IMG/VR virus record: IMGVR_UViG_3300021962_009794
Direction: 5' to 3' (one strand)
Origin: a virus
Lineage: Duplodnaviria > Heunggongvirae > Uroviricota > Caudoviricetes
DNA: 64,000 nt
Part shown: positions 1-64,000 of the stretch, piece by piece
Position numbering within the stretch: position 1 is the first letter of the stretch
Layout of the letters: the number at the start of each line of letters is the position of its first letter
Position numbers and translations under genes: made by a program
The notes under the pieces: generated by a model
The model's database searches: none
What the model saw: only the letters and a program-made list of their open reading frames with translations
What the model was told of the DNA's origin: nothing

Positions 1-1
1 C

Positions 2-97
2 ATGGACGAAAACAGAAAGCTTATAATAAACTACAATCAGGAAACTCAGAATTACGACATTGTCGAAGAGGAATATGGATGGGGAAGTGGATGGTAA
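2..97 (+). CDS. 3' end of a gene entering from upstream (or a 31-aa ORF)
   Basis: Open frame MDENRKLIINYNQETQNYDIVEEEYGWGSGW-TAA at the window edge. Confidence 0.5.
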   Translation: MDENRKLIINYNQETQNYDIVEEEYGWGSGW

Positions 98-117
98 AAA
101 ACTAATAAATTAAAATT

Positions 118-372
118 ATGAAGCATATCAAATTATTCGAGAATTTTTCAGCTAAAAAATTTACTGACGCTGAATTAGAGAAAATAAAATCCGATGTTGT
201 AAGATTATCCCAACCCGGCTTTTTCGATCGTTGGGAACTACCTGCATATTTGGCAGAGGTAAGCGATAATGACCCTGAAACCGAGGAATATCTAGTTAAT
301 CTATTAAAGGACAAGGGTGTTGATTTTACCGGAACAGATTATGAAGATCCGATCTATTTTAAAAGAAGATAA
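118..372 (+). CDS. hypothetical protein with MKHIKLFENF N-terminal motif (candidate capsid-internal protein)
   Basis: 84-aa ORF; N-terminus matches the motif shared by 11 ORFs here; followed by a terminator. Confidence 0.75.
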   Translation: MKHIKLFENFSAKKFTDAELEKIKSDVVRLSQPGFFDRWELPAYLAEVSDNDPETEEYLVNLLKDKGVDFTGTDYEDPIYFKRR

Positions 373-394
373 GAATAAGAAATAATTTCAAAAT

Positions 395-428
395 AAAGCC
401 GGGCCAAAAAGCTCGGCTTTATTTTTTT
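395..428 (+). terminator. intrinsic terminator
   Basis: AAAGCCGGGC-CAAAAA-GCTCGGCTTT hairpin followed by a T-tract. Confidence 0.75.
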
Positions 429-453
429 ATACCGGATCCTTTCCTTATATTTG
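422..453 (+). promoter_or_regulatory. host sigma-A-type promoter (T-tract/CCG/N11/TATATTTG)
   Basis: TATATTTG at 446-453 fits the Bacteroidota -7 box; CCG lies 11 nt upstream as in the other copies. Confidence 0.7.
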
Positions 454-468
454 CAAAAAAAAGAAGAA

Positions 469-1281
469 ATGCCAGAAGGACCGGAAGTAAGAAGAATGGC
501 CGAGGGATTGGCCAAAAGAATAGTTGGTAAGGACCTAACTGAGGCTGAAATACTCGGGGGTAAGTGGTTAAAGAAAGAACCTACAGGAATTGATATTATT
601 AGGCAGAGCCTATCAAAAGGGCCTCTCCGAGTGGAATGGGTTAAGGTTAAAGGCAAATTCATCTACGCCAAAATGGGGAATTTGTTTATGTGGAACACTC
701 TAGGCATGAGCGGAGGCTGGAGAGATCTTAGAGGAAAGCATTCGCATTTCGTTCTTAGACTTTCTGATTCTTCTGAGGTTTTCTTTGAGGATGTAAGAAG
801 ATTCGGTAATATCTCTTTCCACTCAGATCCCGACGAGATCCAAAAGAAGTTGAATGGAGCAGGTCCGGATATGTTGAATAGCGAGGTGTCCTTTTCTGAG
901 TTTTATGCTAGACTATCAAAATCACCAAACAAGAATATCTGTAAAGCTATCATGGATCAGAAAGTGATCTCTGGGGTAGGTAACTACATAAAATCAGAAG
1001 CACTGTACAGAGCTGGCATTTCACCCCACTTAAAGATCTCCGAAATCCCACAGGATAGGATGGAGAAGCTTTGCGAGTGGATAAAAACGATAATCCGGAC
1101 TTCTTACGAGCAAGGTGGAGCGACACTAGCCACATACACAGACATGGACAATAACCACGGGGACTTTGTATTCTCTTTCCATGTTTATCGCAAGGATAAA
1201 GATCCTCTGGGTAACACAGTTCTTCACGAGGTTACAGAGGACGGTAGGATGACACATTGGGTTTCTGAAATGCAAAGCTAA
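469..1281 (+). CDS. nei: Fpg/Nei-family DNA glycosylase/AP lyase, zincless-finger type
   Basis: Starts MPEGPEV (catalytic Pro2/Glu3); H2TH motif SGVGNYIKSEALY; C-terminus VYRKDKDPLGN...GRMTHWVSEMQ has no Cys4 zinc finger. True start is ATG 469, not the TTG at 451. Confidence 0.92.
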   Translation: MPEGPEVRRMAEGLAKRIVGKDLTEAEILGGKWLKKEPTGIDIIRQSLSKGPLRVEWVKVKGKFIYAKMGNLFMWNTLGMSGGWRDLRGKHSHFVLRLSDSSEVFFEDVRRFGNISFHSDPDEIQKKLNGAGPDMLNSEVSFSEFYARLSKSPNKNICKAIMDQKVISGVGNYIKSEALYRAGISPHLKISEIPQDRMEKLCEWIKTIIRTSYEQGGATLATYTDMDNNHGDFVFSFHVYRKDKDPLGNTVLHEVTEDGRMTHWVSEMQS

Positions 1282-1670
1282 TGGCGGAAAGGGAAATTCT
1301 AATACAGGAGGATTACTTAGACAACCCATGGAGAATGATGGTTTGTTGCATCCTGCTAAATCAAACAAACAACAAGCAAGTAAGACCGATTTTAAGCTCC
1401 GTATTTGAGCTTATTCCTGATCCTATATCTACTATTGGGTGTGATCCCGAAAAGCTAGCAGCGGTCATAAAAACCACCGGATTTCAGAACGTAAAAGCAT
1501 CCCGGATAATAAAGCTTAGCCAAAAATGGGTTGATGGATTTGAACATGTGAGCCAGTTACCAGGGATTGGTAAATACGGAGTAGATTCATGGGATATTTT
1601 TATAGAGGGTAATCTATCTGTTACTCCAACTGATAAAAAATTAATAGGTTACTTGGAATATATAAAATAA
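1281..1670 (+). CDS. MBD4-like HhH-GPD mismatch DNA glycosylase
   Basis: LIQEDYLDNPWRMMVCCILLNQT...LPGIGKYGVDSWDIF parallels the MBD4 catalytic domain (LIQE..DPW...LN.T; GIGKYGNDSY.IF). Confidence 0.85.
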   Translation: MAEREILIQEDYLDNPWRMMVCCILLNQTNNKQVRPILSSVFELIPDPISTIGCDPEKLAAVIKTTGFQNVKASRIIKLSQKWVDGFEHVSQLPGIGKYGVDSWDIFIEGNLSVTPTDKKLIGYLEYIK

Positions 1671-1689
1671 AAAAATTAAATCATCAACT

Positions 1690-2052
1690 ATGAAACGAAT
1701 AAAATTATACGAAGTTTTCTTTTACGGACAGGATGGAAATACTGGGTCTATGGATTCGAGCGTTCCGAATCGCGGAAAATCTGGTATGGTTTATCTTGAT
1801 ATGCTTCCTAAAGGTCTTAAAAATGAACTGACAAGACCTGTTAAAGATATGCTTATGAATTCTAATGCGTCAGATTGGGATGCCCTGGATTACATCATGC
1901 CAAAAATAGAAAAATTGATGGCTAAGTCGGGACTTCAGTGGAATAGATTTCCGGGGATGATGAGTATTTCGGGTATAAAAACTATGGATCAATTTATAAA
2001 CTGGTTGGAAAAAGGATATTGCCAGGCATTAGAAGATGCTTATTTCTCCTAA
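1690..2052 (+). CDS. hypothetical protein with MKRIKLYEVF N-terminal motif
   Basis: 120-aa ORF; AATATATA upstream. Confidence 0.7.
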   Translation: MKRIKLYEVFFYGQDGNTGSMDSSVPNRGKSGMVYLDMLPKGLKNELTRPVKDMLMNSNASDWDALDYIMPKIEKLMAKSGLQWNRFPGMMSISGIKTMDQFINWLEKGYCQALEDAYFS

Positions 2053-2103
2053 ACTATAGATCCCTGTATTTAAGCTTATACCGGATTCTCTACCTACTGT
2101 TTA

Positions 2104-2208
2104 TTAGTAGACCTTCCAATTAGGGATAATGACTATGGATTTCATGTTACGCTTTTTGGCCGGCATAACATACTCGACAAATTCCTCAAATAGCTTTATG
2201 TGTTTCAA
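2104..2208 (-). CDS. 34-aa micro-protein MKHIKLFEEFVEYVMPAKKRNMKSIVIIPNWKVY (not in the ORF track)
   Basis: TTG start overlaps the TGA stop of the M28 gene (TTGA); first 10 aa nearly identical to ORF 118; fills an otherwise empty gap. Confidence 0.7.
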   Translation of the reverse strand: MKHIKLFEEFVEYVMPAKKRNMKSIVIIPNWKVY

Positions 2209-3203
2209 GCTTCATCTATTATTTTCAAACAAACTTCGTTAACGAATTCCTCCATGTCTTTTGGATCGATTGTGTCCACGGAGTCTGTCATTTTGTGACA
2301 GTTGAATAGCATTTTAAAGTTTAAATATTCCCCATCCTTATTTATAACCGGGCTTTTTTCTTCAGTTACTGGAAGGGGATTGATCACAGTGCTATTTATC
2401 CCGTATTTCTTGAAGATTACCGAGTCATTGAAAGGAACATTTACAATTGGGCATTCAAATCTGTTTGCAATCCAATCTGTTAAAGGTGTTCCCATTGCAC
2501 CCACGAAGAAGCTTTTTCCGCCCTTACCTGTTAGTTCCAAATTAAGAACCCATTTGCATTTAAAATCTCCGCCTTTAATTCTTTCTGCTAATCTATTAGA
2601 ACCTATACCTCCAAATTCCTCGCCATCCAATATAACGACGTTTACATCTGGTCTTAGCTTCTTAATCATTAAAGCATTTATAACTGAACATGAATTGTCA
2701 TTAGCATTATCAGAATCCTTGTTTACTATATCGTGGTGAGCCACAACAAATTTATCAGATGATCCGGGAAGTACTATATTGAAGTAGTTATTAACGCTTC
2801 TCTTTATTTCACCAGCAATTGCTTTTAACTTTTCCGAATACTCGTCTTCCAATTGGTAGTATTGTTCCTCGTGGAAATCAATAGCTTCCTCGTCGTTTTC
2901 TAATCCCGATTCTTCAAAGTCAGCATCTAGATCTTCCACCTTCTGGCGAAACTCTTTATAAAGATCAAGTGCTTGTTTTCTTTTTTCTGGTGATAACGTA
3001 TCTACGATATAACGGAAATCCCTCATCGTCATATCGTCACCAGCATTAGATTTGTCTTGTTGGAAAGTATCTAACTCGTATTTAAGACCCATTTGATCAC
3101 AAAGATCAAGTAGGAAATTTACCCTTGGTGTAGGATTCTCCCCGTTTCTAAAACAGTTTCCTAAATTTTTGACTTTGCAAAAGTCGTATATTTTTGAGTA
3201 CAT
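2205..3203 (-). CDS. M28-family metallopeptidase with acidic helical insertion
   Basis: VVAHHD, NANDNSCSV, LDGEEFGGIGS, LNLE and final CH match M28 zinc-ligand motifs. Confidence 0.75.
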   Translation of the reverse strand: MYSKIYDFCKVKNLGNCFRNGENPTPRVNFLLDLCDQMGLKYELDTFQQDKSNAGDDMTMRDFRYIVDTLSPEKRKQALDLYKEFRQKVEDLDADFEESGLENDEEAIDFHEEQYYQLEDEYSEKLKAIAGEIKRSVNNYFNIVLPGSSDKFVVAHHDIVNKDSDNANDNSCSVINALMIKKLRPDVNVVILDGEEFGGIGSNRLAERIKGGDFKCKWVLNLELTGKGGKSFFVGAMGTPLTDWIANRFECPIVNVPFNDSVIFKKYGINSTVINPLPVTEEKSPVINKDGEYLNFKMLFNCHKMTDSVDTIDPKDMEEFVNEVCLKIIDEA

Positions 3204-3214
3204 ATGTTTTCTTA

Positions 3215-3246
3215 CAAATTTAGGGTATTATTACGGATAAAAAAAT
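3215..3246 (-). promoter_or_regulatory. host sigma-A-type promoter (T-tract/CCG/N11/TAAATTTG)
   Basis: Reverse strand reads TTTTTTTATCCG-N11-TAAATTTG just upstream of the M28 gene. Confidence 0.7.
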
Positions 3247-3249
3247 TAA

Positions 3250-3552
3250 TTATCTTTTTTTAGAGGATCTTTCCTTAAAAGAATCCTTTATGTAGTTGGT
3301 TATCTGAGCCCCTGATTTTTTACCCCCGTCTAGGAACTTATTGAATTTCTCAGATTTACCTTCTTCATCCAGAAAATCGTGAAAATATGATGCCTCGAAC
3401 ATGGCATCAACAACCTCTGGCAGTGGTTGGTTCTGTGTTTTATAGTTTCTAGAATTGACTCTAATCTCCGAATTCTGTCCAGGAACGTCGATACTACCAG
3501 GAGAATCGAGCCATTCATTTAGGAAATCTGAAATATTTTTTAAATTTTTCAT
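3250..3552 (-). CDS. hypothetical protein with MKNLKNISDFLNE N-terminal motif
   Basis: 100-aa ORF; GATATATA on the minus strand at 3558-3565. Confidence 0.7.
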   Translation of the reverse strand: MKNLKNISDFLNEWLDSPGSIDVPGQNSEIRVNSRNYKTQNQPLPEVVDAMFEASYFHDFLDEEGKSEKFNKFLDGGKKSGAQITNYIKDSFKERSSKKR

Positions 3553-3637
3553 CTTTTTATATATCCTAGGCGGAAACTTAAGTTAGGATCGGAATAAAAA
3601 GATGGTACCAGAATAAAACATACGTAAATAAAAAATA

Positions 3638-5038
3638 ATGATCGTAGACATTGAGAACAGGGGAGAATATCTTAAAGTATCACATTTCACTGAAGAAGGC
3701 GACTTAGCTTTCTTGGATGTTCCGATTCCTGAAGAAGAAAGATTTGTTTGGGAAAAGTGCAGTCCTAGTAATTCAGCAAAAGATAAAGAATGGAAAACTT
3801 GGACTGGTGACCCGGTCAAAAAACTCAAAACTCAGAAGTACGACAAATATAGGATGGCTCAGATTCTAATCGAGGCAGATCCTGAATTAACAGCTCCTCT
3901 ATGGTCTTACCAAACTCCTAAGAAATACTTCGTCGATATCGAGGTTGAGATCACAGAAGATATGGCGGCAGCATTAGACACAGAAAATGCTAAAAACCGT
4001 GTTTTATCAATAGGAATTGCAACAGACAAATGCAAGTTGATCATTTTAGGTCTGGACCCATTAACTCCCGAGCAACAAGCCAACATTTACAAGAAGACCA
4101 ACGAGTACTTTAAAAAGACTGGGGATGAATGGTCATTCAAATATAAGCAGTTTGAAAGCGAGTACGATATGATGTACACTTTCTTCAAAGAGCTTGGTCC
4201 TAAAATGCCAGTTATAACGGGTTGGAACTGGCTAGGATATGACTGGCCGTATCTTATTAACAGAGCAAAGAAGCTGGGGATTGATCCTAAGATCATCTCT
4301 CCTGGCGGATATCTTATAGGCAAACAGCAACTTCCTGTCCACTTACTAATGTTTGACTACTTGGAAATTTACAAGAAGTGGGACCGAGTTATCAAGATCA
4401 AAGAAAGCAATAGATTGGATTATGTAGCTGATAAAGCTATCGGGTTAAAAAAGATTGAATACAACGGAACACTCCGAGATCTATACCAATCCAATTTTGA
4501 AGATTTCATTTACTATAACGCAGTTGACTGCGCTTTAGTTCATTATATCGACCAGAAGCTTAAGACAATGCAAACGTTCTTCAAAATAGCTATGATTAGC
4601 GGTGTGGAGATAAACAGATGCCTTTCCCCCGTTTGGTCAACTGAAATCATGATGCTCAGAAAGTTCTTAGAACGCAAACAGCTATTTGTTGTGGAAAACA
4701 GAGAGGAAGTACACGTTAAGTTTGCTGGAGGTTACGTTAAAGAACCTATCACCGGATTACACGAATGGGTAGCCTGCTATGACTTTGCATCTCTATACCC
4801 AAACACGATGGTTCAGTGGAACATCTCGCCGGAAGCGTACAGGGGTAAAAATCCAGTAAATCCCAAGGAAGATTGGGTCAGAACAGCTTCAGGAGCATGC
4901 TTTGCTTCGGATGAAGAAAATCCTATACTTAAGATAATTATTAAGGATTTGTATGCTAAACGTCGTAAGACAAAAGACAAAATGTTAGAGCTGGAATATG
5001 AAATTGACCAGCTGAAAAAAAAGATCGGTAAAAATTAA
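3638..5038 (+). CDS. polB: family-B DNA polymerase, N-terminal subunit (3'-5' exonuclease + palm motif A + first fingers helix)
   Basis: ExoI FVDIEVE, ExoII GWNWLGYDWPY, ExoIII YNAVD; FAGGYVKEP...YDFASLYPN; ends in the fingers region with no motif B or C. Confidence 0.93.
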   Translation: MIVDIENRGEYLKVSHFTEEGDLAFLDVPIPEEERFVWEKCSPSNSAKDKEWKTWTGDPVKKLKTQKYDKYRMAQILIEADPELTAPLWSYQTPKKYFVDIEVEITEDMAAALDTENAKNRVLSIGIATDKCKLIILGLDPLTPEQQANIYKKTNEYFKKTGDEWSFKYKQFESEYDMMYTFFKELGPKMPVITGWNWLGYDWPYLINRAKKLGIDPKIISPGGYLIGKQQLPVHLLMFDYLEIYKKWDRVIKIKESNRLDYVADKAIGLKKIEYNGTLRDLYQSNFEDFIYYNAVDCALVHYIDQKLKTMQTFFKIAMISGVEINRCLSPVWSTEIMMLRKFLERKQLFVVENREEVHVKFAGGYVKEPITGLHEWVACYDFASLYPNTMVQWNISPEAYRGKNPVNPKEDWVRTASGACFASDEENPILKIIIKDLYAKRRKTKDKMLELEYEIDQLKKKIGKN

Positions 5039-5139
5039 AAATAACTCCCGTCTGGCCCCCAGTCCCCGGAAATCGATCGATATATAAAAAACCCGGTGGT
5101 GGAGACCTAGACGAAAAAACCTAGTCAAAAATCACAAAT

Positions 5140-5619
5140 ATGGCAAATACAGACAACCAATGCAAAGATCTTCTCGTTGAGAATGACTACGTAAAGTCCA
5201 CGCATCATCTGGGCACTTTAATGACCCTTCAAAAGAACACTCAAGAGAAAGTGTATGGGTACGATTTCGCAAACCTCACTCTAGGGGAAATCAAAGACTT
5301 CTGGCTTTGGAACACTAGAGCAATCGAGGATGAAATCTCCGAAGCATACGACGCTCTAGGAGGAGTTTCTAATAATGGGGAAACCTCAATCGGCAACGCA
5401 GTTTGGAAACCTTGGAAAAGTAATCACAAGAAAGCTTACACAATGAAGATATCCGACTTGTCTCCTGAAGACGTGAAAGAACTTAAGATGGAACTAGTGG
5501 ATATCCAGCACTTCGTATTTAATATGATGATTTCCGTTGGTATGACTGCAGACGAACTTTACAACTTCTATCTCTCTAAAAACAAAGAGAATATTAGAAG
5601 ACAAGAAAACAATTATTAA
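5140..5619 (+). CDS. all-alpha NTP pyrophosphatase (dUTPase_2 / T4 gp56 dCTPase-dUTPase-like)
   Basis: AIEDEISEAYDALGG...WKPWK...KMELVDIQHFVFN are the ExxE, WKxWK and ExxD motifs. Confidence 0.8.
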   Translation: MANTDNQCKDLLVENDYVKSTHHLGTLMTLQKNTQEKVYGYDFANLTLGEIKDFWLWNTRAIEDEISEAYDALGGVSNNGETSIGNAVWKPWKSNHKKAYTMKISDLSPEDVKELKMELVDIQHFVFNMMISVGMTADELYNFYLSKNKENIRRQENNY

Positions 5620-5636
5620 AAAATTAATTAAAAAAC

Positions 5637-6620
5637 ATGGAAGATTTTTATTCTATACCTGAGCCTATTTTACAGGAAAATCCCGATAGGTTTGTTTTAT
5701 TCCCAATAGAACACCACGATATCTGGAAAATGTATAAACAGCAACAAGCGTGTATTTGGACAGCAGAAGAAATTGATTTAGCACAAGATTTAAACGATTG
5801 GAGAAACAGATTAAGCGACGACGAAAGATATTTCATCAAGAACGTTTTGGCATTCTTCGCAGCTTCGGATGGTATAGTAAATGAAAATTTGGCGGAAAAC
5901 TTCTTGTCTGAAGTTCAGTACACCGAGGCAAAGTTCTTTTATGGTTTCCAGATAATGATGGAGAATATTCACTCAGAAACATATTCACTTCTAATCGACA
6001 CTTACATTCAGGATCCAGCAGAAAAGAACACGCTTTTACATGCTATTGATACCATACCTGCCGTTAAGAAAAAAGCTGAATGGGCACTTAAATGGATAGG
6101 ATCCCCTCATTTCCAAGAAAGATTGGTGGCATTTGCTGCTGTTGAAGGTATCTTCTTTAGTGGATCTTTCTGTTCTATTTTCTGGTTAAAGAAAAGAGGA
6201 CTTATGCCAGGCCTATCATTCTCTAATGAGCTGATCTCGAGAGACGAGGGTATGCACACAGATTTTGCTGTGATGTTGCATAACAATCACTTAGCAAATA
6301 AAGTTTCCGAAGAGAGAATCAAAGAAATTATCACAAGTGCTTTGGAAATCGAAAAGGAATTTATCACCGAATCCCTTCCTGTTAGATTGATAGGAATGAA
6401 CGCAGATCTAATGAAACAATACCTAGAGTTTGTAGCAGACAGATTGCTTATGGATTTAGGTTGTTCTAGAGTATACAACTCTGAAAATCCGTTTGACTTT
6501 ATGGCAAACATTTCACTACAGGGTAAAACTAATTTCTTTGAAAAAAGAGTTGGGGAATACCAAAAATCAGGAGTAATGAATAAATCTGAGGATTCATTCG
6601 ACTTCGACGCTGACTTCTAA
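5637..6620 (+). CDS. nrdB: class Ia ribonucleotide reductase beta subunit
   Basis: [32 protein letters not shown] and RDEGMH di-iron motifs. Confidence 0.97.
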
Positions 6621-6639
6621 AAAATAATATAAACTAAAA

Positions 6640-9117
6640 ATGCAAGTAATAAAAAGAGATGGCTCGAAAGAGCCTGTGAGATTTGAGAAGATATCTAATA
6701 GAGTAAGAAAAATGACATACGGCTTAAATGCTGATTATGTTGATCCCATCGAAATAGCACAAAAGGTAATTGCCGGTATTTACGACGGAATTACAACAGA
6801 AGAATTGGATAACCTTGCAGCAGAAACTGCAGCTTCATTGATTCCTAGACACCCGGATTATTCTGTGTTAGCATCAAGAATAGCAGTATCTAAATTACAC
6901 AAATCAACTAACAAAAAATTCTCGGAAACTATTCAGGATTTATATTCTTACATTGACCCAGAAACTAATCAACCAGCTGGTTTAATTAACGAGGAAACAT
7001 ACAATGCTGTAATGAAGAATAAGCAGAAGTATGATGGTGCTATTATCCATGAGAGAGATTTTAATTTCGAGTACTTCGGATTTAAAACTTTGGAGAAAAG
7101 CTACCTTTTAAAAATGAATGGTTCTCCAGCTGAAAGTCCTCAGCACATGTACATGAGAGTTGCTGCTGGTATTTGGGGAGAAGATACTAAGAACGTAATT
7201 AAAACTTACGAGCTTTTATCTAATAACATGATGACACACGCAACGCCGACATTGTTTAATGCTGGTACTAAAAAGCCACAGCTTTCTTCTTGTTTCTTGT
7301 TAACAATGGCAGATGACTCAATCGCTGGAATTTACAAAACTCTTTCTGACGTTGCAGTTATTTCTCAGAATGCTGGAGGTATTGGATTAGCTATTCATAA
7401 CATTAGAAGTACAGGTTCTTATATCAAAGGAACAAATGGAACTTCAAACGGTATCGTTCCGATGTTGAAGGTATTCAACGAGACTGCTAGATACGTAGAT
7501 CAAGGAGGCGGAAAAAGAAAAGGTTCATTTGCTATTTATATTGAGCCTTGGCACGCAGACATTGAAGACTTCTTGGATCTAAGAAAGAATACAGGTAAAG
7601 AGGAATTAAGAGCTAGAGATTTATTTTTGGCACTTTGGGTTTCTGACTTATTTATGAAGAGGGTAAAAGAGAATTCGGATTGGTCCCTATTCTCTCCTTC
7701 CGACGTTCCCGGCCTTTGGGAGCTTTACGGAGATGATTTCGAAAAAGCTTATTTAGAAGCTGAAGCTTCGGGAAAAGCAAGAAAGGTTATTAAAGCTAGA
7801 GAGCTTTGGACTAAGGTGATAGATTCACAGATAGAAACCGGAACACCTTATATGCTTTACAAAGATGCAGCAAATAAGAAATCCAATCAACAAAATCTAG
7901 GTACTATCAAGAGTTCAAATCTTTGTACAGAGATATTAGAATATACAGATAAAGATGAACAAGCAGTTTGTAACCTAGCTTCTATTCCAGTTAACAAGTT
8001 CTTAAAATCTACGGATGCAAGAACCTCTAAGATTAATAGAGGTAGATGCGAGGTTGATCATAAAGCTCTTTATGATGTTGCTTATCAAACAACAATTAAC
8101 TTGAATAGAGTTATTGATATCAACTACTATCCAACAGAGGAAACTAAAAGATCAAACTTTAGACATAGACCAATCGGTATCGGTATTCAAGGATTAGCTG
8201 ATCTTTATGCTACCATGAGTATTCCATTTACTTCTGAAGAAGCTATGAAGACCAACGAAGATGTTTTTGAAACTATCTATTTTGCAGCAATGACAGCTTC
8301 AATGGACTTAGCTAAAAGGGATGGTAAATACGAAACTTTTGATGGTTCGCCACTCAGCAAAGGCGATTTTCAATTTAATCTTTGGGGCTTCAACGACGAT
8401 CAACTTTCTGGAAGATGGGATTGGGCTAAATTGAGAAAAGAAGTAATGAAACATGGTACTAGAAACTCTTTATTGTTAGCACCTATGCCAACTGCTTCTA
8501 CTGCTCAGATTATGGGTAACAACGAAGCATTTGAACCTTTCACTTCGAATATTTATACGAGAAGAACATTAAGTGGAGAATTTATTCTAGTTAATAAGCA
8601 TCTTGTTAAAGACCTTATTTCATTAGGCCTTTGGAGCGAGGATATGAAGAACCTTATTATTCTTCATAAAGGATCAGTTCAAAACATCCCACAGATTCCT
8701 CAAGAGATCAGGGACGTTTATAAAACTGTATGGGAGATCAAACAGAAAGACCTAATCCAAATGTCAGCAGACAGAGGTAAATTTATTTGCCAATCACAGT
8801 CACTTAATTTGTTTATAGAGGGTGTGAATTCTGCTAAATTAACAGCAGCACATTTCCACTCTTGGGAGCTAGGACTTAAAACCGGTATGTACTACCTAAG
8901 AACTAAATCCGCCGTTGATGCAATTGCAGGATTAGGGATAGATATGTCTAAAGCTAAAGAGTCACTTAAAAAAATGGAGGAGGTTGAGGTTGAATCAAAG
9001 AAAATTGATTTAGGTGGCATGACAAGCGAGGAATTAAGCAAAGCAGCCGAAGAGCTTGCTTCTGGTATAGTTTGTAGCTTGGATAATCCAGATGCTTGCG
9101 AAGCGTGTGGATCATAA
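6640..9117 (+). CDS. nrdA: class Ia ribonucleotide reductase alpha subunit with ATP cone
   Basis: VIKRDG ATP cone; ATPTLFNAG, SSCF, SNLCTEI, APMPTAS, KTGMYYLR; C-terminal CxxC. Confidence 0.97.
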   Translation: MQVIKRDGSKEPVRFEKISNRVRKMTYGLNADYVDPIEIAQKVIAGIYDGITTEELDNLAAETAASLIPRHPDYSVLASRIAVSKLHKSTNKKFSETIQDLYSYIDPETNQPAGLINEETYNAVMKNKQKYDGAIIHERDFNFEYFGFKTLEKSYLLKMNGSPAESPQHMYMRVAAGIWGEDTKNVIKTYELLSNNMMTHATPTLFNAGTKKPQLSSCFLLTMADDSIAGIYKTLSDVAVISQNAGGIGLAIHNIRSTGSYIKGTNGTSNGIVPMLKVFNETARYVDQGGGKRKGSFAIYIEPWHADIEDFLDLRKNTGKEELRARDLFLALWVSDLFMKRVKENSDWSLFSPSDVPGLWELYGDDFEKAYLEAEASGKARKVIKARELWTKVIDSQIETGTPYMLYKDAANKKSNQQNLGTIKSSNLCTEILEYTDKDEQAVCNLASIPVNKFLKSTDARTSKINRGRCEVDHKALYDVAYQTTINLNRVIDINYYPTEETKRSNFRHRPIGIGIQGLADLYATMSIPFTSEEAMKTNEDVFETIYFAAMTASMDLAKRDGKYETFDGSPLSKGDFQFNLWGFNDDQLSGRWDWAKLRKEVMKHGTRNSLLLAPMPTASTAQIMGNNEAFEPFTSNIYTRRTLSGEFILVNKHLVKDLISLGLWSEDMKNLIILHKGSVQNIPQIPQEIRDVYKTVWEIKQKDLIQMSADRGKFICQSQSLNLFIEGVNSAKLTAAHFHSWELGLKTGMYYLRTKSAVDAIAGLGIDMSKAKESLKKMEEVEVESKKIDLGGMTSEELSKAAEELASGIVCSLDNPDACEACGS

Positions 9118-9131
9118 AAAAAATTGAAAAG

Positions 9132-9758
9132 ATGGAAAGAATAAAAACTTTTGAAGATTTTACTTTAAATGAAAGAGAGCTTCCGGATAATCAGGGTAAA
9201 ATCCTGGTTATCCTCGGAGCACCTGGATCAGGTAAAGGAACTTTGTCTAAGGAGTTAAAGAAAAATTACAACTTCATACATTTGTCAACTGGTGATATTA
9301 TCAGAAATTCAGACGACGAGGATGTTAAAAAGATTATTGAAGCTGGTAATTTATTACCCGACAATATGATAATCAAAATTCTTAGAAGAGAATTGAAAAA
9401 AGTAGATCTTAGTTCTAATGTTATACTTGATGGATTTCCGCGAACCATAAAACAGGCTAAGAGACTCGACTCCCTTTTAGGCCGAATGGGATTGGGATTA
9501 AATCATGCTCTTTATTTGGATCTACCTGATAAGGTTGCCAAGGAAAGAATAAAAAAGAGAGCTATGGAAGAGGATAGAAAGGATGATGCAAGTGATGAAG
9601 TAGTTGAAAAAAGATTCAAGGAATATCACGAGAAAACATTTCCACTACTAGACTTTTACCAGAAAAGCAGAAAATTAATCAAGCTAGAGGCTGACAAGGG
9701 AAAGGATAAGGTCCTAGAACAAGTTAAGGAAAGACTTGGTTTAAAATCTAAAAAGTAA
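9132..9758 (+). CDS. adk: adenylate/NMP kinase (short LID) with N-terminal MERIKTFEDFTLNE extension
   Basis: GAPGSGKGT P-loop, HLSTGDIIR, LDGFPRT. Likely start is ATG 9132 (the 9096 start overlaps nrdA). Confidence 0.9.
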   Translation: MERIKTFEDFTLNERELPDNQGKILVILGAPGSGKGTLSKELKKNYNFIHLSTGDIIRNSDDEDVKKIIEAGNLLPDNMIIKILRRELKKVDLSSNVILDGFPRTIKQAKRLDSLLGRMGLGLNHALYLDLPDKVAKERIKKRAMEEDRKDDASDEVVEKRFKEYHEKTFPLLDFYQKSRKLIKLEADKGKDKVLEQVKERLGLKSKK

Positions 9759-9769
9759 AATTCAAGGCC

Positions 9770-10426
9770 ATGTCAGAGAGAATATCTGGGGATTTTGTGA
9801 AGTCTCTAAAAGAAAAATTGGACCGGGAGAAAGGCCAGATACAGAAAAAAAGAATCCTTTTGCAGGATTCACTTAATATAATATTAGATTCATTTAGATC
9901 TAATTCAGATTTGGAAATAAGAACTATTAGGGATTTTGAAACTAGCGAAATATCTTGTTTTGTTGACATATACTCGCCATCCGAAATATTCGAAGCTATA
10001 GGATCTTCACTAGAAAAATCCAATATACCCCACACAAAATCAATCCTGGGAGATTATAAATGTGTTTTTATAGTCGATTTAGAAAGCAGATTAGTAGCTT
10101 CAGGAGCACCCCATAACGTATTTTCCATGGAGGTCTTTTCTAAAAGACTAAAAACTTACAAGATAAGAATCTCCCATTGTGATCCTAAATTTTGCTATTC
10201 TGTTTTTGATAAAAACTACCACGAAGTAAAATTCTGGTATCATGAAAATCTTAATATTTTTACAAAATCAATAACACTTAGAGGATTGAATAGGGATAAG
10301 AAAAAAGTGAAAATCTCGGATGATCCTTCATACGATATAACCGTATCTTTTAATGAAACTGGTGAGATGAGTAATTTTAATTTATTTCCCAAAAAGAGGG
10401 AGAAAAAACAGGGAACGGATCTATAA
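9770..10426 (+). CDS. hypothetical protein
   Basis: 218-aa ORF in operon context; no motif recognised. Confidence 0.65.
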   Translation: MSERISGDFVKSLKEKLDREKGQIQKKRILLQDSLNIILDSFRSNSDLEIRTIRDFETSEISCFVDIYSPSEIFEAIGSSLEKSNIPHTKSILGDYKCVFIVDLESRLVASGAPHNVFSMEVFSKRLKTYKIRISHCDPKFCYSVFDKNYHEVKFWYHENLNIFTKSITLRGLNRDKKKVKISDDPSYDITVSFNETGEMSNFNLFPKKREKKQGTDL

Positions 10427-10446
10427 TTAATAAACAATACAATTCA

Positions 10447-11715
10447 ATGAGTAAAGCCAAAAAGAAAGCAGTCCCGATGGGGAAAATAAAACCCATAACT
10501 GCATCGATGCCAAACATGACAAGATCAAATAAACAGGAGATAAGCCTATGTTTAGTTATGATCGTAAAAGACGAGGAGGACACGATAGCTAAATGTTTAA
10601 AAGCTGTTGCTCCCTACATCTCTTATTGGGTTATAGTCGATACAGGATCTAAGGATAACACTTTAAGCGTTATTAGAGAAACGATGGCTGAGCTTAATAT
10701 AGAGGGTGAACTTCACGAAAGACCTTGGGTTAACTTTGAAGTTAACCGAACCGAGAGCTTGGAGTTAGCTAAGAATAAATGTGACTATAGATGGATTATA
10801 GATGCAGATGACACTTTCTATCCCGATGTGCCGGGGGTTAATCCTTTTGCAGGATTAACAAAAGAGCCAGACGGATATCAGATACTTTATAAGCTAAATG
10901 CTTTACAATACCATAGGGTTCAGCTTGTTAAATCGAGCCAGGACTGGGTTTATAAAGGGGTTTTGCACGAGTATCTACATTTGGACAAGCCAGAAATAAT
11001 TCAGGGTATAGTTCCGAATGCCCATGTTATTGCTGACATCTCCCCGCTTAAAAGAGCAGATTCATTAGAGGAGAAATATGCTAATGACGCTAAGATCTTA
11101 GAGAAAGCTTTAATAGACGAGCCAAAGAACACAAGATACATGTTCTATCTAGCTCAAAGTTATCGTGACTCCAGCCAGCACGATAAAGCAATCGAGGCTT
11201 ATCAAAAAAGAATTGACATGGGGGAATGGCCTGAAGAAGTTTACTATTCGATGTATATGATCGCCAAAATAAAAGAAAAAATGGGAGCTCCCATCGAGGA
11301 AGTAACTGGATGGTATTCCAGAGCCTGGGAATATAGACCAGAAAGGCTAGAAGCAGTTTTCCACACCATGAGAAAACTTAGGGAACAAAAAAGATTCTTG
11401 ATTGCCTTTGCTTACGGTGACGTAGCTATAAAAACAAGAGGAACCGGTGATATTTTATTCGTAGAGCCAGAGATTTGGCAATGGAGACTTTTAGATGAGT
11501 ATTCCCTATCTGCTTACTATATCGGAAATCCTGAACTAGCTATCGAGAAAACCGCTGCTATCCTACAAGCTCCTTTCTTTAAAGATCTTGCTAAAGAGGA
11601 GAGAGATAGACTCCAGAAGAATATGGATTTCTATAAAAAAGGATATGACGAGAAGATTAAGAAGATCAAGCAGATGGAAGCAATGGAAAAAGCCCAGCAA
11701 ATGCAGAGAAGGTAA
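10447..11715 (+). CDS. GT2 glycosyltransferase with C-terminal TPR repeats
   Basis: LCLVMIVKDEE...IVDTGSKD...WIIDADD (DxD), then TPR-like RYMFYLAQSY / EEVYYSMY / RPERLEA. Confidence 0.88.
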   Translation: MSKAKKKAVPMGKIKPITASMPNMTRSNKQEISLCLVMIVKDEEDTIAKCLKAVAPYISYWVIVDTGSKDNTLSVIRETMAELNIEGELHERPWVNFEVNRTESLELAKNKCDYRWIIDADDTFYPDVPGVNPFAGLTKEPDGYQILYKLNALQYHRVQLVKSSQDWVYKGVLHEYLHLDKPEIIQGIVPNAHVIADISPLKRADSLEEKYANDAKILEKALIDEPKNTRYMFYLAQSYRDSSQHDKAIEAYQKRIDMGEWPEEVYYSMYMIAKIKEKMGAPIEEVTGWYSRAWEYRPERLEAVFHTMRKLREQKRFLIAFAYGDVAIKTRGTGDILFVEPEIWQWRLLDEYSLSAYYIGNPELAIEKTAAILQAPFFKDLAKEERDRLQKNMDFYKKGYDEKIKKIKQMEAMEKAQQMQRR

Positions 11716-11742
11716 GATATATAAAGAAAAAATTCTGAATTA

Positions 11743-12282
11743 ATGAAGCATTTATTAGAATACGAATCTTACGAAAACCCTATTACAGAGGGGGCAATTC
11801 CTGTTTATGACGAGGACGAGTTCGTAAAAAACACTAAGTCCAAGCCAGATATGGAGATAAAATGGACACAAATTCCTGCTGTTGTTGAGGGTCTTTTAAA
11901 TAAAGTTGAATCTGGAGAACTTCAAACAGTAACTGTTGTAGCAGATATACCAACACAAGGTAAAAATGCTCCTGCATACGTTAGGGATCTAATGACAAAG
12001 GAGAGAGAAAGAATGGCTCAAAGACAGCAAGCTATCCACGGTAGCAGAATCGAAAGAGCTGACAGACCGGAAGAGGAAGAGTACAGAGACGAAATTAACG
12101 TTTTCGTTGACTCTGAGTACACTATCGAAGGTGTTGTTAGAGAAGTTGGTAAAGATTATCTAATCGGTATCCCTGCTTCTTTTGTAAACAAGGTTAAAAG
12201 AGAACCAAGTTTAAAAGAGTACTACACGGTTAAAATCGCACCACAGCAAATAATAGAAATTTACTATATTAAAGCTAAGTAA
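11743..12282 (+). CDS. hypothetical protein with MKHLLEYESY N-terminal motif
   Basis: 179-aa ORF; GATATATA at 11716-11723; followed by a terminator. Confidence 0.75.
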   Translation: MKHLLEYESYENPITEGAIPVYDEDEFVKNTKSKPDMEIKWTQIPAVVEGLLNKVESGELQTVTVVADIPTQGKNAPAYVRDLMTKERERMAQRQQAIHGSRIERADRPEEEEYRDEINVFVDSEYTIEGVVREVGKDYLIGIPASFVNKVKREPSLKEYYTVKIAPQQIIEIYYIKAK

Positions 12283-12303
12283 TTGAAATTTAAAATAACA
12301 TCG

Positions 12304-12335
12304 AACCCCAATATTTTTAAATGTTGGGGTTTTTT
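12304..12335 (+). terminator. intrinsic terminator
   Basis: AACCCCAATAT-TTTTAA-ATGTTGGGGTT followed by T-tract. Confidence 0.8.
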
Positions 12336-12337
12336 GT

Positions 12338-12365
12338 TGAAACTTTGACCAATCAGGTCATATAA
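12338..12365 (+). promoter_or_regulatory. putative phage-sigma promoter TGAAAC-N16-ATATAA
   Basis: Same architecture at 31485, 51505 and 59657. Confidence 0.45.
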
Positions 12366-12401
12366 CTTTGGCCGGATTGGTCACATTTAATCACAAAAAG
12401 C

Positions 12402-14189
12402 ATGAGTAAAGTTAATAAAACCATTGAAGTCCTTACCGATTTTGAACACATTATAAAAAGACCTACAATCTATGTAGGTAGTGTGAAAAGAAGCGAGGAG
12501 ACACTTCCTATAATTGACGCAGGCATGATTAAGAGCGTCGTAAAGGAGCATTCGGTTGGAATGTATAAGTTATTTGATGAAGTGTTTTCTAACTCAGTAG
12601 ACGAAGCTAAAAGGATGTCTACGGCTATGAAGAAAATAATCGTTGAAGTTGACGTGAAAGAAAACTCAGTTTCTATAACAGATACTGGGGACGGATTTAC
12701 TAACGGCTCTACCATCAATAAAAAGAGTGGACTTAGTAATATCGAAACCGCAGTTTCTATGCTTAGAGCCGGGTCCAATTTCGATAACGACTCAATCTCA
12801 GAAACTCTAGTAGGCACAAACGGGATGGGGGTAAGTTTAGTTAACGCTTTATCCAATATGTTCGAGATAGAAACAGCTAACGATAAAGAGGTTTATTTAC
12901 AAACATGGAAATCTTTTAAAGCTTCATTAGCTAAGGTTACCTCAAGGGCAAAAAGCAGACAAACTGGAACCAGGGTAACATTTACCCCAAACAATCAGGT
13001 TTTTGATAATTCGAAATGGGATTACCAGACCATCAAATCTTACCTTTGTTTAAAGAAAAGAGTTCTCGAAACTGAGACCAAAACAGCTGGTCTTAAAATA
13101 GATTTCATCTGGAACGGTAAAACAGAAAATATAACCAGTTTACTATCTCCTGCTTGGACTGCAAAAACACCAATAGGAGAAATACTCATCTGGGAGAAAA
13201 CAACCGAATCAGGATCTTTCTCTTTTGTTAATAGTGCTCTTTGTACCGGTATACATCAGAAGATAATACTTGATAGAATCAACGGTCAACTAGAGGATTC
13301 TTTAGGCCACCATTTCTATGATACCTTAATTATCCTAAATCTATCACCCGGAATAGTCAGATTCGGGGATCAGAATAAAACAAAGTTTGTTTCTAAGAGA
13401 GAAGAGGTTGAGCCCACCATAGCAAAACACTTCGATCCTGTTTTAGGTAAGTTTTTCAAGAGCGAGGTTTATAAAAACATCAAGAAGGCTGTTGATGCTA
13501 GAAAGAAAGAAACGGAACTTAAGAAAATCAGACGAGACAAAAAATCGATTAGGGTTAAGCATTCTAATAAGTACTTCCCTTCAGCATCATCAAAAGCAGA
13601 AACTCTATTCATAGTGGAAGGACTTAGTGCGATGGGATCAATCCTACAAAAGAGAGATCCTAAGAAAGAAGCTGTTTATGCTTTAAAGGGTAAAATTAAA
13701 AATGCTAGAAGTTTATCGGATCTTTCAGATAACAGAGAAATACTGGAGCTCATGCAAATACTTAATTTGGATCCAGAGGGACAAAATATACAATGCCCAT
13801 TTGATAGGGTTGTTATTGCAACAGATCAGGATCCGGATGGAGCACACATTACTTCATTACTGATCAATTTATTTTATCTCTGGTTCCCTTGGATGATAAA
13901 ACAAGGAAGAATTCAGTTCTTAGAAACACCTTTGGTCACTGTTGGAGATAAGGCTAAGAAGTATTTCTATTCTCTGGAAGAGTTCAAAAAAGGAACAGGT
14001 AAATCTGATAAAGGAAACGTCAGATATCTAAAAGGGCTCGGATCTCTTTCTCTTGAAGACTGGGATTATGTTATGAAGAACAAAAGAATTACTGTCCTTG
14101 TAGAAGACAAGAAAACTAAGTACCATTTAGATATGGCATTTGGTAAGTCTGCAATGGAGAGAAAAAAGTGGCTAAGCTCCACTGTTTAA
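12402..14189 (+). CDS. type IIA topoisomerase large subunit (GHKL ATPase + TOPRIM; T4 gp39+60/GyrB-like)
   Basis: KLFDEVFSNSVDE, DTGDGF, GTNGMGVSLVNALS, LFIVEGLSA, ATDQDPDG, YLKGLGS. Confidence 0.93.
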   Translation: MSKVNKTIEVLTDFEHIIKRPTIYVGSVKRSEETLPIIDAGMIKSVVKEHSVGMYKLFDEVFSNSVDEAKRMSTAMKKIIVEVDVKENSVSITDTGDGFTNGSTINKKSGLSNIETAVSMLRAGSNFDNDSISETLVGTNGMGVSLVNALSNMFEIETANDKEVYLQTWKSFKASLAKVTSRAKSRQTGTRVTFTPNNQVFDNSKWDYQTIKSYLCLKKRVLETETKTAGLKIDFIWNGKTENITSLLSPAWTAKTPIGEILIWEKTTESGSFSFVNSALCTGIHQKIILDRINGQLEDSLGHHFYDTLIILNLSPGIVRFGDQNKTKFVSKREEVEPTIAKHFDPVLGKFFKSEVYKNIKKAVDARKKETELKKIRRDKKSIRVKHSNKYFPSASSKAETLFIVEGLSAMGSILQKRDPKKEAVYALKGKIKNARSLSDLSDNREILELMQILNLDPEGQNIQCPFDRVVIATDQDPDGAHITSLLINLFYLWFPWMIKQGRIQFLETPLVTVGDKAKKYFYSLEEFKKGTGKSDKGNVRYLKGLGSLSLEDWDYVMKNKRITVLVEDKKTKYHLDMAFGKSAMERKKWLSSTV

Positions 14190-14190
14190 A

Positions 14191-14222
14191 TTTTTTTACC
14201 CCGAGTATTTTTCATATATTTA
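14191..14222 (+). promoter_or_regulatory. host sigma-A-type promoter variant (T-tract/CCG/N11/TATATTTA)
   Basis: Same spacing as the other copies; lies directly upstream of uvsE. Confidence 0.6.
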
Positions 14223-14226
14223 CCGA

Positions 14227-15141
14227 ATGGAAAGAAGATATGGTTATTGCTGTATAAATTTAAGTTTAGCTAAGGACAAAATCTCTACAAATAGAGGAAT
14301 GGTCAAAAGGACTTTTGAAGAGAAAGGTCTTCCCTATGCTTCCGAACTTGCATTAAAAAATGTGATAGATCTTAGACAGATCTTGGAGTGGAATGACGAT
14401 AACAACATAAGGATGTACAGAATGTCCAGCGATATTTTCCCTTGGTGTTCTGAGTATGAAATAAGCGATCTTCCGGATTATCCTGCCATATCTGAAATAT
14501 TAAAATCATGCGGTGATTTTGCAAAGAGAACAGACCAGAGAATAACATTCCATCCCTCTCCATATGGGGTGCTAGCTTCAGAGAATCCTGCTGTTGTAAA
14601 AAAGGCAATAAAGGAACTTAACCAGCACGGAGAAATATTTGATCTTATGGGATTGGACAGAAATCACTTTTACCCCATCAATGTTCACGTAAACACTACC
14701 AAGCCAACTAAGGAAGCTGCAGCAATTAGATTTTGCGAACACTTTGAGCTTCTTTCAGATTCAGTAAAGTCAAGATTGGTGGTGGAGGTTGATGATAAAA
14801 AATCTCAGTACAATGCTCTTGATCTTTTCTTAACTGTACATAAGTTTATAGGCATTCCCGTTACATTTGATTATCTACATAACAAATGCAATCCCTCTCA
14901 GTATAACGAGGAGGAAGCTTTAGCACTATGCCTTTCGACCTGGCCTAAAGATATTCCCGCGATCACCCACTATTCAGATTCTAAGAAACTCTATGAGGAC
15001 TCGGGGTCTAAAGAGGTGGCTCACACTGACTGGATCTGGGGTAATGTCGAAACATATGGACTTGATTTCGATATAGAGTTTGAGGTAAAAATGAAAGATC
15101 TTGCGGTACTAAAATTCCTCGAATCAAAAAATAAGGTTTAA
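14227..15141 (+). CDS. uvsE: UV-damage endonuclease (UvsE/UVDE)
   Basis: GYCCIN, MYRMSSDIFPW, RITFHP, NVHV, VTFDYLH, HYSDS, AHTD and EVKMKD motifs. Confidence 0.93.
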   Translation: MERRYGYCCINLSLAKDKISTNRGMVKRTFEEKGLPYASELALKNVIDLRQILEWNDDNNIRMYRMSSDIFPWCSEYEISDLPDYPAISEILKSCGDFAKRTDQRITFHPSPYGVLASENPAVVKKAIKELNQHGEIFDLMGLDRNHFYPINVHVNTTKPTKEAAAIRFCEHFELLSDSVKSRLVVEVDDKKSQYNALDLFLTVHKFIGIPVTFDYLHNKCNPSQYNEEEALALCLSTWPKDIPAITHYSDSKKLYEDSGSKEVAHTDWIWGNVETYGLDFDIEFEVKMKDLAVLKFLESKNKV

Positions 15142-15146
15142 TTAAT

Positions 15147-15377
15147 ATGAACGACAGAGTAGAAGATTTTGAAAAAATAATACTTGGTGATAAAGTACCA
15201 AAGATTAAGTATACTGTCGACAACGACATAGAGTCTTCGGTAAGATATGATTTTCTGTGTGAGAATTTCGGTAAAGCTGAAGTTGATTCGGCATTAGCGA
15301 ATTTGGATATGACTTTTTTAGAACTTTCAGATCTGGAAAAGTATAAGTCTATAACCGAAATTTTAAACGGGGAATAA
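15147..15377 (+). CDS. hypothetical protein
   Basis: 76-aa ORF in a tightly packed operon. Confidence 0.6.
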   Translation: MNDRVEDFEKIILGDKVPKIKYTVDNDIESSVRYDFLCENFGKAEVDSALANLDMTFLELSDLEKYKSITEILNGE

Positions 15378-15378
15378 T

Positions 15379-15720
15379 ATGTTTAACGGAGGAGATTTTT
15401 ACTTGGATGATTTCAGCTCAGGACCTAAACATCCCCAGTTTGATTTGATCAAAAAGCATATAGAAAGAGCTGTACAAGATCTTTTTATAGAATCTCTAAG
15501 AAGTAAAACCGAAGATCTATTATACGTTTTTAAAGACGAATCTCAGATAGATGACTTCACCGAAAGAATTTTAAATTATTGGGAGGGGTTAGAAAACTAT
15601 GAGATTTGTAAAGAAGTCTTAGATCTCACCAAGAATCTCAAGGAAAGATGGACAAATAGAGAATCTAGAGAAGGAGACTCTGCAGGTCTTTCTAGAATAA
15701 GAGACCTGTTTAATCATTAA
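15379..15720 (+). CDS. hypothetical protein with UVR-like motif (YWEGLENYEICKEV)
   Basis: 113-aa ORF; motif shared with ORFs 21566, 30915 and 31180. Confidence 0.65.
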   Translation: MFNGGDFYLDDFSSGPKHPQFDLIKKHIERAVQDLFIESLRSKTEDLLYVFKDESQIDDFTERILNYWEGLENYEICKEVLDLTKNLKERWTNRESREGDSAGLSRIRDLFNH

Positions 15721-15728
15721 TATAAAGG

Positions 15729-16766
15729 ATGCAAGATTACTACCAGATACTAGGTGTTTCCCGAGACGCTTCTCAGGAAGACATTAAAAAGGCTTATAGA
15801 AAATTAGCTATTAAATATCACCCGGATAAAACAGGGAACGACCCCGAAGCGGAAAAGAAATTCAAGTCGGCATCCGAGGCCTACGACACTTTATCCAATC
15901 CGGAGAAAAAAGCTAAATACGACAATCCAAATCCATTTGGTGGCGGAGGTAGAAACCCATTCGAACAATTCTGGGGTGGTACGAATCCATTCCAGTCTGG
16001 AGATTTTTCTTCCTTCTTTACTGGAGGCAGACACCAGGAACCCATGGTCAATAAGGGAAGAAATATAAACGCTGTTGTTGCACTGACTTTGGAGGAGATG
16101 ATGTCAGGTACAACCAAAAAAATCAATCTAAATAGAAGAGTTCACTGCGATCCTTGTAAAGGAACTGGAGCTCAAAATGGAGATATGATAAATTGTTCAA
16201 GCTGTGGGGGTATCGGAAGAGTAAATAAGACAATTCAGTACCAATTTGGTGAAATGGTTACACAGGAAACATGCCGAACTTGCGGTGGTCAGGGAACAAA
16301 GCCAAGAACCTCGTGTACTTCTTGCTCCGGAACGGGCACTACCAGGAAAGACGAAGAGGTTGAAGTTAATATACCAAAGGGATCGATTGCTGGAGTTTCC
16401 TATGTTCTAGCAGCTAAGGGAGACTGGGCAAAAGCCCCATCCAATCCCGGAGATCTTGTTATAACAATAGAAGAATACGTACATGCGGTTTATCGAAGAG
16501 ACGGAATAAATTTAATTAGTGAAAAGCAGATTTCCTTTAAGGACATGTGTTTAGGAACCGAAATAGATATACCCAATTTAAAAGGATCCAGTTTAAGAAT
16601 AAAAGTTCCCCCTGGTACTCAACCAGGAAAAATATTCAGGTTAAAGGGGAAAGGAATTCCCGAATTTAATGGATTCGGATCTGGTGATATTTTGGTCCAG
16701 GTTAATGTAAAAATTCCAGAGTTCCTAACAGAGGAACAAATGAAAGCTATAGAATATTTTAACTAA
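15729..16766 (+). CDS. dnaJ: DnaJ chaperone (J domain, G/F region, zinc finger, C-terminal domain)
   Basis: DYYQILGV...YHPD; four CxxCxGxG repeats; TQPGKIFRLKGKG. Confidence 0.95.
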   Translation: MQDYYQILGVSRDASQEDIKKAYRKLAIKYHPDKTGNDPEAEKKFKSASEAYDTLSNPEKKAKYDNPNPFGGGGRNPFEQFWGGTNPFQSGDFSSFFTGGRHQEPMVNKGRNINAVVALTLEEMMSGTTKKINLNRRVHCDPCKGTGAQNGDMINCSSCGGIGRVNKTIQYQFGEMVTQETCRTCGGQGTKPRTSCTSCSGTGTTRKDEEVEVNIPKGSIAGVSYVLAAKGDWAKAPSNPGDLVITIEEYVHAVYRRDGINLISEKQISFKDMCLGTEIDIPNLKGSSLRIKVPPGTQPGKIFRLKGKGIPEFNGFGSGDILVQVNVKIPEFLTEEQMKAIEYFN

Positions 16767-16771
16767 ACAAA

Positions 16772-17086
16772 ATGACAGCATTATTTTTATTTATAGGATG
16801 GTCGATAACCTCGGTGATAGTAAACGGTAAGATCTTTGATCCTATTAGGAACTACTTCCTAGTAAAAAATCCATTTATCGGAAATTTGATCTCCTGCGTA
16901 CAGTGTACCAGCGTTTGGCTTGGCGCATTGATATTTTGGCCTTTGTTGGCAGTAGGAGAGGTTTCACACATATCGGAGCATCATTGGATTAGCTACTTGG
17001 TCTATCCATTTCTACAAAGCGGCTCTGCAGTAATGCTGGAATCTTTTGTAATTTACTTAGTTAAAGGAGCATCAAGAAACAATTAA
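16772..17086 (+). CDS. membrane protein, DUF1360-like
   Basis: Hydrophobic segments plus LISCVQCTSVW (CxxC-x-x-x-W). Confidence 0.55.
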   Translation: MTALFLFIGWSITSVIVNGKIFDPIRNYFLVKNPFIGNLISCVQCTSVWLGALIFWPLLAVGEVSHISEHHWISYLVYPFLQSGSAVMLESFVIYLVKGASRNN

Positions 17087-17096
17087 CGAAATTAAA

Positions 17097-18503
17097 ATGT
17101 CCAAAAATTTAAACATATCAGATCAGATAAACAACCAATATAGAACGTACGCTTTGTATGTTTTACAAAGTAGAGGCATACCTAATTTTTATGACGCTTT
17201 AACTCCTGTTCAAAGATTGATCTTAGAGAATTCACCTATCAAATTTAATAAAACGATTGGGCTGGTTGGCGAAGTTATTAAAACCGGATTATATCACCAC
17301 GGGGATTCTTCTCTATCTGGAGCTATATCTAAATTGGCCAGACCTTTCGGGTGTTCTTTTAGTGTGCTCGAAGGAGACGGATTTTTTGGATCTCCCGTAA
17401 ATCCTAGTCCATCAGCTCCCAGATACACTTCGGTTAAGATAAATCCTAAGGTTAAGGAGTTTCTTTTTAAGAACTATGACCTAAACGAAAAGAACGAGGA
17501 AGGAGGGCACGATTGGCTAAACGTAGAAGTTCCGGTTGGATTGCTAACCCACGTGGTTGGAATTGCGGTTGGATACAGAAGTAACATCCTGCCAAGAAAG
17601 CTGGAAGACATTATAGAGTATTTAGACGGCTCTGTTAAGTTACTTAAACCGTACTTTAAGGATTTCTCAGGAAAGATTACGAAATTCAAGAACGAGGATA
17701 ATACATGGTTATTTGAGAGCGGGTTTGACGTGGACGAGAAAAAGAAAACTATCCACATCTACGATCTACCGCCTGTCATGAGATATGATAGCTTTATAAA
17801 TAAGCTTGACAATAAACTAGAAAACAGCGGATGTGAATATAGGATAGAAAACCGGTCTCAGAGTAAATGTGATCTTATAGTTTCTCTTAGAAGCATGGAC
17901 AATAACAGGTTCAAAGAGATTGTGGAGAACATCTCTAGACTATGCAAGATCATAGTTAAGGAGGATGTTATATTCATAAAGGACGGAGGGGTAATGGAAT
18001 TCAACTCGGTTAAAGAATATCTTGATCATTTCAAGGGGCATCTAGAATTTGTTAAGCTTAAGAGGCTACTAAGGGATTTGGACAACTACTCAAGAGAGCT
18101 TCAGTTCTTGGAGGCTAAGCTAAAGTTTCTCAATTTCATGATAGCAACCAAGAGAACAAACGACGAGATCATAAATTTCCTAGCCCAATTTGAAAATTGG
18201 ATTTCACAAAGGCTGCAAAGAATTGAGATCATAAGACTAAGCTCTGATCACATAAAGCAAACGGAGATAGACATTAAGGAAATAAAAGATAAGATAGCAA
18301 AGACCAAAAAGATGGTCAAGGAACAAGAAAAGGTTCACAAGGAAGCACTTAAGAAAATTCAATCCCTTGGTAAAATCAAATCATTTAAACCTATGAACAA
18401 TCTATTTGAAACAAATCAGATGGAGGGTATAGAAGTTTACCAGGTACCGGAGGAGGACGAAGAACTTATTTCTTCAGAAGATTTAGAAGAAGATGAAATT
18501 TAA
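17097..18503 (+). CDS. type IIA topoisomerase breakage-reunion subunit (T4 gp52/GyrA-like)
   Basis: RGIPNFYDALTPVQR, YHHGDSSL, SAPRYT active-site Tyr. Confidence 0.92.
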   Translation: MSKNLNISDQINNQYRTYALYVLQSRGIPNFYDALTPVQRLILENSPIKFNKTIGLVGEVIKTGLYHHGDSSLSGAISKLARPFGCSFSVLEGDGFFGSPVNPSPSAPRYTSVKINPKVKEFLFKNYDLNEKNEEGGHDWLNVEVPVGLLTHVVGIAVGYRSNILPRKLEDIIEYLDGSVKLLKPYFKDFSGKITKFKNEDNTWLFESGFDVDEKKKTIHIYDLPPVMRYDSFINKLDNKLENSGCEYRIENRSQSKCDLIVSLRSMDNNRFKEIVENISRLCKIIVKEDVIFIKDGGVMEFNSVKEYLDHFKGHLEFVKLKRLLRDLDNYSRELQFLEAKLKFLNFMIATKRTNDEIINFLAQFENWISQRLQRIEIIRLSSDHIKQTEIDIKEIKDKIAKTKKMVKEQEKVHKEALKKIQSLGKIKSFKPMNNLFETNQMEGIEVYQVPEEDEELISSEDLEEDEI

Positions 18504-18540
18504 TCAGAAAACCAAGCTAGAACTATTAAATAATTAAGAA

Positions 18541-19302
18541 ATGAAATTAAGAATAACAAGCATTCCAAATTTTTTAGTCTTTTTGAAAAGACTTAAATCG
18601 GTAGAAAAGAGTGTGATCCTGGAATTAGACAAGGACAATCTTTTCTCAAAAGCTCACACAGCAGACAAGTCGGTTATGAAATATTCCAGCGTATCTTTAT
18701 CTGATATCCTAGAAGGAGATATTGATTGGGCAAAGTTAAAAACTGACAGAGTTAAGATAGGAATTTTGGATGCGTCTAGATTAATGGAAGCATTTAAACA
18801 CTTCCGACCTGAAGAGGATGTTTATTTAGAGCTTACCACAGAAACTGTAGACGGAGAGTGTGTGTCAACTGAGATCAAACTTACTTCAGCATCATTGAAC
18901 ATTAGATTAAGATGTGCTGACCTTGCTTTGTTATCTTACGTTGAGGATAAGATTTTAAGCATGGTGCATTCTCAGGAAGATGCTGTTGCACAGTTCAAAA
19001 TTTATCAATCAGATTTCACTACGATACTTTCTCTCTGTGGATTGGAAACTAATTCAGAAGAAGTATTGGCATTCGAGATCAACGAGAAAAATGCACATGC
19101 ATTTGGAGACTCTTTCAGATATAAGCTTAATTTGGGTGCATCGGAGATCACAACAGAAGGGTCTGTTATTTCTAACATATACAAAAACCAATTGGGTTAT
19201 ATGGAAGCAGAAACTTGTCAGGTTTATGTACACGATAGCAGATTGGTTATGTGTTCAGAACAGTCTTCAACATCCATTGCAATAGGATTAGTAGAAAAAT
19301 AA
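18541..19302 (+). CDS. putative sliding clamp (PCNA/gp45-like)
   Basis: 253 aa; N-terminal hydrophobic pattern parallels PCNA; lies between the topoisomerase and polymerase genes. Fold is inferred, not proven. Confidence 0.55.
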   Translation: MKLRITSIPNFLVFLKRLKSVEKSVILELDKDNLFSKAHTADKSVMKYSSVSLSDILEGDIDWAKLKTDRVKIGILDASRLMEAFKHFRPEEDVYLELTTETVDGECVSTEIKLTSASLNIRLRCADLALLSYVEDKILSMVHSQEDAVAQFKIYQSDFTTILSLCGLETNSEEVLAFEINEKNAHAFGDSFRYKLNLGASEITTEGSVISNIYKNQLGYMEAETCQVYVHDSRLVMCSEQSSTSIAIGLVEK

Positions 19303-19312
19303 CATTCACCAA

Positions 19313-20239
19313 ATGTCCCAAAACATATCATTCGTAACAGTATCCGACGATAGATTCGGAAGGAAGGAAGGAAAATATTCAGCAACTCAGGATTTTATTT
19401 TGGACACATTCCGAAATTCACCTATGATATTTTCCAATTTTTTCTTCTGGAAATTTAATGATATACTGTCAACGGATTTCTATAAGGAAAATAAAAAGAT
19501 GCTGGACAATCCAGATCCTTCCATGAATGGCAGGTGCTACAAACCTTTTACCATATTAGAAGCACTCAAGTCTATAGAAGATGGGGATTTTTTAATCTAT
19601 AACGACGTTTCACCAGAGCATTGGAGAAATCTATCTTTTGACACCTCAATTTTTAGTTTAGATGTTATAAAGAATTTGTGCAGTTCAAACGGAGGTATTC
19701 TCACTACAGAAAGCGTTTGGATAGTGGACAATGAGGTTGCACCCCACACTCACGAGAACTTTACAACAGAGGCTTGTATGAATAGAATGGGTATGCAGAA
19801 ATATCGCCATTCGATACAGCACGCTTCGGGTATGATTGTTTTACAAAAATCTAAGAAGACGGTAGATTTCGTATCAGAGTGGTTAAAATGGAATCTTATA
19901 GATGAGTGTGCTAGTTTGTGCTCATTAGACGAGCCGGTGAAAGATTTCTATGGTGTTGATGTGGGAAGCTGCGGTAAAGTCGGTCACAGACACGATCAAT
20001 CTATTTCTGGATTACTTCTAAACGATCTGAACGGAAAGATAGTTAGAAATCCGGGAGGATTTAACTTTTTAGATTTTTGTAGAAAAGACTTTAATTACGA
20101 GTTCATCGAAACCAATCAAGGTCCAAGTGAGTATATCTACTGGAATACATTTGATGGTAGCAATTGGGTCTACTTGAAATCACCAAGAAATAAAGAAACA
20201 CAGGAAAGAATATCAACTGACCCTACAAATTTAAGATAA
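19313..20239 (+). CDS. putative GT-A-fold nucleotide-sugar transferase
   Basis: YKPFTILEALKSIEDGDFLIYND and GHRHDQSI motifs resemble viral GT-like proteins. Confidence 0.5.
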   Translation: MSQNISFVTVSDDRFGRKEGKYSATQDFILDTFRNSPMIFSNFFFWKFNDILSTDFYKENKKMLDNPDPSMNGRCYKPFTILEALKSIEDGDFLIYNDVSPEHWRNLSFDTSIFSLDVIKNLCSSNGGILTTESVWIVDNEVAPHTHENFTTEACMNRMGMQKYRHSIQHASGMIVLQKSKKTVDFVSEWLKWNLIDECASLCSLDEPVKDFYGVDVGSCGKVGHRHDQSISGLLLNDLNGKIVRNPGGFNFLDFCRKDFNYEFIETNQGPSEYIYWNTFDGSNWVYLKSPRNKETQERISTDPTNLR

Positions 20240-21388
20240 ATGACGCCAGAGGAAATCAAGGAAATACAGGATAGAATAGAAAAACTTACCTCATTAAAGA
20301 ATGAGTTAAAGAATGAAGAACAGGCCATAAAATTAACGATGAACTCTATCTACGGAGCGATCGGTAACAACTGGTTTGTCTGTTTCAATCCTGATGTAGC
20401 CGAAGCCGTTACTCTTCAGGGTCAAGATTTGATTAAGTATTCAGAGAAAGTGTTACATAAATACTTCCACGAATACTGGCATATTGATAAAGAGCTCCAC
20501 GAGAAACTTGGACTCACCACAGTTAAGAAGGTTTCTAAACCTTTAGTTGTTTATGGCGACACCGATTCCAACTATGTAACTTTTCAGGAAGTGGTAGACT
20601 CATGCGATTGGCAAGGTGATCCCAAGGATTTCATTCTTAAATTAAATGAGTTTAGGCTGACTGAATATCTCAAGAATTGTTTTGAACACTACTCTAAAAA
20701 ATGGGGTACTCAAAACTACCAAGATTTTGAGATGGAGAATCTAGCCATAAATGGAATATTTTTAGGTAAAAAGAAATACGTGACCAACCTGGTTTATTCG
20801 GATGGAATCCACATGGATCCTTTATCCCAATTAAAAACAACAGGGGTGGAAATGATTAAAGGGGGAACACCTCCTTTCGTTAGGGAGAAACTAATCTACC
20901 TTACTAAATTCATTTTCTCCAAAGGTCGCAGTTTCGAAATTAGGGAATTTGTTAAAGAACTTAAGGACATTAAGAGAGATTTTAAAATACAAGAGCCTAG
21001 AAACATCTCAGCGGCAATAGCTATTAATAACTATGAGAAATACATACTAAATGACGTAACTGCATTAGAAGTTACTAAGGGATGCCCTATTCAAGTTAGA
21101 GCTGCTGCTTATCACAACTATCTTCTGAATAAATCCAAGTACAAGGACAAATACCCGTTAATCAGAAGCGGAGAAAAAATCAATTACTATTTTGTTAAAA
21201 CCAAGTCTATTCTGGATAATAACGTTTTTGCATACTCTCAGGGAACCTATCCTTACGAATATGCTCCTCCAATTGATCATGATATGCAATTCACTAAGAC
21301 CATTTTGGATCCAATTAATCGATTCATCGAGGTTATGGGATACAATAGTATAAGTCCGAACTTATTCTTAATAAATGCTTTGTTTTAA
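20240..21388 (+). CDS. polB: family-B DNA polymerase, C-terminal subunit (motifs B and C, thumb)
   Basis: AIKLTMNSIYG (motif B), VYGDTDS (motif C), KKKY, TTGVE; hydrophobic ...NALF C-terminus like clamp-binding tails. Confidence 0.93.
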   Translation: MTPEEIKEIQDRIEKLTSLKNELKNEEQAIKLTMNSIYGAIGNNWFVCFNPDVAEAVTLQGQDLIKYSEKVLHKYFHEYWHIDKELHEKLGLTTVKKVSKPLVVYGDTDSNYVTFQEVVDSCDWQGDPKDFILKLNEFRLTEYLKNCFEHYSKKWGTQNYQDFEMENLAINGIFLGKKKYVTNLVYSDGIHMDPLSQLKTTGVEMIKGGTPPFVREKLIYLTKFIFSKGRSFEIREFVKELKDIKRDFKIQEPRNISAAIAINNYEKYILNDVTALEVTKGCPIQVRAAAYHNYLLNKSKYKDKYPLIRSGEKINYYFVKTKSILDNNVFAYSQGTYPYEYAPPIDHDMQFTKTILDPINRFIEVMGYNSISPNLFLINALF

Positions 21389-21393
21389 TATAT

Positions 21394-21609
21394 ATGGGGT
21401 TCAATAAAAGATACGTTCCGGAGCTAGATGTACTAATGGAGAGAAGAAAAAGATATGATTCAGACGAAGAATTTCTAAATTCTGTTGTGGGAAAGGCTGA
21501 TGCACTAATAGGCTCCGTGCAATCGATGGAATACCTAGATTCCATCTACGAAAAAATAAGCTCAGATGGAGACAAAAACAACGGAAGCAAGCATACTGGA
21601 CAATTATGA
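21394..21609 (+). CDS. hypothetical protein
   Basis: 71-aa ORF starting MGFNKRYV; AATATATA immediately upstream. Confidence 0.6.
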   Translation: MGFNKRYVPELDVLMERRKRYDSDEEFLNSVVGKADALIGSVQSMEYLDSIYEKISSDGDKNNGSKHTGQL

Positions 21610-21835
21610 TTCCTACAGAAATTTTATACTAGAAGAAGCTGAAATAGTTTTAAGGGAAAGAAAAAGGTTTGTCCAAACCGATTCAATAGCTTCAATAACA
21701 AAGCTTTTCAACCTGGACCAGATGATAGATTTCTTCTATCTGGAAGGAGAATATGAGATTGTTCAGGATTTAACTAATTTAAAAAGAGCTATTATGATTA
21801 AGCACTTTTTAAAGGGCCAGATAAGTGATATATAG
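21566..21835 (+). CDS. hypothetical protein with UVR-like motif (FYLEGEYEIVQDL)
   Basis: 89-aa ORF. Confidence 0.6.
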   Translation: METKTTEASILDNYDSYRNFILEEAEIVLRERKRFVQTDSIASITKLFNLDQMIDFFYLEGEYEIVQDLTNLKRAIMIKHFLKGQISDI

Positions 21836-21856
21836 GGTATAAAATAAGAAACATTG

Positions 21857-23314
21857 ATGGCCGATAAAGTATTAGATTTTTGGTCCTTTTTGAATGAGTC
21901 AAAGGGGGAAACCACTAAGGTTATAGTTCTAACTGGGAATACGAAGGGAAGTAAGACTGCTAAATCCTTTGCAGAACAGTGTGAAAAAAGGGGAGCAGAA
22001 TGCTATGTCGTAGATGTAAACCAAACAGTAATGGAAAAGGTTTACAACGGACACCTCTTAAAAACAGGAGAAGAGGGAATCTTGATAGATCCAAATTCAA
22101 CAGTAATCGTGCCTAGAAGAGGGGTTATCGAAAACTCTTACACTAAGCAGCTATTAGAACAACTGGAGGCTAATAGATATTTTACAGTAAACACATTAGA
22201 ATCTATCGAGGTTTGTGAAAATAAATACACAACTTCTCAATATTTAGAGGAAGCGGGATTACCCGTACCTAAGTATGCTCTGGTACCAAACGAGGATTTC
22301 TTAGATCAATCTTTAGAACAAATAGGCGGCAAATTCCCTATTATAATGAAGCTTTTATCGGGTACACAGGGTATAGGAGTTTCTATAGTGGATTCATACG
22401 CATCTCTAAAATCTGTTTACCAAACGATCAGAAAACTTGACGAAACAAGCGAAATCTTGGTTCAAGAAAAAATTGACTCCAACTTCGATCTAAGAATCCA
22501 AGTTATTCTTAAAAACTTCGACCCTATAAATCCTTCAGTAGACAACTGCATAATCTTAGGCTCTATGAAAAGGGAAGCTGTTGAGAAGGACTTTAGAACA
22601 AACTACTCATTAGGTGGTTCGGTTTCTAACTACGAAATACCGGAGGATCTAGTTGAAATAGCTTGTAAGGCAGCTAACGCAGTGGGATGTCACTGGTGTG
22701 GAGTTGATATAATGATTGACAAAAAATCTAAGAAGCCTTATATTTTGGAGGTAAACTCTTCTCCAGGAACGGAAGGTATATCTAAGGCAATAGGAAAACC
22801 AATTGTAAATGACGTTTTAGATTACCTTTTAGATAAAGCTAATTGGAGCTACTCAAACCTAGAAATAGGATATCTAGAACAAATCACAGTACCAGGTATT
22901 GGAAATATGATAGCTAAATTTGACACTGGAAACGGTGCAAAATCTTGTACTATCCATGCAGATGAAATAGAGGAAAGAGGTAAGAAGCTTATCTGGTCAG
23001 TGGGAGGAAAAAAATTCGTAAATGACATCATAGGATATTCCGATGCTGAGGTTGGTAGGGATACCCACACTAGACCAATCATACAGACAAATCTTGAATT
23101 TAATGGTATCCTAGTACCTGATGTTAAAGTTTCACCAGTCGATAGAACCGAAAAGAGCACGCCTTTCTTAGCTAATAGAGCTTTTATGAAGAGATTAGGT
23201 CTTATAGTTAATCCAAACAAGGCATTCGTTGTTACTAACGAGCCTGAGGATAAATATAGCCCGGGCAAAGCAAAAGGTGAACAACACGCTGGAATCTACT
23301 TTGAAAATAAATAA
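21857..23314 (+). CDS. rimK: RimK-family ATP-grasp ligase fused to a RimB-like (DTG) protease
   Basis: PIIMKLLSGTQGIGV, VQEKI, DLRIQV, FRTNYSLGG, GVDI, LEVNSSPG; C-terminal AKFDTGN...RP...DR...FLANR. ATG start 21857; GATATATA at 21827-21834. Confidence 0.9.
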   Translation: MADKVLDFWSFLNESKGETTKVIVLTGNTKGSKTAKSFAEQCEKRGAECYVVDVNQTVMEKVYNGHLLKTGEEGILIDPNSTVIVPRRGVIENSYTKQLLEQLEANRYFTVNTLESIEVCENKYTTSQYLEEAGLPVPKYALVPNEDFLDQSLEQIGGKFPIIMKLLSGTQGIGVSIVDSYASLKSVYQTIRKLDETSEILVQEKIDSNFDLRIQVILKNFDPINPSVDNCIILGSMKREAVEKDFRTNYSLGGSVSNYEIPEDLVEIACKAANAVGCHWCGVDIMIDKKSKKPYILEVNSSPGTEGISKAIGKPIVNDVLDYLLDKANWSYSNLEIGYLEQITVPGIGNMIAKFDTGNGAKSCTIHADEIEERGKKLIWSVGGKKFVNDIIGYSDAEVGRDTHTRPIIQTNLEFNGILVPDVKVSPVDRTEKSTPFLANRAFMKRLGLIVNPNKAFVVTNEPEDKYSPGKAKGEQHAGIYFENK

Positions 23315-23320
23315 TAAAAT

Positions 23321-23503
23321 ATGAGCTCACAAGAAGAAAAATCAGAAAAAATACAAGTACTTCTATCTGAAGAGGATCTAACCGATCTTAGTAGAAAGAT
23401 AGCTAAGGCTGCACTAGCAAAAGGTGAAGCACCTGTATCAATCTCTCACTATGTTAGAAGACTAATTAGAAGAGATTTGGGTAAAAGCACAAGTAAGGAT
23501 TAA
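23321..23503 (+). CDS. ribbon-helix-helix-like DNA-binding protein
   Basis: KIQVLLSEEDLTDL...SISHYVRRLIRRDL follows the beta-alpha-alpha pattern. Confidence 0.6.
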   Translation: MSSQEEKSEKIQVLLSEEDLTDLSRKIAKAALAKGEAPVSISHYVRRLIRRDLGKSTSKD

Positions 23504-23823
23504 TTCTTACCGAAAAAGTCTTTGAATGATAATACTCTAGGTGAGGAATCACTTAGAGTATTTTTTTGCTCCGTTTCTTCCTCTTCCTCCGGATCTTCTA
23601 TCCCATCAACTCCTTCTACCCCGGATTCTCCTGGAGAATCATGTCCAGTATCTTCTGGTTTTTTCCCTGATTCCTGACCTACCTCAACTTCAGCTGTCGA
23701 ATCTTCCTCAGGTTCTATTTCAAGTTCATCCCAAGATCCTTGTCCTTCTTCCCTCCCAATTTCTGGGTTTAATTGTGATGTGTCTGGAGATATCTCGTCC
23801 CCTGATAATTGTTCGCCTTCCAT
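23500..23823 (-). CDS. very acidic, disordered hypothetical protein
   Basis: E/D/G/P/S-rich; ends PRVLSFKDFFGKN. Confidence 0.55.
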   Translation of the reverse strand: MEGEQLSGDEISPDTSQLNPEIGREEGQGSWDELEIEPEEDSTAEVEVGQESGKKPEDTGHDSPGESGVEGVDGIEDPEEEEETEQKNTLSDSSPRVLSFKDFFGKN

Positions 23824-23852
23824 TTTAGTATAGTTTAGATGATATATATTAT

Positions 23853-24170
23853 ATGAAAAAAATACTGGAATTCTCCGACTATTTAGACGATTTAGATTTA
23901 AGCCAGGAAGAGCAGGCGGAGATCAAGAATTGGATAAAGAAATACGAGAAGTATTTTAATTTCCACGATAGCGGTAACTTTATGGATTCTGTGGATCAAA
24001 TAACAACCGACGCTTTAAATCAGCTTGGCATAGACAAATCTAAAAAAGACGAGGTTCAAAGCTATATAGAAAGCCTATACGATTTATCTGACGGTATATC
24101 TGTTATTATGGCACCAGAGCCAGAGATCAATTATAATGGTATTGATCAGGTTCAAAGATTCCAATATTAA
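23853..24170 (+). CDS. hypothetical protein with MKKILEFSDY N-terminal motif
   Basis: 105-aa ORF; GATATATA at 23841-23848. Confidence 0.7.
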   Translation: MKKILEFSDYLDDLDLSQEEQAEIKNWIKKYEKYFNFHDSGNFMDSVDQITTDALNQLGIDKSKKDEVQSYIESLYDLSDGISVIMAPEPEINYNGIDQVQRFQY

Positions 24171-24224
24171 ATCTAATTTTTTCTTATACGTCAAAGATAT
24201 ATTGTGGGATAATAAACCAGCAAT

Positions 24225-24437
24225 ATGTCACAACCGTCCCAAACATTCGATCAGAAACCACAGAAAATAGTTGGGGTCTACCTAACTGAACTTGGCTTTG
24301 TAATGGCCAAGATTAAAATGTCAAATTCTACCCACATGAACGTTAAAATCGCTGATATTAACGATCTTCTCCCTCCTGAATTCGCCAGTTTGCCAATTGA
24401 TCTTGATGACTGGAGATTTGTCCCCTGCTGTGAATAA
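24225..24437 (+). CDS. hypothetical protein
   Basis: 70-aa ORF. Confidence 0.55.
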   Translation: MSQPSQTFDQKPQKIVGVYLTELGFVMAKIKMSNSTHMNVKIADINDLLPPEFASLPIDLDDWRFVPCCE

Positions 24438-24449
24438 TCCGGATAAAAA

Positions 24450-24481
24450 TTTTTTTATCCCGGGTACAGAACATACATTTG
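24450..24481 (+). promoter_or_regulatory. host sigma-A-type promoter (T-tract/CCG/N11/TACATTTG)
   Basis: Fixed-spacing motif copy. Confidence 0.7.
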
Positions 24482-24506
24482 TACTAATCTTTAAAAAAAG
24501 AAAAAT

Positions 24507-24833
24507 ATGGAAAAGTACAATTTTAACTTGAAAGACTTTACTGAGAGGTTTAAGAAATTCTTCAGCAACCTGGGTAAAGTAGCCATTATCGTAACTGCCA
24601 TGGCATCCGGCTATGCTGCATCAGAGATCTATCATAGATACGAGACGACGGTCAGCAACCGTAAGATGTTTATGGTCAGATCCAAAGAATTTACCAAGGT
24701 GTGGGCTAACGACAAGGAGGTTTTGATTCTCGACACAAAAACAGGAACTACCCAGATTTTCGAGATGGGTGTTTTCGATCCGATCTTCAATTTCAGGGTT
24801 AATCAGATTTACAATGATCAAAAATCTAAGTAA
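24507..24833 (+). CDS. single-pass membrane protein
   Basis: Hydrophobic segment LGKVAIIVTAMASGYAAS. Confidence 0.6.
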   Translation: MEKYNFNLKDFTERFKKFFSNLGKVAIIVTAMASGYAASEIYHRYETTVSNRKMFMVRSKEFTKVWANDKEVLILDTKTGTTQIFEMGVFDPIFNFRVNQIYNDQKSK

Positions 24834-25354
24834 TGTTCAGAGGGATATACACGATCTTGGGAGCAATGATGCTGTCTATCCTTACTTTCTTCTATTTAGA
24901 AACTAGAGAAATAGAGACAGAGGAAAAGATAGCATTGAGAGGGAATCAGATAAACGAATCTTCCCCTCCTTGCCTTCAGATGTATTACCACATCGAGAAA
25001 TATTCTGAACAATACAGAATACCCAAGAACTATGCCTACGGCGTAGCATGGAAGGAAACAAGGTATGAAGGACCGTTCCAATGGAACTATGACCACGAGA
25101 GGGAAAGCTCAGCAGGTGCGGTTGGTCCTATGCAGGTAATGCCTTCAACAGCAAGAATGATGTGGGACGGCAAAATGATCTACAAGAAAAATCTGAAATC
25201 TGACATAAGACTAAACGTCGAAACCAGCATGAAGCTTCTTAGACACCTTTACGACAAGTACCGTGATTGGAAATTGGTTTTCGGAGCTTACAATACTGGC
25301 AGACCAATGGTAAACCAATATGCAATTGATGTTTATAATTATAGAATTAAATAA
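24833..25354 (+). CDS. soluble lytic transglycosylase (SLT) with N-terminal anchor
   Basis: AWKET (catalytic Glu), SSAGAVGPMQVMPSTA, AYNTG; N-terminal hydrophobic helix. Confidence 0.9.
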   Translation: MFRGIYTILGAMMLSILTFFYLETREIETEEKIALRGNQINESSPPCLQMYYHIEKYSEQYRIPKNYAYGVAWKETRYEGPFQWNYDHERESSAGAVGPMQVMPSTARMMWDGKMIYKKNLKSDIRLNVETSMKLLRHLYDKYRDWKLVFGAYNTGRPMVNQYAIDVYNYRIK

Positions 25355-25362
25355 ATGAGGAC

Positions 25363-25428
25363 ATGACATTTTTTATAGTAGCTGCTCTTATTATTATAGG
25401 CATTTGGCTTATGAGAGACGATGATTAA
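25363..25428 (+). CDS. 21-aa hydrophobic micro-protein MTFFIVAALIIIGIWLMRDDD (not in ORF track)
   Basis: ATG...TAA directly after the SLT gene; one transmembrane helix with an acidic tail. Confidence 0.45.
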   Translation: MTFFIVAALIIIGIWLMRDDD

Positions 25429-25505
25429 AAGTAAAATCCAGATAATATCTGGATTTTTTTTTGCTCTTTGGTCTATAAAATAATAACTTAAAAATTAGAG
25501 ACTCA

Positions 25506-26453
25506 GTGAGACCCGATAAAGCTCTTTACGTGGATTGGTACATGCCAAGAAAAAGAAGAGGCGTTTTAAGCAGATTTAAAAAGCCGTGGGAGATAGCAAT
25601 GATTATAAGATCCGCTTATTTTTCAAAGGAGATTAACGGATTGAGCCCAGTTTTATATTGCGACCCTGAGATATACGAGTATTATAAAGAAACCGGATTG
25701 GACAAATGCTTTGATGAGGTTAGACCAGTTCTCCCTACTGAGGTTGATTTTGATCCTTCCATATTTTGGTCAGCCGGAAAATTTTTAGCTATTAGGGATA
25801 TAGAAGAAAGTTTTTTTATGGTGGATCTGGATGCTGAGGTTAGGTTTGAAATTGATTTTTCTGGCTGTGACGTTTTTTGCTCCCATATAGAAGGCATAAA
25901 TGATAGCGATCTTATTTACTATCCTAATCCCGAATATCTAGACCCCAATAGATATTTCTCTAGAACCTATGGTATTACCTGGGACAATAAAGCATATAAC
26001 ACATCTCTTCTTTATTTTAAGGATCTTAATAAGGCTAAGGAATATGCTAATGAGGCTTTGAACTTTATCGCTAGTATAGACAAGATAGACCCAGCTTTTG
26101 AAAGAGGATACACACTCCTTGCAGAGCAAAGATACCTCTATGAATTCTGCAAAGATCAGAAAATGGAGGTAAGAACTCTAATCAGCGGTCTTTATAAAAC
26201 TGAGGACAAGATAAGAAAAACCGGTTGCTATTTTGAGGATTCTAATGTGGATGAAATAAGTCAGAAGGGATTCCTTCACATTTGGGGATTTAAGAACAAG
26301 ATACATAATCTAGAAGAGGAAGAGCAAATTATATTTGGTCAGCTTATATCTTCAAGATTGAATCTCAAGGATCATATAATTGAATGCGTCAGAAAGAACA
26401 GGGAATTGTATGGACCCGAAACAAATAATTTACAATCTTCTATAGATACATAA
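25506..26453 (+). CDS. DUF6734-like putative nucleotide-diphospho-sugar transferase
   Basis: FWSAGKFLA...FFMVDLD (DxD), YNTSLLYF, LAEQRYL, FLHIWG. Start codon uncertain. Confidence 0.55.
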   Translation: MRPDKALYVDWYMPRKRRGVLSRFKKPWEIAMIIRSAYFSKEINGLSPVLYCDPEIYEYYKETGLDKCFDEVRPVLPTEVDFDPSIFWSAGKFLAIRDIEESFFMVDLDAEVRFEIDFSGCDVFCSHIEGINDSDLIYYPNPEYLDPNRYFSRTYGITWDNKAYNTSLLYFKDLNKAKEYANEALNFIASIDKIDPAFERGYTLLAEQRYLYEFCKDQKMEVRTLISGLYKTEDKIRKTGCYFEDSNVDEISQKGFLHIWGFKNKIHNLEEEEQIIFGQLISSRLNLKDHIIECVRKNRELYGPETNNLQSSIDT

Positions 26454-26458
26454 TAAAT

Positions 26459-26900
26459 GGGCCTAACCGGAATTGATCCGCAGGCGTAGTTCTTTGAATG
26501 CAGGCAGTGTTAGTATCGGAAACACTTAAATAACCTATACACGCTATAAATGGCAAAAAATCAGTTTGGGACGTTATCAACGCGTTTGGTACTCCTGTAA
26601 ACGAGGTAGAGTACGCTTACGCTGCCTAACCTCCGGAGTCTCACTTACTCTGATTAAAAAATGTGAAACGGGAAAAAGGGTTAATAGTACCACAATCCGA
26701 CAACCATCAGTAACCCCGAAATACCCTTAAGATCGCTGTTAATGGAAGTCAAAAGTGGAGGATTAGTTCTCAGTAAACCGAACCACTATAAAATAAGGGA
26801 ATTGTGAAGTTTGTTCATTTAGAAAAATGATCTAAGCCTGTGAATGAGTTCTCTGAGTTAACTGAAGGAGACGAGGGTTCGAATCCCTCTAGGTCCACCA
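26459..26900 (+). ncRNA. ssrA: tmRNA (transfer-messenger RNA), about 442 nt
   Basis: Acceptor stem GGGCCTA/TAGGTCC with G3-U wobble, encoded ACCA end, T-arm GAGGG-TTCGAAT-CCCTC; tag ORF 26552-26629 GKKSVWDVINAFGTPVNEVEYAYAA-stop after ATAAAT. Confidence 0.95.
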
Positions 26901-26902
26901 TT

Positions 26903-26935
26903 AAATCCTTGCCAATCAATTGGCAAGGATTTTTT
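26903..26935 (+). terminator. intrinsic terminator after tmRNA
   Basis: AAATCCTTGCCAAT-CA-ATTGGCAAGGATTT followed by T-tract. Confidence 0.85.
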
Positions 26936-26990
26936 ATGAAACAAATTTTCCGGATTGATATATAATAATCACTAATTAAAAATCAAAACT

Positions 26991-27290
26991 ATGCAAATCT
27001 TAATCATCTTGTTAATCGTATTGGGTCTTATCGTTATCGGATCTCGATTCTTAAATAAAAAAGACGAGCCCGCTCAAGAACCGGCTCCGGAAGTAAAAGA
27101 AGAATATCCGGTAGTTGTTAAAGCTACGGTTCCACCAACTTCGGGTCCTTCTGTTTTAGGTTCGGTCGAAAAGCCAAAATCCATTAAAAAAGAAAAAGCT
27201 CCCAAGAAAGAAAAATCTATCTCTAAAGAGAGAGGAGCAAAGAGAGGAAGGAAACCTAAAAGTAAAGGCGACGACTTACTTTTAAGCTAA
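26991..27290 (+). CDS. N-terminally anchored Pro/Lys-rich membrane protein
   Basis: MQILIILLIVLGLIVIG followed by a P/K/E-rich tail; GATATATA at 26957-26964. Confidence 0.65.
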   Translation: MQILIILLIVLGLIVIGSRFLNKKDEPAQEPAPEVKEEYPVVVKATVPPTSGPSVLGSVEKPKSIKKEKAPKKEKSISKERGAKRGRKPKSKGDDLLLS

Positions 27291-27313
27291 GATAAACCGA
27301 AACTATAATCAGC

Positions 27314-27347
27314 AAACCTGCTAATAATAATATTAGCAGGTTTTTTT
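27314..27347 (+). terminator. intrinsic terminator
   Basis: AAACCTGCTAATA-ATAA-TATTAGCAGGTTT followed by T-tract. Confidence 0.85.
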
Positions 27348-27358
27348 ATGCGAAAAAA

Positions 27359-27390
27359 TTTTTTTTACCCGTCGGGAGAGATTAGATTTG
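27359..27390 (+). promoter_or_regulatory. host sigma-A-type promoter (T-tract/CCG/N11/TAGATTTG)
   Basis: Fixed-spacing motif copy. Confidence 0.7.
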
Positions 27391-27424
27391 CGTAAACTAA
27401 AAGGTAAACTAACTATTTATAAAA

Positions 27425-27856
27425 ATGGACCCAAAATTTCACAACTTAAAAAGAATTGCTCAGAAGTTCGGTATCAAATTCTCTAGGCTCATGAATCCTA
27501 TGGATAATGGAAGAATGACACAAAGCGAAAGAGAAGCTTCAGCTATCTTTAGAAAGCTCTTAAAAGAGCCGGAGTCCGAGTTACTCACGTCTCCACTCTC
27601 GGGAAAATATTATCTCCGAGCAGAGGACAAATCGATGTTATTAGTTCTCGGTAATGGGCAAATTTCTATCGTTAATCACGTTTATGGCTACAATGTTCCT
27701 TTATCTCAAAAGTGTGAAAGAATGCTGACTGATACTTTCCTTGATGAAGTTGAATCTAGGAGAAATCTGATGGAAGATGAGTATAAGAACAATGTTCAAC
27801 ATAGCCTTAAAGCTATCATAAAAAATCTAAATGAGAAAGAGCAACAAATTCGATAA
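27425..27856 (+). CDS. hypothetical protein
   Basis: 143-aa ORF behind a promoter. Confidence 0.7.
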   Translation: MDPKFHNLKRIAQKFGIKFSRLMNPMDNGRMTQSEREASAIFRKLLKEPESELLTSPLSGKYYLRAEDKSMLLVLGNGQISIVNHVYGYNVPLSQKCERMLTDTFLDEVESRRNLMEDEYKNNVQHSLKAIIKNLNEKEQQIR

Positions 27857-28154
27857 GGTATTCCTAGTTGGACTTATACCATTATTTTTCCTAGCGGCAA
27901 TTGCTGCGATGTTCGGAATTGGAATTTTCTATGCTTCGAACAAATCCAAAACTGAGGAGAAATCTGTTACACCTTCCTATTCTGAACACGTTTGTCCTAA
28001 AAGGGAAAAGATTTATGTACATGACACAGTTTATATAAAAGTTCCACAATTGTGTAATAAACAGCACGTTCAATTGGACGAGCTCAAGACACCTGCATCT
28101 AATTCACCTGATGCCATTAACGACACAAACGGAACAGAGAATAGAGAAAATTAG
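27831..28154 (+). CDS. single-pass membrane protein
   Basis: Transmembrane VFLVGLIPLFFLAAIAAMFGIGIFY; VHDTVYIKVP motif. Confidence 0.65.
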   Translation: MRKSNKFDKVFLVGLIPLFFLAAIAAMFGIGIFYASNKSKTEEKSVTPSYSEHVCPKREKIYVHDTVYIKVPQLCNKQHVQLDELKTPASNSPDAINDTNGTENREN

Positions 28155-28176
28155 AAAGTTATAAAAAGACCAACCG

Positions 28177-28836
28177 ATGCCAACTTTAATTTTTATATCA
28201 GATACACACACCAAACATTACGAAATAGATAAACAGCTTAGGGAGATCTCCGAAAATCACCCCGATGCTATATTGGTTCATTCTGGTGATATTTCTTACA
28301 GAGGGAGAATTTGGGAAGTTGAGGAATTCGTAGAGTGGTACGCATCTTTACCTTTTAAAAATAAAATCATGATTGCTGGTAATCATGATTTTTTGTTTGA
28401 GAAAGAAAGCGAAAAAGCTTCAGAAATATTAGAAAGGCTAGGTCAAGGTATAATCTATTTAAACGACAGCGGAATAGAAGTTGAGGGGTTGAATTTTTGG
28501 GGAAGTCCAGTAACTCCCTGGTTCCACGACTGGGCATTTAATAGGTTTGATAAGGAGATCGGATACCACTGGAACCTCATCCCCGAAAATACCAATGTTC
28601 TAATTACCCATGGTCCTCCACATTTAACTCTGGATAGCACAAAAAGTGGTTTAAGAGTTGGCTGTCCAATACTAGCAGAAAAAATATCAAAACTCTCCAA
28701 TCTCAAGATCCATGTTTTTGGACATATACATGAGGCTGCGGGAATAGTAGAAAAGAACGGGGTAATCTACGTAAATGCGAGTACCCTGGATCTATATTAC
28801 GACGTTAAAAATTCACCGATAATTTTAAGTATCTGA
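28177..28836 (+). CDS. calcineurin-like metallophosphoesterase (MPPED2/239FB-like)
   Basis: ISDTH, HSGD, AGNHD, ITHGPP and FGHIHE motifs. Confidence 0.9.
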   Translation: MPTLIFISDTHTKHYEIDKQLREISENHPDAILVHSGDISYRGRIWEVEEFVEWYASLPFKNKIMIAGNHDFLFEKESEKASEILERLGQGIIYLNDSGIEVEGLNFWGSPVTPWFHDWAFNRFDKEIGYHWNLIPENTNVLITHGPPHLTLDSTKSGLRVGCPILAEKISKLSNLKIHVFGHIHEAAGIVEKNGVIYVNASTLDLYYDVKNSPIILSI

Positions 28837-28882
28837 TGAAATTTATTCAGCTGTTTATTCTAGAACTTTATATACTAAAAAG

Positions 28883-29668
28883 ATGGGAGGCATAAAAACT
28901 TTTTTTAAACCAAGTGAAGCTATTAAATGGTCTAAGGAGGAACTATTCCATCATGGCTACGTTGTTAAAACAGAAAGATGGCAGGGTATAGAATCCCCTG
29001 ATGATATGTGGGAAACGATGAATCATTCTTTCCAGTTTTTTATGCCCCACACTATAGAAGACCTAGTAGCCGAGATCGTACCAAATCTTCCTTGGGCAGA
29101 TGAGCATTTTGAGGAGAGGGTTGGCGGACAACCCTTAAATCCACCGCCTTCCCATGTTAGATGGCCTTTTGCTCAGAAGAACAACGCTCAGTTTGGTGGA
29201 CACGATAAGTTCTCTCATACTTACCCAGAAAGGATCTGGCCGAGATATGCTTCGTCAGAGCCCAATACTGTATTATCAGGAATCAGATATGAATATGGCG
29301 ATTTTGGGGATGTTCTAGATCTTATGGAAAGGGAACCGTTCACCAGACAAGCTTTTTTACCAATCTGGTTTCCCGAGGATACGGGAACCGTTCACAGGGA
29401 ACGAGTACCTTGCACTTTGGGATATCAATTTATCAGGAGGGGTAACCATATGCACATGACTTACTACATAAGGTCTTGTGATTACATTAGACACTTCAGA
29501 GATGACATCTATATGGCTTGCAGAAAACTTATGTGGCTTCTAGATAACCTAAAACAAAGGGATCCGGAAAGGTGGTCCGATGTTACCCCCGGGTATTTTG
29601 TAATGCACATAACTTCGTTGCATTGCTTCAATAGCGAAAAAGGCATATTAAAGCAATCCAATATGTAA
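28883..29668 (+). CDS. thymidylate-synthase-family paralog, probable dCMP hydroxymethylase/modifier
   Basis: RQAFLPIW, catalytic VPCT, RSCDYIRHFRDDIY with Asp at the position of E. coli TS Asn177, final SLH. Confidence 0.75.
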   Translation: MGGIKTFFKPSEAIKWSKEELFHHGYVVKTERWQGIESPDDMWETMNHSFQFFMPHTIEDLVAEIVPNLPWADEHFEERVGGQPLNPPPSHVRWPFAQKNNAQFGGHDKFSHTYPERIWPRYASSEPNTVLSGIRYEYGDFGDVLDLMEREPFTRQAFLPIWFPEDTGTVHRERVPCTLGYQFIRRGNHMHMTYYIRSCDYIRHFRDDIYMACRKLMWLLDNLKQRDPERWSDVTPGYFVMHITSLHCFNSEKGILKQSNM

Positions 29669-29687
29669 AAATAACCAACCAACAACA

Positions 29688-29867
29688 ATGACTAATGAAG
29701 AATTACAAGAAAAAGAAAATCACGAGAATCTAAAAAATCTAATTATACAGATCGTTAGAGAAACCCCAAACGATATGCACTTAGGTACAAAGATCCGTTT
29801 TTTCGCCGAATCATTGAAAAATGATGTAATTTTAAGTCCAGAGCAACTAGAAAGAAAAACAATCTAA
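29688..29867 (+). CDS. 59-aa hypothetical protein (not in ORF track)
   Basis: MTNEELQEKENHENLKNLIIQIVRETPNDMHLGTKIRFF...; fills the gap exactly. Confidence 0.65.
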   Translation: MTNEELQEKENHENLKNLIIQIVRETPNDMHLGTKIRFFAESLKNDVILSPEQLERKTI

Positions 29868-29868
29868 T

Positions 29869-30153
29869 ATGGAGAGCAAAGAAGTCAAAAAATCAGAATT
29901 AATACCATTTAAGGCGCCAAGCCCAGAGATGCTCAAGTACTACGAATCTCTCTATGAAAGAAATCAAACTAAATGGATTAGGAGGTCCTCACTAGAGGTT
30001 GAACACCTAGGAGCTGAATTTGAATTTGAGGGAAAGAACCTTAAACTCATGGGGACAATTGATCCTGTTTTAATGTTAGTTAAGGACTCTGATGATAAGT
30101 ACTATAGAATGAACTGTAACGCTATATCCGAGTTAGTTATAGGAAAAAGATAA
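29869..30153 (+). CDS. hypothetical protein
   Basis: 94-aa ORF. Confidence 0.6.
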   Translation: MESKEVKKSELIPFKAPSPEMLKYYESLYERNQTKWIRRSSLEVEHLGAEFEFEGKNLKLMGTIDPVLMLVKDSDDKYYRMNCNAISELVIGKR

Positions 30154-30163
30154 ACCAACCAAG

Positions 30164-30388
30164 TTGCTAGAGTTCTACGTAAAATCACAGGATCCAAAAT
30201 CTCATATAGAAGCTTGTTCCCTCATAAACTACTTCCATTGCGAGATCCTCACAGACAGAATCTGTGAGAGGGACGAGCCTTTTTATGGTGTATTTTACAT
30301 CAGAGCCACCGAAGAAGCGTTTGAGGTTTTCACTGAATTTTCTGACGGAATAACCCTAGAATACCCCCCAGGAAAAACTCTAAGATAA
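30164..30388 (+). CDS. hypothetical protein
   Basis: 74-aa ORF with TTG start. Confidence 0.45.
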   Translation: MLEFYVKSQDPKSHIEACSLINYFHCEILTDRICERDEPFYGVFYIRATEEAFEVFTEFSDGITLEYPPGKTLR

Positions 30389-30472
30389 ATCCAGAATCCT
30401 TTGGATATCCAAATTCACCCGGATATATAAGCAGTTATCTTTTGGAAATTGGGCAAAATTAACCAAAAGACA

Positions 30473-30859
30473 ATGGAAGAAAAAGACATAACAAGCACGT
30501 TTTTGATGAAACAGATTTTGGATGAACTGAATCATCTTAAGTCCAACATGCCTAACGGTGAGTTAAAGCATCTGCAGACTAGCCTGGAGGATCTAAAAAA
30601 GGACCAAAGATCGATGAAGGATGACATATCGGATATGAAGAAAAAACTCTTAGATCCAGAGTCTGGTGTTATCGTTAAAGTTAACGAAAACACAAAATTC
30701 AGATTGGCGGAGGAAAATAGATACGAGGATTACATGAAGGTTAACATCGACGTGGATTCTTTGAAGAAATGGCAGAGTGGGGTTAATAAAGCACTTTGGA
30801 TAATTTTTGGAGCCATATTAGCTATTGCTTTAAAAGTTATTTTTGGAGTAGCTCCTTAA
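30473..30859 (+). CDS. coiled-coil protein with C-terminal transmembrane helix (XhlA/holin-like)
   Basis: Heptad region then ALWIIFGAILAIALKVIFG; GATATATA at 30422-30429. Confidence 0.6.
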   Translation: MEEKDITSTFLMKQILDELNHLKSNMPNGELKHLQTSLEDLKKDQRSMKDDISDMKKKLLDPESGVIVKVNENTKFRLAEENRYEDYMKVNIDVDSLKKWQSGVNKALWIIFGAILAIALKVIFGVAP

Positions 30860-30881
30860 TATAAATCTGCATACACTGAAG

Positions 30882-30914
30882 ACCTCATGTTAATATATAG
30901 CATGAGGTTTTTTT
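30882..30914 (+). terminator. intrinsic terminator whose loop contains AATATATA
   Basis: ACCTCATG-TTAATATATAG-CATGAGGT followed by T-tract. Confidence 0.7.
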
Positions 30915-31178
30915 ATGGACCCAAGAAACCTAGTTATGATTTTATGCTACAAATCCAAAATAGGAAATAAAAAAGATCACCACCTTGTGAAGGAGAATGA
31001 GAAGGACATATATAATGACAACATCCTAGTTTATTCATCGATAGTTAGAGAAAAAATTAAAGATAAAGGAATAATACTAGAGTGCATAAAAATGCTTGAA
31101 TATTTTGAGGACTACGAAAAATGTGAGCACCTTCTCAGAATAATAAACGAAATAGATAATTCAAAAACATCTCAATAA
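30915..31178 (+). CDS. hypothetical protein with UVR-like motif (EYFEDYEKCEHL)
   Basis: 87-aa ORF. Confidence 0.65.
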   Translation: MDPRNLVMILCYKSKIGNKKDHHLVKENEKDIYNDNILVYSSIVREKIKDKGIILECIKMLEYFEDYEKCEHLLRIINEIDNSKTSQ

Positions 31179-31179
31179 A

Positions 31180-31458
31180 TTGGAAAAGAAAATAGATAGA
31201 AGGGTATTTGAGAATGCCATAGACACTATGAAGAAGTATGGTGTGAATAGCATATTGTTATCCAAGATCTATCCTAAGAGAGAAGTGATTAAAAAATCAC
31301 TACTTACCTACTATGAATCAACGGAGGAGTTCGAGAAGTGTAAATACATACAGGACTTTTTTGATGAGCTTGAAAGCGAAGCAAAAGAGTCTAAAATATA
31401 CGAAGATATAGTTGGCGCAACTGGTGAAATGTTCTCAGATAAAGCCTATAATTTTTAA
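31180..31458 (+). CDS. hypothetical protein with UVR-like motif (YYESTEEFEKCKYI)
   Basis: 92-aa ORF with TTG start. Confidence 0.65.
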   Translation: MEKKIDRRVFENAIDTMKKYGVNSILLSKIYPKREVIKKSLLTYYESTEEFEKCKYIQDFFDELESEAKESKIYEDIVGATGEMFSDKAYNF

Positions 31459-31539
31459 AACCCAATTATTCCGATTATATAAATTGAAACCTTTATTATA
31501 ATAGGGGATATAACATCGGAATAACCTTAACACTTGCTA

Positions 31540-33096
31540 ATGAAGTTCGAAGAATTAAGCGACGAGCAAATATCTAAAATGTCAGATATTTATTGGAATA
31601 GAGATTTGACATGGGATCAGAGAATGAAAAGTTTAAGTGATCTAATTGGAAAATCAGAAAGAACAATTCAGAAATGGATTTCCAAACTTGGAATAACAGA
31701 AAAAGCCCTAACAGAATCCCCTCAATACATAAGAGCCAAAGAAAGAAAATTTGATAAGAAAAAGAAAAGATTCATTATCACTTGGGCTCAGAATGACACT
31801 CCAGTTCACGAGGATTTCGTTGTGAACATGGAAGCTTACGCTAGAGAAATAGATGCAGACATTCACGTCATCGCAGGAAGATATAAAAATCCAACATCGG
31901 TTTTCGCTGACAAGAGTTACGATACTTGGCCGGATAGGATCGCAGGGTATCTTGATGCTAATCGTCACGAAGTTCATAAGCACATGTGGATCATGTCAGA
32001 CGTTAAGATCCAACCCACCGCAGTAGATCCCATGACTGGATTACAGGGGATGAGCGGAATCAATTCTTGCGTGTTCGGATCACCTAAAGTTCACATGGAA
32101 ACAATTCCAGTTCTTGAAGGAAATCTACCTAAGATGATGATGACAACCGGAGCATGTACTCTTAAAAATTACACGGATTCTAAGTCAGGTAAAAAAGGAG
32201 AATTCCACCACACATTAGGATTTGTTGTCGTGGAGATCAAAGATTCAAATACATTCTTTGCTAGACAGGTCACAGCTACAGACGATGGAGATTTTTGCGA
32301 TCTTTACTACAAAGTTGAGGATGGCGAAGTTTCCAAAATCAATTCGGTAGCAGCTGCCATACTCGGGGATCTGCACTATGGGCAGCATGACGAAAGAGTT
32401 ATTTCCAAAACTCTTGAGCTGTTTAAGAATCTAAAACCAGATAACGTAGTTCTTCATGACGTATTTGATGGTCTATCTATAAACCACCACGAATCGAAAG
32501 ATCCATTCATTCAGTATCAAAGGGAAATGGATGGAAGTAATTCTCTTAGAAGCGAAGTTGATTCTATGCTTAGTGGATTAAAGAGTTTTGAAGATTATAA
32601 CGTGGTAATAGTCAGAAGTAACCACGACGACTTTTTAGATCGATGGCTGAAAGGAACGGATTGGAGAAAAGCTACCACTATGAAAAATTCCATCGAGTAC
32701 ATGGAATACAGTGCATTGCTTCTTAAAGGTCAGGCACCAAACGGGGTTATTCCATATTTAATAAACGAGAAATATCCTAAATACAGAACTCTCGGAAGAA
32801 GTGACAGCTTTGTTATTAATGGCTGGGAATTGGGACAACACGGAGACGTTGGATCAAACGGATCTAGAGGATCTTTATTACAATTCAGAAAGCTAAATAC
32901 AAAAATAGTAGTTGGACACTACCATTCGCCAGGAAGAAAGGACGGAGCGCTTGCTGTTGGAACTTCAACTAAGCTAAGGGTTAATTATAATATTGGACCA
33001 AGCGGATGGCTACAATCTCATGTACTGATTCACCATGATGCGAAGGCTCAACACATCAATTTTATCAAGGGCGAATTCACCACACTTAAACCATAA
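31540..33096 (+). CDS. T5 A1-like protein (N-terminal HTH + metallophosphoesterase/nuclease domain)
   Basis: HTH-like SDLIGKSERTIQKWISK; RFIITWAQNDTPVH; GDLHYG, LHDVFDG, SNHDDF, GQHGD, GHYHSP. Confidence 0.65.
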   Translation: MKFEELSDEQISKMSDIYWNRDLTWDQRMKSLSDLIGKSERTIQKWISKLGITEKALTESPQYIRAKERKFDKKKKRFIITWAQNDTPVHEDFVVNMEAYAREIDADIHVIAGRYKNPTSVFADKSYDTWPDRIAGYLDANRHEVHKHMWIMSDVKIQPTAVDPMTGLQGMSGINSCVFGSPKVHMETIPVLEGNLPKMMMTTGACTLKNYTDSKSGKKGEFHHTLGFVVVEIKDSNTFFARQVTATDDGDFCDLYYKVEDGEVSKINSVAAAILGDLHYGQHDERVISKTLELFKNLKPDNVVLHDVFDGLSINHHESKDPFIQYQREMDGSNSLRSEVDSMLSGLKSFEDYNVVIVRSNHDDFLDRWLKGTDWRKATTMKNSIEYMEYSALLLKGQAPNGVIPYLINEKYPKYRTLGRSDSFVINGWELGQHGDVGSNGSRGSLLQFRKLNTKIVVGHYHSPGRKDGALAVGTSTKLRVNYNIGPSGWLQSHVLIHHDAKAQHINFIKGEFTTLKP

Positions 33097-33097
33097 T

Positions 33098-33676
33098 ATG
33101 TTAGACACATCAAAGTATGAATTTATTGCAGGAGTAGACGAGGTGGGAAGAGGTTGTTTGAGCGGACCCGTTGTTGCAGCAGTAGTTATTCTCCCTAAGG
33201 GTTTCTCAGATTCGAGAATCAAAGATAGCAAAGCTATAAAGAGTCTTAAGAAAAGAGAGGAAGTAGAAGCATTAATAAAGGAAAATGCTATAGCATGGGG
33301 AATAGGCGCAGCATCTCCTCAGGAGATAGATCAGATTAATATTTTGCAGGCAACTTTTTTAGCGATGAAAAGAGCTATAGATTCTTGTAAGATTGAACCT
33401 GATTTTCTCTATGTTGATGGCGATAAATTTCCGGGACATAAAAACATACCTTATGAATGCGTGATAAAGGGAGATTCTAAAGTTCCTTGCATTTCTGCAG
33501 CATCAATACTAGCTAAAGTTCATAGAGACAGATTGATGAAATCAATAAGCCAAGAATTCTCTCACTATCTATGGGAGAAGAATGTTGGATATGGAACTCC
33601 AGATCATATCTCAGCAATAAGAGAAAGAGGAATAACCAAACATCACAGAAAAACTTTTTGCCAAAACTTTATATAA
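33098..33676 (+). CDS. rnhB: ribonuclease HII
   Basis: GVDEVGRG, DSK, YVDG, KGDS...ISAASILAKV.RD, GYGT. ATG start at 33098. Confidence 0.95.
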   Translation: MLDTSKYEFIAGVDEVGRGCLSGPVVAAVVILPKGFSDSRIKDSKAIKSLKKREEVEALIKENAIAWGIGAASPQEIDQINILQATFLAMKRAIDSCKIEPDFLYVDGDKFPGHKNIPYECVIKGDSKVPCISAASILAKVHRDRLMKSISQEFSHYLWEKNVGYGTPDHISAIRERGITKHHRKTFCQNFI

Positions 33677-33677
33677 A

Positions 33678-33962
33678 ATGGAAAATAATGATTCTTTAAT
33701 GAAAGGGACTCCTGCTAAGATAGCAGATCCTAACGAACGATTCGAAGATGCAGAGTGGGTTTTTCAATTCGATGACGAAGAACCGATAGTATTTGCCTGG
33801 AGCGACAGCTCAGGAGAACCCGGGGATGTCACGATCACATTAAAACCTAACAAATCTAGTAGAATAACTTTCACCAGCATAAATGGACTGAAAGTTCTAA
33901 GCCTTTACTCCAGACCTATTACCGAGGAGACTAAAAAAATGAGAGCAGGTCAACTAAAATAA
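33678..33962 (+). CDS. hypothetical protein
   Basis: 94-aa ORF. Confidence 0.6.
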   Translation: MENNDSLMKGTPAKIADPNERFEDAEWVFQFDDEEPIVFAWSDSSGEPGDVTITLKPNKSSRITFTSINGLKVLSLYSRPITEETKKMRAGQLK

Positions 33963-33996
33963 AAAAGTTGTATGGTTATATACAACTAAAAAACAA

Positions 33997-34458
33997 ATGC
34001 AGAACTATATCTTAAATGCTGAATTAATATCCAATAGAAAATTTACCTCTGAGGAGATAGCGGATATTAAGCTTAAGATGGAACTAGTAGAAGATTCTAT
34101 CTTGATATACAATATCTTTATAGATTGCATGGAAACCAATTTTAATGGGTGCCTGGAAATCTATGTTGAAGATCTAGAATTAGAAAGCGATCTTCAGAAC
34201 GATTTAGAAAAAATCGTAAAAGAACTTGATTCGATTATACCTGGAGGATTATCAAACGATTCTAAAATAGAATGGGCTTCTACTCTACCTTCTATAAACA
34301 CTGTTTGGTATAAAGACAATAATAATTGGGTAGAAAGAGTTACCGAAGTTGAAAGAGAATTTTTTGATGAATCCGAATGGGAAGATGATGATTATGACAA
34401 TTCTTTCGGTGGCTATAATGACTATGCAAATGGTCAAGAAGGAGATGATTTCTGGTAA
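33997..34458 (+). CDS. acidic hypothetical protein
   Basis: 153-aa ORF with D/E-rich tail. Confidence 0.65.
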   Translation: MQNYILNAELISNRKFTSEEIADIKLKMELVEDSILIYNIFIDCMETNFNGCLEIYVEDLELESDLQNDLEKIVKELDSIIPGGLSNDSKIEWASTLPSINTVWYKDNNNWVERVTEVEREFFDESEWEDDDYDNSFGGYNDYANGQEGDDFW

Positions 34459-34585
34459 TTTTACCGGTGATTATATATAAAACGTATTGAAGGGTGCCTT
34501 ACGTACTTAGTGTCCCGGGTCAGCAATGGCCTTAGAGTTGTTAGCAATAGCAGCAATGGGATTTTAAAAAAAAGAAAAAGGTAAA

Positions 34586-35407
34586 ATGAAAAACAACACA
34601 ATCGGGGTACACAGTACTCCAAAACCACAAGCTTGGGTAGCCGTATCCAACAACAGACAAAAAATCTACGGCGCAAAGGATGATCTAGTTTATCTAGACA
34701 ATGGACAAGAGTTTCAGATCGAGCTCTACAATCCAACATCAGAATCCTATCTAGCTAAAATCTATCTTAACAACAAGTTGATCAGCAGTTCTGGTTTAAT
34801 TATTAAACCTGGGCAAAGATACTTCTTGGATCGTTACATTGACGAGAAGAAGAAATTCTTATTTTCTTCTTATGTTGTTGAAGATACAGCAGAGTCTAGA
34901 GAGGCAATCAAAAACAACGGTAAGGTAAAGGTCGAGTTCTATCCGGAGCACACCAGCTACAGCTGGAGTCCAATTTCAACTGGAACAGTCTATGTTCCTT
35001 ACAATCAAACATGGACGACAAATCCAACCTGGACGACCACTCCAGGAAATCCTGTTATTTTCGGGGGTACAACAACTAACGAAGTTTATCTATCTAGCAC
35101 GTCAAACATAGGAGGCAATGCTTCCTATACATCAGGATCTGGTATTTCCTTTACAAATTGCTCAGCCGCGGGTTCGCTAGAAACGGGAAGAGTAGAGAAA
35201 GGCGGAAAATCGGACCAAAGTTTCGGTCAGGACTCTGGTAGTTACTCTTGGTATTGCAGCTACACGTCAGAATACCAAATCCTACCAAGATCAGTTAAAC
35301 CAGTAGAGGTTACTGAACTTAGGGAATACTGCACTGGTTGTGGAACCAGAGCAAAGAAAAAAAGCTGGAAATTTTGCCCTAACTGTGGCGAATCTCTAGA
35401 TCAATAA
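34586..35407 (+). CDS. hypothetical protein with C-terminal zinc ribbon
   Basis: Beta-rich N-terminal domain, S/T/G linker, CTGCG...FCPNCG. Confidence 0.75.
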   Translation: MKNNTIGVHSTPKPQAWVAVSNNRQKIYGAKDDLVYLDNGQEFQIELYNPTSESYLAKIYLNNKLISSSGLIIKPGQRYFLDRYIDEKKKFLFSSYVVEDTAESREAIKNNGKVKVEFYPEHTSYSWSPISTGTVYVPYNQTWTTNPTWTTTPGNPVIFGGTTTNEVYLSSTSNIGGNASYTSGSGISFTNCSAAGSLETGRVEKGGKSDQSFGQDSGSYSWYCSYTSEYQILPRSVKPVEVTELREYCTGCGTRAKKKSWKFCPNCGESLDQ

Positions 35408-35489
35408 ATTTCGTACAAAGGCACCCATTCAATACTTTTTAAACGAAATTTTATTCTATCTTTGCAGTAGAACCTATAAACACAAAACA

Positions 35490-37424
35490 TTGAGAGTTTT
35501 TTATATTGTACCGTATTTGTCTACCGGTGGAATGCCGGAGTATCTAAAGAACAAAATAGACAAGATTAAGAATGATGCAGAGGTTTGGGTTTTTGAAAAA
35601 ACCCACGAGAAGACATATAATACAATCAGGAAGAGAATTGAATCTATTATAGGACAGGAAAGAATAGTTGTCTGGGGAGAAAAACCAGAAGACATTCTAA
35701 TAAAGTCTATAAGAGAAATGAAGCCTGATGTTATACACTTCGAGGAACCATGTGAGCAATTTCTCAGCAAGCATCTGCTTGAATTAATATTCACTGAGGA
35801 TAGGGAGTATAAGATATTTGAAACCATGCACGATTCATCTGTTTCTTCTAAGGAAAAGATATACCTTCCAGATAAGTTTATAGTTGTTAGCCCGTGGCAG
35901 GTTAATCTTCTAAGGGATCTTAATGTTCCCATAGAAGTGGTTGAACACGAGATATCACAAAAACCAACCAGAGAATATAACCAAAGCAGAGAAAAATTGG
36001 GATTAGATCCCAATAAAAAACACGTGGTTCAGATAGGTATATTTACGCCTAGAAAGAATCAAAAGGAAACAGCTGAGTTAGCAAGAATCCTACCTGAGAT
36101 TGATTTTCACTTCGTGGGTACTTTAGCAGATAACTTTAAATGGTATTGGGAGCCAATCATCTCAAATCTTCCGTCTAATTGTAAAGTGTGGGGTGAAAGA
36201 GATGATGTGGATTTATTTTATCAAGGTGCAGACCTTATTATATTTCCATCAATCCCTCTTTTTAATGACAAGGAAACTAGTCCATTAGTTATTAAGGAAG
36301 CAATATCGTGGAAATCTCCACTACTGCTAAGAAATCTCCCCGTCTATGTTGACATGTACCAGGAATCTGAACATTTAAAATTCTTTGCGAGTGATTCAAA
36401 AGACGAGATAGCAAATCAAATTAGAACTATTCTATGTTCAATACCAAACGAAAAAACAACCAATAAAAAAAACATGTTTATACACAGATTTACACCAAGC
36501 GAAAATAAGATTGATATAGTTTACATAGGTGACAATGACAATTTAGAATTCTTACACTGTGACGTCAGAATAAAAGATATCGATACCGGTGCTACCATTT
36601 ATGAATGTCCGATAGGATTTACTCTCGGAAATTCATATTGGGTGATTCCTATTCCTATCCACATTTACGATTTCCAGAACAATCCCAATTTCGGTGGATT
36701 CCGTATAGAGTATAGACAAGGTGAATCGGTTATACATACATCCGAATTAAGACTACGAAATGTCAGCAAGAAAATTTGTAGACTAGATACTAAAGATCCC
36801 ATATTCAGAAACTATGAAGAGTTCTTTACTGATAGAATATACGATCCAATGACAGATAGCATATTTAGAAAAAAGGTTGCTATTGATGTTGGAGCTAACG
36901 TTGGATTATTTACTGAATATTGTTTAGACACCGGATTCGAAAAAGTTATTTCGATAGAACCAAATCCTCTTGCAGCTAACGAATTTAGAAAAATGCACTC
37001 TGATAATCCAAATGTAACTCTTCATGAAATGGCTTTGACCGGAGATGGGGTGGACGTTAATCTTAGTGTAAATCCAGGAAACACACTTGTTTCCAGCATA
37101 TCCAAATCAATAAGCGACAACACAGTTACTGTTAAATCTGAAACTTTGGATTCGCTTATAGAAAGAGTTGGTGAGGTTGATCTACTAAAGATTGATATAG
37201 AAGGAGCAGAGTATGATCTGATAGCAAAGACTTCGGAGGAAACCCTAAAGAAAGCTTCCAACATAATTTTAGAATTCCATGACAACCCGGACGGAAAAGT
37301 TCTTGCAATTCTCAAAAAACTGGAATCTGCTGGATTTACATACCAGATGCACGACGAGTCAATAAAAAGACTTGTTGATGCTTTTGAAGATCATGGTGTA
37401 ATATTTGCTAAAAAAATTAGATAA
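35490..37424 (+). CDS. GT4 (GT-B) glycosyltransferase fused to a FkbM-family methyltransferase
   Basis: PYLSTGGMPEY, RKNQK, E..PLVIKEA; C-terminal IDVGANVGLF, SIEPNP, LLKIDIEGAE. Confidence 0.88.
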   Translation: MRVFYIVPYLSTGGMPEYLKNKIDKIKNDAEVWVFEKTHEKTYNTIRKRIESIIGQERIVVWGEKPEDILIKSIREMKPDVIHFEEPCEQFLSKHLLELIFTEDREYKIFETMHDSSVSSKEKIYLPDKFIVVSPWQVNLLRDLNVPIEVVEHEISQKPTREYNQSREKLGLDPNKKHVVQIGIFTPRKNQKETAELARILPEIDFHFVGTLADNFKWYWEPIISNLPSNCKVWGERDDVDLFYQGADLIIFPSIPLFNDKETSPLVIKEAISWKSPLLLRNLPVYVDMYQESEHLKFFASDSKDEIANQIRTILCSIPNEKTTNKKNMFIHRFTPSENKIDIVYIGDNDNLEFLHCDVRIKDIDTGATIYECPIGFTLGNSYWVIPIPIHIYDFQNNPNFGGFRIEYRQGESVIHTSELRLRNVSKKICRLDTKDPIFRNYEEFFTDRIYDPMTDSIFRKKVAIDVGANVGLFTEYCLDTGFEKVISIEPNPLAANEFRKMHSDNPNVTLHEMALTGDGVDVNLSVNPGNTLVSSISKSISDNTVTVKSETLDSLIERVGEVDLLKIDIEGAEYDLIAKTSEETLKKASNIILEFHDNPDGKVLAILKKLESAGFTYQMHDESIKRLVDAFEDHGVIFAKKIR

Positions 37425-39781
37425 TGAGAATAGCACAAATAACCCCAGGGGTAATTCCTATCCCGCCGAATGGATGGGGGGCTGTTGAAAAGATAATTTG
37501 GGAATACACTAAGGTTCTAAGAAATCTTGGTCACGAGGTTGAAATACTTTATACCGATGATGTTAGACCTGGTGAATGGGACATAGTTCACGTTCATATG
37601 GCTAATCTGGCTTTGATTCTTAAAGAAAGAGGAATACCTTATATCTTTTCACATCATGATCACCATGCGCATCATTTAGGAAAGGATTCGGAAGTTTATA
37701 AAAACAATCTCGAAGCTATGAAGGGATCTGTCCTTTCATTTGTTCATGCAAAATATTTAGTGGAGTATTTTGGATCACTTCCTCAGTTAAGATATCTTAG
37801 CCACGGTGCAAACCTTGATGACTATAAGTTTAAGGATAGGTCTAAGGATCTTCTCCAGAACGGGACAAGTTTAGTTATGATGGCAAACAACGGTCTTTTA
37901 GGAAACCCGCTGTTTGACAGAAAGGGATTTATCCCGGGTATAGAATGTGCAAGAAATTTGGATCTTCCGATAACTATAATTTGTCCAAGTAAAAACAACA
38001 AAGAATTCTTTGAGAAAAATTCATCAGCAGCAAACTATTCTAAGTTGAATATCCTATATGATGTTGACTATGAGAATACTTTAGCTGAATTGGATAAGCA
38101 TCACATCTTTATGAATTTAGGAGGAATCGAGGCAGGACATCCCAATCTAACTGTTACTGAAAGCATATCAATGGGTATTCCCGTTGTTGGATTAATGGAA
38201 TCAGATCTGGTTGGAATGAGAAGAATAGAATCTGTTGATTCGACAGAGATGATGAAGGGTGTAAAGGACGTGATCTCATCTTACCCTCAATATGTTTTAG
38301 GATGCAAAGAACAGAGGGAGCTAATTTCATGGGAAGTTATTGTTTCTAGAATGCTCATGGACTATGCTTCATTTGGCAAGATATCACAAAAGGACCTTAT
38401 CCTGAATGATTATAAATCTGTATCGAAGAAGGTCAGAAAAATAGAAGACAATGGATTTTATTGCTGGTTCAAAAGGAATCCACATTTTTACAAAGGATCA
38501 TACCCAGAGTGCGGCGGACAATCTATATTCTTTAGAGATGCAAGAACCAAAGCTGTTAAGGGATTTCTAAATAGTGGTAAAAGCAAAAGATCGTGGATAA
38601 CAATTCCTGATGTCACCCACGAATATGTTGACTGGGAGATTGTTATAAAGGACGGTGACGAAGTTCTCAAAACGATAAAGATGAATCTGGAAAATGAGCA
38701 TGTTCTTATTGAGCAGGGTAACATTAGAAGATCTGATCTCGAGGACATAGTCAAGGACTTTTTGTCCATGGCAAAGTGTATACCTTCTATATCGGAGAAC
38801 TCAAATTATCTGGCAGGTCTAAAGACTCCCCACTTTAAATACAAGGGTGGAGACGAATCAGGCTTTTATAGAGTTTTAAACACGGACCAAATAATAGATT
38901 TATTTAGTCCAAATTACGTCAAGTTACCGAATCCCCTTATAATCCTCCGGACCTCAGCTTTGGGTGACACCATATCATTTATGCCATATGCTGATGAGTA
39001 TGCTAGAAGACTGGGTATTAGATGTAATGTCGTAGCAAATTTCGGATTTCTATACACTGATTTATATCCAAATGTGAATATAATACAAATGCCGGATGAT
39101 TTAAGCGTGTATACGGACATTATATGCTGTGACTATATCTATGACTTACCTTTACAGTTAGGCTTCGCTAAACAGCTAGGATTAGCCGATATGGGCAAGT
39201 TAAGACCCCAACTTAAGGGATCAGGTAAACCTTCGCCCTTAAATAAGAGATATGTTTGCTTCTCCAGCCATAGTACAGCTCAGGCTAAGCACTGGAATAA
39301 CAATAACTCTTGGGAGAAGTTATGCGATATGCTGACTAAGAAGGGGCTAACCCCCGTTTGCATAGACAGATACTATAGCTTTGGTATAGAAGGAAACTGG
39401 AATGAGATACCCAACAACTGTCTAAATAAGACTGGAATGGAGCTAGCAGACATGATGCACTGGATAGAACACTGCGAATTCTTCGTAGGTTTATCTAGCG
39501 GCCTATCCTGGGTTGCACACGCTTTGGGTAAAAAAGTGGTGGTGATATCGGGGGTAACCAAAAAAGATAATGAATTTGATGAAGATTGTATAAGACTCCA
39601 TAAGGAAGAAGTCTGCAATTCTTGCTTCAACTATCCCGAAAAATTCCCATTTAATGCAGGAGATTGGTTGTGGTGTCCCGAACACAAAGGAACTCCTAGA
39701 CAGTTCGAGTGCACAAAAAAGATATCTGCTAAGCAGGTAATGGATGCTATAGAGGCTAAAGGCTGGGACAGGATAAAGTAA
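37424..39781 (+). CDS. GT4 glycosyltransferase fused to an Aah/TibC-type (strand-loop-strand) O-heptosyltransferase
   Basis: IPPNGWGAVEKII and EAGHPNL (GT4); SALGDT, AQAKHWN, GLSSGLSWVAHALGK and CNSC...WLWCP...FECTKKIS (iron-binding Cys pattern of Aah/TibC). Confidence 0.85.
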   Translation: MRIAQITPGVIPIPPNGWGAVEKIIWEYTKVLRNLGHEVEILYTDDVRPGEWDIVHVHMANLALILKERGIPYIFSHHDHHAHHLGKDSEVYKNNLEAMKGSVLSFVHAKYLVEYFGSLPQLRYLSHGANLDDYKFKDRSKDLLQNGTSLVMMANNGLLGNPLFDRKGFIPGIECARNLDLPITIICPSKNNKEFFEKNSSAANYSKLNILYDVDYENTLAELDKHHIFMNLGGIEAGHPNLTVTESISMGIPVVGLMESDLVGMRRIESVDSTEMMKGVKDVISSYPQYVLGCKEQRELISWEVIVSRMLMDYASFGKISQKDLILNDYKSVSKKVRKIEDNGFYCWFKRNPHFYKGSYPECGGQSIFFRDARTKAVKGFLNSGKSKRSWITIPDVTHEYVDWEIVIKDGDEVLKTIKMNLENEHVLIEQGNIRRSDLEDIVKDFLSMAKCIPSISENSNYLAGLKTPHFKYKGGDESGFYRVLNTDQIIDLFSPNYVKLPNPLIILRTSALGDTISFMPYADEYARRLGIRCNVVANFGFLYTDLYPNVNIIQMPDDLSVYTDIICCDYIYDLPLQLGFAKQLGLADMGKLRPQLKGSGKPSPLNKRYVCFSSHSTAQAKHWNNNNSWEKLCDMLTKKGLTPVCIDRYYSFGIEGNWNEIPNNCLNKTGMELADMMHWIEHCEFFVGLSSGLSWVAHALGKKVVVISGVTKKDNEFDEDCIRLHKEEVCNSCFNYPEKFPFNAGDWLWCPEHKGTPRQFECTKKISAKQVMDAIEAKGWDRIK

Positions 39782-39817
39782 GTTTCCAAAGATAAATAGT
39801 AGTAAAAACCAAAACGA

Positions 39818-40405
39818 ATGAAAAAAATCACATTTTTACTATTATTACTACCAATACTATCATTTGGACAAACCCTTAGAGATTCGGTTAGAGTAAAAAC
39901 CCCAATATATGAAGTTGTATATAGCGAAAAATTAGAGCAGCCAACTTGGATCCAGTACACAGTACAGTGTCCAAATGGTGCAGCTTCTAGGGCAGGCATG
40001 GATTTTTACACCAACGATTCGATAAAAACCTCAGATAATGCGGATTATATCAAGAATCTTTACGACAAGGGGCATTTAGCTCCAGCAGCTGATTTTAATT
40101 GTACCAAGGAGCTTCTATATCAAACTTTTAGTTATTTAAACTGTGCATTACAGAACCAGTATCTAAACAGAGGAGTATGGAGAATGCTAGAGGAATATGA
40201 GAGAGAATTAGCTAAAACTGAGAAAGTAACTGTTACAATAACAATGGGTTTCGATAAAAATTCGATCAAATTGCCTACAGGAGCCACGGTACCAAGCGGA
40301 TTCTATAAAACAATCTATTTAGAGAAGTCAAAGAAAACTATAAAATACTACTTTGCTAACGAAGCACCAAAAAAACCTAAATTCTCGGATTACATAATTA
40401 AATAA
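39818..40405 (+). CDS. secreted DNA/RNA non-specific endonuclease (NucA/EndA, beta-beta-alpha-Me)
   Basis: Signal peptide MKKITFLLLLLPILSFGQ; DKGHLAPAADF, Q...LNRGVW..LE; GATAAATA upstream. Confidence 0.9.
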   Translation: MKKITFLLLLLPILSFGQTLRDSVRVKTPIYEVVYSEKLEQPTWIQYTVQCPNGAASRAGMDFYTNDSIKTSDNADYIKNLYDKGHLAPAADFNCTKELLYQTFSYLNCALQNQYLNRGVWRMLEEYERELAKTEKVTVTITMGFDKNSIKLPTGATVPSGFYKTIYLEKSKKTIKYYFANEAPKKPKFSDYIIK

Positions 40406-40443
40406 TCTGAATAGATATATACATAAACATAAAATACATAAAA

Positions 40444-40830
40444 ATGGAAAGAATTGTATCATTTGACGACTTCAGAAAAAAAGCTAGCGAAATAGCAGAA
40501 GACGATCACATGGAAGGAGGAGATGAAAAACAGCACTACATGTTTTTCGCAAACCTAACTTCTATCAAGCACTACATAGACGAAATCCTCAAAATGGATC
40601 CAAAAGAAGTTGATAATCATCTTAGAAATGGTCACGATTGGGCTGCTGATCATATTGCTACGTCTAAAGACGATATTCAAGAAGTTGCTGATTGGATCAG
40701 AAACGAAATGGAGGGTCACAGTAAAGAAGAACCAGGCGAAGAGATGGGAATGATAGAGCCCGAAAATGTTGAGGTTGAAGTTGAAGACGACGAGAAGGAA
40801 GAGGGCGACGAAGACGAGGACGAAGAATAA
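40444..40830 (+). CDS. acidic hypothetical protein with MERIVSFDDF N-terminal motif
   Basis: 128-aa ORF; GATATATA at 40414-40421. Confidence 0.75.
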   Translation: MERIVSFDDFRKKASEIAEDDHMEGGDEKQHYMFFANLTSIKHYIDEILKMDPKEVDNHLRNGHDWAADHIATSKDDIQEVADWIRNEMEGHSKEEPGEEMGMIEPENVEVEVEDDEKEEGDEDEDEE

Positions 40831-40850
40831 TCTAAATTTAATTTATATTT

Positions 40851-40880
40851 AAAGCCAGATATTAATATCTGGCTTTTTTT
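40851..40880 (+). terminator. intrinsic terminator
   Basis: AAAGCCAGATAT-TA-ATATCTGGCTTT followed by T-tract. Confidence 0.85.
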
Positions 40881-40925
40881 GTGGAACATTGCAGAGGGCG
40901 TTAACTATGAAAATAAAATATCATT

Positions 40926-41561
40926 ATGGAAATAAGATTTGCTGACACTTTTGCCGATAGTATTAAAACACTGATAAGACACAATACCTGGTGGTATAAA
41001 ACATATTCCCTATTCAGATACGATATTCCAAGATTTATCAAGAATGTTTGGAAGTTTAGAAAACCCCTAGCTGATCACTACTGGTGGGATCACCATGCTA
41101 TGCTAAAGTTTATGGAGGTTGGATTTGATGACATGGCGGAAAAAATAGAAAAACATGGACTTGAGGTAGACATCAGCAGACTAAAGAAGGTTAAAGCCAT
41201 GAAGAGAGCTGCAGAGCTTATCAGAAACTATAACCAGGATCTTTATATTGAGATGGCTGAGAAAGAGCTGGGAAAGGTCGTATTGCATGATTGGGAATTT
41301 GAAGAGGCTGAGGATAAGCCAGGATACTCTAGATTGGTTGACAAAGAAACCGAAGAGGAGAAAGACCATAACAGAAAAGTATTTGAGAGAGCCCGCGAAA
41401 TAGGGGAGCAAGAATGGAATGAGTTGTGGAGAATCCTAAAAGGTCAGGACTACGAAGAATACAAAAAGATCTCCGAATCACTAACAGAAGAAGAACGCAG
41501 AGAAGAGGACCACTACTATAAGTGGTTCGACGGAACAGATCTTCGCGGATGGTGGGACTAA
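40926..41561 (+). CDS. helical hypothetical phage protein
   Basis: 211-aa ORF ending DLRGWWD. Confidence 0.75.
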   Translation: MEIRFADTFADSIKTLIRHNTWWYKTYSLFRYDIPRFIKNVWKFRKPLADHYWWDHHAMLKFMEVGFDDMAEKIEKHGLEVDISRLKKVKAMKRAAELIRNYNQDLYIEMAEKELGKVVLHDWEFEEAEDKPGYSRLVDKETEEEKDHNRKVFERAREIGEQEWNELWRILKGQDYEEYKKISESLTEEERREEDHYYKWFDGTDLRGWWD

Positions 41562-41570
41562 AAAATACAA

Positions 41571-42176
41571 ATGGAAGACATCAAGCACAACGAAAAAAGT
41601 ATACAGAAGAATCTCGAGAAAAGATTCGATAGTGGAAACATAAAGTACACCGTGGGTAATCTGTATCTATTTAAGGATAATTGGGAAACAGATTTCTTAG
41701 TGGTTCAGAAAAGCGGATACTGTTACGAGATAGAAATAAAAACCAGTAGATCCGATTTCTTCAATGATTTCAAGAAGGAGAATAAACACCTTATATTAAA
41801 CGAGGGCGTTTATATGAAGAAGAAATATAGGTACCATACAGACCCAGAAACAAAGAAAAGAACATCCGAACAATATTATGATCGGACTGAATGGAAATTC
41901 AGACCGAATAAATTTTACTACTGCGTACCGGAGGGTCTAATCAAGGCGGAAGAAGTCCCAGATTATGCTGGACTGATGTATGTAAATTCCTATGGAATAG
42001 TTACCACAATAAAGGAAGCTAAGTTTATTCACAAGGAGAAGCTGGAATTGACCAAAAAGCTCTGTGATAAGTTTTACTACTATTGGAAAAATACCAGAAG
42101 AGATCTTATTATCATGGAGAATGAAAATAAGAAATTAAATAAATTGAACGAAAACTTTAAAAAAATGCAGAATTAA
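41571..42176 (+). CDS. MmcB-like PD-(D/E)XK nuclease
   Basis: WETDFLVV...YEIEIKTSRSDFFND...PNKFYYCVP. Confidence 0.75.
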   Translation: MEDIKHNEKSIQKNLEKRFDSGNIKYTVGNLYLFKDNWETDFLVVQKSGYCYEIEIKTSRSDFFNDFKKENKHLILNEGVYMKKKYRYHTDPETKKRTSEQYYDRTEWKFRPNKFYYCVPEGLIKAEEVPDYAGLMYVNSYGIVTTIKEAKFIHKEKLELTKKLCDKFYYYWKNTRRDLIIMENENKKLNKLNENFKKMQN

Positions 42177-42208
42177 TTTTTTAATTCCGCGATACACGGT
42201 TATATTTG
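42177..42208 (+). promoter_or_regulatory. host sigma-A-type promoter (T-tract/CCG/N11/TATATTTG)
   Basis: Fixed-spacing motif copy. Confidence 0.7.
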
Positions 42209-42213
42209 CAAAA

Positions 42214-42546
42214 ATGAGTGAAAAGAGAAAAAAGAATACACCAACCATCAGTAAAATAGTAAAGGAATATAAAGACGCCACCACAACGGAGATATGGGAA
42301 GGTGTAAGAGATAATTTTCTTTATGGTTTTATTGGAGCTACCTTAGTTGTTTTTATAGCGACCAGAGTGGACATTGCGGTACTTGTTGGTTATCTAATTT
42401 ATTACATGTACGTAGGAAGGATAGTTAATAGACCAAAGTATGTAACATCACTAGGAAAACTTATAGTTTTTCCCGTTCCCTCGGCACTTGGTGCTTTTAT
42501 GGGATATAAGCTCTCGTATATTATGATAAGTTATCTCAATCCGTAA
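42214..42546 (+). CDS. multi-pass membrane protein
   Basis: Three hydrophobic segments. Confidence 0.7.
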   Translation: MSEKRKKNTPTISKIVKEYKDATTTEIWEGVRDNFLYGFIGATLVVFIATRVDIAVLVGYLIYYMYVGRIVNRPKYVTSLGKLIVFPVPSALGAFMGYKLSYIMISYLNP

Positions 42547-42557
42547 ATTTACAAAGA

Positions 42558-43295
42558 ATGTTCATAAAAAACCAAACCCCCTATTTAGGAAAGATCGAAT
42601 TAAAATTTGAAAAGTCCCCCTGGTACTCATCAGGAAGCAACAGGCTTAATAAGGTTCACTTGAATCTTGGATTCACAAAATTGGTCTCAAGGATCAAGCT
42701 AAAAAGAGATTTGAATGGACCCATTCCGGATCCTCAGAAGATCGAGTTAATCAACAAATATACAGGGGGAATAATAGGTAAACATACTTTCCATAATGAT
42801 GAACACATTTTGGAAAATTCTTTCCTAGCTCCAGACGGAACATATCTAGGTGATCTTTCCGAAGGCTGGAGATACTACAAAAACAGAATGATAGTAACAC
42901 AGAAAAAACCCCACGGGGTAGCTTTAGTAATGGAAAAAGATTTCTTCCATATGTCTCTAGATAGAAGAGGTATCGTTGAGGACTACTTTTCTGTTTTCGT
43001 CAAGGGATATTATGGTTACAGTCACAGAGGAGGAAATACTTTCAGATTAGGTGACAGATTATTTGACGAGAATTATGTCCCAGTAGAATCTGATTACAGC
43101 AAAGAAGAATGGGCTAAGTATAAAAAGAAAGCCAATGAATCTGAGATCAGAAATCGGAAAGATGGATGGCTAAAGGACGGAGATGAGTTTGAGATTGCTT
43201 CTATTATACCCTTTAATAGAAGAGGCAATATAACGATACAAACGTGGGAGCAAGCTGAACAAGCTGCGATTAATATTTCAAATTATTTGAGTTAG
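42558..43295 (+). CDS. hypothetical protein
   Basis: 245-aa ORF. Confidence 0.7.
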   Translation: MFIKNQTPYLGKIELKFEKSPWYSSGSNRLNKVHLNLGFTKLVSRIKLKRDLNGPIPDPQKIELINKYTGGIIGKHTFHNDEHILENSFLAPDGTYLGDLSEGWRYYKNRMIVTQKKPHGVALVMEKDFFHMSLDRRGIVEDYFSVFVKGYYGYSHRGGNTFRLGDRLFDENYVPVESDYSKEEWAKYKKKANESEIRNRKDGWLKDGDEFEIASIIPFNRRGNITIQTWEQAEQAAINISNYLS

Positions 43296-43322
43296 AGAAC
43301 TATAAACGTAAAACAAATAATA

Positions 43323-44324
43323 ATGGCAGATAGAAAAATTAAAGAAAAAATAATTCAAAAACTAAAACAACTGAAAGATATGGAAATTGAGATGGAAAAC
43401 GTTTACAGCACCGAGGAGCAGGAACCTTTAGACGAGTTGGAAACAGAGAAAAAAATTGATTTCGCCCAGTGGTCAGTAATGGGAGACGGCAGCTATATCG
43501 CAGCTCCTAAAGCGGAGAAAAAACTTCCCGCAGGTTTATATGAGTTTGAGTGGAACAACAGGGCCAACGAATGGTGTGTAATGAGACAAGCAATCAACAC
43601 CGATGAGCTCTATGAGCTTCCGACAACTGAGATTGGTGAGATTCTAACAGACATAAAATCTTTCTGGAAAAAATCCGAGCTATATAAATCATACAAGCTT
43701 ATGCACAAAAGAGGGATTTTACTATACGGGGATCCTGGCTGTGGTAAGTCTGGTATTTTACAGCTTTGTATGATGCACATCATCAAAGATCTATCCGGTG
43801 TTGTGATCAACATTAAAAATGAGGATTCTATTAAAGCTTATGTTGAGATGGTTCCTAAGTTGAGACAGATCGAACCAGATCGCCCATTAGTTGTTATTAT
43901 TGAAGATATTGATAGCGTTGCTGGGGATAGTAATTATTCCACTTCTGTGTTGCTTAATATACTTGATGGTATTAAGCAGATCGAAAATGTTGTTTACATA
44001 GCAACAACAAACTACCCCGAAAAATTGGAGGAGAGAATCACAAATAGGCCTTCACGTTTCGATAGAAGATACTACGTAGCTCCGCCTTCGAGAGAAGTTA
44101 GAAAGGCTTATCTTTTGAATAAGATTGGAGAAAACAAAATCGACATAGACATTGAAAAATGGTTAGACGATACAGAGGATCTTTCTATGTCACACTTAAA
44201 AGAACTTTTCATCTCTGTAGTACTGTTAGATAACAAATACGAGAATGCTATAGAGCATCTAAATGGGATGAAGAAAAAACCCAGAGGGAAAAAAGAAAAA
44301 GAACTTGGATTCGGATCACGCTAA
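43323..44324 (+). CDS. AAA+ ATPase
   Basis: Walker A GDPGCGKS, Walker B IIEDID, ATTNY...RPSRFDRR. Confidence 0.92.
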   Translation: MADRKIKEKIIQKLKQLKDMEIEMENVYSTEEQEPLDELETEKKIDFAQWSVMGDGSYIAAPKAEKKLPAGLYEFEWNNRANEWCVMRQAINTDELYELPTTEIGEILTDIKSFWKKSELYKSYKLMHKRGILLYGDPGCGKSGILQLCMMHIIKDLSGVVINIKNEDSIKAYVEMVPKLRQIEPDRPLVVIIEDIDSVAGDSNYSTSVLLNILDGIKQIENVVYIATTNYPEKLEERITNRPSRFDRRYYVAPPSREVRKAYLLNKIGENKIDIDIEKWLDDTEDLSMSHLKELFISVVLLDNKYENAIEHLNGMKKKPRGKKEKELGFGSR

Positions 44325-44341
44325 ATAATAGAATAGAGGTA

Positions 44342-44536
44342 ATGAAACTGGAATTACAGTACAAAAATTATTTAAAAAATAATCCGGAATCGAAATTAAC
44401 ATTTGAGAGGTGGGTGATTGAAATAATGAGTCCTGTATTACAGAAAGCTCTATCAGAGTCGGTAAATCAAGATCCCGGTGTTGTTTGGTTTGATACAGAA
44501 ACTGGAAAATTAAATACAGAAAATGATGAGAATTAA
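44342..44536 (+). CDS. hypothetical protein
   Basis: 64-aa ORF. Confidence 0.5.
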   Translation: MKLELQYKNYLKNNPESKLTFERWVIEIMSPVLQKALSESVNQDPGVVWFDTETGKLNTENDEN

Positions 44537-44759
44537 AATAAGATTCGTAAAGAGAAAGAACGATTATCTAATTCAGAGAAAATCGTTCATGGGTTGGAAG
44601 TATATTGGCTACACCGTAGACATGGGATATGGATCGTTCCGGTATTTTTACTGCCAAGACACCAAGGAAAAATTGCTTGATGAGGTATTGGAAAAGTACT
44701 ACGAAGTCGATAAAAGATTTGTAGAAGTAACTGAATATCCACCTATTAAAATTTACTAA
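44523..44759 (+). CDS. hypothetical protein
   Basis: 78-aa ORF abutting thyA. Confidence 0.55.
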   Translation: MMRIKIRFVKRKNDYLIQRKSFMGWKYIGYTVDMGYGSFRYFYCQDTKEKLLDEVLEKYYEVDKRFVEVTEYPPIKIY

Positions 44760-45947
44760 ATGAACAACATAGACAAACAATACCAGGAGTTACTTCGAGA
44801 TATCTTGGATAACGGTATAGAGAAAAAAGACAGAACTGGTACGGGTACCATTTCAGTATTTGGTAGACAAATCCGTCATAAAATGAGTGAAGGATTTCCC
44901 TTACTTACAACCAAGAAGATGGCTTGGAAGACTATGGTGACCGAGTTATTATGGTTCTTACGTGGTGATACTAATATCAAGTACCTACTCGATAATAACT
45001 GTCACATCTGGAGTGGTGATGCTATCAAGAATTACGAAAAGCACAATGGCGTAATTGATTGGGGACCTTTTACAACAAAGGAAGAAGCTTTTGTTGAGTC
45101 AATGAAGGATGAAGGGTTTGCTAAACAGTGGGGTGAGCTAGGTCCGATATATGGTAAACAATGGAGAAGTTGGACTAAATATCGCTTCCATGGGACAGTT
45201 AGAGATAACGGTGGTTATGATATATCAGCAATAAATGCACCAATTGATCAAATCCAAAACCTAATCAACGACCTTAAAACAAATCCCGACTCAAGACGAT
45301 TGATGGTTAATGCTTGGAATGTAGGTGAATTAGACCAAATGGTACTTCCACCTTGTCATTATGGATTTCAAGTTTATACAAGAGAGTTAAGTTTGGAAGA
45401 GAGGAGAAAATTAGCAAATCACGATTCAGAATTTATCTCACCAATCACAGTAGAATCTTGGGATAGAGCTAATATACCAACCAGAGCAATCTCTTTAATG
45501 TGGAATCAACGTTCAGTAGATACATTCTTAGGTTTACCATTTAACATTGCCTCTTATGGTTTGTTACTTGAAATCATTGCCAAGACGGTTAACATGGTTC
45601 CTGACGAGCTAATTGGTAACTTGGGTGATGTTCACTTATATTCAAATCACATTGAACAAGCGAAAGAACAGATTGGCAGAGAGATGACTTGGGAAGAACA
45701 GGTACAGTGGGTTATGCGAAACACTGATGTCGAGATGGAGAATCTATACATTGTAGAAGAAATTGCAAAGGACACAACGCCAAAGCACACCAGACAGCCT
45801 TATCCGTTACCTAGGTTAAAACTCAACCCTATATTCTTAGCTAATTTGGAGCACAAAGGATTTGACGAGGCAGTTAACGGTCAGGTTAATTTCGAATTAG
45901 AAAATTACCAATCACATCCCGCAATCAAAGCTCCTTTATCAAATTAA
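44760..45947 (+). CDS. thyA: thymidylate synthase (canonical, Asn177 type) with in-frame insertions
   Basis: DRTGTGT, LGPIYGKQWR, SRRLMVNAWN, LPPCH, QRSVDTFLGLPFNIASY, HLYSNH. Confidence 0.97.
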   Translation: MNNIDKQYQELLRDILDNGIEKKDRTGTGTISVFGRQIRHKMSEGFPLLTTKKMAWKTMVTELLWFLRGDTNIKYLLDNNCHIWSGDAIKNYEKHNGVIDWGPFTTKEEAFVESMKDEGFAKQWGELGPIYGKQWRSWTKYRFHGTVRDNGGYDISAINAPIDQIQNLINDLKTNPDSRRLMVNAWNVGELDQMVLPPCHYGFQVYTRELSLEERRKLANHDSEFISPITVESWDRANIPTRAISLMWNQRSVDTFLGLPFNIASYGLLLEIIAKTVNMVPDELIGNLGDVHLYSNHIEQAKEQIGREMTWEEQVQWVMRNTDVEMENLYIVEEIAKDTTPKHTRQPYPLPRLKLNPIFLANLEHKGFDEAVNGQVNFELENYQSHPAIKAPLSN

Positions 45948-45949
45948 CC

Positions 45950-46177
45950 ATGGAATCTAAAAATAGAACAACTCTCCAGGATCTAATAGAATCAGTTAAG
46001 GAAATTGAATCTAGAGGAATAACTTTAACCATGAAAGGTGTTGTATCTATGTTGGAAAATAGCCTACCCAAGGAGAAGAAAAACATAAGGGATGCCTATG
46101 ATAAAGGTGAATTTAACCAAGGTTGTAATGGAGATTCAGAGGAGTATTACAATAAAGAATACGGAGAATTAAAATGA
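45950..46177 (+). CDS. hypothetical protein
   Basis: 75-aa ORF. Confidence 0.6.
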   Translation: MESKNRTTLQDLIESVKEIESRGITLTMKGVVSMLENSLPKEKKNIRDAYDKGEFNQGCNGDSEEYYNKEYGELK

Positions 46178-46548
46178 AAATAGCAGTTATTGCACACGAC
46201 GGAAAAAAGGCTGATATGGTTGCCTTTGTAATGAAGAGACTTGACTTCTTCAAGAAGGTTGATATAGTAGCAACAGGCACAACGGGTAAACACATCACCC
46301 ATGCTGGATTGGAAGTTAATTGCTTAAAATCTGGACCTATGGGAGGTGACGCTCAAATAGCATCAATGGTTTCTGATGGAGAAATAGCTGCCGTGGTATT
46401 CTTTGTTGATCCACTAGACGTACATCCGCATCAGGTCGATGTGAGCATGTTGCTTAGAATCTGCAATGTTTACAACACCCCTTTAGCCACAAACTATTCA
46501 ACTGCATCATTGATGATAGATGGATTAAAATACAGAGATAAAGAATAA
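46174..46548 (+). CDS. mgsA: methylglyoxal synthase
   Basis: IAHDGKK, ATGTTG, SGPMGGDAQI, FFVDP...PHQVDV..LLRIC, PLATN. Confidence 0.92.
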   Translation: MKIAVIAHDGKKADMVAFVMKRLDFFKKVDIVATGTTGKHITHAGLEVNCLKSGPMGGDAQIASMVSDGEIAAVVFFVDPLDVHPHQVDVSMLLRICNVYNTPLATNYSTASLMIDGLKYRDKE

Positions 46549-46551
46549 AGA

Positions 46552-46983
46552 ATGGAATTATTAAACACGCACCCAATCAAAAAATCTGATTTGGGATTTC
46601 ACGGAAACCTATTTGGTGGAAAATTATTAGCATGGATTGATGCTGCAGCAGCAGGGTATTCTATGCAATTATGCGACACTCCCCGAATGGTAACTGTACT
46701 CATAGATAAATGCTATTTTGAAAAACCCGCAAAGGAGGGTCAGCTGGTTAAGGTCTACGGGATACCAACAGATATCGGTCACACTTCTATAACTCTATAC
46801 ATCGAGGCAAGGGCTCACAACGTTTACACTGGCAGACAGATAGTGGTGCTCAAAACACACATTAAGTTTGTTCATATAGATGAAGAGGGCAATCCAATTC
46901 CAATTGGCGAGAAGGGGAGAAATTCAGTTGCACGGATGATAGAGGGAAACAAAGATCTTATAGAATCAATAAAAACAAAGTGA
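46552..46983 (+). CDS. hot-dog-fold acyl-CoA thioesterase (YciA-like)
   Basis: HGNLFGGKLLAWIDAAA...F.KP...G.TS. Confidence 0.88.
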   Translation: MELLNTHPIKKSDLGFHGNLFGGKLLAWIDAAAAGYSMQLCDTPRMVTVLIDKCYFEKPAKEGQLVKVYGIPTDIGHTSITLYIEARAHNVYTGRQIVVLKTHIKFVHIDEEGNPIPIGEKGRNSVARMIEGNKDLIESIKTK

Positions 46984-46984
46984 T

Positions 46985-47383
46985 ATGCTCGGAGTAATAG
47001 CTGGTAATTTTGACGTGATCCATCCAGGATACATTTATATGTTTAGCGAATGTAAAGCTAACTGCAAAGAATTTGTTGTTTTGCTGCACGAGGATCCCAC
47101 AATAGAAAGACCGGAAAAGTGCAAACCGGTTTTATCAGTGGAAGAGAGGACTGATATACTTTTATCACTTAAGCAAATAGATAATGTAATTACATATAGG
47201 AGTGAATCAGATCTTTATGAAATTCTAAAAAAGATGAATCCCGATGTTAGATTTCTAGGAGATGATTATATAGGGAAATCTTTTACTGGTGATGATCTAG
47301 AAATATCAATTCACTATCTGAACAGAGATCACGGATGGTCAACAACAAAATACAAAACTCTAATAGCTGAAAGCTTAAAATAA
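46985..47383 (+). CDS. cytidylyltransferase-like nucleotidyltransferase (TagD/RfaE-C family)
   Basis: GNFDVIHPGY (HxGH variant), KP..S.EER, GDDY, WSTT. Confidence 0.85.
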   Translation: MLGVIAGNFDVIHPGYIYMFSECKANCKEFVVLLHEDPTIERPEKCKPVLSVEERTDILLSLKQIDNVITYRSESDLYEILKKMNPDVRFLGDDYIGKSFTGDDLEISIHYLNRDHGWSTTKYKTLIAESLK

Positions 47384-47748
47384 TGAACAAAGAACAAAAA
47401 GCACAATCGATAATCGGGCCACTTGGAGCTATTATCTCACATTCAAAAAGCGGTTACCGAGAAAGATATCCGGAAAACCTTTCAATTTTCAATGCAAACA
47501 TCTGCACAGCCAACGAGAAGATATGGTGGGGTGATTTGGATGTTACTCTAAGTCAAACATTCATAGCAGATCTGGCATTTATTCTGAATGAAGATCTTTA
47601 CGTTCTATATGAGATGGACGGAAGATTCGAAAATGAGGAGAAACCTAAGGTAGATAAATATGCAGTTAAATTCTTTTATGATGGAGGTATTGAGTTATCT
47701 AAATCTTTAACTGAATACTATGACAACAATCTAAGGATAAAAAAATGA
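47383..47748 (+). CDS. hypothetical protein
   Basis: 121-aa ORF. Confidence 0.7.
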   Translation: MNKEQKAQSIIGPLGAIISHSKSGYRERYPENLSIFNANICTANEKIWWGDLDVTLSQTFIADLAFILNEDLYVLYEMDGRFENEEKPKVDKYAVKFFYDGGIELSKSLTEYYDNNLRIKK

Positions 47749-48446
47749 AAGCAGAAAAAGTAAAAGCCCTATTTATATCGGACGTCCACTTGGGTAGCAA
47801 GGGATCTAATTCCGGCAAACTTTTAGAAACACTAAAAATGTATGAGCCAGAGGAACTTTTTATAGTTGGGGATTTTATTGACGGATGGCTTCTTAAAAAA
47901 AGACATTACTGGACACAGCAAAACACAAACCTAATTAGAAAAATTCTTTCTTACAGTAAAAACGGAACAGCGGTTACCTACATTACAGGAAACCATGACG
48001 AATTTTTAAGACATTACGTTCCTTTATTTCTCGGAGATAACATAAAGGTTGTTGATGAGGCAGAGTTCAATGGATATTACATAACCCACGGGGATCTTTA
48101 TGACGGGGTAGTTAAATTAAAATGGTTGGGTGTTTTGGGCTCAGTAGGTTACGAGATAGCCATAAGTGCTGACCGATTTATGAAAAGGCTTGGGTACAAA
48201 AGATCACTGAGTAAGTATTTAAAAAATAAAGTCAAAGGAGCGGTAAAATTCATAACTTCTTTTGAAAAGCAATTAGTTTTTCAAGCTAAGAAAAGAGGAT
48301 GCTCCGGAGTTATTTGCGGTCACATACACACTGTCGCAAATACGAACATAGACGGAATCCACTATCTTAATTGCGGAGACTGGATAGAAAATAATAGCTA
48401 TATACTTTATGATAAAGGATCGTTTGAGCATCGTTATTCCATGTAA
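47745..48446 (+). CDS. UDP-2,3-diacylglucosamine diphosphatase-like metallophosphoesterase (LpxH family)
   Basis: SDVHLG, VGDFIDGW, GNHDE, HGDLYD, CGHIH, NCGDWIE. Confidence 0.85.
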   Translation: MKAEKVKALFISDVHLGSKGSNSGKLLETLKMYEPEELFIVGDFIDGWLLKKRHYWTQQNTNLIRKILSYSKNGTAVTYITGNHDEFLRHYVPLFLGDNIKVVDEAEFNGYYITHGDLYDGVVKLKWLGVLGSVGYEIAISADRFMKRLGYKRSLSKYLKNKVKGAVKFITSFEKQLVFQAKKRGCSGVICGHIHTVANTNIDGIHYLNCGDWIENNSYILYDKGSFEHRYSM

Positions 48447-49134
48447 GAATGAGGAGAATTATATAAGGAGAACTCTGGACGAGATCTCCCTTCAGTTTGG
48501 TATAAGAGGAACAAGTGTTATAATTGCAGATGGAGGTTCCACCGATTCCACCCTTTCAAAAATAAAAGACTTCATAAATTCAGAGGACAATAATCTGGAC
48601 GTGGAAATTATAAAGGGCGGGAGTGTCTCAGTGGGTAGAAACCGAGGGGCATCCTTGGTTAAAACTCCTCTTATATTATTTCTAGATGCAGACATAACGT
48701 TTACTGATTTACTTGCCATACAAAATGCTCTAGATTATCTCGATAAAAATCCTAATATAGAACTTATAGGAACTACCCCCGAATATATGGGGGAATTTGA
48801 TTTAGCAGCAAGTCTTATATTTTTCTTCAATAACATAACAGCTAAAATAATGTCCATTGCGGATCCTTTTGCAGTTGGAGCATTCATGTTGATATCAAGA
48901 AAAAAATTCGTGGAGATAGGAGGGTTTGATGAGGAAGTACATCAGTCAGAGGATTGGCTATTGAGCAGGCAGATAAAATCAAAAAACTTTAAACTCATTC
49001 CGAATCTAATAACCCAGGATAATCGGAGATTTAAAAAATTCGGTTACATTAAGATGCTCAAAATGGTTATCAAGAACTGGTTTAACAGAGGGAACAAAAA
49101 ACACTTTCATAAAGATCAAAAATACTGGGAATGA
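48409..49134 (+). CDS. GT2 glycosyltransferase
   Basis: SIVIPCKNEE, ADGGSTD, RNRGA, FLDAD, SEDW. Confidence 0.9.
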   Translation: MIKDRLSIVIPCKNEENYIRRTLDEISLQFGIRGTSVIIADGGSTDSTLSKIKDFINSEDNNLDVEIIKGGSVSVGRNRGASLVKTPLILFLDADITFTDLLAIQNALDYLDKNPNIELIGTTPEYMGEFDLAASLIFFFNNITAKIMSIADPFAVGAFMLISRKKFVEIGGFDEEVHQSEDWLLSRQIKSKNFKLIPNLITQDNRRFKKFGYIKMLKMVIKNWFNRGNKKHFHKDQKYWE

Positions 49135-49556
49135 TAATAAACATACAACTAGAAGACTTAGAACACGAATTTATACCATACTTCAAATTCAGATCCATAA
49201 CCGCTCTATCACTGGACTATGCTACAAATGCTATCCACGGGTATCTTGGCGACAAGGAGGTAATAGTCTTCAGGTTTAAGGATTATGGATTTATCCACGA
49301 TAACAGATTCAATACATGCTCACTCTCCTACGGTGAAGCAGGGATAACCATAGAAGTAAGAAAAACTATGGATAGACCGCTATCTCAGGAGGATAGAATA
49401 AAATGGTTCTTTGCAAATTATTACGAGACTGGTATGGAACTATCGAGTTTGCTAATAAGCATGAAGGACACCGATTTAGATAACCTCTTATGGTATGATC
49501 AAAAAATAGATATACCTAAGAGCTCATTAGAAGCCGCTAGACGCACGCAAAATTAA
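49131..49556 (+). CDS. hypothetical protein
   Basis: 141-aa ORF. Confidence 0.6.
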   Translation: MIINIQLEDLEHEFIPYFKFRSITALSLDYATNAIHGYLGDKEVIVFRFKDYGFIHDNRFNTCSLSYGEAGITIEVRKTMDRPLSQEDRIKWFFANYYETGMELSSLLISMKDTDLDNLLWYDQKIDIPKSSLEAARRTQN

Positions 49557-49561
49557 ATACA

Positions 49562-51250
49562 ATGGTAAGCTTAGGATTTTCAGTAGGACACGATAAAGGC
49601 TGTGTAATCATAGTAGACGGAGAGGTTAAAGTGGGTATATCTCAGGAGAGGCTCACGAGAGTGAAACATGACGGTGGATATAGCACGGTTTTACCGGTAG
49701 AAGCTATAGATTACTGTCTACAATATCTCGGTTTGGAGTATTCCGACGTCGACAGATGGACTTTTAATACAGTAGAGGATGACGATGTTGTAGCGGATTC
49801 TTTCGAGAAGACCTTTGGCATCGATAGAAGTAGACTCCACTTTATACCCCACCACCTAGCTCACGCATACTCGACCTTTTACAGCTCTGGATTCTCAGAA
49901 GCTGCGGTTGTTGTTGCTGACGCAATGGGGAGTGTTTTGAAAAGAGGTAGTAATGCTCTAAAATGGTTTGGGCGGGAATGGCCAGGTACTGAAGATTACG
50001 AATATGCAGAGGGTATAACTATTTACAAGTTCGCTCCTGGTGAGGACAAAGAGGTTTATAAAAAATGGATAAAGTACCCAATGATGCTTGACGGAAATTC
50101 GGAAACATCCATTGGTGAACAATACGGAAAAGGATCACTCCAACTTGTGTATGATCCTAAGACTAATTCTTGGCCGGCAGGAAAACTTATGGGACTAGCT
50201 TCATATGCTGATCAGGAATGGGTTAAGCAAATTCCTTCTCACACGACTTTAAGCGATAGTGAAATATTTATACCTTCAGTTAAGATAATGCCAGAGGTAG
50301 ATTATAGGTCAGATTTCTATTCTAAAGCAAATGTTGCTGGTCTATATCAAAGAGACCAGGAGCAAAATTCAATTCATCTGGTTGGGATGGCTAAGAGATT
50401 AACAGGGTCAGAGAATGTTTGTGTTGCGGGGGGATCTTTTCTAAACTGCAACACAAACGAGATGATAATAAAATCTGGTTTGTATAAAGATCAGTACTTC
50501 GTTCCCTGTTCAGACGACAGCGGTATACCATTAGGATGTGCTTGGTGGGGTTACGTTAAAAGCGAGAGAGCACCTAAAGGAAAGTACCTTAATCCTTACA
50601 TGGGCAGGTCATATTCAGATCTCCAGATAAAAGATGCTATCGATAAAGCTTCAGCTGAATTTGAATTTGGTGATTTGGTTAATGTTGACCTGTACCGGGA
50701 TAAATCTGAGCAGATCAGAAACGTAGCTTCAATCATTAATCAAAATAAAGTTATCGGTCTATTCCAGGGAGGATCTGAAATTGGTCCGAGAGCTTTGGGT
50801 AACAGATCGATAATAGCTTCACCGAAATGTGTATGGATGAAGGATCACATAAATCACGATATTAAATTAAGAGAGTGGTATAGACCATTCGCACCATCAG
50901 TTCTTTTTGATAGGCAAAAAGATGTTTTCGATCTGGATGTTTATTCTCCTTACATGATGGTGACTGCGAGAGTCAAAGAAGAGTGGAAATCTAGAATACC
51001 TTCTGTGGTTCATATAGATGGAACTTCTAGATACCAATCGGTAACGAAAGAATCGAATCCATATTACCATAGGCTGATTTCCGAATTTGAAAGTCTGAGT
51101 GGAATACCTCTTGTACTAAATACTAGTTTTAATGGTCCGGACGAGCCAATAGTTGAATCTCCTTATCACGCTATCAGAACGTTCTGGAAAAGAAATCTCC
51201 ATGCACTCTGCATAGGTAACTATGTGATTACACGAAAGCCAAATCAATAA
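49562..51250 (+). CDS. CmcH/NodU-family O-carbamoyltransferase
   Basis: GHD, ERLTRVKHD, HHLAHA, GKLMGLASY, AGGSFLNC, EIGPRALGNRS, REWYRPFAPS, HIDGTSRYQ, LNTSFN. Confidence 0.95.
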   Translation: MVSLGFSVGHDKGCVIIVDGEVKVGISQERLTRVKHDGGYSTVLPVEAIDYCLQYLGLEYSDVDRWTFNTVEDDDVVADSFEKTFGIDRSRLHFIPHHLAHAYSTFYSSGFSEAAVVVADAMGSVLKRGSNALKWFGREWPGTEDYEYAEGITIYKFAPGEDKEVYKKWIKYPMMLDGNSETSIGEQYGKGSLQLVYDPKTNSWPAGKLMGLASYADQEWVKQIPSHTTLSDSEIFIPSVKIMPEVDYRSDFYSKANVAGLYQRDQEQNSIHLVGMAKRLTGSENVCVAGGSFLNCNTNEMIIKSGLYKDQYFVPCSDDSGIPLGCAWWGYVKSERAPKGKYLNPYMGRSYSDLQIKDAIDKASAEFEFGDLVNVDLYRDKSEQIRNVASIINQNKVIGLFQGGSEIGPRALGNRSIIASPKCVWMKDHINHDIKLREWYRPFAPSVLFDRQKDVFDLDVYSPYMMVTARVKEEWKSRIPSVVHIDGTSRYQSVTKESNPYYHRLISEFESLSGIPLVLNTSFNGPDEPIVESPYHAIRTFWKRNLHALCIGNYVITRKPNQ

Positions 51251-51459
51251 TTATTTCTGTCAGGAAAAAGAGGATCAGGAGCTACAGGTTCCTGATTTTT
51301 TTTGTTCGCCAAATACGCCATTGCTGTTTGACCTAACTGATCCTCGAAGCTAGGCATCTTAAAAGGTTCTTGAATGACATTAACACCGTTTACTATATCT
51401 GGATTCATTGCCTCCAGTCTTTTAGCTATATGATCTAAATATTCCTTGCTCGGTCTCAT
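51244..51459 (-). CDS. hypothetical protein
   Basis: 71-aa ORF filling the gap on the minus strand. Confidence 0.55.
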   Translation of the reverse strand: MRPSKEYLDHIAKRLEAMNPDIVNGVNVIQEPFKMPSFEDQLGQTAMAYLANKKNQEPVAPDPLFPDRNNY

Positions 51460-51475
51460 TCTTTATATACCTAAA

Positions 51476-51533
51476 TTTTTTATCTCCGTAAATTATGTCT
51501 ACATTGGAACAAAATAAGGAATCCCCGTTATAA
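51476..51533 (+). promoter_or_regulatory. overlapping promoters: T-tract/CCG/N11/TACATTGG variant and TGGAAC-N17-TTATAA
   Basis: CCG at 51486-51488 with TACATTGG at 51500-51507; TGGAAC at 51505-51510 with TTATAA at 51528-51533. Confidence 0.5.
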
Positions 51534-51538
51534 ATCAT

Positions 51539-51910
51539 ATGGAACTTGCAACGTTTTCTCAAATAGTACTCAAGCTTAAAGCTCATGATGAAAAGATCAA
51601 TAAGCTTTATAAAATGGGTGTCGATATCATAGATTTCCAAGAAGATCTCCGCTCTATCATAACCTTATTGATCAAAGAGGTATATGGCGAAGAAGGCGAA
51701 GATTGGTTTAGTTGGTTTTGCTATGAAGCTGACTATGGTGAAAAAGATTGGAGCAAGCATGACTGCTACAAAATGATTGATGGGGTGATGACAAAGATCA
51801 GAGATGCAGGAGAGCAAACTCACGGGGCATTTGACGAAGACGGAAATCCAATTTGCTATTCAATCGAGTCAACCTGGGAATATTTAGAAAAAAACTATAG
51901 AATTAAATAA
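51539..51910 (+). CDS. hypothetical protein
   Basis: 123-aa ORF. Confidence 0.7.
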   Translation: MELATFSQIVLKLKAHDEKINKLYKMGVDIIDFQEDLRSIITLLIKEVYGEEGEDWFSWFCYEADYGEKDWSKHDCYKMIDGVMTKIRDAGEQTHGAFDEDGNPICYSIESTWEYLEKNYRIK

Positions 51911-51911
51911 T

Positions 51912-52103
51912 ATGAGCGGAGAAGTAGAAATGGACCATTGCGATTTTTGCCAAGAAATCAAATCGGTGGAAAGAACTTACCTGAGACCTAGTAAGTATGT
52001 TAAATCCGATGATCAAACGATGAATCAGCACCTATACAACGAAGGATGTTATTTCATAATTATCAAAACTTGTTTCGATTGCGGAACACCTAAGACTTCG
52101 TAA
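51912..52103 (+). CDS. small Cys-containing hypothetical protein (CDFC...CFDC)
   Basis: 63-aa ORF with two CxxC motifs. Confidence 0.6.
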   Translation: MSGEVEMDHCDFCQEIKSVERTYLRPSKYVKSDDQTMNQHLYNEGCYFIIIKTCFDCGTPKTS

Positions 52104-52104
52104 T

Positions 52105-52449
52105 ATGAGTGGTGGAGCTTTTGAATATAACCAGTACAAGATCGGCTACATAGCAGATCAGATTGAACACGAGATCGAAAAGAGCGGAAGACCTAAAACT
52201 CAAGAAGAACTTAAGGAAGAAAGCTGGAGAGGTCCGGATTGGTATGAGCAGTACCCCGAATACTTGAACCACTATAAGTATCCAGATGAGGTGATCGAAG
52301 AATTTAAGAATGCGGTTAAACATCTTAGAGTAGCAGAGATCTATGCTCAAAGAGTGGATTGGCTACTAAGCGGAGATGATGGTGACGAGACATTCACGAA
52401 AAGACTAAAAGAAGATCTGACAAAATTGGAAAATAGAGACAATGCTTGA
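52105..52449 (+). CDS. hypothetical phage protein
   Basis: MSGGAFEY...AQRVDWLLSGDDG. Confidence 0.7.
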   Translation: MSGGAFEYNQYKIGYIADQIEHEIEKSGRPKTQEELKEESWRGPDWYEQYPEYLNHYKYPDEVIEEFKNAVKHLRVAEIYAQRVDWLLSGDDGDETFTKRLKEDLTKLENRDNA

Positions 52450-52633
52450 TATACAAGAGAAAATCGAAAAACAAGGGTTCTTAAGGGAACCAACTGAGGA
52501 TAGAATTGCTCTTTATGAGTTAATGAGGAAAAAGTATCCTAAAGGAAAAAAAGAAATGCAGCTAAGGCTTGCCATGGAAATTAGTGACGATAGGATAGCT
52601 AATTACGTTGACATTTTTAACTCGACTAAATAA
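52442..52633 (+). CDS. hypothetical protein
   Basis: 63-aa ORF. Confidence 0.5.
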   Translation: MLDIQEKIEKQGFLREPTEDRIALYELMRKKYPKGKKEMQLRLAMEISDDRIANYVDIFNSTK

Positions 52634-52634
52634 A

Positions 52635-53207
52635 ATGAAAATAATATTTTTAGATCACGACGGAGTAATCTGTTTGTCCTCCGAGTGGGGCGGACGTTAC
52701 AAGAAACAAGAAAAATGGGGCGGACGTAAACTATCTATGTCCAATAGGGAAATCCCATTAGAGTACCGATTTGACAACTTCAATAAAAAAGCGGTTAAAG
52801 TTCTTAACGAAATCTTAGGAGAAACTGGTGCTGAAATTGTTGTGTCATCCGATTGGAAATTACATGCAACACTTGAAGAACTTGGTAACTACTACGAACA
52901 ACAAGGGATTATTAAAAAACCAATTGCATTAACCAAAAATTTAGGACAATGTACTTGGTATAACGATCAGATTTGGATTTGGTCACCCAGATGGGATTCG
53001 GAGATGACTAGAGTTATTGAGATGACTCAATACCTACACGATCATCCGGAAATTACACATTGGGTTTCTGTTGATGACCTTGATATGGGTAAGAATGGAG
53101 AGGATTGGAAAAATTGGGGAATTGATAATTTTGTACTGACGCCAAGTTCAAACGAAGGGATCAAACAATCAGGAATAAAGGAAAAGATTTTAAAATACCT
53201 AAAATAA
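52635..53207 (+). CDS. HAD-superfamily protein (HAD_SAK_2-like)
   Basis: IIFLDHDGVI (DxD), IVVSSDWK, WVSVDD. ATG start at 52635. Confidence 0.85.
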   Translation: MKIIFLDHDGVICLSSEWGGRYKKQEKWGGRKLSMSNREIPLEYRFDNFNKKAVKVLNEILGETGAEIVVSSDWKLHATLEELGNYYEQQGIIKKPIALTKNLGQCTWYNDQIWIWSPRWDSEMTRVIEMTQYLHDHPEITHWVSVDDLDMGKNGEDWKNWGIDNFVLTPSSNEGIKQSGIKEKILKYLK

Positions 53208-53212
53208 GGAAA

Positions 53213-53956
53213 ATGATAAAAGCAATTAAAAAAATATTTTCAAGGGGAAAAAAATCAGAGATTAACGTGGTAATGAGTTCTTCTGATGGACTTGATGATA
53301 CATTCCTTTTTGACTTTAAAAACTATCAATCGGGATATAGAGGAAACGGGGTTACTCTAACCACAACTTTCATGAATTTCAGTGGTTCTGATGGCAGTAG
53401 CGATAATGATAGTCCAGTAGATGCTGACAAAAAGCCAAAGAAGATTGCGGTTAAGCCAATCGACGTTATTAATGAGTTGGAAACTATTCCGACCCCTTGG
53501 ACTTTATCTAACCTCCAGGACAAGATAGAGATCCTTGAATATAAGAGGGATTTGATCACTCAGAAGTATTCAAAGAGAGAGGTTGAGGCTATGATTGAAC
53601 GTTTAGAAAACAGAAAGAAATGGGATAAGTTCAGAAAGTTCTTTGATGGATACCAGAACACAACGGACGAAAAGATAGATGTTCTATTGGACAAGTATGA
53701 TTTGGTTATGAAAACATCAGACCTATTCGTTCCTGAATTTCCTGATATTGCAATTCAAACGATGAAGAGCTACAGTGACCACATGATGAAGCTTTGCAAA
53801 AAGAAACCGGTATTCTACGTTATTGCGGAACCTGATAAATTCAGGAAGGCGTACGAAAAAAGAGATCCAATCTTATTGGTACAAAGTCCATTTGGATTCT
53901 ACTGGCAAATATTGGGAGCTTGGGATAAAGAAATGATGCTTTTGAGCGAGCTTTAA
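53213..53956 (+). CDS. hypothetical phage protein
   Basis: 247-aa ORF ending RDPILLVQSPFGFYWQILGAWD. Confidence 0.75.
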   Translation: MIKAIKKIFSRGKKSEINVVMSSSDGLDDTFLFDFKNYQSGYRGNGVTLTTTFMNFSGSDGSSDNDSPVDADKKPKKIAVKPIDVINELETIPTPWTLSNLQDKIEILEYKRDLITQKYSKREVEAMIERLENRKKWDKFRKFFDGYQNTTDEKIDVLLDKYDLVMKTSDLFVPEFPDIAIQTMKSYSDHMMKLCKKKPVFYVIAEPDKFRKAYEKRDPILLVQSPFGFYWQILGAWDKEMMLLSEL

Positions 53957-53979
53957 TACTGTCAAGGGATATATAATCC

Positions 53980-55365
53980 ATGGCAAATCTGATACACAAC
54001 TTTGATTCGTTTGTAAGATTAAATGAATCGAAAAGCGACGGTACGAGCATCATAATTGGTGACTCATGTACCCCTATAATCTTTAAAAGATCTAAGACAC
54101 TTACCATGTTGGGTAACACTGGATCAGAAAAAAGCTTATGGAAAAGCGGAATGGGTGTTAAATGGTTAAAGGATGCTGTTTCAAAATATCAGGTTACGCC
54201 AAGTGTTAAAGACGTTGTGATAAACATTGGAACTAACGGAGCTTTTAATCCCAAAGACGATATTAAAGGTCTTATGACCGAATTAAGAAGAGTTTTCCCG
54301 CAGGCTAAATTCTGCGTGATTCAAGGGTCTTGGGGCTGGGGATATAACGTATCGATAACAGAGGATAAGGTTAAAAAATACTACGATATATTCAGAGCAG
54401 AAGGTGTTACTGTGATAGAACCACCAATCGGCAAGGTAAAAGATCCACACACAAATTTGCCAGTTTATGATGTGATAGCTAAGGCAATCGATGGATGGAT
54501 AACAAATCAATCCGGATACATCCAAACCACAGATTTAAGTAAAGGAAATTCAGCAACCAGTCAAATCATTTCTAGACCAGGGGATCCATACAGATACAAG
54601 GTGGAAAATGACCATTGGTTAGCCAAGAAGGACAGTCAAGCAAGATGGTATGAAATCACGGGAGCAGATTTTAAACCACCTTATCAGGTTTCTGTTGACA
54701 TACTTGACAAGGAAAATCCTAACATGAGATCTAAGAGTGCTCCAAAAAGAAGTGGAGCGGCTTCAGTTGATAACGGAACCAATGGAACTTCTGTTGTAAC
54801 GTCAACAGATTCAGAGGAGGATACAAATCTACCCCCACTATTAATAGGAAATCTTCCGATTAAACTTACCGGAAGCTATAAAGTTCCAAGAGTGATTCTA
54901 ATGAAAGCCGATGCATTGCATGCTTTCGACAGAAGAAAACTTGATGGATTTGGGGGTTACATGTTAAGAGGAGGACCTATTCCTAATAGATGGAAATCGA
55001 ACGTTAAGCTCGATCAGGGAAGAGGAATCAACCAAGTTCTAGAAGAATTGATCTTATCAGGAATTAAACCAGACGTAACAGAAATCAAGATAAAAGTTAA
55101 CGATGATTACAGCGTTAATTGGGAAGCAACAATAGATAAAAGCACAGACGGTAAAGCTTATGCTGGGGTTTCTACCAGAGGATCAGCCGGGGATAACGCT
55201 GACGAAAGAGCTATCGAACAGCTACCAAAAATGAAATCAAAAAAACCAAATGCTTCCGATTGGAAAATGGTTTTAGATTTTAACATAGAAAAACCAATAA
55301 AGATCAGACAATATTTCTATAAGTATACTGACTCTAGCGGATTAAAAGACCTTACGGGAAAATAA
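53980..55365 (+). CDS. multidomain protein: N-terminal motif + SGNH-like esterase + two unknown domains
   Basis: MANLIHNFDSFVRLNE; IIGDS (block I), INIGTNG (block III), DPH (block V); GATATATA at 53968-53975. Confidence 0.65.
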   Translation: MANLIHNFDSFVRLNESKSDGTSIIIGDSCTPIIFKRSKTLTMLGNTGSEKSLWKSGMGVKWLKDAVSKYQVTPSVKDVVINIGTNGAFNPKDDIKGLMTELRRVFPQAKFCVIQGSWGWGYNVSITEDKVKKYYDIFRAEGVTVIEPPIGKVKDPHTNLPVYDVIAKAIDGWITNQSGYIQTTDLSKGNSATSQIISRPGDPYRYKVENDHWLAKKDSQARWYEITGADFKPPYQVSVDILDKENPNMRSKSAPKRSGAASVDNGTNGTSVVTSTDSEEDTNLPPLLIGNLPIKLTGSYKVPRVILMKADALHAFDRRKLDGFGGYMLRGGPIPNRWKSNVKLDQGRGINQVLEELILSGIKPDVTEIKIKVNDDYSVNWEATIDKSTDGKAYAGVSTRGSAGDNADERAIEQLPKMKSKKPNASDWKMVLDFNIEKPIKIRQYFYKYTDSSGLKDLTGK

Positions 55366-55383
55366 ATTAATAAAAATAGAAAA

Positions 55384-55668
55384 ATGGCAAAAGTACAAGT
55401 ATTAGATTTTTACGCTGAATGGTGCGGACCATGTAAAGCTATGGGACCAGCAATCGAGTCTTTGATGACTGAATATAATGTCGAAGGTTCTGAGGTAGAG
55501 ATTAAAAAGGTGAATGTAGACAACGAGCCTGAGCTCACACAGAAATACAACGTTAGAGGAATTCCAACTCTTATCTTTTTAAAGGACGGAGAGCAAGCTA
55601 CGAAAATATCGGGTAACCAATCAAAAGCAAAGATCACCGAAATGATTAACGAGGTGTTAGAAGCATAA
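55384..55668 (+). CDS. trxA: thioredoxin
   Basis: FYAEWCGPC...VRGIPTLIF. Confidence 0.95.
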   Translation: MAKVQVLDFYAEWCGPCKAMGPAIESLMTEYNVEGSEVEIKKVNVDNEPELTQKYNVRGIPTLIFLKDGEQATKISGNQSKAKITEMINEVLEA

Positions 55669-55685
55669 CAACTTTAATAATCCAC

Positions 55686-55721
55686 AAAAAAGCCTAGTAA
55701 AATAAATTACTAGGCTTTTTT
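55686..55721. terminator. bidirectional intrinsic terminator
   Basis: A6-GCCTAGTAA-AATAAA-TTACTAGGC-T6 between convergent genes. Confidence 0.85.
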
Positions 55722-55726
55722 GTTTA

Positions 55727-56137
55727 TTAAGCTACTGTATATTCTATCTTCTTTTGCTCTACAACTGTCATACTTTCGCCGTTTCTATCAATGCGAATGT
55801 ATTCACAAGAAATAAGGCCAAACTCGTCTAGATGTTCTAAAACCTCTTCTGCTGTGAACTCTGAGCATGAGTAGATATCAAACTGAAACATTGCAGGGGA
55901 ATTGCGATCCCAAACGTGGATAGCTGCGTGTGAAGTTGCTAAGGTAACAGTTCCAGTGATTCCCTCGTTTCCTGGTTCATCAACGTAAATGGATGAGGGT
56001 CCGGCGACAACAACCATTCTCACTTTTTCGACTAGTCTTTTAAGCCAGTCATTTAAAAATTCTTCCTCTTTAGGAGGTAAGCTCACGTATCCTTTAACAA
56101 TTAAATGTAGGTGGTTAGGCAAGAATGGTTCTTTCAT
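55727..56137 (-). CDS. speD: pyruvoyl-dependent decarboxylase, AdoMetDC/SpeD-like
   Basis: GITGTVTLATSHAAIHVW...FDIYSC..F matches the SpeD core but has TS instead of ES at the cleavage site. Likely ATG start at 56137. Confidence 0.75.
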   Translation of the reverse strand: MKEPFLPNHLHLIVKGYVSLPPKEEEFLNDWLKRLVEKVRMVVVAGPSSIYVDEPGNEGITGTVTLATSHAAIHVWDRNSPAMFQFDIYSCSEFTAEEVLEHLDEFGLISCEYIRIDRNGESMTVVEQKKIEYTVA

Positions 56138-56168
56138 ATATTCTATTTTTTTTATCGTATATATTAAA

Positions 56169-57494
56169 TTAGAACCAATTTTTAGGATTCCATTTAGATT
56201 TACTAGCTTCATTAGCAGCTCTATTAAGTTCGTCCTGTGCAGCTCTTGCCTGTCTGTCTAGTTCTTCTTGTGCAGCTCTTGCTTGTCTGTCTAGTTCTCT
56301 TTGTGCTGCTTCCGCAGCTTCTTGAGTTTCTCTAGCTTTTCTGTCAAATTCTCTCTGAGCAGCTTCTGCAGCTTCCTTAGCTTGTCTATCCAATTCTCTC
56401 TGAGCAGCTTCCGCAGCTTCTTGAGTTTCTCTAGCTTTTCTGTCAAATTCTCTCTGAGCAGCTTCTGCAGCTTCTTTAGCCTCTTGGGCTTGTTTATCTA
56501 ATTCTCTCTGAGCAGCTTCTGCTTGTTCTTTTGCAATTCTCTCAGCTTCACCATTTGCAATTGCATTACCTAAATCGATAGCTGGGTTTAAATCAAGATT
56601 AACATCAATATCAGCATCAAGACCAACTAATAAAGCTGCCTCTCCGCTAATTCCGATACTAACTTCTCCATCATTATATGTTGCATGGCCTTCACCTTCT
56701 GCACCAACTTGTAATCCTACACTAGCTCCTACTTCTCCACTTGCTTCTGCACCTCCGATAGGAGTATCTACACCAACGCTTCCCCCCGCTTCGACACCTA
56801 CGCTAGCTCCTGCCATTGCACCACCTGAAGCTGATACACCATGTTCTCCTACTGAAGCATCAGCATGAACACCAGCGTGAGCTTCTGCATAAGCACCTGC
56901 GTGTCCTTCTGCATTTGCTTCCACTGCTACTTCTCCTATTGGGGTATCGATACCAGCTTTGCCGTTTGCTTCTCCGCTTGCTTCTACTTCCACTCTAGCT
57001 TCAACGCTTGCTCCGACTCCGATTTTAGCATCCGAACCATCCCATCCTGCTTCAGCGTGAGCTTCTGCACTTGCATCTGCACTTGCATGAGCTTCTGCAT
57101 GAGCATCTACTTCTGCACCTATACTTACCCCGCCACCTAAATCTTGGTTAGCGTGTGCTTCCGCGTTTGCTTCGGCGTTAACTTCAGCATGTACATTAGC
57201 TTCTGCCGATGCGGAAGCCATTGTTCCGTCGATACCTGCTTCTGCATGTGCGCTTGCACTTGCACTTGCATCGTAAGATGCGTTTGCACTTGCACCTACT
57301 TCTTCATTTCCAGTTTGAGCAGAAACGCTATCATTAACTTCTACTGAAGCACTAGCACCTGCGCTAACCTCTTCTGTATTATTAACTGGTTTAGCAGCCT
57401 CCCATGATGCCCATGGGTTAACTGGTTTAGGAGTATTATCCATCTCATGATGAGCATTCCATGGATTGTGATGATTTTTGTTTTCTTTTGACAT
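56169..57494 (-). CDS. Ala/Gly/Glu-rich alternating-pattern protein with C-terminal coiled-coil repeats
   Basis: 441 aa; long (A-x)n strands separated by turns DTPIG/WDGSD/YNDGE; QRE(L/F)DR repeats. Confidence 0.8.
   Translation of the reverse strand: MSKENKNHHNPWNAHHEMDNTPKPVNPWASWEAAKPVNNTEEVSAGASASVEVNDSVSAQTGNEEVGASANASYDASASASAHAEAGIDGTMASASAEANVHAEVNAEANAEAHANQDLGGGVSIGAEVDAHAEAHASADASAEAHAEAGWDGSDAKIGVGASVEARVEVEASGEANGKAGIDTPIGEVAVEANAEGHAGAYAEAHAGVHADASVGEHGVSASGGAMAGASVGVEAGGSVGVDTPIGGAEASGEVGASVGLQVGAEGEGHATYNDGEVSIGISGEAALLVGLDADIDVNLDLNPAIDLGNAIANGEAERIAKEQAEAAQRELDKQAQEAKEAAEAAQREFDRKARETQEAAEAAQRELDRQAKEAAEAAQREFDRKARETQEAAEAAQRELDRQARAAQEELDRQARAAQDELNRAANEASKSKWNPKNWF
56225..56525 (-). 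repeat. coding tandem repeats (11/15/18-aa units)
   Basis: About 68 nt identical at 56308-56375 and 56407-56474 (99-nt period), plus a 33-nt repeat near 56240-56300. Confidence 0.85.
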
Positions 57495-57510
57495 GATTTA
57501 TTTATTTATT

Positions 57511-57810
57511 TTATTTTGTTTTTAATTCTTCGATTGCATCCTCACAATACTTATCTCTCTGATCCTGTAGGTAGTTTATTCTGCCCAGCATGATTGCTTT
57601 ATCTTCCTTCACTGTCTGCTCTATGTAAGCTTTTTGTTCCTCGTATAGTTTTTGCCAATATGCTACTCGCTCTTCCATCATTTTACCTTGGTACCAAATT
57701 ATACCAACCATAGCTATAATGGTGAATGATTGTTCTTTGAGTTTTGAAAGAAATGTATCAGCAAATCCATTCATTGGACTTTGTTGATTTTGCGGTTCTT
57801 TTTTTTCCAT
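57511..57810 (-). CDS. single-pass membrane coiled-coil protein (holin/spanin-like)
   Basis: Transmembrane SFTIIAMVGIIWY followed by heptads; lies in the endolysin-proximal operon. Confidence 0.55.
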   Translation of the reverse strand: MEKKEPQNQQSPMNGFADTFLSKLKEQSFTIIAMVGIIWYQGKMMEERVAYWQKLYEEQKAYIEQTVKEDKAIMLGRINYLQDQRDKYCEDAIEELKTK

Positions 57811-57837
57811 GTTGTTAATTTATTTTTTTATACGAAT

Positions 57838-58689
57838 CTAGAATCCGTTAGTTGTATTATTGTAGAAAACCAAACCCGTTACATTTGTTGTTTTTGTTAT
57901 AGTTGATGTTGAGAAACTAAATGTCATTACATCTCCACCGCTTAATTCCCCAAATTGTATTCTGATTGGATAATAGGTACCAGCAGTTAATCCAATAGAC
58001 CCAGATTTTTCTAAGGTTCCATGAAGACCTCCATTGTTAACTGTAGAGTTTCCTGTGGTAAAACCTGTCTGTGCATTTGAACCTATCCACACATAGGACG
58101 CATCATCAGATGATGTGAAAAAAGTATATGTTTCGGAAGTTGTTGGCTTAAAATACCCTAACCATTGACAACTGAAATTCTCACCGTCATCTTGAGCTGG
58201 TTCAAATATAGAAGTGGTTTGTACTGAAGTTGCAGGATTACCCCCGACTGACGCAGGGGTTGCAGTTGCAAAGAAACTAACGTTATCTGCAAAATAGCCA
58301 GTATAAGTCGTCTTATATAAACCAGCAATAAGTGGATCTGTATATGATGCCCAATACCCATTCGCGCTCAGCCAAGATAAAGCAGTTCCAGCATTAACAA
58401 ATCCCTGATTAAATAGACCATTACACAACGAAAGAAAGCTTGCTTCCGTTTTTAATGCACTTCTCCAGAATCCTATTGTTGGCGCAGGTACGACATACGA
58501 GTTTTGCCCAGCTGTTCTAGCTCCAGATGTGTGACATATAACATAACCAGGATCCTCATCCGGACCTTTCCACCACGTGAGTCCTGCACCATAATCAGCA
58601 GCGGTTGCACCTGCTGCTATATAGCCAACCTGTGTTGTTCCGGTTACTCCTGTTCCTGAGTTGTATGCGAATGTTCTAACTGTTGCCAA
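57838..58689 (-). CDS. PA14-domain carbohydrate-binding protein
   Basis: NFSCQWLGYFKP..SETYTFFTSSDDASYVWIG...NNGGLHG...YYPIRIQFGE; TTG start; GATATATA at 58709-58716 on the minus strand. Confidence 0.85.
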   Translation of the reverse strand: MATVRTFAYNSGTGVTGTTQVGYIAAGATAADYGAGLTWWKGPDEDPGYVICHTSGARTAGQNSYVVPAPTIGFWRSALKTEASFLSLCNGLFNQGFVNAGTALSWLSANGYWASYTDPLIAGLYKTTYTGYFADNVSFFATATPASVGGNPATSVQTTSIFEPAQDDGENFSCQWLGYFKPTTSETYTFFTSSDDASYVWIGSNAQTGFTTGNSTVNNGGLHGTLEKSGSIGLTAGTYYPIRIQFGELSGGDVMTFSFSTSTITKTTNVTGLVFYNNTTNGF

Positions 58690-58722
58690 TTTAGTGGGTT
58701 TTTAGAACTATATATCGCTCAT

Positions 58723-58750
58723 AAAAAAGGCCTAGTAACCTAGGCCTTTT
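58723..58750. terminator. intrinsic terminator after endolysin
   Basis: AAAAAAGGCCTAG-TAAC-CTAGGCCTTTT. Confidence 0.8.
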
Positions 58751-58769
58751 GATTCAATTAGGAAACTTA

Positions 58770-59588
58770 TTATGCTAAAAGTGAATAGAATTCTTTGAAG
58801 TGCTTAATTCTGTCTTCTAATCCGATAGTTCCCCCGTTTACTCTTTTCGTAACTGCGGTAACTGTAGCAACGTCTGCTCCTCTATCACAAATAGCCCAAA
58901 GGTTATTATTATTGAAGAAGAAAGCTGCCGACATTAAAGGGTATTTAGTAGCAACTAAATCAGGGTTTGCTAAGATGTCATCATCAACAAATTTATCGAA
59001 AGAAGAGTAGTTTGATTTACCCGTTAATTGGATATATCCTCTACCTCTGAATTTGAATCCTTCTCCCGATGCTTCGTCTCCGTTGCCCATTCTAGAAGAA
59101 TAAACTCTGTTAGCAATCTTCTGTGGATTTCTTGCATAAGATTCGTTTAGTGCTCCTGGGAAATATTTAGGGAAGATCTTTTTAAGACCATCTGCAGAGT
59201 AATTCAAGTTTTCAGATACTGCTTTGAAGTTTCCTGACTCGTGTCCACACTGAGCTAAAAAGTGTGCTAATCTTAATGTGTTAGTGATGTTGAATTTAGC
59301 TGCTGTATCTGGGATTTGTGCAATAACTGAATCCGGGATGTGTCCTCTTAAAGCATCTAGTTTAAAAGCTGAAGGTGGAATAGCTACTGGTGCTGCTACT
59401 GGAGCAGAGCCAAACATCTTAGCCCAAGTACCATCTCCTACAACTCCATCTGCTGTTAGACCGTTGGCTGCTTGCCATGCTTTTACTTTTGCTTCTGTAC
59501 CTGGTCCAAAAGCACCATCGGCTGTTAAGCCTAATTTTTCTTGGAGCTTTTTTACATCGTCTCCTTTAGATCCATTCTTTAGTAACAT
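58770..59588 (-). CDS. modular endolysin: PG-binding-1 domain + GH19
   Basis: LKNGSKGDDVKKLQ...ADGAFGPGT..ADGVVG; AHFLAQCGHES, FRGRGYIQLTGKSNY, TKRVNGG. ATG start at 59588; GATATATA at 59609-59616. Confidence 0.95.
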   Translation of the reverse strand: MLLKNGSKGDDVKKLQEKLGLTADGAFGPGTEAKVKAWQAANGLTADGVVGDGTWAKMFGSAPVAAPVAIPPSAFKLDALRGHIPDSVIAQIPDTAAKFNITNTLRLAHFLAQCGHESGNFKAVSENLNYSADGLKKIFPKYFPGALNESYARNPQKIANRVYSSRMGNGDEASGEGFKFRGRGYIQLTGKSNYSSFDKFVDDDILANPDLVATKYPLMSAAFFFNNNNLWAICDRGADVATVTAVTKRVNGGTIGLEDRIKHFKEFYSLLA

Positions 59589-59699
59589 AGTTTTTTTGGT
59601 TTTTGTTTTATATATCCTAGTTTTCATTTTTTTTGACCGGGAGCTCACTTTACTTTTGGAACAAATTAGGGCGGGATCCCATATAAACTAATAAACACC

Positions 59700-60377
59700 A
59701 TGATCTATATTTCAATTGATGTCGAAACAACTGGCCTAGAGAAAGACCGTTACCAGATTCTTTCAATAGGTGCCATTCTCGAGGATACCACTAAGAAGCT
59801 TAGCTTCGAAGAGATTCCTAAGTTTCACGCAGCTATCCTGCACAACGAGATCACTGGTTCGCCCTTTGCGATCAACATGAATAAGAAGATTATTGAAGCA
59901 GTTGCCCATTATCAAAGTGCTCAGGATCAGGACGAGAAAAATGATCTTGTGCAAATGACGGGTATGCAATTCTATCAGGAGGATCAGGTTGTTGAGGCTT
60001 TCTACAGATGGCTTTATGATAATGATGCTGTCGAGAAGATGGGTATCGATCCAGGACAAATGGTTGTTAGAGGAGAAAACGGAAAGATTTACCCGATGCT
60101 TAATAAAAATGTAAAACCAGCTACAATTAACGTGGCAGGTAAAAACTTCGCTTCGTTTGACAAACACTTCTTAGAGAGATTACCTAGATGGCAGCAGGTT
60201 ATCAGAGTGAGACAGCGTATTATAGATCCTTCGGTCATATTTACAAACTGGAATGAAGATAAAGCAATGCCTTCCTTATTTGAATGCAAACAGAGAGCTA
60301 AGATTGAAGGTGTAGTAACACACGATGCTTTAGAAGATGCGTGGGACGTTATACAACTGCTAAGAACACAATATTAA
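59700..60377 (+). CDS. DEDDh 3'-5' exonuclease (DnaQ/oligoribonuclease-like)
   Basis: SIDVETTGL, NFASFD, HDALEDA; TGGAAC-N18-ATATAA upstream. Confidence 0.88.
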   Translation: MIYISIDVETTGLEKDRYQILSIGAILEDTTKKLSFEEIPKFHAAILHNEITGSPFAINMNKKIIEAVAHYQSAQDQDEKNDLVQMTGMQFYQEDQVVEAFYRWLYDNDAVEKMGIDPGQMVVRGENGKIYPMLNKNVKPATINVAGKNFASFDKHFLERLPRWQQVIRVRQRIIDPSVIFTNWNEDKAMPSLFECKQRAKIEGVVTHDALEDAWDVIQLLRTQY

Positions 60378-60384
60378 AAACATC

Positions 60385-60454
60385 AGCCGTGGGGCGTGTG
60401 GGATAACGCACCCGATCACAAGGGAGAGAGTAGGTTCGAGTCCTGTCACGGCTA
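60385..60454 (+). tRNA. degenerate tRNA, most likely Val(CAC)-like
   Basis: Acceptor AGCCGTG/CACGGCT, D-stem GCGT/ACGC, T-loop TTCGAGT; anticodon stem weak and short, G8 instead of U8, 3' end A-CTA rather than A-CCA. Confidence 0.6.
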
Positions 60455-60471
60455 CTAATAAATAACAGAAA

Positions 60472-60663
60472 ATGGAAAAGTTCAAAATAGAAGAGATCAG
60501 AGAAAAAATGGAATCCCGCAGGAAAGAGCTCAATCTGAAGTGGGAAGGATGGGAAGAGAACGAAAGAGAACGTCAAAGCGGGGGTATTTTAATAGTTGCA
60601 GCCATTCTAGCAACTATCATTACAATCTCAGGAATACTGATATACATTTTATCTGGTCTATAA
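60472..60663 (+). CDS. small C-terminally anchored membrane protein
   Basis: Transmembrane GILIVAAILATIITISGILIYIL. Confidence 0.6.
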   Translation: MEKFKIEEIREKMESRRKELNLKWEGWEENERERQSGGILIVAAILATIITISGILIYILSGL

Positions 60664-60676
60664 AAAACAAAACGAC

Positions 60677-60862
60677 ATGGGATTTTTAACAAACATGATT
60701 AGCGCTACAATTAAGACAGCACTTACACCTATAGCAGTAGTGAAAGATGTAGTTAATGTAGCTACGGGAGAAGATGCTGATGCTACAAAAAAATTACTAA
60801 GCAGTGCAGCTGAGGATGTATCTGATGCTGGAGACGATTTAGGAGACGGAGAATTACTTTAA
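60677..60862 (+). CDS. small amphipathic hypothetical protein
   Basis: 61-aa ORF. Confidence 0.65.
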   Translation: MGFLTNMISATIKTALTPIAVVKDVVNVATGEDADATKKLLSSAAEDVSDAGDDLGDGELL

Positions 60863-60879
60863 GATTTTTTTCATATAAA

Positions 60880-60911
60880 TTTTTTTTACCCGGGTTGTGG
60901 TCATATATTTG
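60880..60911 (+). promoter_or_regulatory. host sigma-A-type promoter (T-tract/CCG/N11/TATATTTG)
   Basis: Fixed-spacing motif copy. Confidence 0.7.
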
Positions 60912-60948
60912 AGATGTAATTAAAATACAAACCAAAATAAAAAAAGTT

Positions 60949-61497
60949 ATGAAAAAGTTAATCGCAATCGCAGCAATCGTTATCGCATCAGTAACCACTG
61001 CACAGGTAAAAGCTCAAACCCCAATAGAGAAAATTTGCAATTCTATAGATACTTTCATGAAAGCTCAGCATCCGGAGTATGCTAAGATTGAGAGATATAA
61101 AGTATCAGAAATCAAGCTAAATAAAGTGGTCACTAAATCAGAAGATGGTAAAATAGATACATTATTACATCCTGAGGCTGTCTTCGAAAAGGGAAAAGAA
61201 CCACTTGGTGTTAATGTGGAGGGACCATTCGTTACTTTAGAAGAATACTATAATTATAAATTTTCTTCTTATCTTATGCCTTACGTAGCCCCCGTAGACT
61301 ATCATAATAATTCAGATAAACTGTATCTAAAGTTTGTGGGAGACATCGATAGCGAAAAGAATAAAGATTATGAATATGATTTATACAGCTTCTCAGTAAT
61401 CGAAAAGGACGGAGCTAAATACTTTATTCTAATTCAAGATTATCAGGTTCGTCCGACATTGGAATCAGTTAGGAAAGAGATGTTAGAGCAGAACTAA
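60949..61497 (+). CDS. secreted/periplasmic hypothetical protein
   Basis: Signal peptide MKKLIAIAAIVIASVTTAQVKAQ. Confidence 0.7.
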   Translation: MKKLIAIAAIVIASVTTAQVKAQTPIEKICNSIDTFMKAQHPEYAKIERYKVSEIKLNKVVTKSEDGKIDTLLHPEAVFEKGKEPLGVNVEGPFVTLEEYYNYKFSSYLMPYVAPVDYHNNSDKLYLKFVGDIDSEKNKDYEYDLYSFSVIEKDGAKYFILIQDYQVRPTLESVRKEMLEQN

Positions 61498-61511
61498 TAA
61501 ATTCAACAAAC

Positions 61512-61549
61512 AAAAAAAAGATCAAAGTTTAAACTTTGATCTTTTTTTT
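61512..61549. terminator. bidirectional intrinsic terminator
   Basis: A8-GATCAAAGTT-TA-AACTTTGATC-T8 between convergent genes. Confidence 0.85.
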
Positions 61550-61565
61550 GTATTATGTTTTTCTA

Positions 61566-62816
61566 TTATGATACCATTGAAGAGTTTACTGTAATGTAAG
61601 CTACCTTGATAGTAACTTTCTGTGCTCTCTTCTTAACGGTGTTAATAAATGTAACAGTTTCGTCTTCTTTTCCTGTCTGCTTAACTAAGGATGTACCATC
61701 TACGTTCATAGTGATCTTTCTGAAAGTCTTTCTGGTTTTCTCGTCAGTTTCTGGAGATTTAGGTTGGATATCTCCTTCCTCGTCTGCAGTGATGGTGGTA
61801 CCAGGGAAAGTAGGCTTAAGAAATTCAGCTACTGCTGCAGCTCTCAATTTGCAAAGTTCTTTATTTCTTTCTGGAGTACCTTCTTGAGAAGCTCCTCCTC
61901 TAATCGAAATTGATTTAGCTGTGGTTACGTTAGATAGTGCCTGCATAATTGAGTTTTTTCCCTCTTCCGTTAACTCTGCAGTGTTTACTTTGAAAAGAGG
62001 AAGGTCTTCCTGAACAACGATTGGCTTTAATTTTTCAGTAACAGTTGCTTTAGGACGAACGTAAGTTTCTACCTCCTTACTTTCATAAGCTTGTCCAGTG
62101 TTTTCTATTTTGGATGGATAATACAAAGCATATATTGCGTGTAGGTTTGTCTGAGGATTGGTAGCTGTTGAATCTTTCAGATTTTTGTTTTTCCAGGTTT
62201 CCTTGGTAACCGGATCTGCAAAATTAGGTGTAGATATCTGAGAATTTTTAACAGGGTCAGAAAATTTCCATTTCTTTAAATCCAGTGTTCCCTCTATAGT
62301 AACTGGCAAATACTGTCCAAGAAGACCAGATCCCTTTACAAAATCTCCATCCTCGTCTAGTTCGAATCTTTTCTTTTCCTTATTTACATCTGGTATTTTT
62401 CCAACTGATTGGGGCTTTAAATTCTCCTTATTTGCTTTAGTTAAAAACTGGGCAAGACCTACTCTATCGCCCTTTTGGGTTTTAACCGCTCCCCCTCTTA
62501 AGTTGTCGTATTCGAATTGCTGTACATCTACATCCACAGAGTCTATCTGTGTTACGTCAGGGATACTTAGTTTTCCTAATACTACTCCTATCTGACTTAA
62601 ATCATCGGCAGTAAAATTAATACCCGCTTGAGATGCTAAGCTTTCTATTTCAGATAGTGCTTTTTTACCCGCAGCATCCATCCCGTTACTTCCTAATGTG
62701 GTTTGTAGGTCAGAAAGATCTGTTAATTTTACCGCTTCGTAGATTGCGTCTCCGTAAACAAACTTGACGAAATCGCCAAAGTTTTCAAATACTGGTCTGT
62801 TGTTTTCCATATTCAT
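61566..62816 (-). CDS. protein with C-terminal OmpA-like peptidoglycan-binding domain, no signal peptide
   Basis: LFKVNTAELT...IRGGASQEG..ERNKELCKLRAAAVAEFL...RKITM; GATATATA at 62843-62850 on the minus strand. Confidence 0.75.
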   Translation of the reverse strand: MNMENNRPVFENFGDFVKFVYGDAIYEAVKLTDLSDLQTTLGSNGMDAAGKKALSEIESLASQAGINFTADDLSQIGVVLGKLSIPDVTQIDSVDVDVQQFEYDNLRGGAVKTQKGDRVGLAQFLTKANKENLKPQSVGKIPDVNKEKKRFELDEDGDFVKGSGLLGQYLPVTIEGTLDLKKWKFSDPVKNSQISTPNFADPVTKETWKNKNLKDSTATNPQTNLHAIYALYYPSKIENTGQAYESKEVETYVRPKATVTEKLKPIVVQEDLPLFKVNTAELTEEGKNSIMQALSNVTTAKSISIRGGASQEGTPERNKELCKLRAAAVAEFLKPTFPGTTITADEEGDIQPKSPETDEKTRKTFRKITMNVDGTSLVKQTGKEDETVTFINTVKKRAQKVTIKVAYITVNSSMVS

Positions 62817-62855
62817 TTATTAGTTTTATGATTTGTTTTTGTTATATATCAGTTT

Positions 62856-64000
62856 TTATTCCGCAGTATTTGACGGATACCCCATTTCTCTGTGGAGTTT
62901 TTCGAATATCTCCTGCTGTTTTGATTCTTTTAAATACTTAGAAAGATCCCTAACTGTATCGAAATCCTTTCTATCTAAGGCAGCATCTATCAATCTCTCG
63001 ATCTCCCTTTTTGAAAGTTCCGAATAATCAACCTCTTCAGGCTCCGCTGGTGCTCTTCCTGGTGCTTCCTCAGATGGTTCGTAGTCATCGTCATTATCAA
63101 TACCTGCTTGTCCAAGCTCATATTTGCCAATTTCTTCTGCAATCTCATCAATGAACTCCTGTACAACAGGCTTAGCCTTAGGATCCTCATTAAGGATCAT
63201 GTACATAAGGTTAAGGAAATCCTTAGCATCCATTGCCATCATCTTACCGAAAACGTGTTCTCTTAGATTAGGAATATCGTCATATTCAGGGAATTGCGTA
63301 ATAAAGTCTCTAAGATCTGCGGCAATTTCTGGACCGTATCTAAGATCTTCGATCTCATCCGCTAATGAATCTGTGTTCATGATCACCGTTTCTGCTGTTT
63401 CTTCATCATCAGGAATACCTACTGCTGCGATAAGCTCATAAATACCCTTAACTGTCTCATGAAGTAACATAGCGAAATCGGTACCTAAAGCATTAATAGT
63501 AGGACCTGTTTGTGCGAATAGATCTTCAGTTTCTTCAGGAACCTCAGTATCGTCTTCCAATTCACCTAAGATCTTTTGTGCAAGCTCTTCTGAATCCTCT
63601 TCCTTGTCTGTGTTCCATTCAACTGTTACTGATCCACTGAATCCTGATTTATCTCTTGTCCACATCTCCAACTGAACTTCCATTGGGATTTGCCAATCAA
63701 AGAATCCTGCTATATCCGTGATTTTATTAAGGAGATCCTTGTATTCTGTTCCTTGCTCTTGACCTAAGATTCTAATTAAACCGTCTCTAACCTCAGGTAG
63801 ATTTAAACAAAGCTTAGTGTTTTTAGCTTCACCCTGAGTGATGTTGTTTGCGATCTTTCTTTTTTGAATTTCTGAAATGATATCAGCGTCCTTAAGTTCT
63901 TTAAGCTGTGGCATTTCTGGAGGTTCTGGCTGAACATTCTCCATAGATTTCTTAATCTGATCGTCCTTTGGGAACTTAATATTTAAAGTAACCTCCTCTA
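62856..64000 (-). CDS. large acidic hypothetical protein, 5'-partial, C-terminal IDEAL/UVR-like hairpin
   Basis: Frame stays open from 63944 to the window edge (EEVTLNIKFPKDDQIKKSM...); ends IERLIDAALDRKDFDTVRDLSKYL. Confidence 0.75.
   Translation of the reverse strand, partial: EEVTLNIKFPKDDQIKKSMENVQPEPPEMPQLKELKDADIISEIQKRKIANNITQGEAKNTKLCLNLPEVRDGLIRILGQEQGTEYKDLLNKITDIAGFFDWQIPMEVQLEMWTRDKSGFSGSVTVEWNTDKEEDSEELAQKILGELEDDTEVPEETEDLFAQTGPTINALGTDFAMLLHETVKGIYELIAAVGIPDDEETAETVIMNTDSLADEIEDLRYGPEIAADLRDFITQFPEYDDIPNLREHVFGKMMAMDAKDFLNLMYMILNEDPKAKPVVQEFIDEIAEEIGKYELGQAGIDNDDDYEPSEEAPGRAPAEPEEVDYSELSKREIERLIDAALDRKDFDTVRDLSKYLKESKQQEIFEKLHREMGYPSNTAE

Follow-up and report, generated by a model that had tools for sequence, protein, structure and literature searches.

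An N-terminal peptide family resembling the T4 capsid-targeting sequence in a lineage of giant tailed phages

Virion-associated peptidoglycan hydrolases exist, and gp16 of phage T7 is an internal ejection protein with a transglycosylase domain; to our knowledge, no portable address peptide is common to such hydrolases and ejection proteins. Phage T4 possesses a capsid-targeting sequence (CTS), which IPI, IPII, IPIII and Alt carry until the prohead protease gp21 cleaves it off (Mullaney and Black 1996; reviews: PMC9026906, PMC3012670). Residues 4 and 7 of the CTS are involved in targeting and residues 8 and 10 in processing, with gp21 cutting after L/I-x-E (PMC9026906). In the phiKZ-like phages SPN3US, phiKZ and 201phi2-1, a diverged homologue of gp21 cleaves the long N-terminal propeptides of ejection proteins at S/A-x-E (PMC5694885, PMC9026906).

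We analyzed a 64,000-nucleotide stretch (hereafter, the window) of a 134-kb phage record that is approximately 48% complete. A preliminary description of the window reported 11 proteins with a shared N-terminus, and all 11 N-termini are found where that description placed them. One needs a qualification: the tag at 2208 (minus strand) belongs to a 34-aa reading frame with a TTG start. The tagged genes are the following.

118..372, plus strand: 84-aa protein, MKHIKLFENF..., in which the sole [LIV]-x-E near the start is LFE (residues 6-8)
1690..2052, plus strand: 120-aa protein, MKRIKLYEVF..., with a AATATATA box at 1657-1664
2104..2208, minus strand: 34-aa ORF that begins with TTG and has a perfect tag, KHIKLFEEF
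3250..3552, minus strand: 100-aa protein, MKNLKNISDFLNE..., with a GATATATA box (3558-3565) 5 nt ahead of the start
9132..9758, plus strand: adenylate kinase (Adk), with the tag MERIKTFEDFTLNE followed by RELPDNQG, a 22-residue N-terminal extension
11743..12282, plus strand: 179-aa protein, MKHLLEYESYENPITE..., with a GATATATA box at 11716-11723
21857..23314, plus strand: RimK-type ATP-grasp ligase, MADKVLDFWSFLNE..., with a 19-20-residue extension and a GATATATA box at 21827-21834
23853..24170, plus strand: 105-aa protein, MKKILEFSDY..., with a GATATATA box (23841-23848) 4 nt ahead of the start
40444..40830, plus strand: 128-aa protein, MERIVSFDDFRKKASEIAE..., with a GATATATA box at 40414-40421
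53980..55365, plus strand: 461-aa two-module protein with the tag MANLIHNFDSFVRLNE and a GATATATA box at 53968-53975
61566..62816, minus strand: 416-aa protein, MNMENNRPVFENFGDFVKFVYGDAIYE..., with a C-terminal OmpA-like peptidoglycan-binding domain and a GATATATA box at 62843-62850

The TTG start of the 34-aa ORF shares bases with the stop codon of the gene before it (2205..3203, minus strand), and this ORF could be either a coupled mini-gene or a remnant.

Outside the tag, these proteins show no mutual similarity. We defined a strict tag pattern as a hydrophobic residue at position 4, F/Y at 7, E/D/N/S at 8 and F/Y/W at 10. In the 134-kb record, this pattern occurs at 17 of the 209 called gene starts, compared to 0.10 expected from internal positions (P ~2e-32), and after none of the 800 internal methionines; when residues 2-14 were shuffled within each N-terminus, the mean number of strict matches dropped to 0.12, with a maximum of 2. 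Chance is thus excluded. With looser forms added, the record contains about 38 tagged genes. The tag family is likewise enriched in two complete relatives, with 19 strict matches against 0.33 expected in G001 and 16 against 0.34 in G002. The preliminary description held that an equal frequency of the motif on cytoplasmic replication genes and host proteins would speak against a capsid address; apart from adk, genes for replication and nucleotide metabolism lack the tag. The reported family of shared N-termini is confirmed, and we found no published description of it.

Many of the tagged genes are also marked at the DNA level. As previously noted, exactly seven of the window tags (3552(-), 11743, 21857, 23853, 40444, 53980 and 62816(-)) have GATATATA 4-26 nt upstream; none is found directly upstream of 118, 2208(-) or adk, and the box nearest to adk (5079-5086) lies about 4 kb upstream, before the first gene of the nrdB-nrdA-adk run. 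An ATATATA box within 60 nt upstream accompanies 27 of 38 tagged genes vs 12 of 173 untagged ones (odds ratio 33, P 2e-16). In G001, the same box precedes the gene for a protease-scaffold fusion and other head-cluster genes, and the endolysin candidate of the window (phrog_181, 6e-69) has a GATATATA box and no tag. Many tagged genes begin just 4-6 nt past GATATATA, so that leaderless mRNAs are possible, and the tag codons are rich in A+T. The repeated start could accordingly be viewed as a nucleic-acid feature, either a leaderless-mRNA or promoter-proximal element or a mobile cassette of promoter and start, with the peptide as a by-product. We consider this highly improbable. The codons at the conserved tag residues differ synonymously (ATT/ATC/ATA/CTA/TTA; TTC/TTT/TAC/TAT), and the DNA upstream of the tags has no conserved register, which indicates that the tag is conserved as amino acids rather than as DNA and largely refutes such an origin. 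Furthermore, the distance to the box is 16-26 nt for about half of the tags, and others, that of adk among them, have no box nearby; shuffling of the N-terminal residues abolishes the signal; and the peptide is retained in orthologues of just 66% identity.

The tag closely resembles the CTS of T4, where IPII and IPIII start with MKTYQEFIAE and IPI with MKTFKEF...ITE. In both cases, the N-terminal 10-19 residues of otherwise unrelated proteins contain two aromatic residues three apart (Y4 and F7 in T4; F/Y at 7 and F/Y/W at 10 in the tag), followed by [LI]-x-E (residues 8-10 in T4). The compact window tags FEDFIKE, FESYIFE, YDEFIGE and FWSFLNE have the layout of T4 YQEFIAE, whereas the tag of the 40444..40830 protein is a long form similar to that of IPI. 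Unlike the CTS, the tag extends one helical turn further at the N-terminus, where an additional I/L, three residues ahead of the first aromatic, is conserved. It is found on about 10% of the genes, as opposed to a handful in T4, and on housekeeping-type enzymes (Adk, RimK) as well as several cell-wall enzymes.

The putative cleavage site is conserved along with the aromatic pair. Of the 11 window tags, seven have it after this pair; in the remaining four (118, 1690, 2208(-) and 23853), [LIV]-x-E is absent except inside the core motif, which counts against a cleavable propeptide. In G001, an [LIV]-x-E ending at residues 10-26 is found in 21 of 32 strict tags vs 99 of 396 untagged proteins (P 4e-6). 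In the orthologues of Adk and of the 53980 protein, the middle residue of [LI]-x-E is variable (N, Y, F, S, T, D, E, L), L/I and E are retained, and the aromatic pair and the Glu are invariant or almost so: F10 and E14 in a 41-row alignment of Adk, and F8, F11 and E16 in the 53980 protein.

The apparent counterpart of the tag is found in the head genes of the lineage. The three complete relatives G001, G002 and G003 (271-349 kb; Adk 70-88% identical) each encode a Peptidase_S77 adjoining a Gp23-type capsid protein; in these relatives, as in T4, the protease is of the gp21 type and the capsid protein of the gp23 type. In contrast to T4, their prohead protease forms a fusion with a scaffold in which a 14-residue repeat occurs 13-14 times in tandem. 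Every repeat contains Y-x-x-Y-[LIV]-x-E, a 7-residue pattern that recurs in the compact tag and in T4 YQEFIAE. The N-terminal region of the capsid protein contains LIE and LNE sites. The protease gene was not found in the window's own record, so for this phage the protease is deduced from the relatives. Tenacibaculum phage PTm1, the nearest cultured relative, has the same protease-scaffold fusion and lacks both the tag family and the Y-x-x-Y-L-x-E repeats, which fits the co-occurrence of tag and repeat. The phiKZ-like phages are likewise giant, and they pack many different proteins into the head with the use of N-terminal propeptides and a protease cutting after Glu, as is proposed for this lineage. 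However, the phiKZ-like propeptides are mostly 80-130 residues long, include no single short shared peptide and are cut at S/A-x-E rather than L/I-x-E; by its capsid and protease, the window phage is closer to T4.

Taken together, these features suggest that the shared N-terminus is probably a cleavable capsid-targeting propeptide, this lineage's version of the T4 CTS. Every computational test that could have spoken against the capsid address put forward in the preliminary description came out in its favor. That address is partly supported, with cleavage, packaging and injection of the cargo as inferred steps. Under this scenario, the tag, a short amphipathic peptide with a hydrophobic residue, two aromatics three apart and, usually, [LI]-x-E, would mimic a single repeat of the head scaffold encoded by the phage itself. 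Tagged proteins would thereby bind the scaffold and co-assemble with the prohead's scaffolding core. The scaffold-fused T4-type protease would then cut behind the Glu of [LI]-x-E, and the mature protein, freed inside the head, would leave with the DNA at infection. The cargo encoded in the window would amount to ten or eleven proteins: adenylate kinase, the RimK-type glutamate ligase, an SGNH esterase with a cell-wall module, the OmpA-like peptidoglycan binder and six small proteins, or seven if the 34-aa TTG-started ORF, a possible remnant, is included. In all, about 10% of the phage genes would encode cargo, far beyond the share in T4, and this counts against the capsid-targeting reading.

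Adk, RimK and the SGNH esterase each carry the tag as a detached add-on, 19-22 residues in length, and it is kept in the orthologues of all three. The ATG of adk at 9132 sits within a longer TTG-started frame. The Pfam ADK domain (PF00406; 136.5 bits vs a cut-off of 26.8, 1e-39) starts at residue 27, and residue 2 of solved Adk structures aligns to phage residue 24. The 21857 protein matches RimK (PF08443) with 115.3 bits vs a cut-off of 21 (3e-33), and Rimk_N from residue 21 with 21.6 bits, under the cut-off of 26.4; residues 2-287 of a solved alpha-L-glutamate ligase (7qyr) align to phage residues 21-325. The alignment of solved homologues from residues 24 and 21 bears out the prediction that the tags of Adk and RimK are added extensions. 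The Adk orthologues (n = 120) retain the tag, and the P-loop GAPGSGKGT and the arginines are invariant in the orthologue alignment.

The gene for Adk is the final one in the nrdB-nrdA-adk run and adjoins a topoisomerase gene. Given this placement in a ribonucleotide-reductase operon, cytoplasmic nucleotide supply is the obvious expectation, which counts against Adk as capsid cargo and fits a different role for the tag. The tag could be a capsid-unrelated helix, recognized by a phage or host chaperone or protease or docking to a late complex, that sets the stability or timing of a late regulon. In favor of this, the peptide is amphipathic and stands apart from the folded domains, and the phage has DnaK-like and DnaJ-like genes, as judged by eye from their N-termini. 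Nevertheless, such a helix seems unlikely to be the function of the tag because it leaves unexplained the enrichment and conservation of [LI]-x-E after the aromatic pair, the identity of the pattern with the protease-linked scaffold repeats and the experimentally mapped T4 CTS, and a cargo biased towards cell-wall enzymes.

This bias is apparent from the recognized domains of the tagged proteins, most of which are envelope-active: SLT, CHAP, PG_binding_1 and GDPD domains in G001, and OmpA and SGNH in the window. As in virion-associated hydrolases, the cell-wall domains of the tagged enzymes (SLT, CHAP, PG-binding, OmpA-like, SGNH) would be carried for entry. The 62816(-) protein matches Pfam OmpA (PF00691; 30.9 bits vs a cut-off of 27.2) at residues 274-358, and the similarity to its G001 paralogue is confined to the 20-residue tag. 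The 53980 protein has no Pfam match; its N-terminal domain (~residues 20-175 or more) is predicted to be an SGNH/GDSL hydrolase. In its orthologues, G27-D28-S29, G84/N86 and H157 (GDS, GxN and H blocks) are invariant. In the structure model, tag residues 1-18 have pLDDT <50 and residues 21-177 are mostly confident; the top Foldseek matches of the model, which include the C-terminal domain of OatA, without exception belong to SGNH enzymes (E 3e-5; by target, TM reaches 0.65). The C-terminal module (291-450) is elsewhere in phages joined to lysozyme, amidase and PG-binding domains.

The conservation of these enzymes also bears on another possibility, namely, that the tag does direct proteins to the prohead core, where they act as assembly or scaffold accessories or are removed late, being degraded or kept without delivery as active enzymes. 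The match between the tag and the scaffold repeat is compatible with this, as is the fate of the T4 core proteins gp22, gp67 and gp68, which have such sites and are cut to fragments and expelled. In G001, moreover, the genes of two tagged proteins adjoin the capsid gene, and one of these proteins is highly charged, with many lysines and glutamates. However, the catalytic motifs of Adk and the SGNH domain are intact and conserved, which implies selection on enzyme activity and a single [LI]-x-E ahead of the fold rather than many internal sites, and the SLT, CHAP and OmpA domains suit proteins that exit the virion at infection. We therefore regard an accessory or removal role as improbable compared to capsid targeting for delivery.

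Among the remaining tagged proteins, that encoded at 118..372 has no orthologue detected in G001, and the G001 orthologue of the 11743..12282 protein retains the tag. The 21857 protein had been described as a polyglutamylase/protease; the RimK ATP-grasp domain is supported, and the putative protease half corresponds to a faint match of the C-terminal ~160 residues to Zn_protease (PF05618; 13.2 bits, E 0.085, cut-off 27).

All eleven N-termini that the preliminary description had grouped by a shared tag, a peptide with a hydrophobic residue and two aromatic residues three apart, usually followed by [LI]-x-E, were found at their places in the window; the one at 2208 (minus strand) belongs to a 34-aa ORF whose TTG start and the stop codon of the gene upstream of it overlap. 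The short box GATATATA, said to precede seven of the tagged genes, lies 4-26 nt upstream of exactly seven, and one further gene has the variant AATATATA. A strict form of the motif (hydrophobic at position 4, F/Y at 7, E/D/N/S at 8, F/Y/W at 10) occurs at the start of 17 of the 209 genes called in the 134-kb IMG/VR record (CheckV completeness ~48%), of which the window comprises bases 6112-70111; the expectation from internal positions is 0.10 (P ~2e-32), and the motif follows none of 800 internal Met residues. Shuffling residues 2-14 within each N-terminus abolishes the matches (mean 0.12, maximum 2), so that N-terminal composition is not the cause of the motif. With a position matrix and inspection, the number of tagged genes in the record comes to about 38. 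A DNA- or RNA-level element as the source of the repeated start is largely excluded, and a promoter or gene-start DNA cassette was rejected, because the conserved residues of the tag are encoded with free variation in third positions and in synonymous codon families, and the upstream DNA of the tagged genes shows no conservation in register. Selection acts on the tag peptide itself.

The window has a G+C content of 37%, with nearly all genes on the plus strand up to ~55.7 kb, many of them small, and encodes ribonucleotide reductase, adenylate kinase (Adk), type II topoisomerase and thymidylate synthase. Close relatives of the phage are very common in metagenomes; a megablast search of 20 kb against deposited phages yielded a sole match, 186 bp of thymidylate synthase, to Flavobacterium phages. 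Through the Adk gene, we found three near-complete relatives, G001 (348.6 kb, Adk 88% identical), G002 (319 kb) and G003 (271 kb). In each of these, a Peptidase_S77 domain, the type of the T4 prohead protease gp21, adjoins the gene for a Gp23-type major capsid protein. T4 gp23 and the capsid protein of G001 align end to end, and the nearest deposited relatives of the latter come from uncultured huge phages, Prevotella Lak phages (~44% identity) and the Tenacibaculum phages PTm1 and PTm5 (35%), the last two being the nearest cultured phages. These capsid and protease genes and the nearest capsid relatives identify it as a jumbo phage distantly related to T4 and probably one that infects Bacteroidota. 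A 296-aa protein encoded outside the window (G000:C1:103136-103702, plus strand) has a match (1.7e-11) to the central part of the Gp23 profile, and G001 and G003 carry the same small gp23-like paralogue besides the full capsid gene.

In G001, the protease domain forms the N-terminal part, about residues 1-175, of a 654-aa protein (L035:2345-4309, minus strand), the middle of which holds 13 tandem 14-residue repeats, each with the pattern Y-x-x-Y-[LIV]-x-E, in a region spanning residues 290-480; the protease-scaffold protein of G002 (about 276.0-278.1 kb) has 14 such repeats. The repeats keep a perfect period of 14 residues, with a consensus of about YSEYLAENLDKNIS, and are conserved in 39 orthologues. 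They look like a built-in ruler of protease sites. The scaffold appears to be designed for cutting at [LIV]-x-E every 14 residues, and the repeat sites provide strong indirect evidence of a T4-like specificity of the prohead protease. The N-terminal region of the G001 capsid protein contains LIE and LNE sites, and directly downstream of the capsid gene are encoded two tagged proteins and a third one starting with MLKYREFVINE.

The capsid-targeting sequence (CTS) on the internal proteins of T4 is already well known: residues 4 and 7 serve targeting, residues 8 and 10 serve processing, and gp21 cuts after L/I-x-E (PMC9026906). In the T4 record, IPII and IPIII start with MKTYQEFIAE, and IPI with MKTFKEF...ITE. 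The compact tags (...FEDFIKE, ...FESYIFE, ...YDEFIGE, ...FWSFLNE) have the same layout, aromatic-x-x-aromatic-[LI]-x-E, but, unlike the T4 CTS, have an additional helical turn in front of it that bears a conserved I/L; long-form tags, such as MERIVSFDDFRKKASEIAE, resemble IPI. An [LIV]-x-E end at residues 10-26 is present in 21 of the 32 strict G001 tags compared to 99 of 396 untagged proteins (P 4e-6), with Asn as the commonest middle residue in the tags. The CTS has been suggested as a possible packing route for various proteins in T4-like phages (review PMC9026906), and our literature search, in which subscription journals were thinly covered, found no description of CTS-like families outside T-even and phiKZ-like phages.

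Taken as a whole, the tag probably mediates capsid targeting and cleavage. Given that the scaffold repeat and the tag have one seven-residue pattern in common, we propose that the tag is an extra scaffold repeat that would co-assemble with the head scaffold. Any protein gaining the tag would then co-polymerise with the scaffold, be freed by the scaffold-linked protease and be injected. This complete scheme, in which a free-standing copy of the scaffold repeat serves as a lineage-specific address peptide on interchangeable cargo modules, is put forward tentatively, as falling slightly short of an even chance. The T4 papers covered here credit the propeptides only with affinity for the core, and the resemblance of the tag to the scaffold repeat points to a testable way in which a CTS could bind the prohead core. 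A tag that acts as a degron or is recognised by a chaperone is possible, but leaves both the [LI]-x-E rule and the scaffold match unexplained. PTm1 also has a protease-scaffold fusion, but with different, 16-residue repeats that lack Y-x-x-Y-L-x-E, and an unbiased all-against-all test of PTm1 N-termini revealed no N-terminal family whatever; this single case, with neither tag nor repeat, fits their co-occurrence. Complex prediction with the protease-scaffold and Adk alignments (score 0.00, mark 0.32) weighs neither way on binding.

On individual proteins, the tag is a conserved extension. In Adk (9132), the Pfam ADK domain starts from residue 27, and solved adenylate kinases align from their second residue onwards, beginning at residue 24. 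The extension is kept in 120 of 120 orthologues among the matches listed (66-100% identical, contigs up to 338 kb) when read from the usual Met; gene callers place the start of a few of these further upstream. Across an alignment of 41 rows, F10 and E14 never vary and K5 and F7 hardly do, a degree of conservation equal to that of the P-loop. Among the orthologues, the putative cleavage site varies among LNE, INE, LLE, IYE, IEE, LDE, ITE, LSE and LFE, with L/I and E fixed and the middle free. The tag of the RimK-type ligase (21857) is likewise an extension, with Rimk_N from residue 21, the position at which a solved alpha-L-glutamate ligase also begins to align with its residue 2; the protease activity also ascribed to this protein is unsupported, the only match being at E 0.085.

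The 461-aa protein (53980) had been described as an SGNH esterase, and the SGNH assignment holds: the fold of its model matches only SGNH enzymes, with G-D-S, G-x-N and His retained. Pfam and PDB sequence searches with this protein gave no match, and the ESM Atlas offered no more than a weak pointer to GDSL (0.87), so that its identification comes from fold prediction together with the conserved blocks. In its orthologues, F8, F11 and E16 of the tag are invariant, along with these catalytic-type blocks, and in the model, the tag (residues 1-18, pLDDT <50) is detached from the confident alpha/beta domain. Structural matches include the C-terminal domain of the peptidoglycan O-acetyltransferase OatA. 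The 416-aa protein (62816, minus strand) does contain an OmpA-like domain above the Pfam cut-off, and a PDB sequence search with it gave no match; Pfam and PHROGs yielded no match for six small tagged proteins.

Among the G001 tagged proteins, the recognisable domains are PG_binding_1, SLT, GDPD and CHAP, and in the window OmpA-like and SGNH come in addition. Other phages have the two modules of the SGNH protein as well, joined to GH24/GH19 lysozymes, Amidase_2, Hydrolase_2 and PG_binding_1. Several different wall-active enzymes besides the endolysin fit with action from the particle during entry. The presence of cell-wall enzymes also raised the idea of an export signal, which was rejected since the tag is amphipathic and acidic rather than hydrophobic and is also found on Adk and RimK. 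The endolysin candidate itself is untagged:

58770-59648, minus strand, endolysin candidate (phrog_181, 6e-69), no tag

A GATATATA box lies at 59609-59616, inside the called GTG-started frame and 20 nt before an ATG at 59588, and this Met (MLLKNGSKGD...) is probably the true start. Because the endolysin candidate has the box without the tag, the tag does not mark late genes or lysis enzymes in general.

An ATATATA box is found within 60 nt upstream of 27 of the 38 tagged genes versus 12 of 173 untagged ones (odds ratio 33, P 2e-16); tagged genes that lack the box mostly come after a tagged gene with one. The protease-scaffold gene of G001 and further genes of its head cluster are preceded by this box as well, and we read it as a putative late-type promoter. 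The window holds twelve copies of GATATATA, ten of which are intergenic and point at a start no more than 53 nt away, and an eleventh is the one within the called endolysin frame, pointing at an internal Met. One copy heads a nucleotide-metabolism operon:

5079-5086, plus strand, GATATATA box, 53 nt upstream of 5140-5619, the first gene of a run in which nrdB, nrdA and adk follow

This operon may have late-type transcription too, and given the box ahead of it, Adk, encoded at its end, may also be made late. The operon context argues for a cytoplasmic role of Adk as well.

Adk and RimK are surprising members of the tagged set. We infer that the tagged proteins are packed and injected, which is the central claim here; delivery of active Adk and RimK by the virion is evenly balanced, and their action on the host right after injection, by analogy with T4 Alt, would be speculation. 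For some tagged members, a role in the core only, without delivery, is possible. If the tag does load the head, the proteins that giant T4-like phages of Bacteroidota co-inject with their DNA could be listed from sequence, and the whole injected set of these 270-350-kb phages, about one-tenth of the genes, would include a whole series of cell-wall enzymes along with adenylate kinase and a RimK-type polyglutamate ligase. T4 injects anti-restriction proteins; the list here would be unexpectedly long and would extend beyond these to enzymes of central metabolism and protein modification, and early take-over of the host by an injected adenylate kinase or polyglutamylase would be of a new kind. On the complete scheme proposed above, address peptides would differ between phage lineages, on cargo modules that are interchangeable. 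The T4 CTS has already been used for packing foreign proteins into phage particles, and a portable address of 13-16 residues that is removed after loading would be another handle for this purpose. The present analysis adds the scaffold-repeat match, the list of cargo domains, the contrast with the untagged endolysin and the demonstration that Adk, RimK and the SGNH enzyme carry the tag as a conserved extension.

The putative cargo set combines a stable and a variable part, since the first four tagged window genes (118-3552) have no orthologue in G001 and the other seven have orthologues with 70-89% identity. The four small genes at the left end look like a variable cargo islet. In other lineages, homologues of the 53980 protein (P0190-P0240) carry different conserved N-termini on the same cargo modules (...EEInRIKxxMGLIxE, ...LSESELixlIxxiiSEQ, MKxLIRxILKEE), many of which also end in [LI]-x-E and which may be alternative address peptides. 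Two neighbouring G001 genes, 156302-157675 and 158513-159751 (both plus strand), one of which is the orthologue of the OmpA-like protein gene of the window, encode proteins that resemble each other in nothing but the first 20 residues (NNKPVFESFNEFIKFIY...), which form a tag sub-variant. Another shared N-terminus, of a different type, MAT(V/A)R(T/P)F(A/S)YN(S/T)G..., is present in two proteins encoded behind GATATATA boxes (57838-58689 in the window and 127673-129358 in the whole record, both minus strand); a PHROG search gave no match for either, and they may be fibre-like late proteins.

Gene orientation turns to the minus strand, and G+C rises to ~41%, at 55727-56212 (minus strand), which encodes a 161-aa protein matching phrog_3125, annotated as S-adenosylmethionine decarboxylase (8e-14). 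Two genes identified by eye suggest that this phage has an Hsp70 system of its own: a DnaJ-like gene at 15729-16766 of the window (plus strand; J-domain start MQDYYQILGV...) and a DnaK-like gene at 3339-5222 of the whole record (plus strand; start MAKVIGIDLGTTNS...).

Follow-up and report, generated by a model that had tools for sequence, protein, structure and literature searches.

Base replacement before replication is a major route by which phages escape restriction enzymes and CRISPR. The DNA studied here, a stretch of 64,000 nucleotides (the window), comes from an uncultured giant phage whose habitat is estuary and river water, and it raises the question of whether cytosine is replaced in this phage and by which enzymes. 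An earlier note had proposed replacement by 5-hydroxymethylcytosine (5hmC) or 5-hydroxycytosine (5hC), further carbamoylated and/or glycosylated. All the genes that it named could be located in the window and, as it had cautioned, the pathway genes are scattered over 40 kb. A core pathway of cytosine C5 modification is likely to exist in this phage; the T4-style core of the proposal (a gp56-like gene, a cytosine-type thymidylate synthase (TS)-fold enzyme and a separate Asn-type ThyA) could be retained, and the two named products could not.

A divergent TS-fold enzyme of cytosine type

The following two genes lie together in the window.

28177–28836, + strand: MPPED2-like metallophosphoesterase, a conserved neighbour that immediately precedes the TS-like gene
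28883–29668, + strand: divergent TS-fold enzyme of cytosine type (P0001), predicted to modify dCMP at C5

Of 80 TS-like loci, 20 have the metallophosphoesterase as the gene directly before the TS-like gene. The TS-like product is 261 amino acids long and reads ...RVPCTLGY...YIRSCDYIRHFRDDIYM, with Cys177, Arg174, His112, Tyr114, Arg197-Ser198-x-Asp200 and Asp208 as key residues. It scored 19.3 bits against Pfam Thymidylat_synt, under the cut-off of 24.3, and matched phrog_160 (thymidylate synthase) at 1.3e-24. The AlphaFold2 model (pLDDT 90) matched TS-fold structures, and Foldseek gave a probability of 1.00 against TS, dCMP hydroxymethylase (dCH) and MilA structures; the best matches were MilA, HY126 dCMP hydroxylase and T4 dCH, all of which are cytosine-specific. 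The TS fold, the catalytic Cys177 and Arg197-Ser198-Cys-Asp200 place the protein in the TS superfamily.

The rule that Asn177 marks dUMP enzymes and Asp marks dCMP enzymes is established (PMC8670742, PMC13326640, PMC6400193), and the earlier observation of Asp in place of Asn177 was borne out. Asp208 was placed at E. coli Asn177 and T4 Asp179 by counting eight residues past RSCD, and BLASTP paired FRDD of the protein with FRND of T4 gp42. Among 58 diverse family members, Cys177, Arg174, Arg197, Asp200, Asp208, Trp94, Tyr114 and His247 were invariant, and His112 and Ser198 were kept in at least 90%. Since Asp208 is invariant together with Cys177, Arg197 and Asp200, it is no chance substitution. 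The family is virus-borne and comprises more than 4000 proteins. Profile comparison by hhalign aligned it with T4 gp42 over 189 columns (94% probability, E 9.5e-8) and gave 10% probability against the ThyA of the window, so by this sequence measure the family is nearer to T4 dCH than to that ThyA.

Assignment to a characterised class was evaluated using published residue rules. A dUMP-specific ThyA was rejected, as Asp208, Thr178 and Arg174 occupy the positions of the required Asn177, His147 and Leu143, and PF00303 remained below its cut-off. The protein resembles T4 dCH in the TS fold, in a Thr directly after the catalytic Cys, in the cytosine-selecting Asp (Asp208, aligned with Asp179) of the FR(N/D)D motif, and in equivalents of Trp82 and Tyr96. 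However, identity to T4 dCH is about 20%, and two hydroxymethylase signatures are missing. The Asp/Glu three residues before the catalytic Cys, which activates the substrate water in dCH (PMC6400193, PMC13326640), is an invariant Arg (Arg174) where T4 has Asp145, and the T4 D145N mutant is inactive (PMC6400193). Similarly, the Ser/Thr two residues before the catalytic Tyr (Ser94-x-Tyr96) is replaced by His in His112-Thr113-Tyr114. The flavin-dependent 5-hydroxy-dCMP synthases of RB69, DLP3 and HY126 share the cytosine-type TS fold, and HY126 AfhB was the second-best structural match. Nevertheless, the RB69 gp48 type was rejected: D169N, the mark of these synthases (PMC13326640), is absent, Asp200 (equivalent to Asp169) is invariant, and position 143 is Arg where theirs is Glu. 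The lack of D169N and of the hydroxymethylase signature, that is, Asp three residues before the Cys and Ser-x-Tyr, argues against the 5hmC or 5hC product of the earlier note. An Xp12-type dCMP methyltransferase was also rejected, as Asp208 is present but position 143, where Leu is expected for a methyl product, is Arg174 and not a bulky hydrophobic residue. Moreover, Xp12/PaMx74-type enzymes are ordinary PF00303 members, and PaMx74-like and Pamexvirus TS genes matched P0001 only at E of about 0.3–2.

Arg174/His112 thus stands where hydroxymethylases have the Asp/Ser pair that activates water and where methylases have Leu. Because this pair is seen in no characterised enzyme, the product is unpredictable from the published residue rules, and an enzyme that fails every characterised class signature may have another activity. 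With Arg174/His112, the exocyclic-methylene intermediate might be resolved by a nucleophile that is neither water nor hydride, such as an Arg-held anion, giving an undescribed C5 substituent on deoxycytidine. We regard this as quite improbable; if true, the undescribed base could occur in many jumbo phages and in the cultured phages Muddy, Serbin and Zuko.

Nucleotide-pool genes and the proposed pathway

The genes that may supply or accompany the TS-like enzyme are as follows.

1281–1670, + strand: MBD4-type HhH-GPD glycosylase (E 1e-14 to MBD4 glycosylase domains)
5140–5619, + strand: T4 gp56 homolog of the all-alpha dCTPase/dUTPase family (41% identity over 127 amino acids, E 7e-29)
5637–9117, + strand: class Ia ribonucleotide reductase (RNR), small and large subunits, between the gp56-like gene and the kinase (dNTP supply block)
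9096/9132–9758, + strand: NMP kinase of the adenylate-kinase / UMP-CMP-kinase family, directly after the RNR genes
44760–45947, + strand: canonical ThyA of the Asn177 type that carries an insertion and is extended at its C-terminus (Pfam 1.2e-91)

The earlier identifications of these genes were upheld. Homology of the 5140 product to T4 gp56 spans the all-alpha NTP-pyrophosphatase core; dCTPases and dUTPases of the gp56 family are not separable by sequence alone, and its role as a dCTPase is putative. A check of jumbo genomes carrying the TS-like gene found no trimeric Dut in them, so the gp56-like protein could simply be their dUTPase. The kinase, called an NMP kinase in the earlier note, is most similar to adenylate kinases. 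A T4 gp1-type or Tmk-type kinase was searched for and not found, and Thymidylate_kin genes were absent from G000, G001, G053, G054 and G058; the 9096 gene is the only candidate kinase for modified dCMP. The ThyA at 44760 carries PPCH and RSVDTFLGLPFN, that is, Asn. The glycosylase at 1281–1670, which is the MBD4-like gene of the earlier note, possibly repairs T:G or hmU:G mismatches arising from deaminated 5-substituted cytosine.

Co-occurrence was evaluated in viral genomes at least 90% complete, nine with the TS-like gene and two related jumbo genomes without it. The gp56-like gene and the 9096-type kinase were each present in eight of the nine, and the MBD4-like glycosylase in seven. All three were missing from both genomes lacking the TS-like gene, one of which had an ordinary trimeric Dut. 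Most of these jumbo-phage co-occurrences trace to a single lineage and do not count as independent. In unrelated small siphophages, the TS-like gene also adjoins gp56-family pyrophosphatases, kinases and dCMP deaminases. The gene order in Muddy, Serbin, P744 and Zuko is kinase, gp56-family dUTPase/MazG, an unknown gene, TS-like gene, dCMP/cytidine deaminase and PolA, except that the deaminase slot of Muddy holds an unannotated 180-amino-acid gene. This order matches that of the Xp12/PaMx74 5-methylcytosine module (bioRxiv 10.1101/2024.12.05.627091), which consists of a MazG/PRA-PH pyrophosphatase, an Asp177 TS homolog, a 5mC-selective deaminase and PolA. The small-siphophage members, with Asp at 177, occupy the same slot in it; unlike that module, the small phages carry the extra gene ahead of the TS-like gene, which is absent from the jumbo phages.

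The T4 dCH pathway (gp42, gp56, gp1, td, cd) is matched by the gp56 homolog, the separate ThyA and a dCMP deaminase in G001, a complete close relative. It differs in that this phage has no gp1-type kinase and no alpha- or beta-glucosyltransferase homolog, and its genes are dispersed. The gene set is consistent with a T4-style pathway acting before replication and leading to a C5-substituted deoxycytidine nucleotide, a reading that we consider probable. The gp56-like pyrophosphatase (5140) would convert dCTP, as well as dUTP, to the monophosphate. The 28883 enzyme, via Cys177 and Asp208, would then attack dCMP rather than dUMP and put a one-carbon unit from methylene-tetrahydrofolate on C5; we infer the folate cofactor because Asp200 (equivalent to Asp169), Trp94 and Tyr114 are kept. 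The NMP kinase (candidate 9096) together with the host NDP kinase would produce the triphosphate, which the phage polymerase would incorporate, and dTMP would be supplied separately by the Asn-type ThyA (44760).

The deaminases bear on another reading, in which the TS-like enzyme serves nucleotide metabolism and virion DNA is unaltered, either by passing 5-methyl-dCMP to dTMP via a deaminase or, like MilA, by acting on a substrate outside DNA such as a ribonucleotide. Consistent with it, a dCMP/cytidine deaminase lies beside the family member in three of the four small phages and one is present in G001, Xp12-type modules are known to route 5mdC to dT (bioRxiv 10.1101/2024.12.05.627091), and the top structural match, MilA, is a CMP hydroxymethylase for an antibiotic. 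In the literature, neither chemical data on any family member nor a report of DNA modification in the cultured carriers, such as Muddy, could be found. However, the phage already has a canonical ThyA and would not need another way of making dTMP, the 5mdC-to-dT routing of Xp12-type phages accompanies full replacement of C by 5mC, and nucleoside-antibiotic genes are absent near the TS-like gene. That the TS-like gene co-varies with the gp56-type pyrophosphatase is in keeping with a dCTP pool that is being depleted. We consider this reading unlikely, and pre-replicative modification of cytosine is preferred.

Carbamoyltransferase and glycosyltransferase genes

The following genes are candidates for further decoration of a modified base.

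19313–20239, + strand: distant GT-A-fold protein, an insertion that separates topoisomerase II from the PolB C-terminal gene
35490–39781, + strand: GT4-FkbM and GT/GT9-like fusion genes, whose occurrence is not tied to that of the TS-like gene
46174–51250, + strand: operon with a NodU/TobZ-type carbamoyltransferase (CT, 49562–51250), probably outside the cytosine pathway

The CT reported at 49562 was found to be complete, a full-length NodU/CmcH/TobZ type with Carbam_trans_N and Carbam_trans_C over its whole length (Pfam E 5.7e-25 and 1.1e-63), and it aligned with TobZ over the whole length at E 1.8e-68. The operon order is methylglyoxal synthase, 4HBT thioesterase, cytidylyltransferase-like gene, an unknown gene, metallophosphoesterase, GT2, a second unknown gene and CT. 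The two genes called GT-like earlier fared less well: 25506 matched only DUF6734, and 19313, with no Pfam match, showed only a distant resemblance to the GT-A fold (Foldseek E 5e-4, TM about 0.4) and occurs in the closest relatives only. Clear glycosyltransferases of the window are 10447 (GT2), 35490 (GT4-FkbM), 37424 (GT9-like) and 48409 (GT2).

Further carbamoylation of 5hmC or 5hC by the 49562 CT, and/or glycosylation by glycosyltransferases of the window, has precedents. A phage CT that turns 5hmC into 5-carbamoyloxymethylcytosine exists (PMC8670742), and known DNA glycosyltransferases resemble ordinary GT4/GT-A enzymes (PMC13326640; bioRxiv 10.1101/2023.12.21.572611). Heptosylation of 5hmC requires a cytidylyltransferase, a HAD enzyme and a glycosyltransferase (bioRxiv 10.1101/2023.12.21.572611), and the window has cytidylyltransferase-like, HAD and GT9-like genes. 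The CT, GT2 and GT-A-like 19313 genes are accessories of this sub-lineage only, which is how T-even tailoring genes behave, as these vary between related phages. Furthermore, the CT of one relative (G018) lies 3 kb from the TS-like gene.

The distribution of the CT nevertheless argues against such a role. In the window, 20 kb separate the CT from the TS-like gene, and the CT is missing from eight of the nine complete genomes carrying that gene. Its clade also occurs in complete 317-kb genomes which have only an Asn-type ThyA and neither the TS-like gene nor gp56. Among 80 related CT loci, one had a TS-like gene within 10 kb. The seven ThyA neighbours in these loci were all Asn-type; the usual neighbours were a second CT paralog, HNH and ClpP. 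In the MetaGPA study, pairing of CT and TS marked modified-cytosine contigs, and GT-flanked CTs were found on ordinary-cytosine contigs (PMC8670742). The 49562 protein shares its two-domain NodU/CmcH/TobZ architecture with TobZ and, by description, with the MetaGPA 5hmC CT (Yang et al. 2021, eLife). Unlike the latter, its clade occurs without any cytosine-type TS, and it is flanked by the GT2 and cytidylyltransferase-like genes and not by an Asp-type TS; the co-localisation of the MetaGPA clade with an Asp177 TS homolog, a PRA-PH pyrophosphatase or dCMP deaminase was not observed for it. Compared to TobZ, it keeps Gly421 and Arg423 and has Leu in place of Trp408, positions whose states marking the DNA-modifying clade are not given in the MetaGPA paper.

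Likewise, the GT4/GT9 pair was found in genomes without the TS-like gene and was missing from some with it, and a search for a T4 beta-GT homolog found none. A hydroxyl acceptor is not assured either, because the TS-like enzyme lacks the 5hmC and 5hoC signatures. As neither the CT nor the GT4-FkbM/GT9 distribution follows the TS-like gene, the carbamoylation and glycosylation of the earlier note could not be upheld, and we consider them very improbable. Its caveat that the CT could act on glycans gained ground in part, as the operon, with its cytidylyltransferase, GT2, thioesterase and phosphoesterase, suggests work on sugars or small molecules. Together with the GT4/GT9 genes, the CT/GT2/cytidylyltransferase operon most likely forms a module of its own for glycans or small molecules.

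Meaning for phage cytosine modification

A phage CT should not be taken as 5hmC-modifying unless it is paired with an Asp-type TS. The TS-like family is large and conserved, and its members are routinely annotated as thymidylate synthase; screens based on PF00303 mostly miss the family because it falls mostly below the Pfam cut-off. Its cultured carriers include the therapeutic-grade mycobacteriophage Muddy. Base replacement before replication, to which the enzyme described here would contribute, is also a source of enzymes for epigenetic sequencing.

The TS-fold protein and its family

The earlier note had proposed that cytosine is converted into 5hmC or 5hC and then carbamoylated and/or glycosylated. 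Apart from the two presumed glycosyltransferases, the genes on which this proposal drew could be confirmed.

Window genes drawn into the proposed pathway
1281-1670: MBD4-type glycosylase
5140: gp56-like dCTPase/dUTPase, 41% identical to T4 gp56
9096: kinase of the adenylate/UMP-CMP-kinase family
19313 (+): distant GT-A-fold protein
25506: DUF6734 protein
28883-29668: TS-family protein with Asp at the Asn177 site, 261 aa (P0001, the TS-like protein)
44760-45947: canonical Asn-type ThyA, 395 aa
49562-51250: complete, full-length TobZ/NodU-type carbamoyltransferase (P0003)

The TS-like protein contains RVPCTLGY and YIRSCDYIRHFRDD. It scored 19.3 bits against Pfam TS, under the 24.3-bit cut-off, and matched phrog_160 at 1e-24. 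Its AlphaFold2 model (pLDDT 90, pTM 0.90) matched TS-fold structures with a probability of 1.0, headed by the cytosine-specific MilA, the HY126 dCMP hydroxylase and T4 dCH. BLASTP alignment with T4 gp42 paired Cys177 with Cys148, RSCD with RSND and FRDD with FRND; the last pairing therefore equates Asp208 with T4 Asp179 and E. coli Asn177. The family consisted of more than 4000 proteins at E <1e-5, and 140 clusters were obtained at 50% identity and E <1e-30. Cys177, Arg174, Arg197, Asp200, Asp208, Trp94, Tyr114 and His247 were invariant in 58 diverse members. The residues required for covalent catalysis and one-carbon transfer are kept: Cys, Arg166-Ser167, Asp169 and the equivalents of Tyr94/Tyr96 (Tyr114), Trp80/Trp82 (Trp94) and His207/His216. 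In profile comparison the family matched T4 dCMP hydroxymethylase with 94% probability (E 9.5e-8, 189 columns) and the ThyA of the window with 10%, which places it far closer to the hydroxymethylase. The window's ThyA is lengthened by some 40 residues inserted downstream of the catalytic Cys region and by about 80 further residues at the C-terminus, and the ThyA proteins of relatives are likewise long (359-407 aa).

The metallophosphoesterase adjoining the TS-like gene (28177-28836) is most like MPPED2 (E 6e-39) and could be a counter-defence enzyme that degrades nucleotide signals instead of a pathway partner. The gene at 46174-46548 encodes a genuine methylglyoxal synthase that clears the two NCBIfam equivalog cut-offs (162 and 152 bits); in relatives, such a gene stands directly upstream of the metallophosphoesterase/TS-like pair at 16 of 80 loci. 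An IMPDH/GMP-reductase-like gene, found directly upstream of the TS-like gene at 18 of 80 related loci (L144:6895-7959, L002:15303-16361), has no counterpart in the window.

Comparison with characterised product classes

The choice between dUMP and dCMP is set by the Asn177/Asp switch (PMC8670742; PMC13326640), and Asp at this site was invariant across the 58 family members. Hydroxymethylases further require Asp/Glu at Cys -3 and Ser/Thr at Tyr -2, and the T4 dCH D145N mutant is dead (PMC6400193). At these signature sites the family has an invariant Arg174 and a near-invariant His112 in place of Asp145 and Ser94, which rules out membership of the T4 dCH class. Position 143 is bulky and hydrophobic in TS and dCMP methylases (PMC13326640); the equivalent residue of the family is Arg, which rules out membership of the Xp12-type methylase group. 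The D169N change marks 5-hydroxy-dCMP synthases (PMC13326640), and Asp200, equivalent to Asp169, was invariant, so that 5-hydroxycytosine could be ruled out as the product. Neither 5hmC nor 5hC, the products named in the earlier note, could thus be upheld, as both the hydroxymethylase signature and D169N are missing.

Because the residue rule of each class fails, apart from the cytosine-type Asp, the protein is by its sequence a cytosine-type TS-fold protein outside all characterised product classes, that is, outside the dCH, dCMP-methylase and 5hodCMP-synthase groups as currently defined. A folate cofactor appears to be favoured over flavin, since Asp169 is retained. That the Arg/His active site performs a new C5 chemistry is considered rather unlikely.

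Carbamoyltransferase, glycosyltransferases and possible tailoring

The carbamoyltransferase is the last gene of an operon with the order methylglyoxal synthase, 4HBT thioesterase, cytidylyltransferase-like, unknown, metallophosphoesterase, GT2, unknown and carbamoyltransferase. The cytidylyltransferase-like protein (132 aa) gave weak RfaE-domain-II and TagD matches. MetaGPA reported the pairing of carbamoyltransferase and TS solely on modified-cytosine contigs, while carbamoyltransferases flanked by glycosyltransferases occurred on ordinary-cytosine contigs (PMC8670742).

Among 80 IMG/VR loci with carbamoyltransferase relatives (45-91% identity), the TS-like gene was found within 10 kb at one (G018), and the genes commonly lying nearby encoded a second carbamoyltransferase paralog, ClpP and an HNH endonuclease. 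All seven ThyA neighbours were Asn-type with Leu143. The TS-like family was present in 2 of 50 parent records of these loci, and two complete carbamoyltransferase-bearing genomes each had a single, Asn-type TS gene. Conversely, the carbamoyltransferase occurred in a single one of the nine complete genomes that encode the TS-like protein. Synteny and co-occurrence therefore revealed no link between the two genes in these 80 loci and nine genomes, and the carbamoylation of a modified cytosine, as earlier proposed, found no backing in either count. Most relatives are arranged in tandem with a divergent paralog (about 530 aa) within a block that also contains HNH and ClpP and is conserved (L012-L090, e.g. 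L052:11668-13260), unlike the single copy of the window.

At the TobZ positions flagged by MetaGPA (408/421/423, which are 414/427/429 in the PDB chain), P0003 has Leu/Gly/Arg, and the states marking the DNA-modifying clade are absent from the MetaGPA text (PMC8670742). The carbamoyltransferase of G018 keeps Trp at 408, so the Trp-to-Leu state does not follow the presence of the TS-like gene. The 'thymidylate synthase' beside a carbamoyltransferase in cyanophage Sf-FP1 is ThyX, and that case is therefore irrelevant.

The two 'GT-like' genes stood only in part: 25506 is DUF6734, and the model of 19313, a gene confined to the closest relatives, gave a distant GT-A match with no likeness to known DNA glycosyltransferases. 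The nearest relatives retain the pair of GT4-FkbM and GT/GT9 genes. Two genomes with the TS-like gene lack this pair, and genomes lacking the TS-like gene contain related versions of it, so its distribution speaks against the glycosylation step. The carbamoyltransferase and glycosyltransferases of the window may still act in a lineage-specific tailoring of modified cytosine: the DNA glycosyltransferases of RB69, DLP3 and RL38J1 resemble ordinary GT4 enzymes (PMC13326640; bioRxiv 10.1101/2023.12.21.572611), and a cytidylyltransferase, a HAD enzyme and a glycosyltransferase make heptosyl-5hmC (bioRxiv 10.1101/2023.12.21.572611). However, neither the window nor its relatives gave positive evidence for such a step, and a hydroxyl acceptor is not predicted from the TS-like protein.

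Partner genes in jumbo phages and small siphophages

The window covers bases 6112-70111 of its 134-kb IMG/VR parent record. This record is approximately 48% complete (CheckV), and its close relative G001 (348.6 kb, 100% complete by CheckV) shares 91% identity in both the carbamoyltransferase and the TS-like protein. The ribonucleotide reductase has its nearest counterparts in Tenacibaculum and Cellulophaga phages, and the sole near-identical DNA in cultured phages is the ThyA segment of Flavobacterium phages; a host in Flavobacteriia is plausible from these affinities. Near-identical DNA was present in estuary, river and freshwater metagenomes of many studies, all as assembled contigs, which are blind to base modification.

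Further features of the window
451-1670: Fpg/Nei glycosylase immediately 5' of the MBD4-type glycosylase; base-excision repair
3638-5038 and 20240-21388: family-B DNA polymerase split over two genes 15 kb apart (in L002, the same C-terminal piece lies beside topoisomerase II)
14227-15141: UvdE endonuclease (UV repair)
26459-26900: phage tmRNA gene, tag peptide EVEYAYAA (ARAGORN)
42558-43295: 245-aa protein with a Pfam Tad6 match (Type I Thoeris inhibitor), E 6e-17
43323-44324: AAA ATPase following the Tad6-like gene

Among viral records at least 90% complete (CheckV), nine carried the TS-like gene. A gp56 homolog and the kinase were each present in eight of these nine and the MBD4-like glycosylase in seven, and all three were missing from both complete 317-kb genomes without the TS-like gene. 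These counts are not independent because most of the genomes represent one lineage. The gp56-type enzyme could instead replace Dut and be present for dUTP alone; an ordinary trimeric dUTPase was found in one of the two genomes without the TS-like gene, while three relatives (G001, G053, G058) had none. The 9096 kinase is most like adenylate kinases, and a search of five genomes for a Tmk-type gene gave none. In the 134-kb fragment (about 48% complete), no homologs of T4 beta-GT, dCMP deaminase, Tmk or trimeric Dut were found; G001 has a dCMP deaminase.

The family also occurs in cultured small siphophages of unrelated hosts (Yersinia P744, Serratia Serbin, Mycobacterium Muddy and Streptomyces Zuko) in a fixed order: thymidylate kinase, dUTPase/MazG, unknown gene, TS-like, cytidine/dCMP deaminase and DNA polymerase I. 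The deaminase slot of Muddy holds an unannotated 180-aa protein, and the gp56-like protein of the window has homologs in Zuko and Muddy, namely their pyrophosphatases. The same layout was described for Xp12/PaMx74-type 5-methylcytosine phages (bioRxiv 10.1101/2024.12.05.627091), whereas the TS genes of PaMx74-like phages and Pamexvirus match P0001 at E ~0.3-2 only.

Gene of 270-350 aa always preceding the TS-like gene in small siphophages
L006:5229-6062
L007:5183-5992
L009:4117-5010
L010:3877-4938

This gene, annotated in P744 as 'pyrimidine hmase synthase', may encode a partner protein or carry out a second step of modification, and no homolog was found in the jumbo phages. The P744 copy gave a weak BLAST match (E 0.03), which profile comparison of the Zuko copy did not confirm; no profile similarity to TS was detected, and a likeness to TS was rejected.

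New in this analysis are the failed Ser94/Asp145 signature, the co-variation of the gp56-like, kinase and MBD4-like genes with the TS-like gene, the small-phage slot and the negative carbamoyltransferase/glycosyltransferase link. The gene associations in P744, Serbin, Muddy and Zuko and in the jumbo phages support a nucleotide-level cytosine pathway, and the predicted system of the window would work like the pre-replicative cytosine-replacement pathways of T4 and Xp12.
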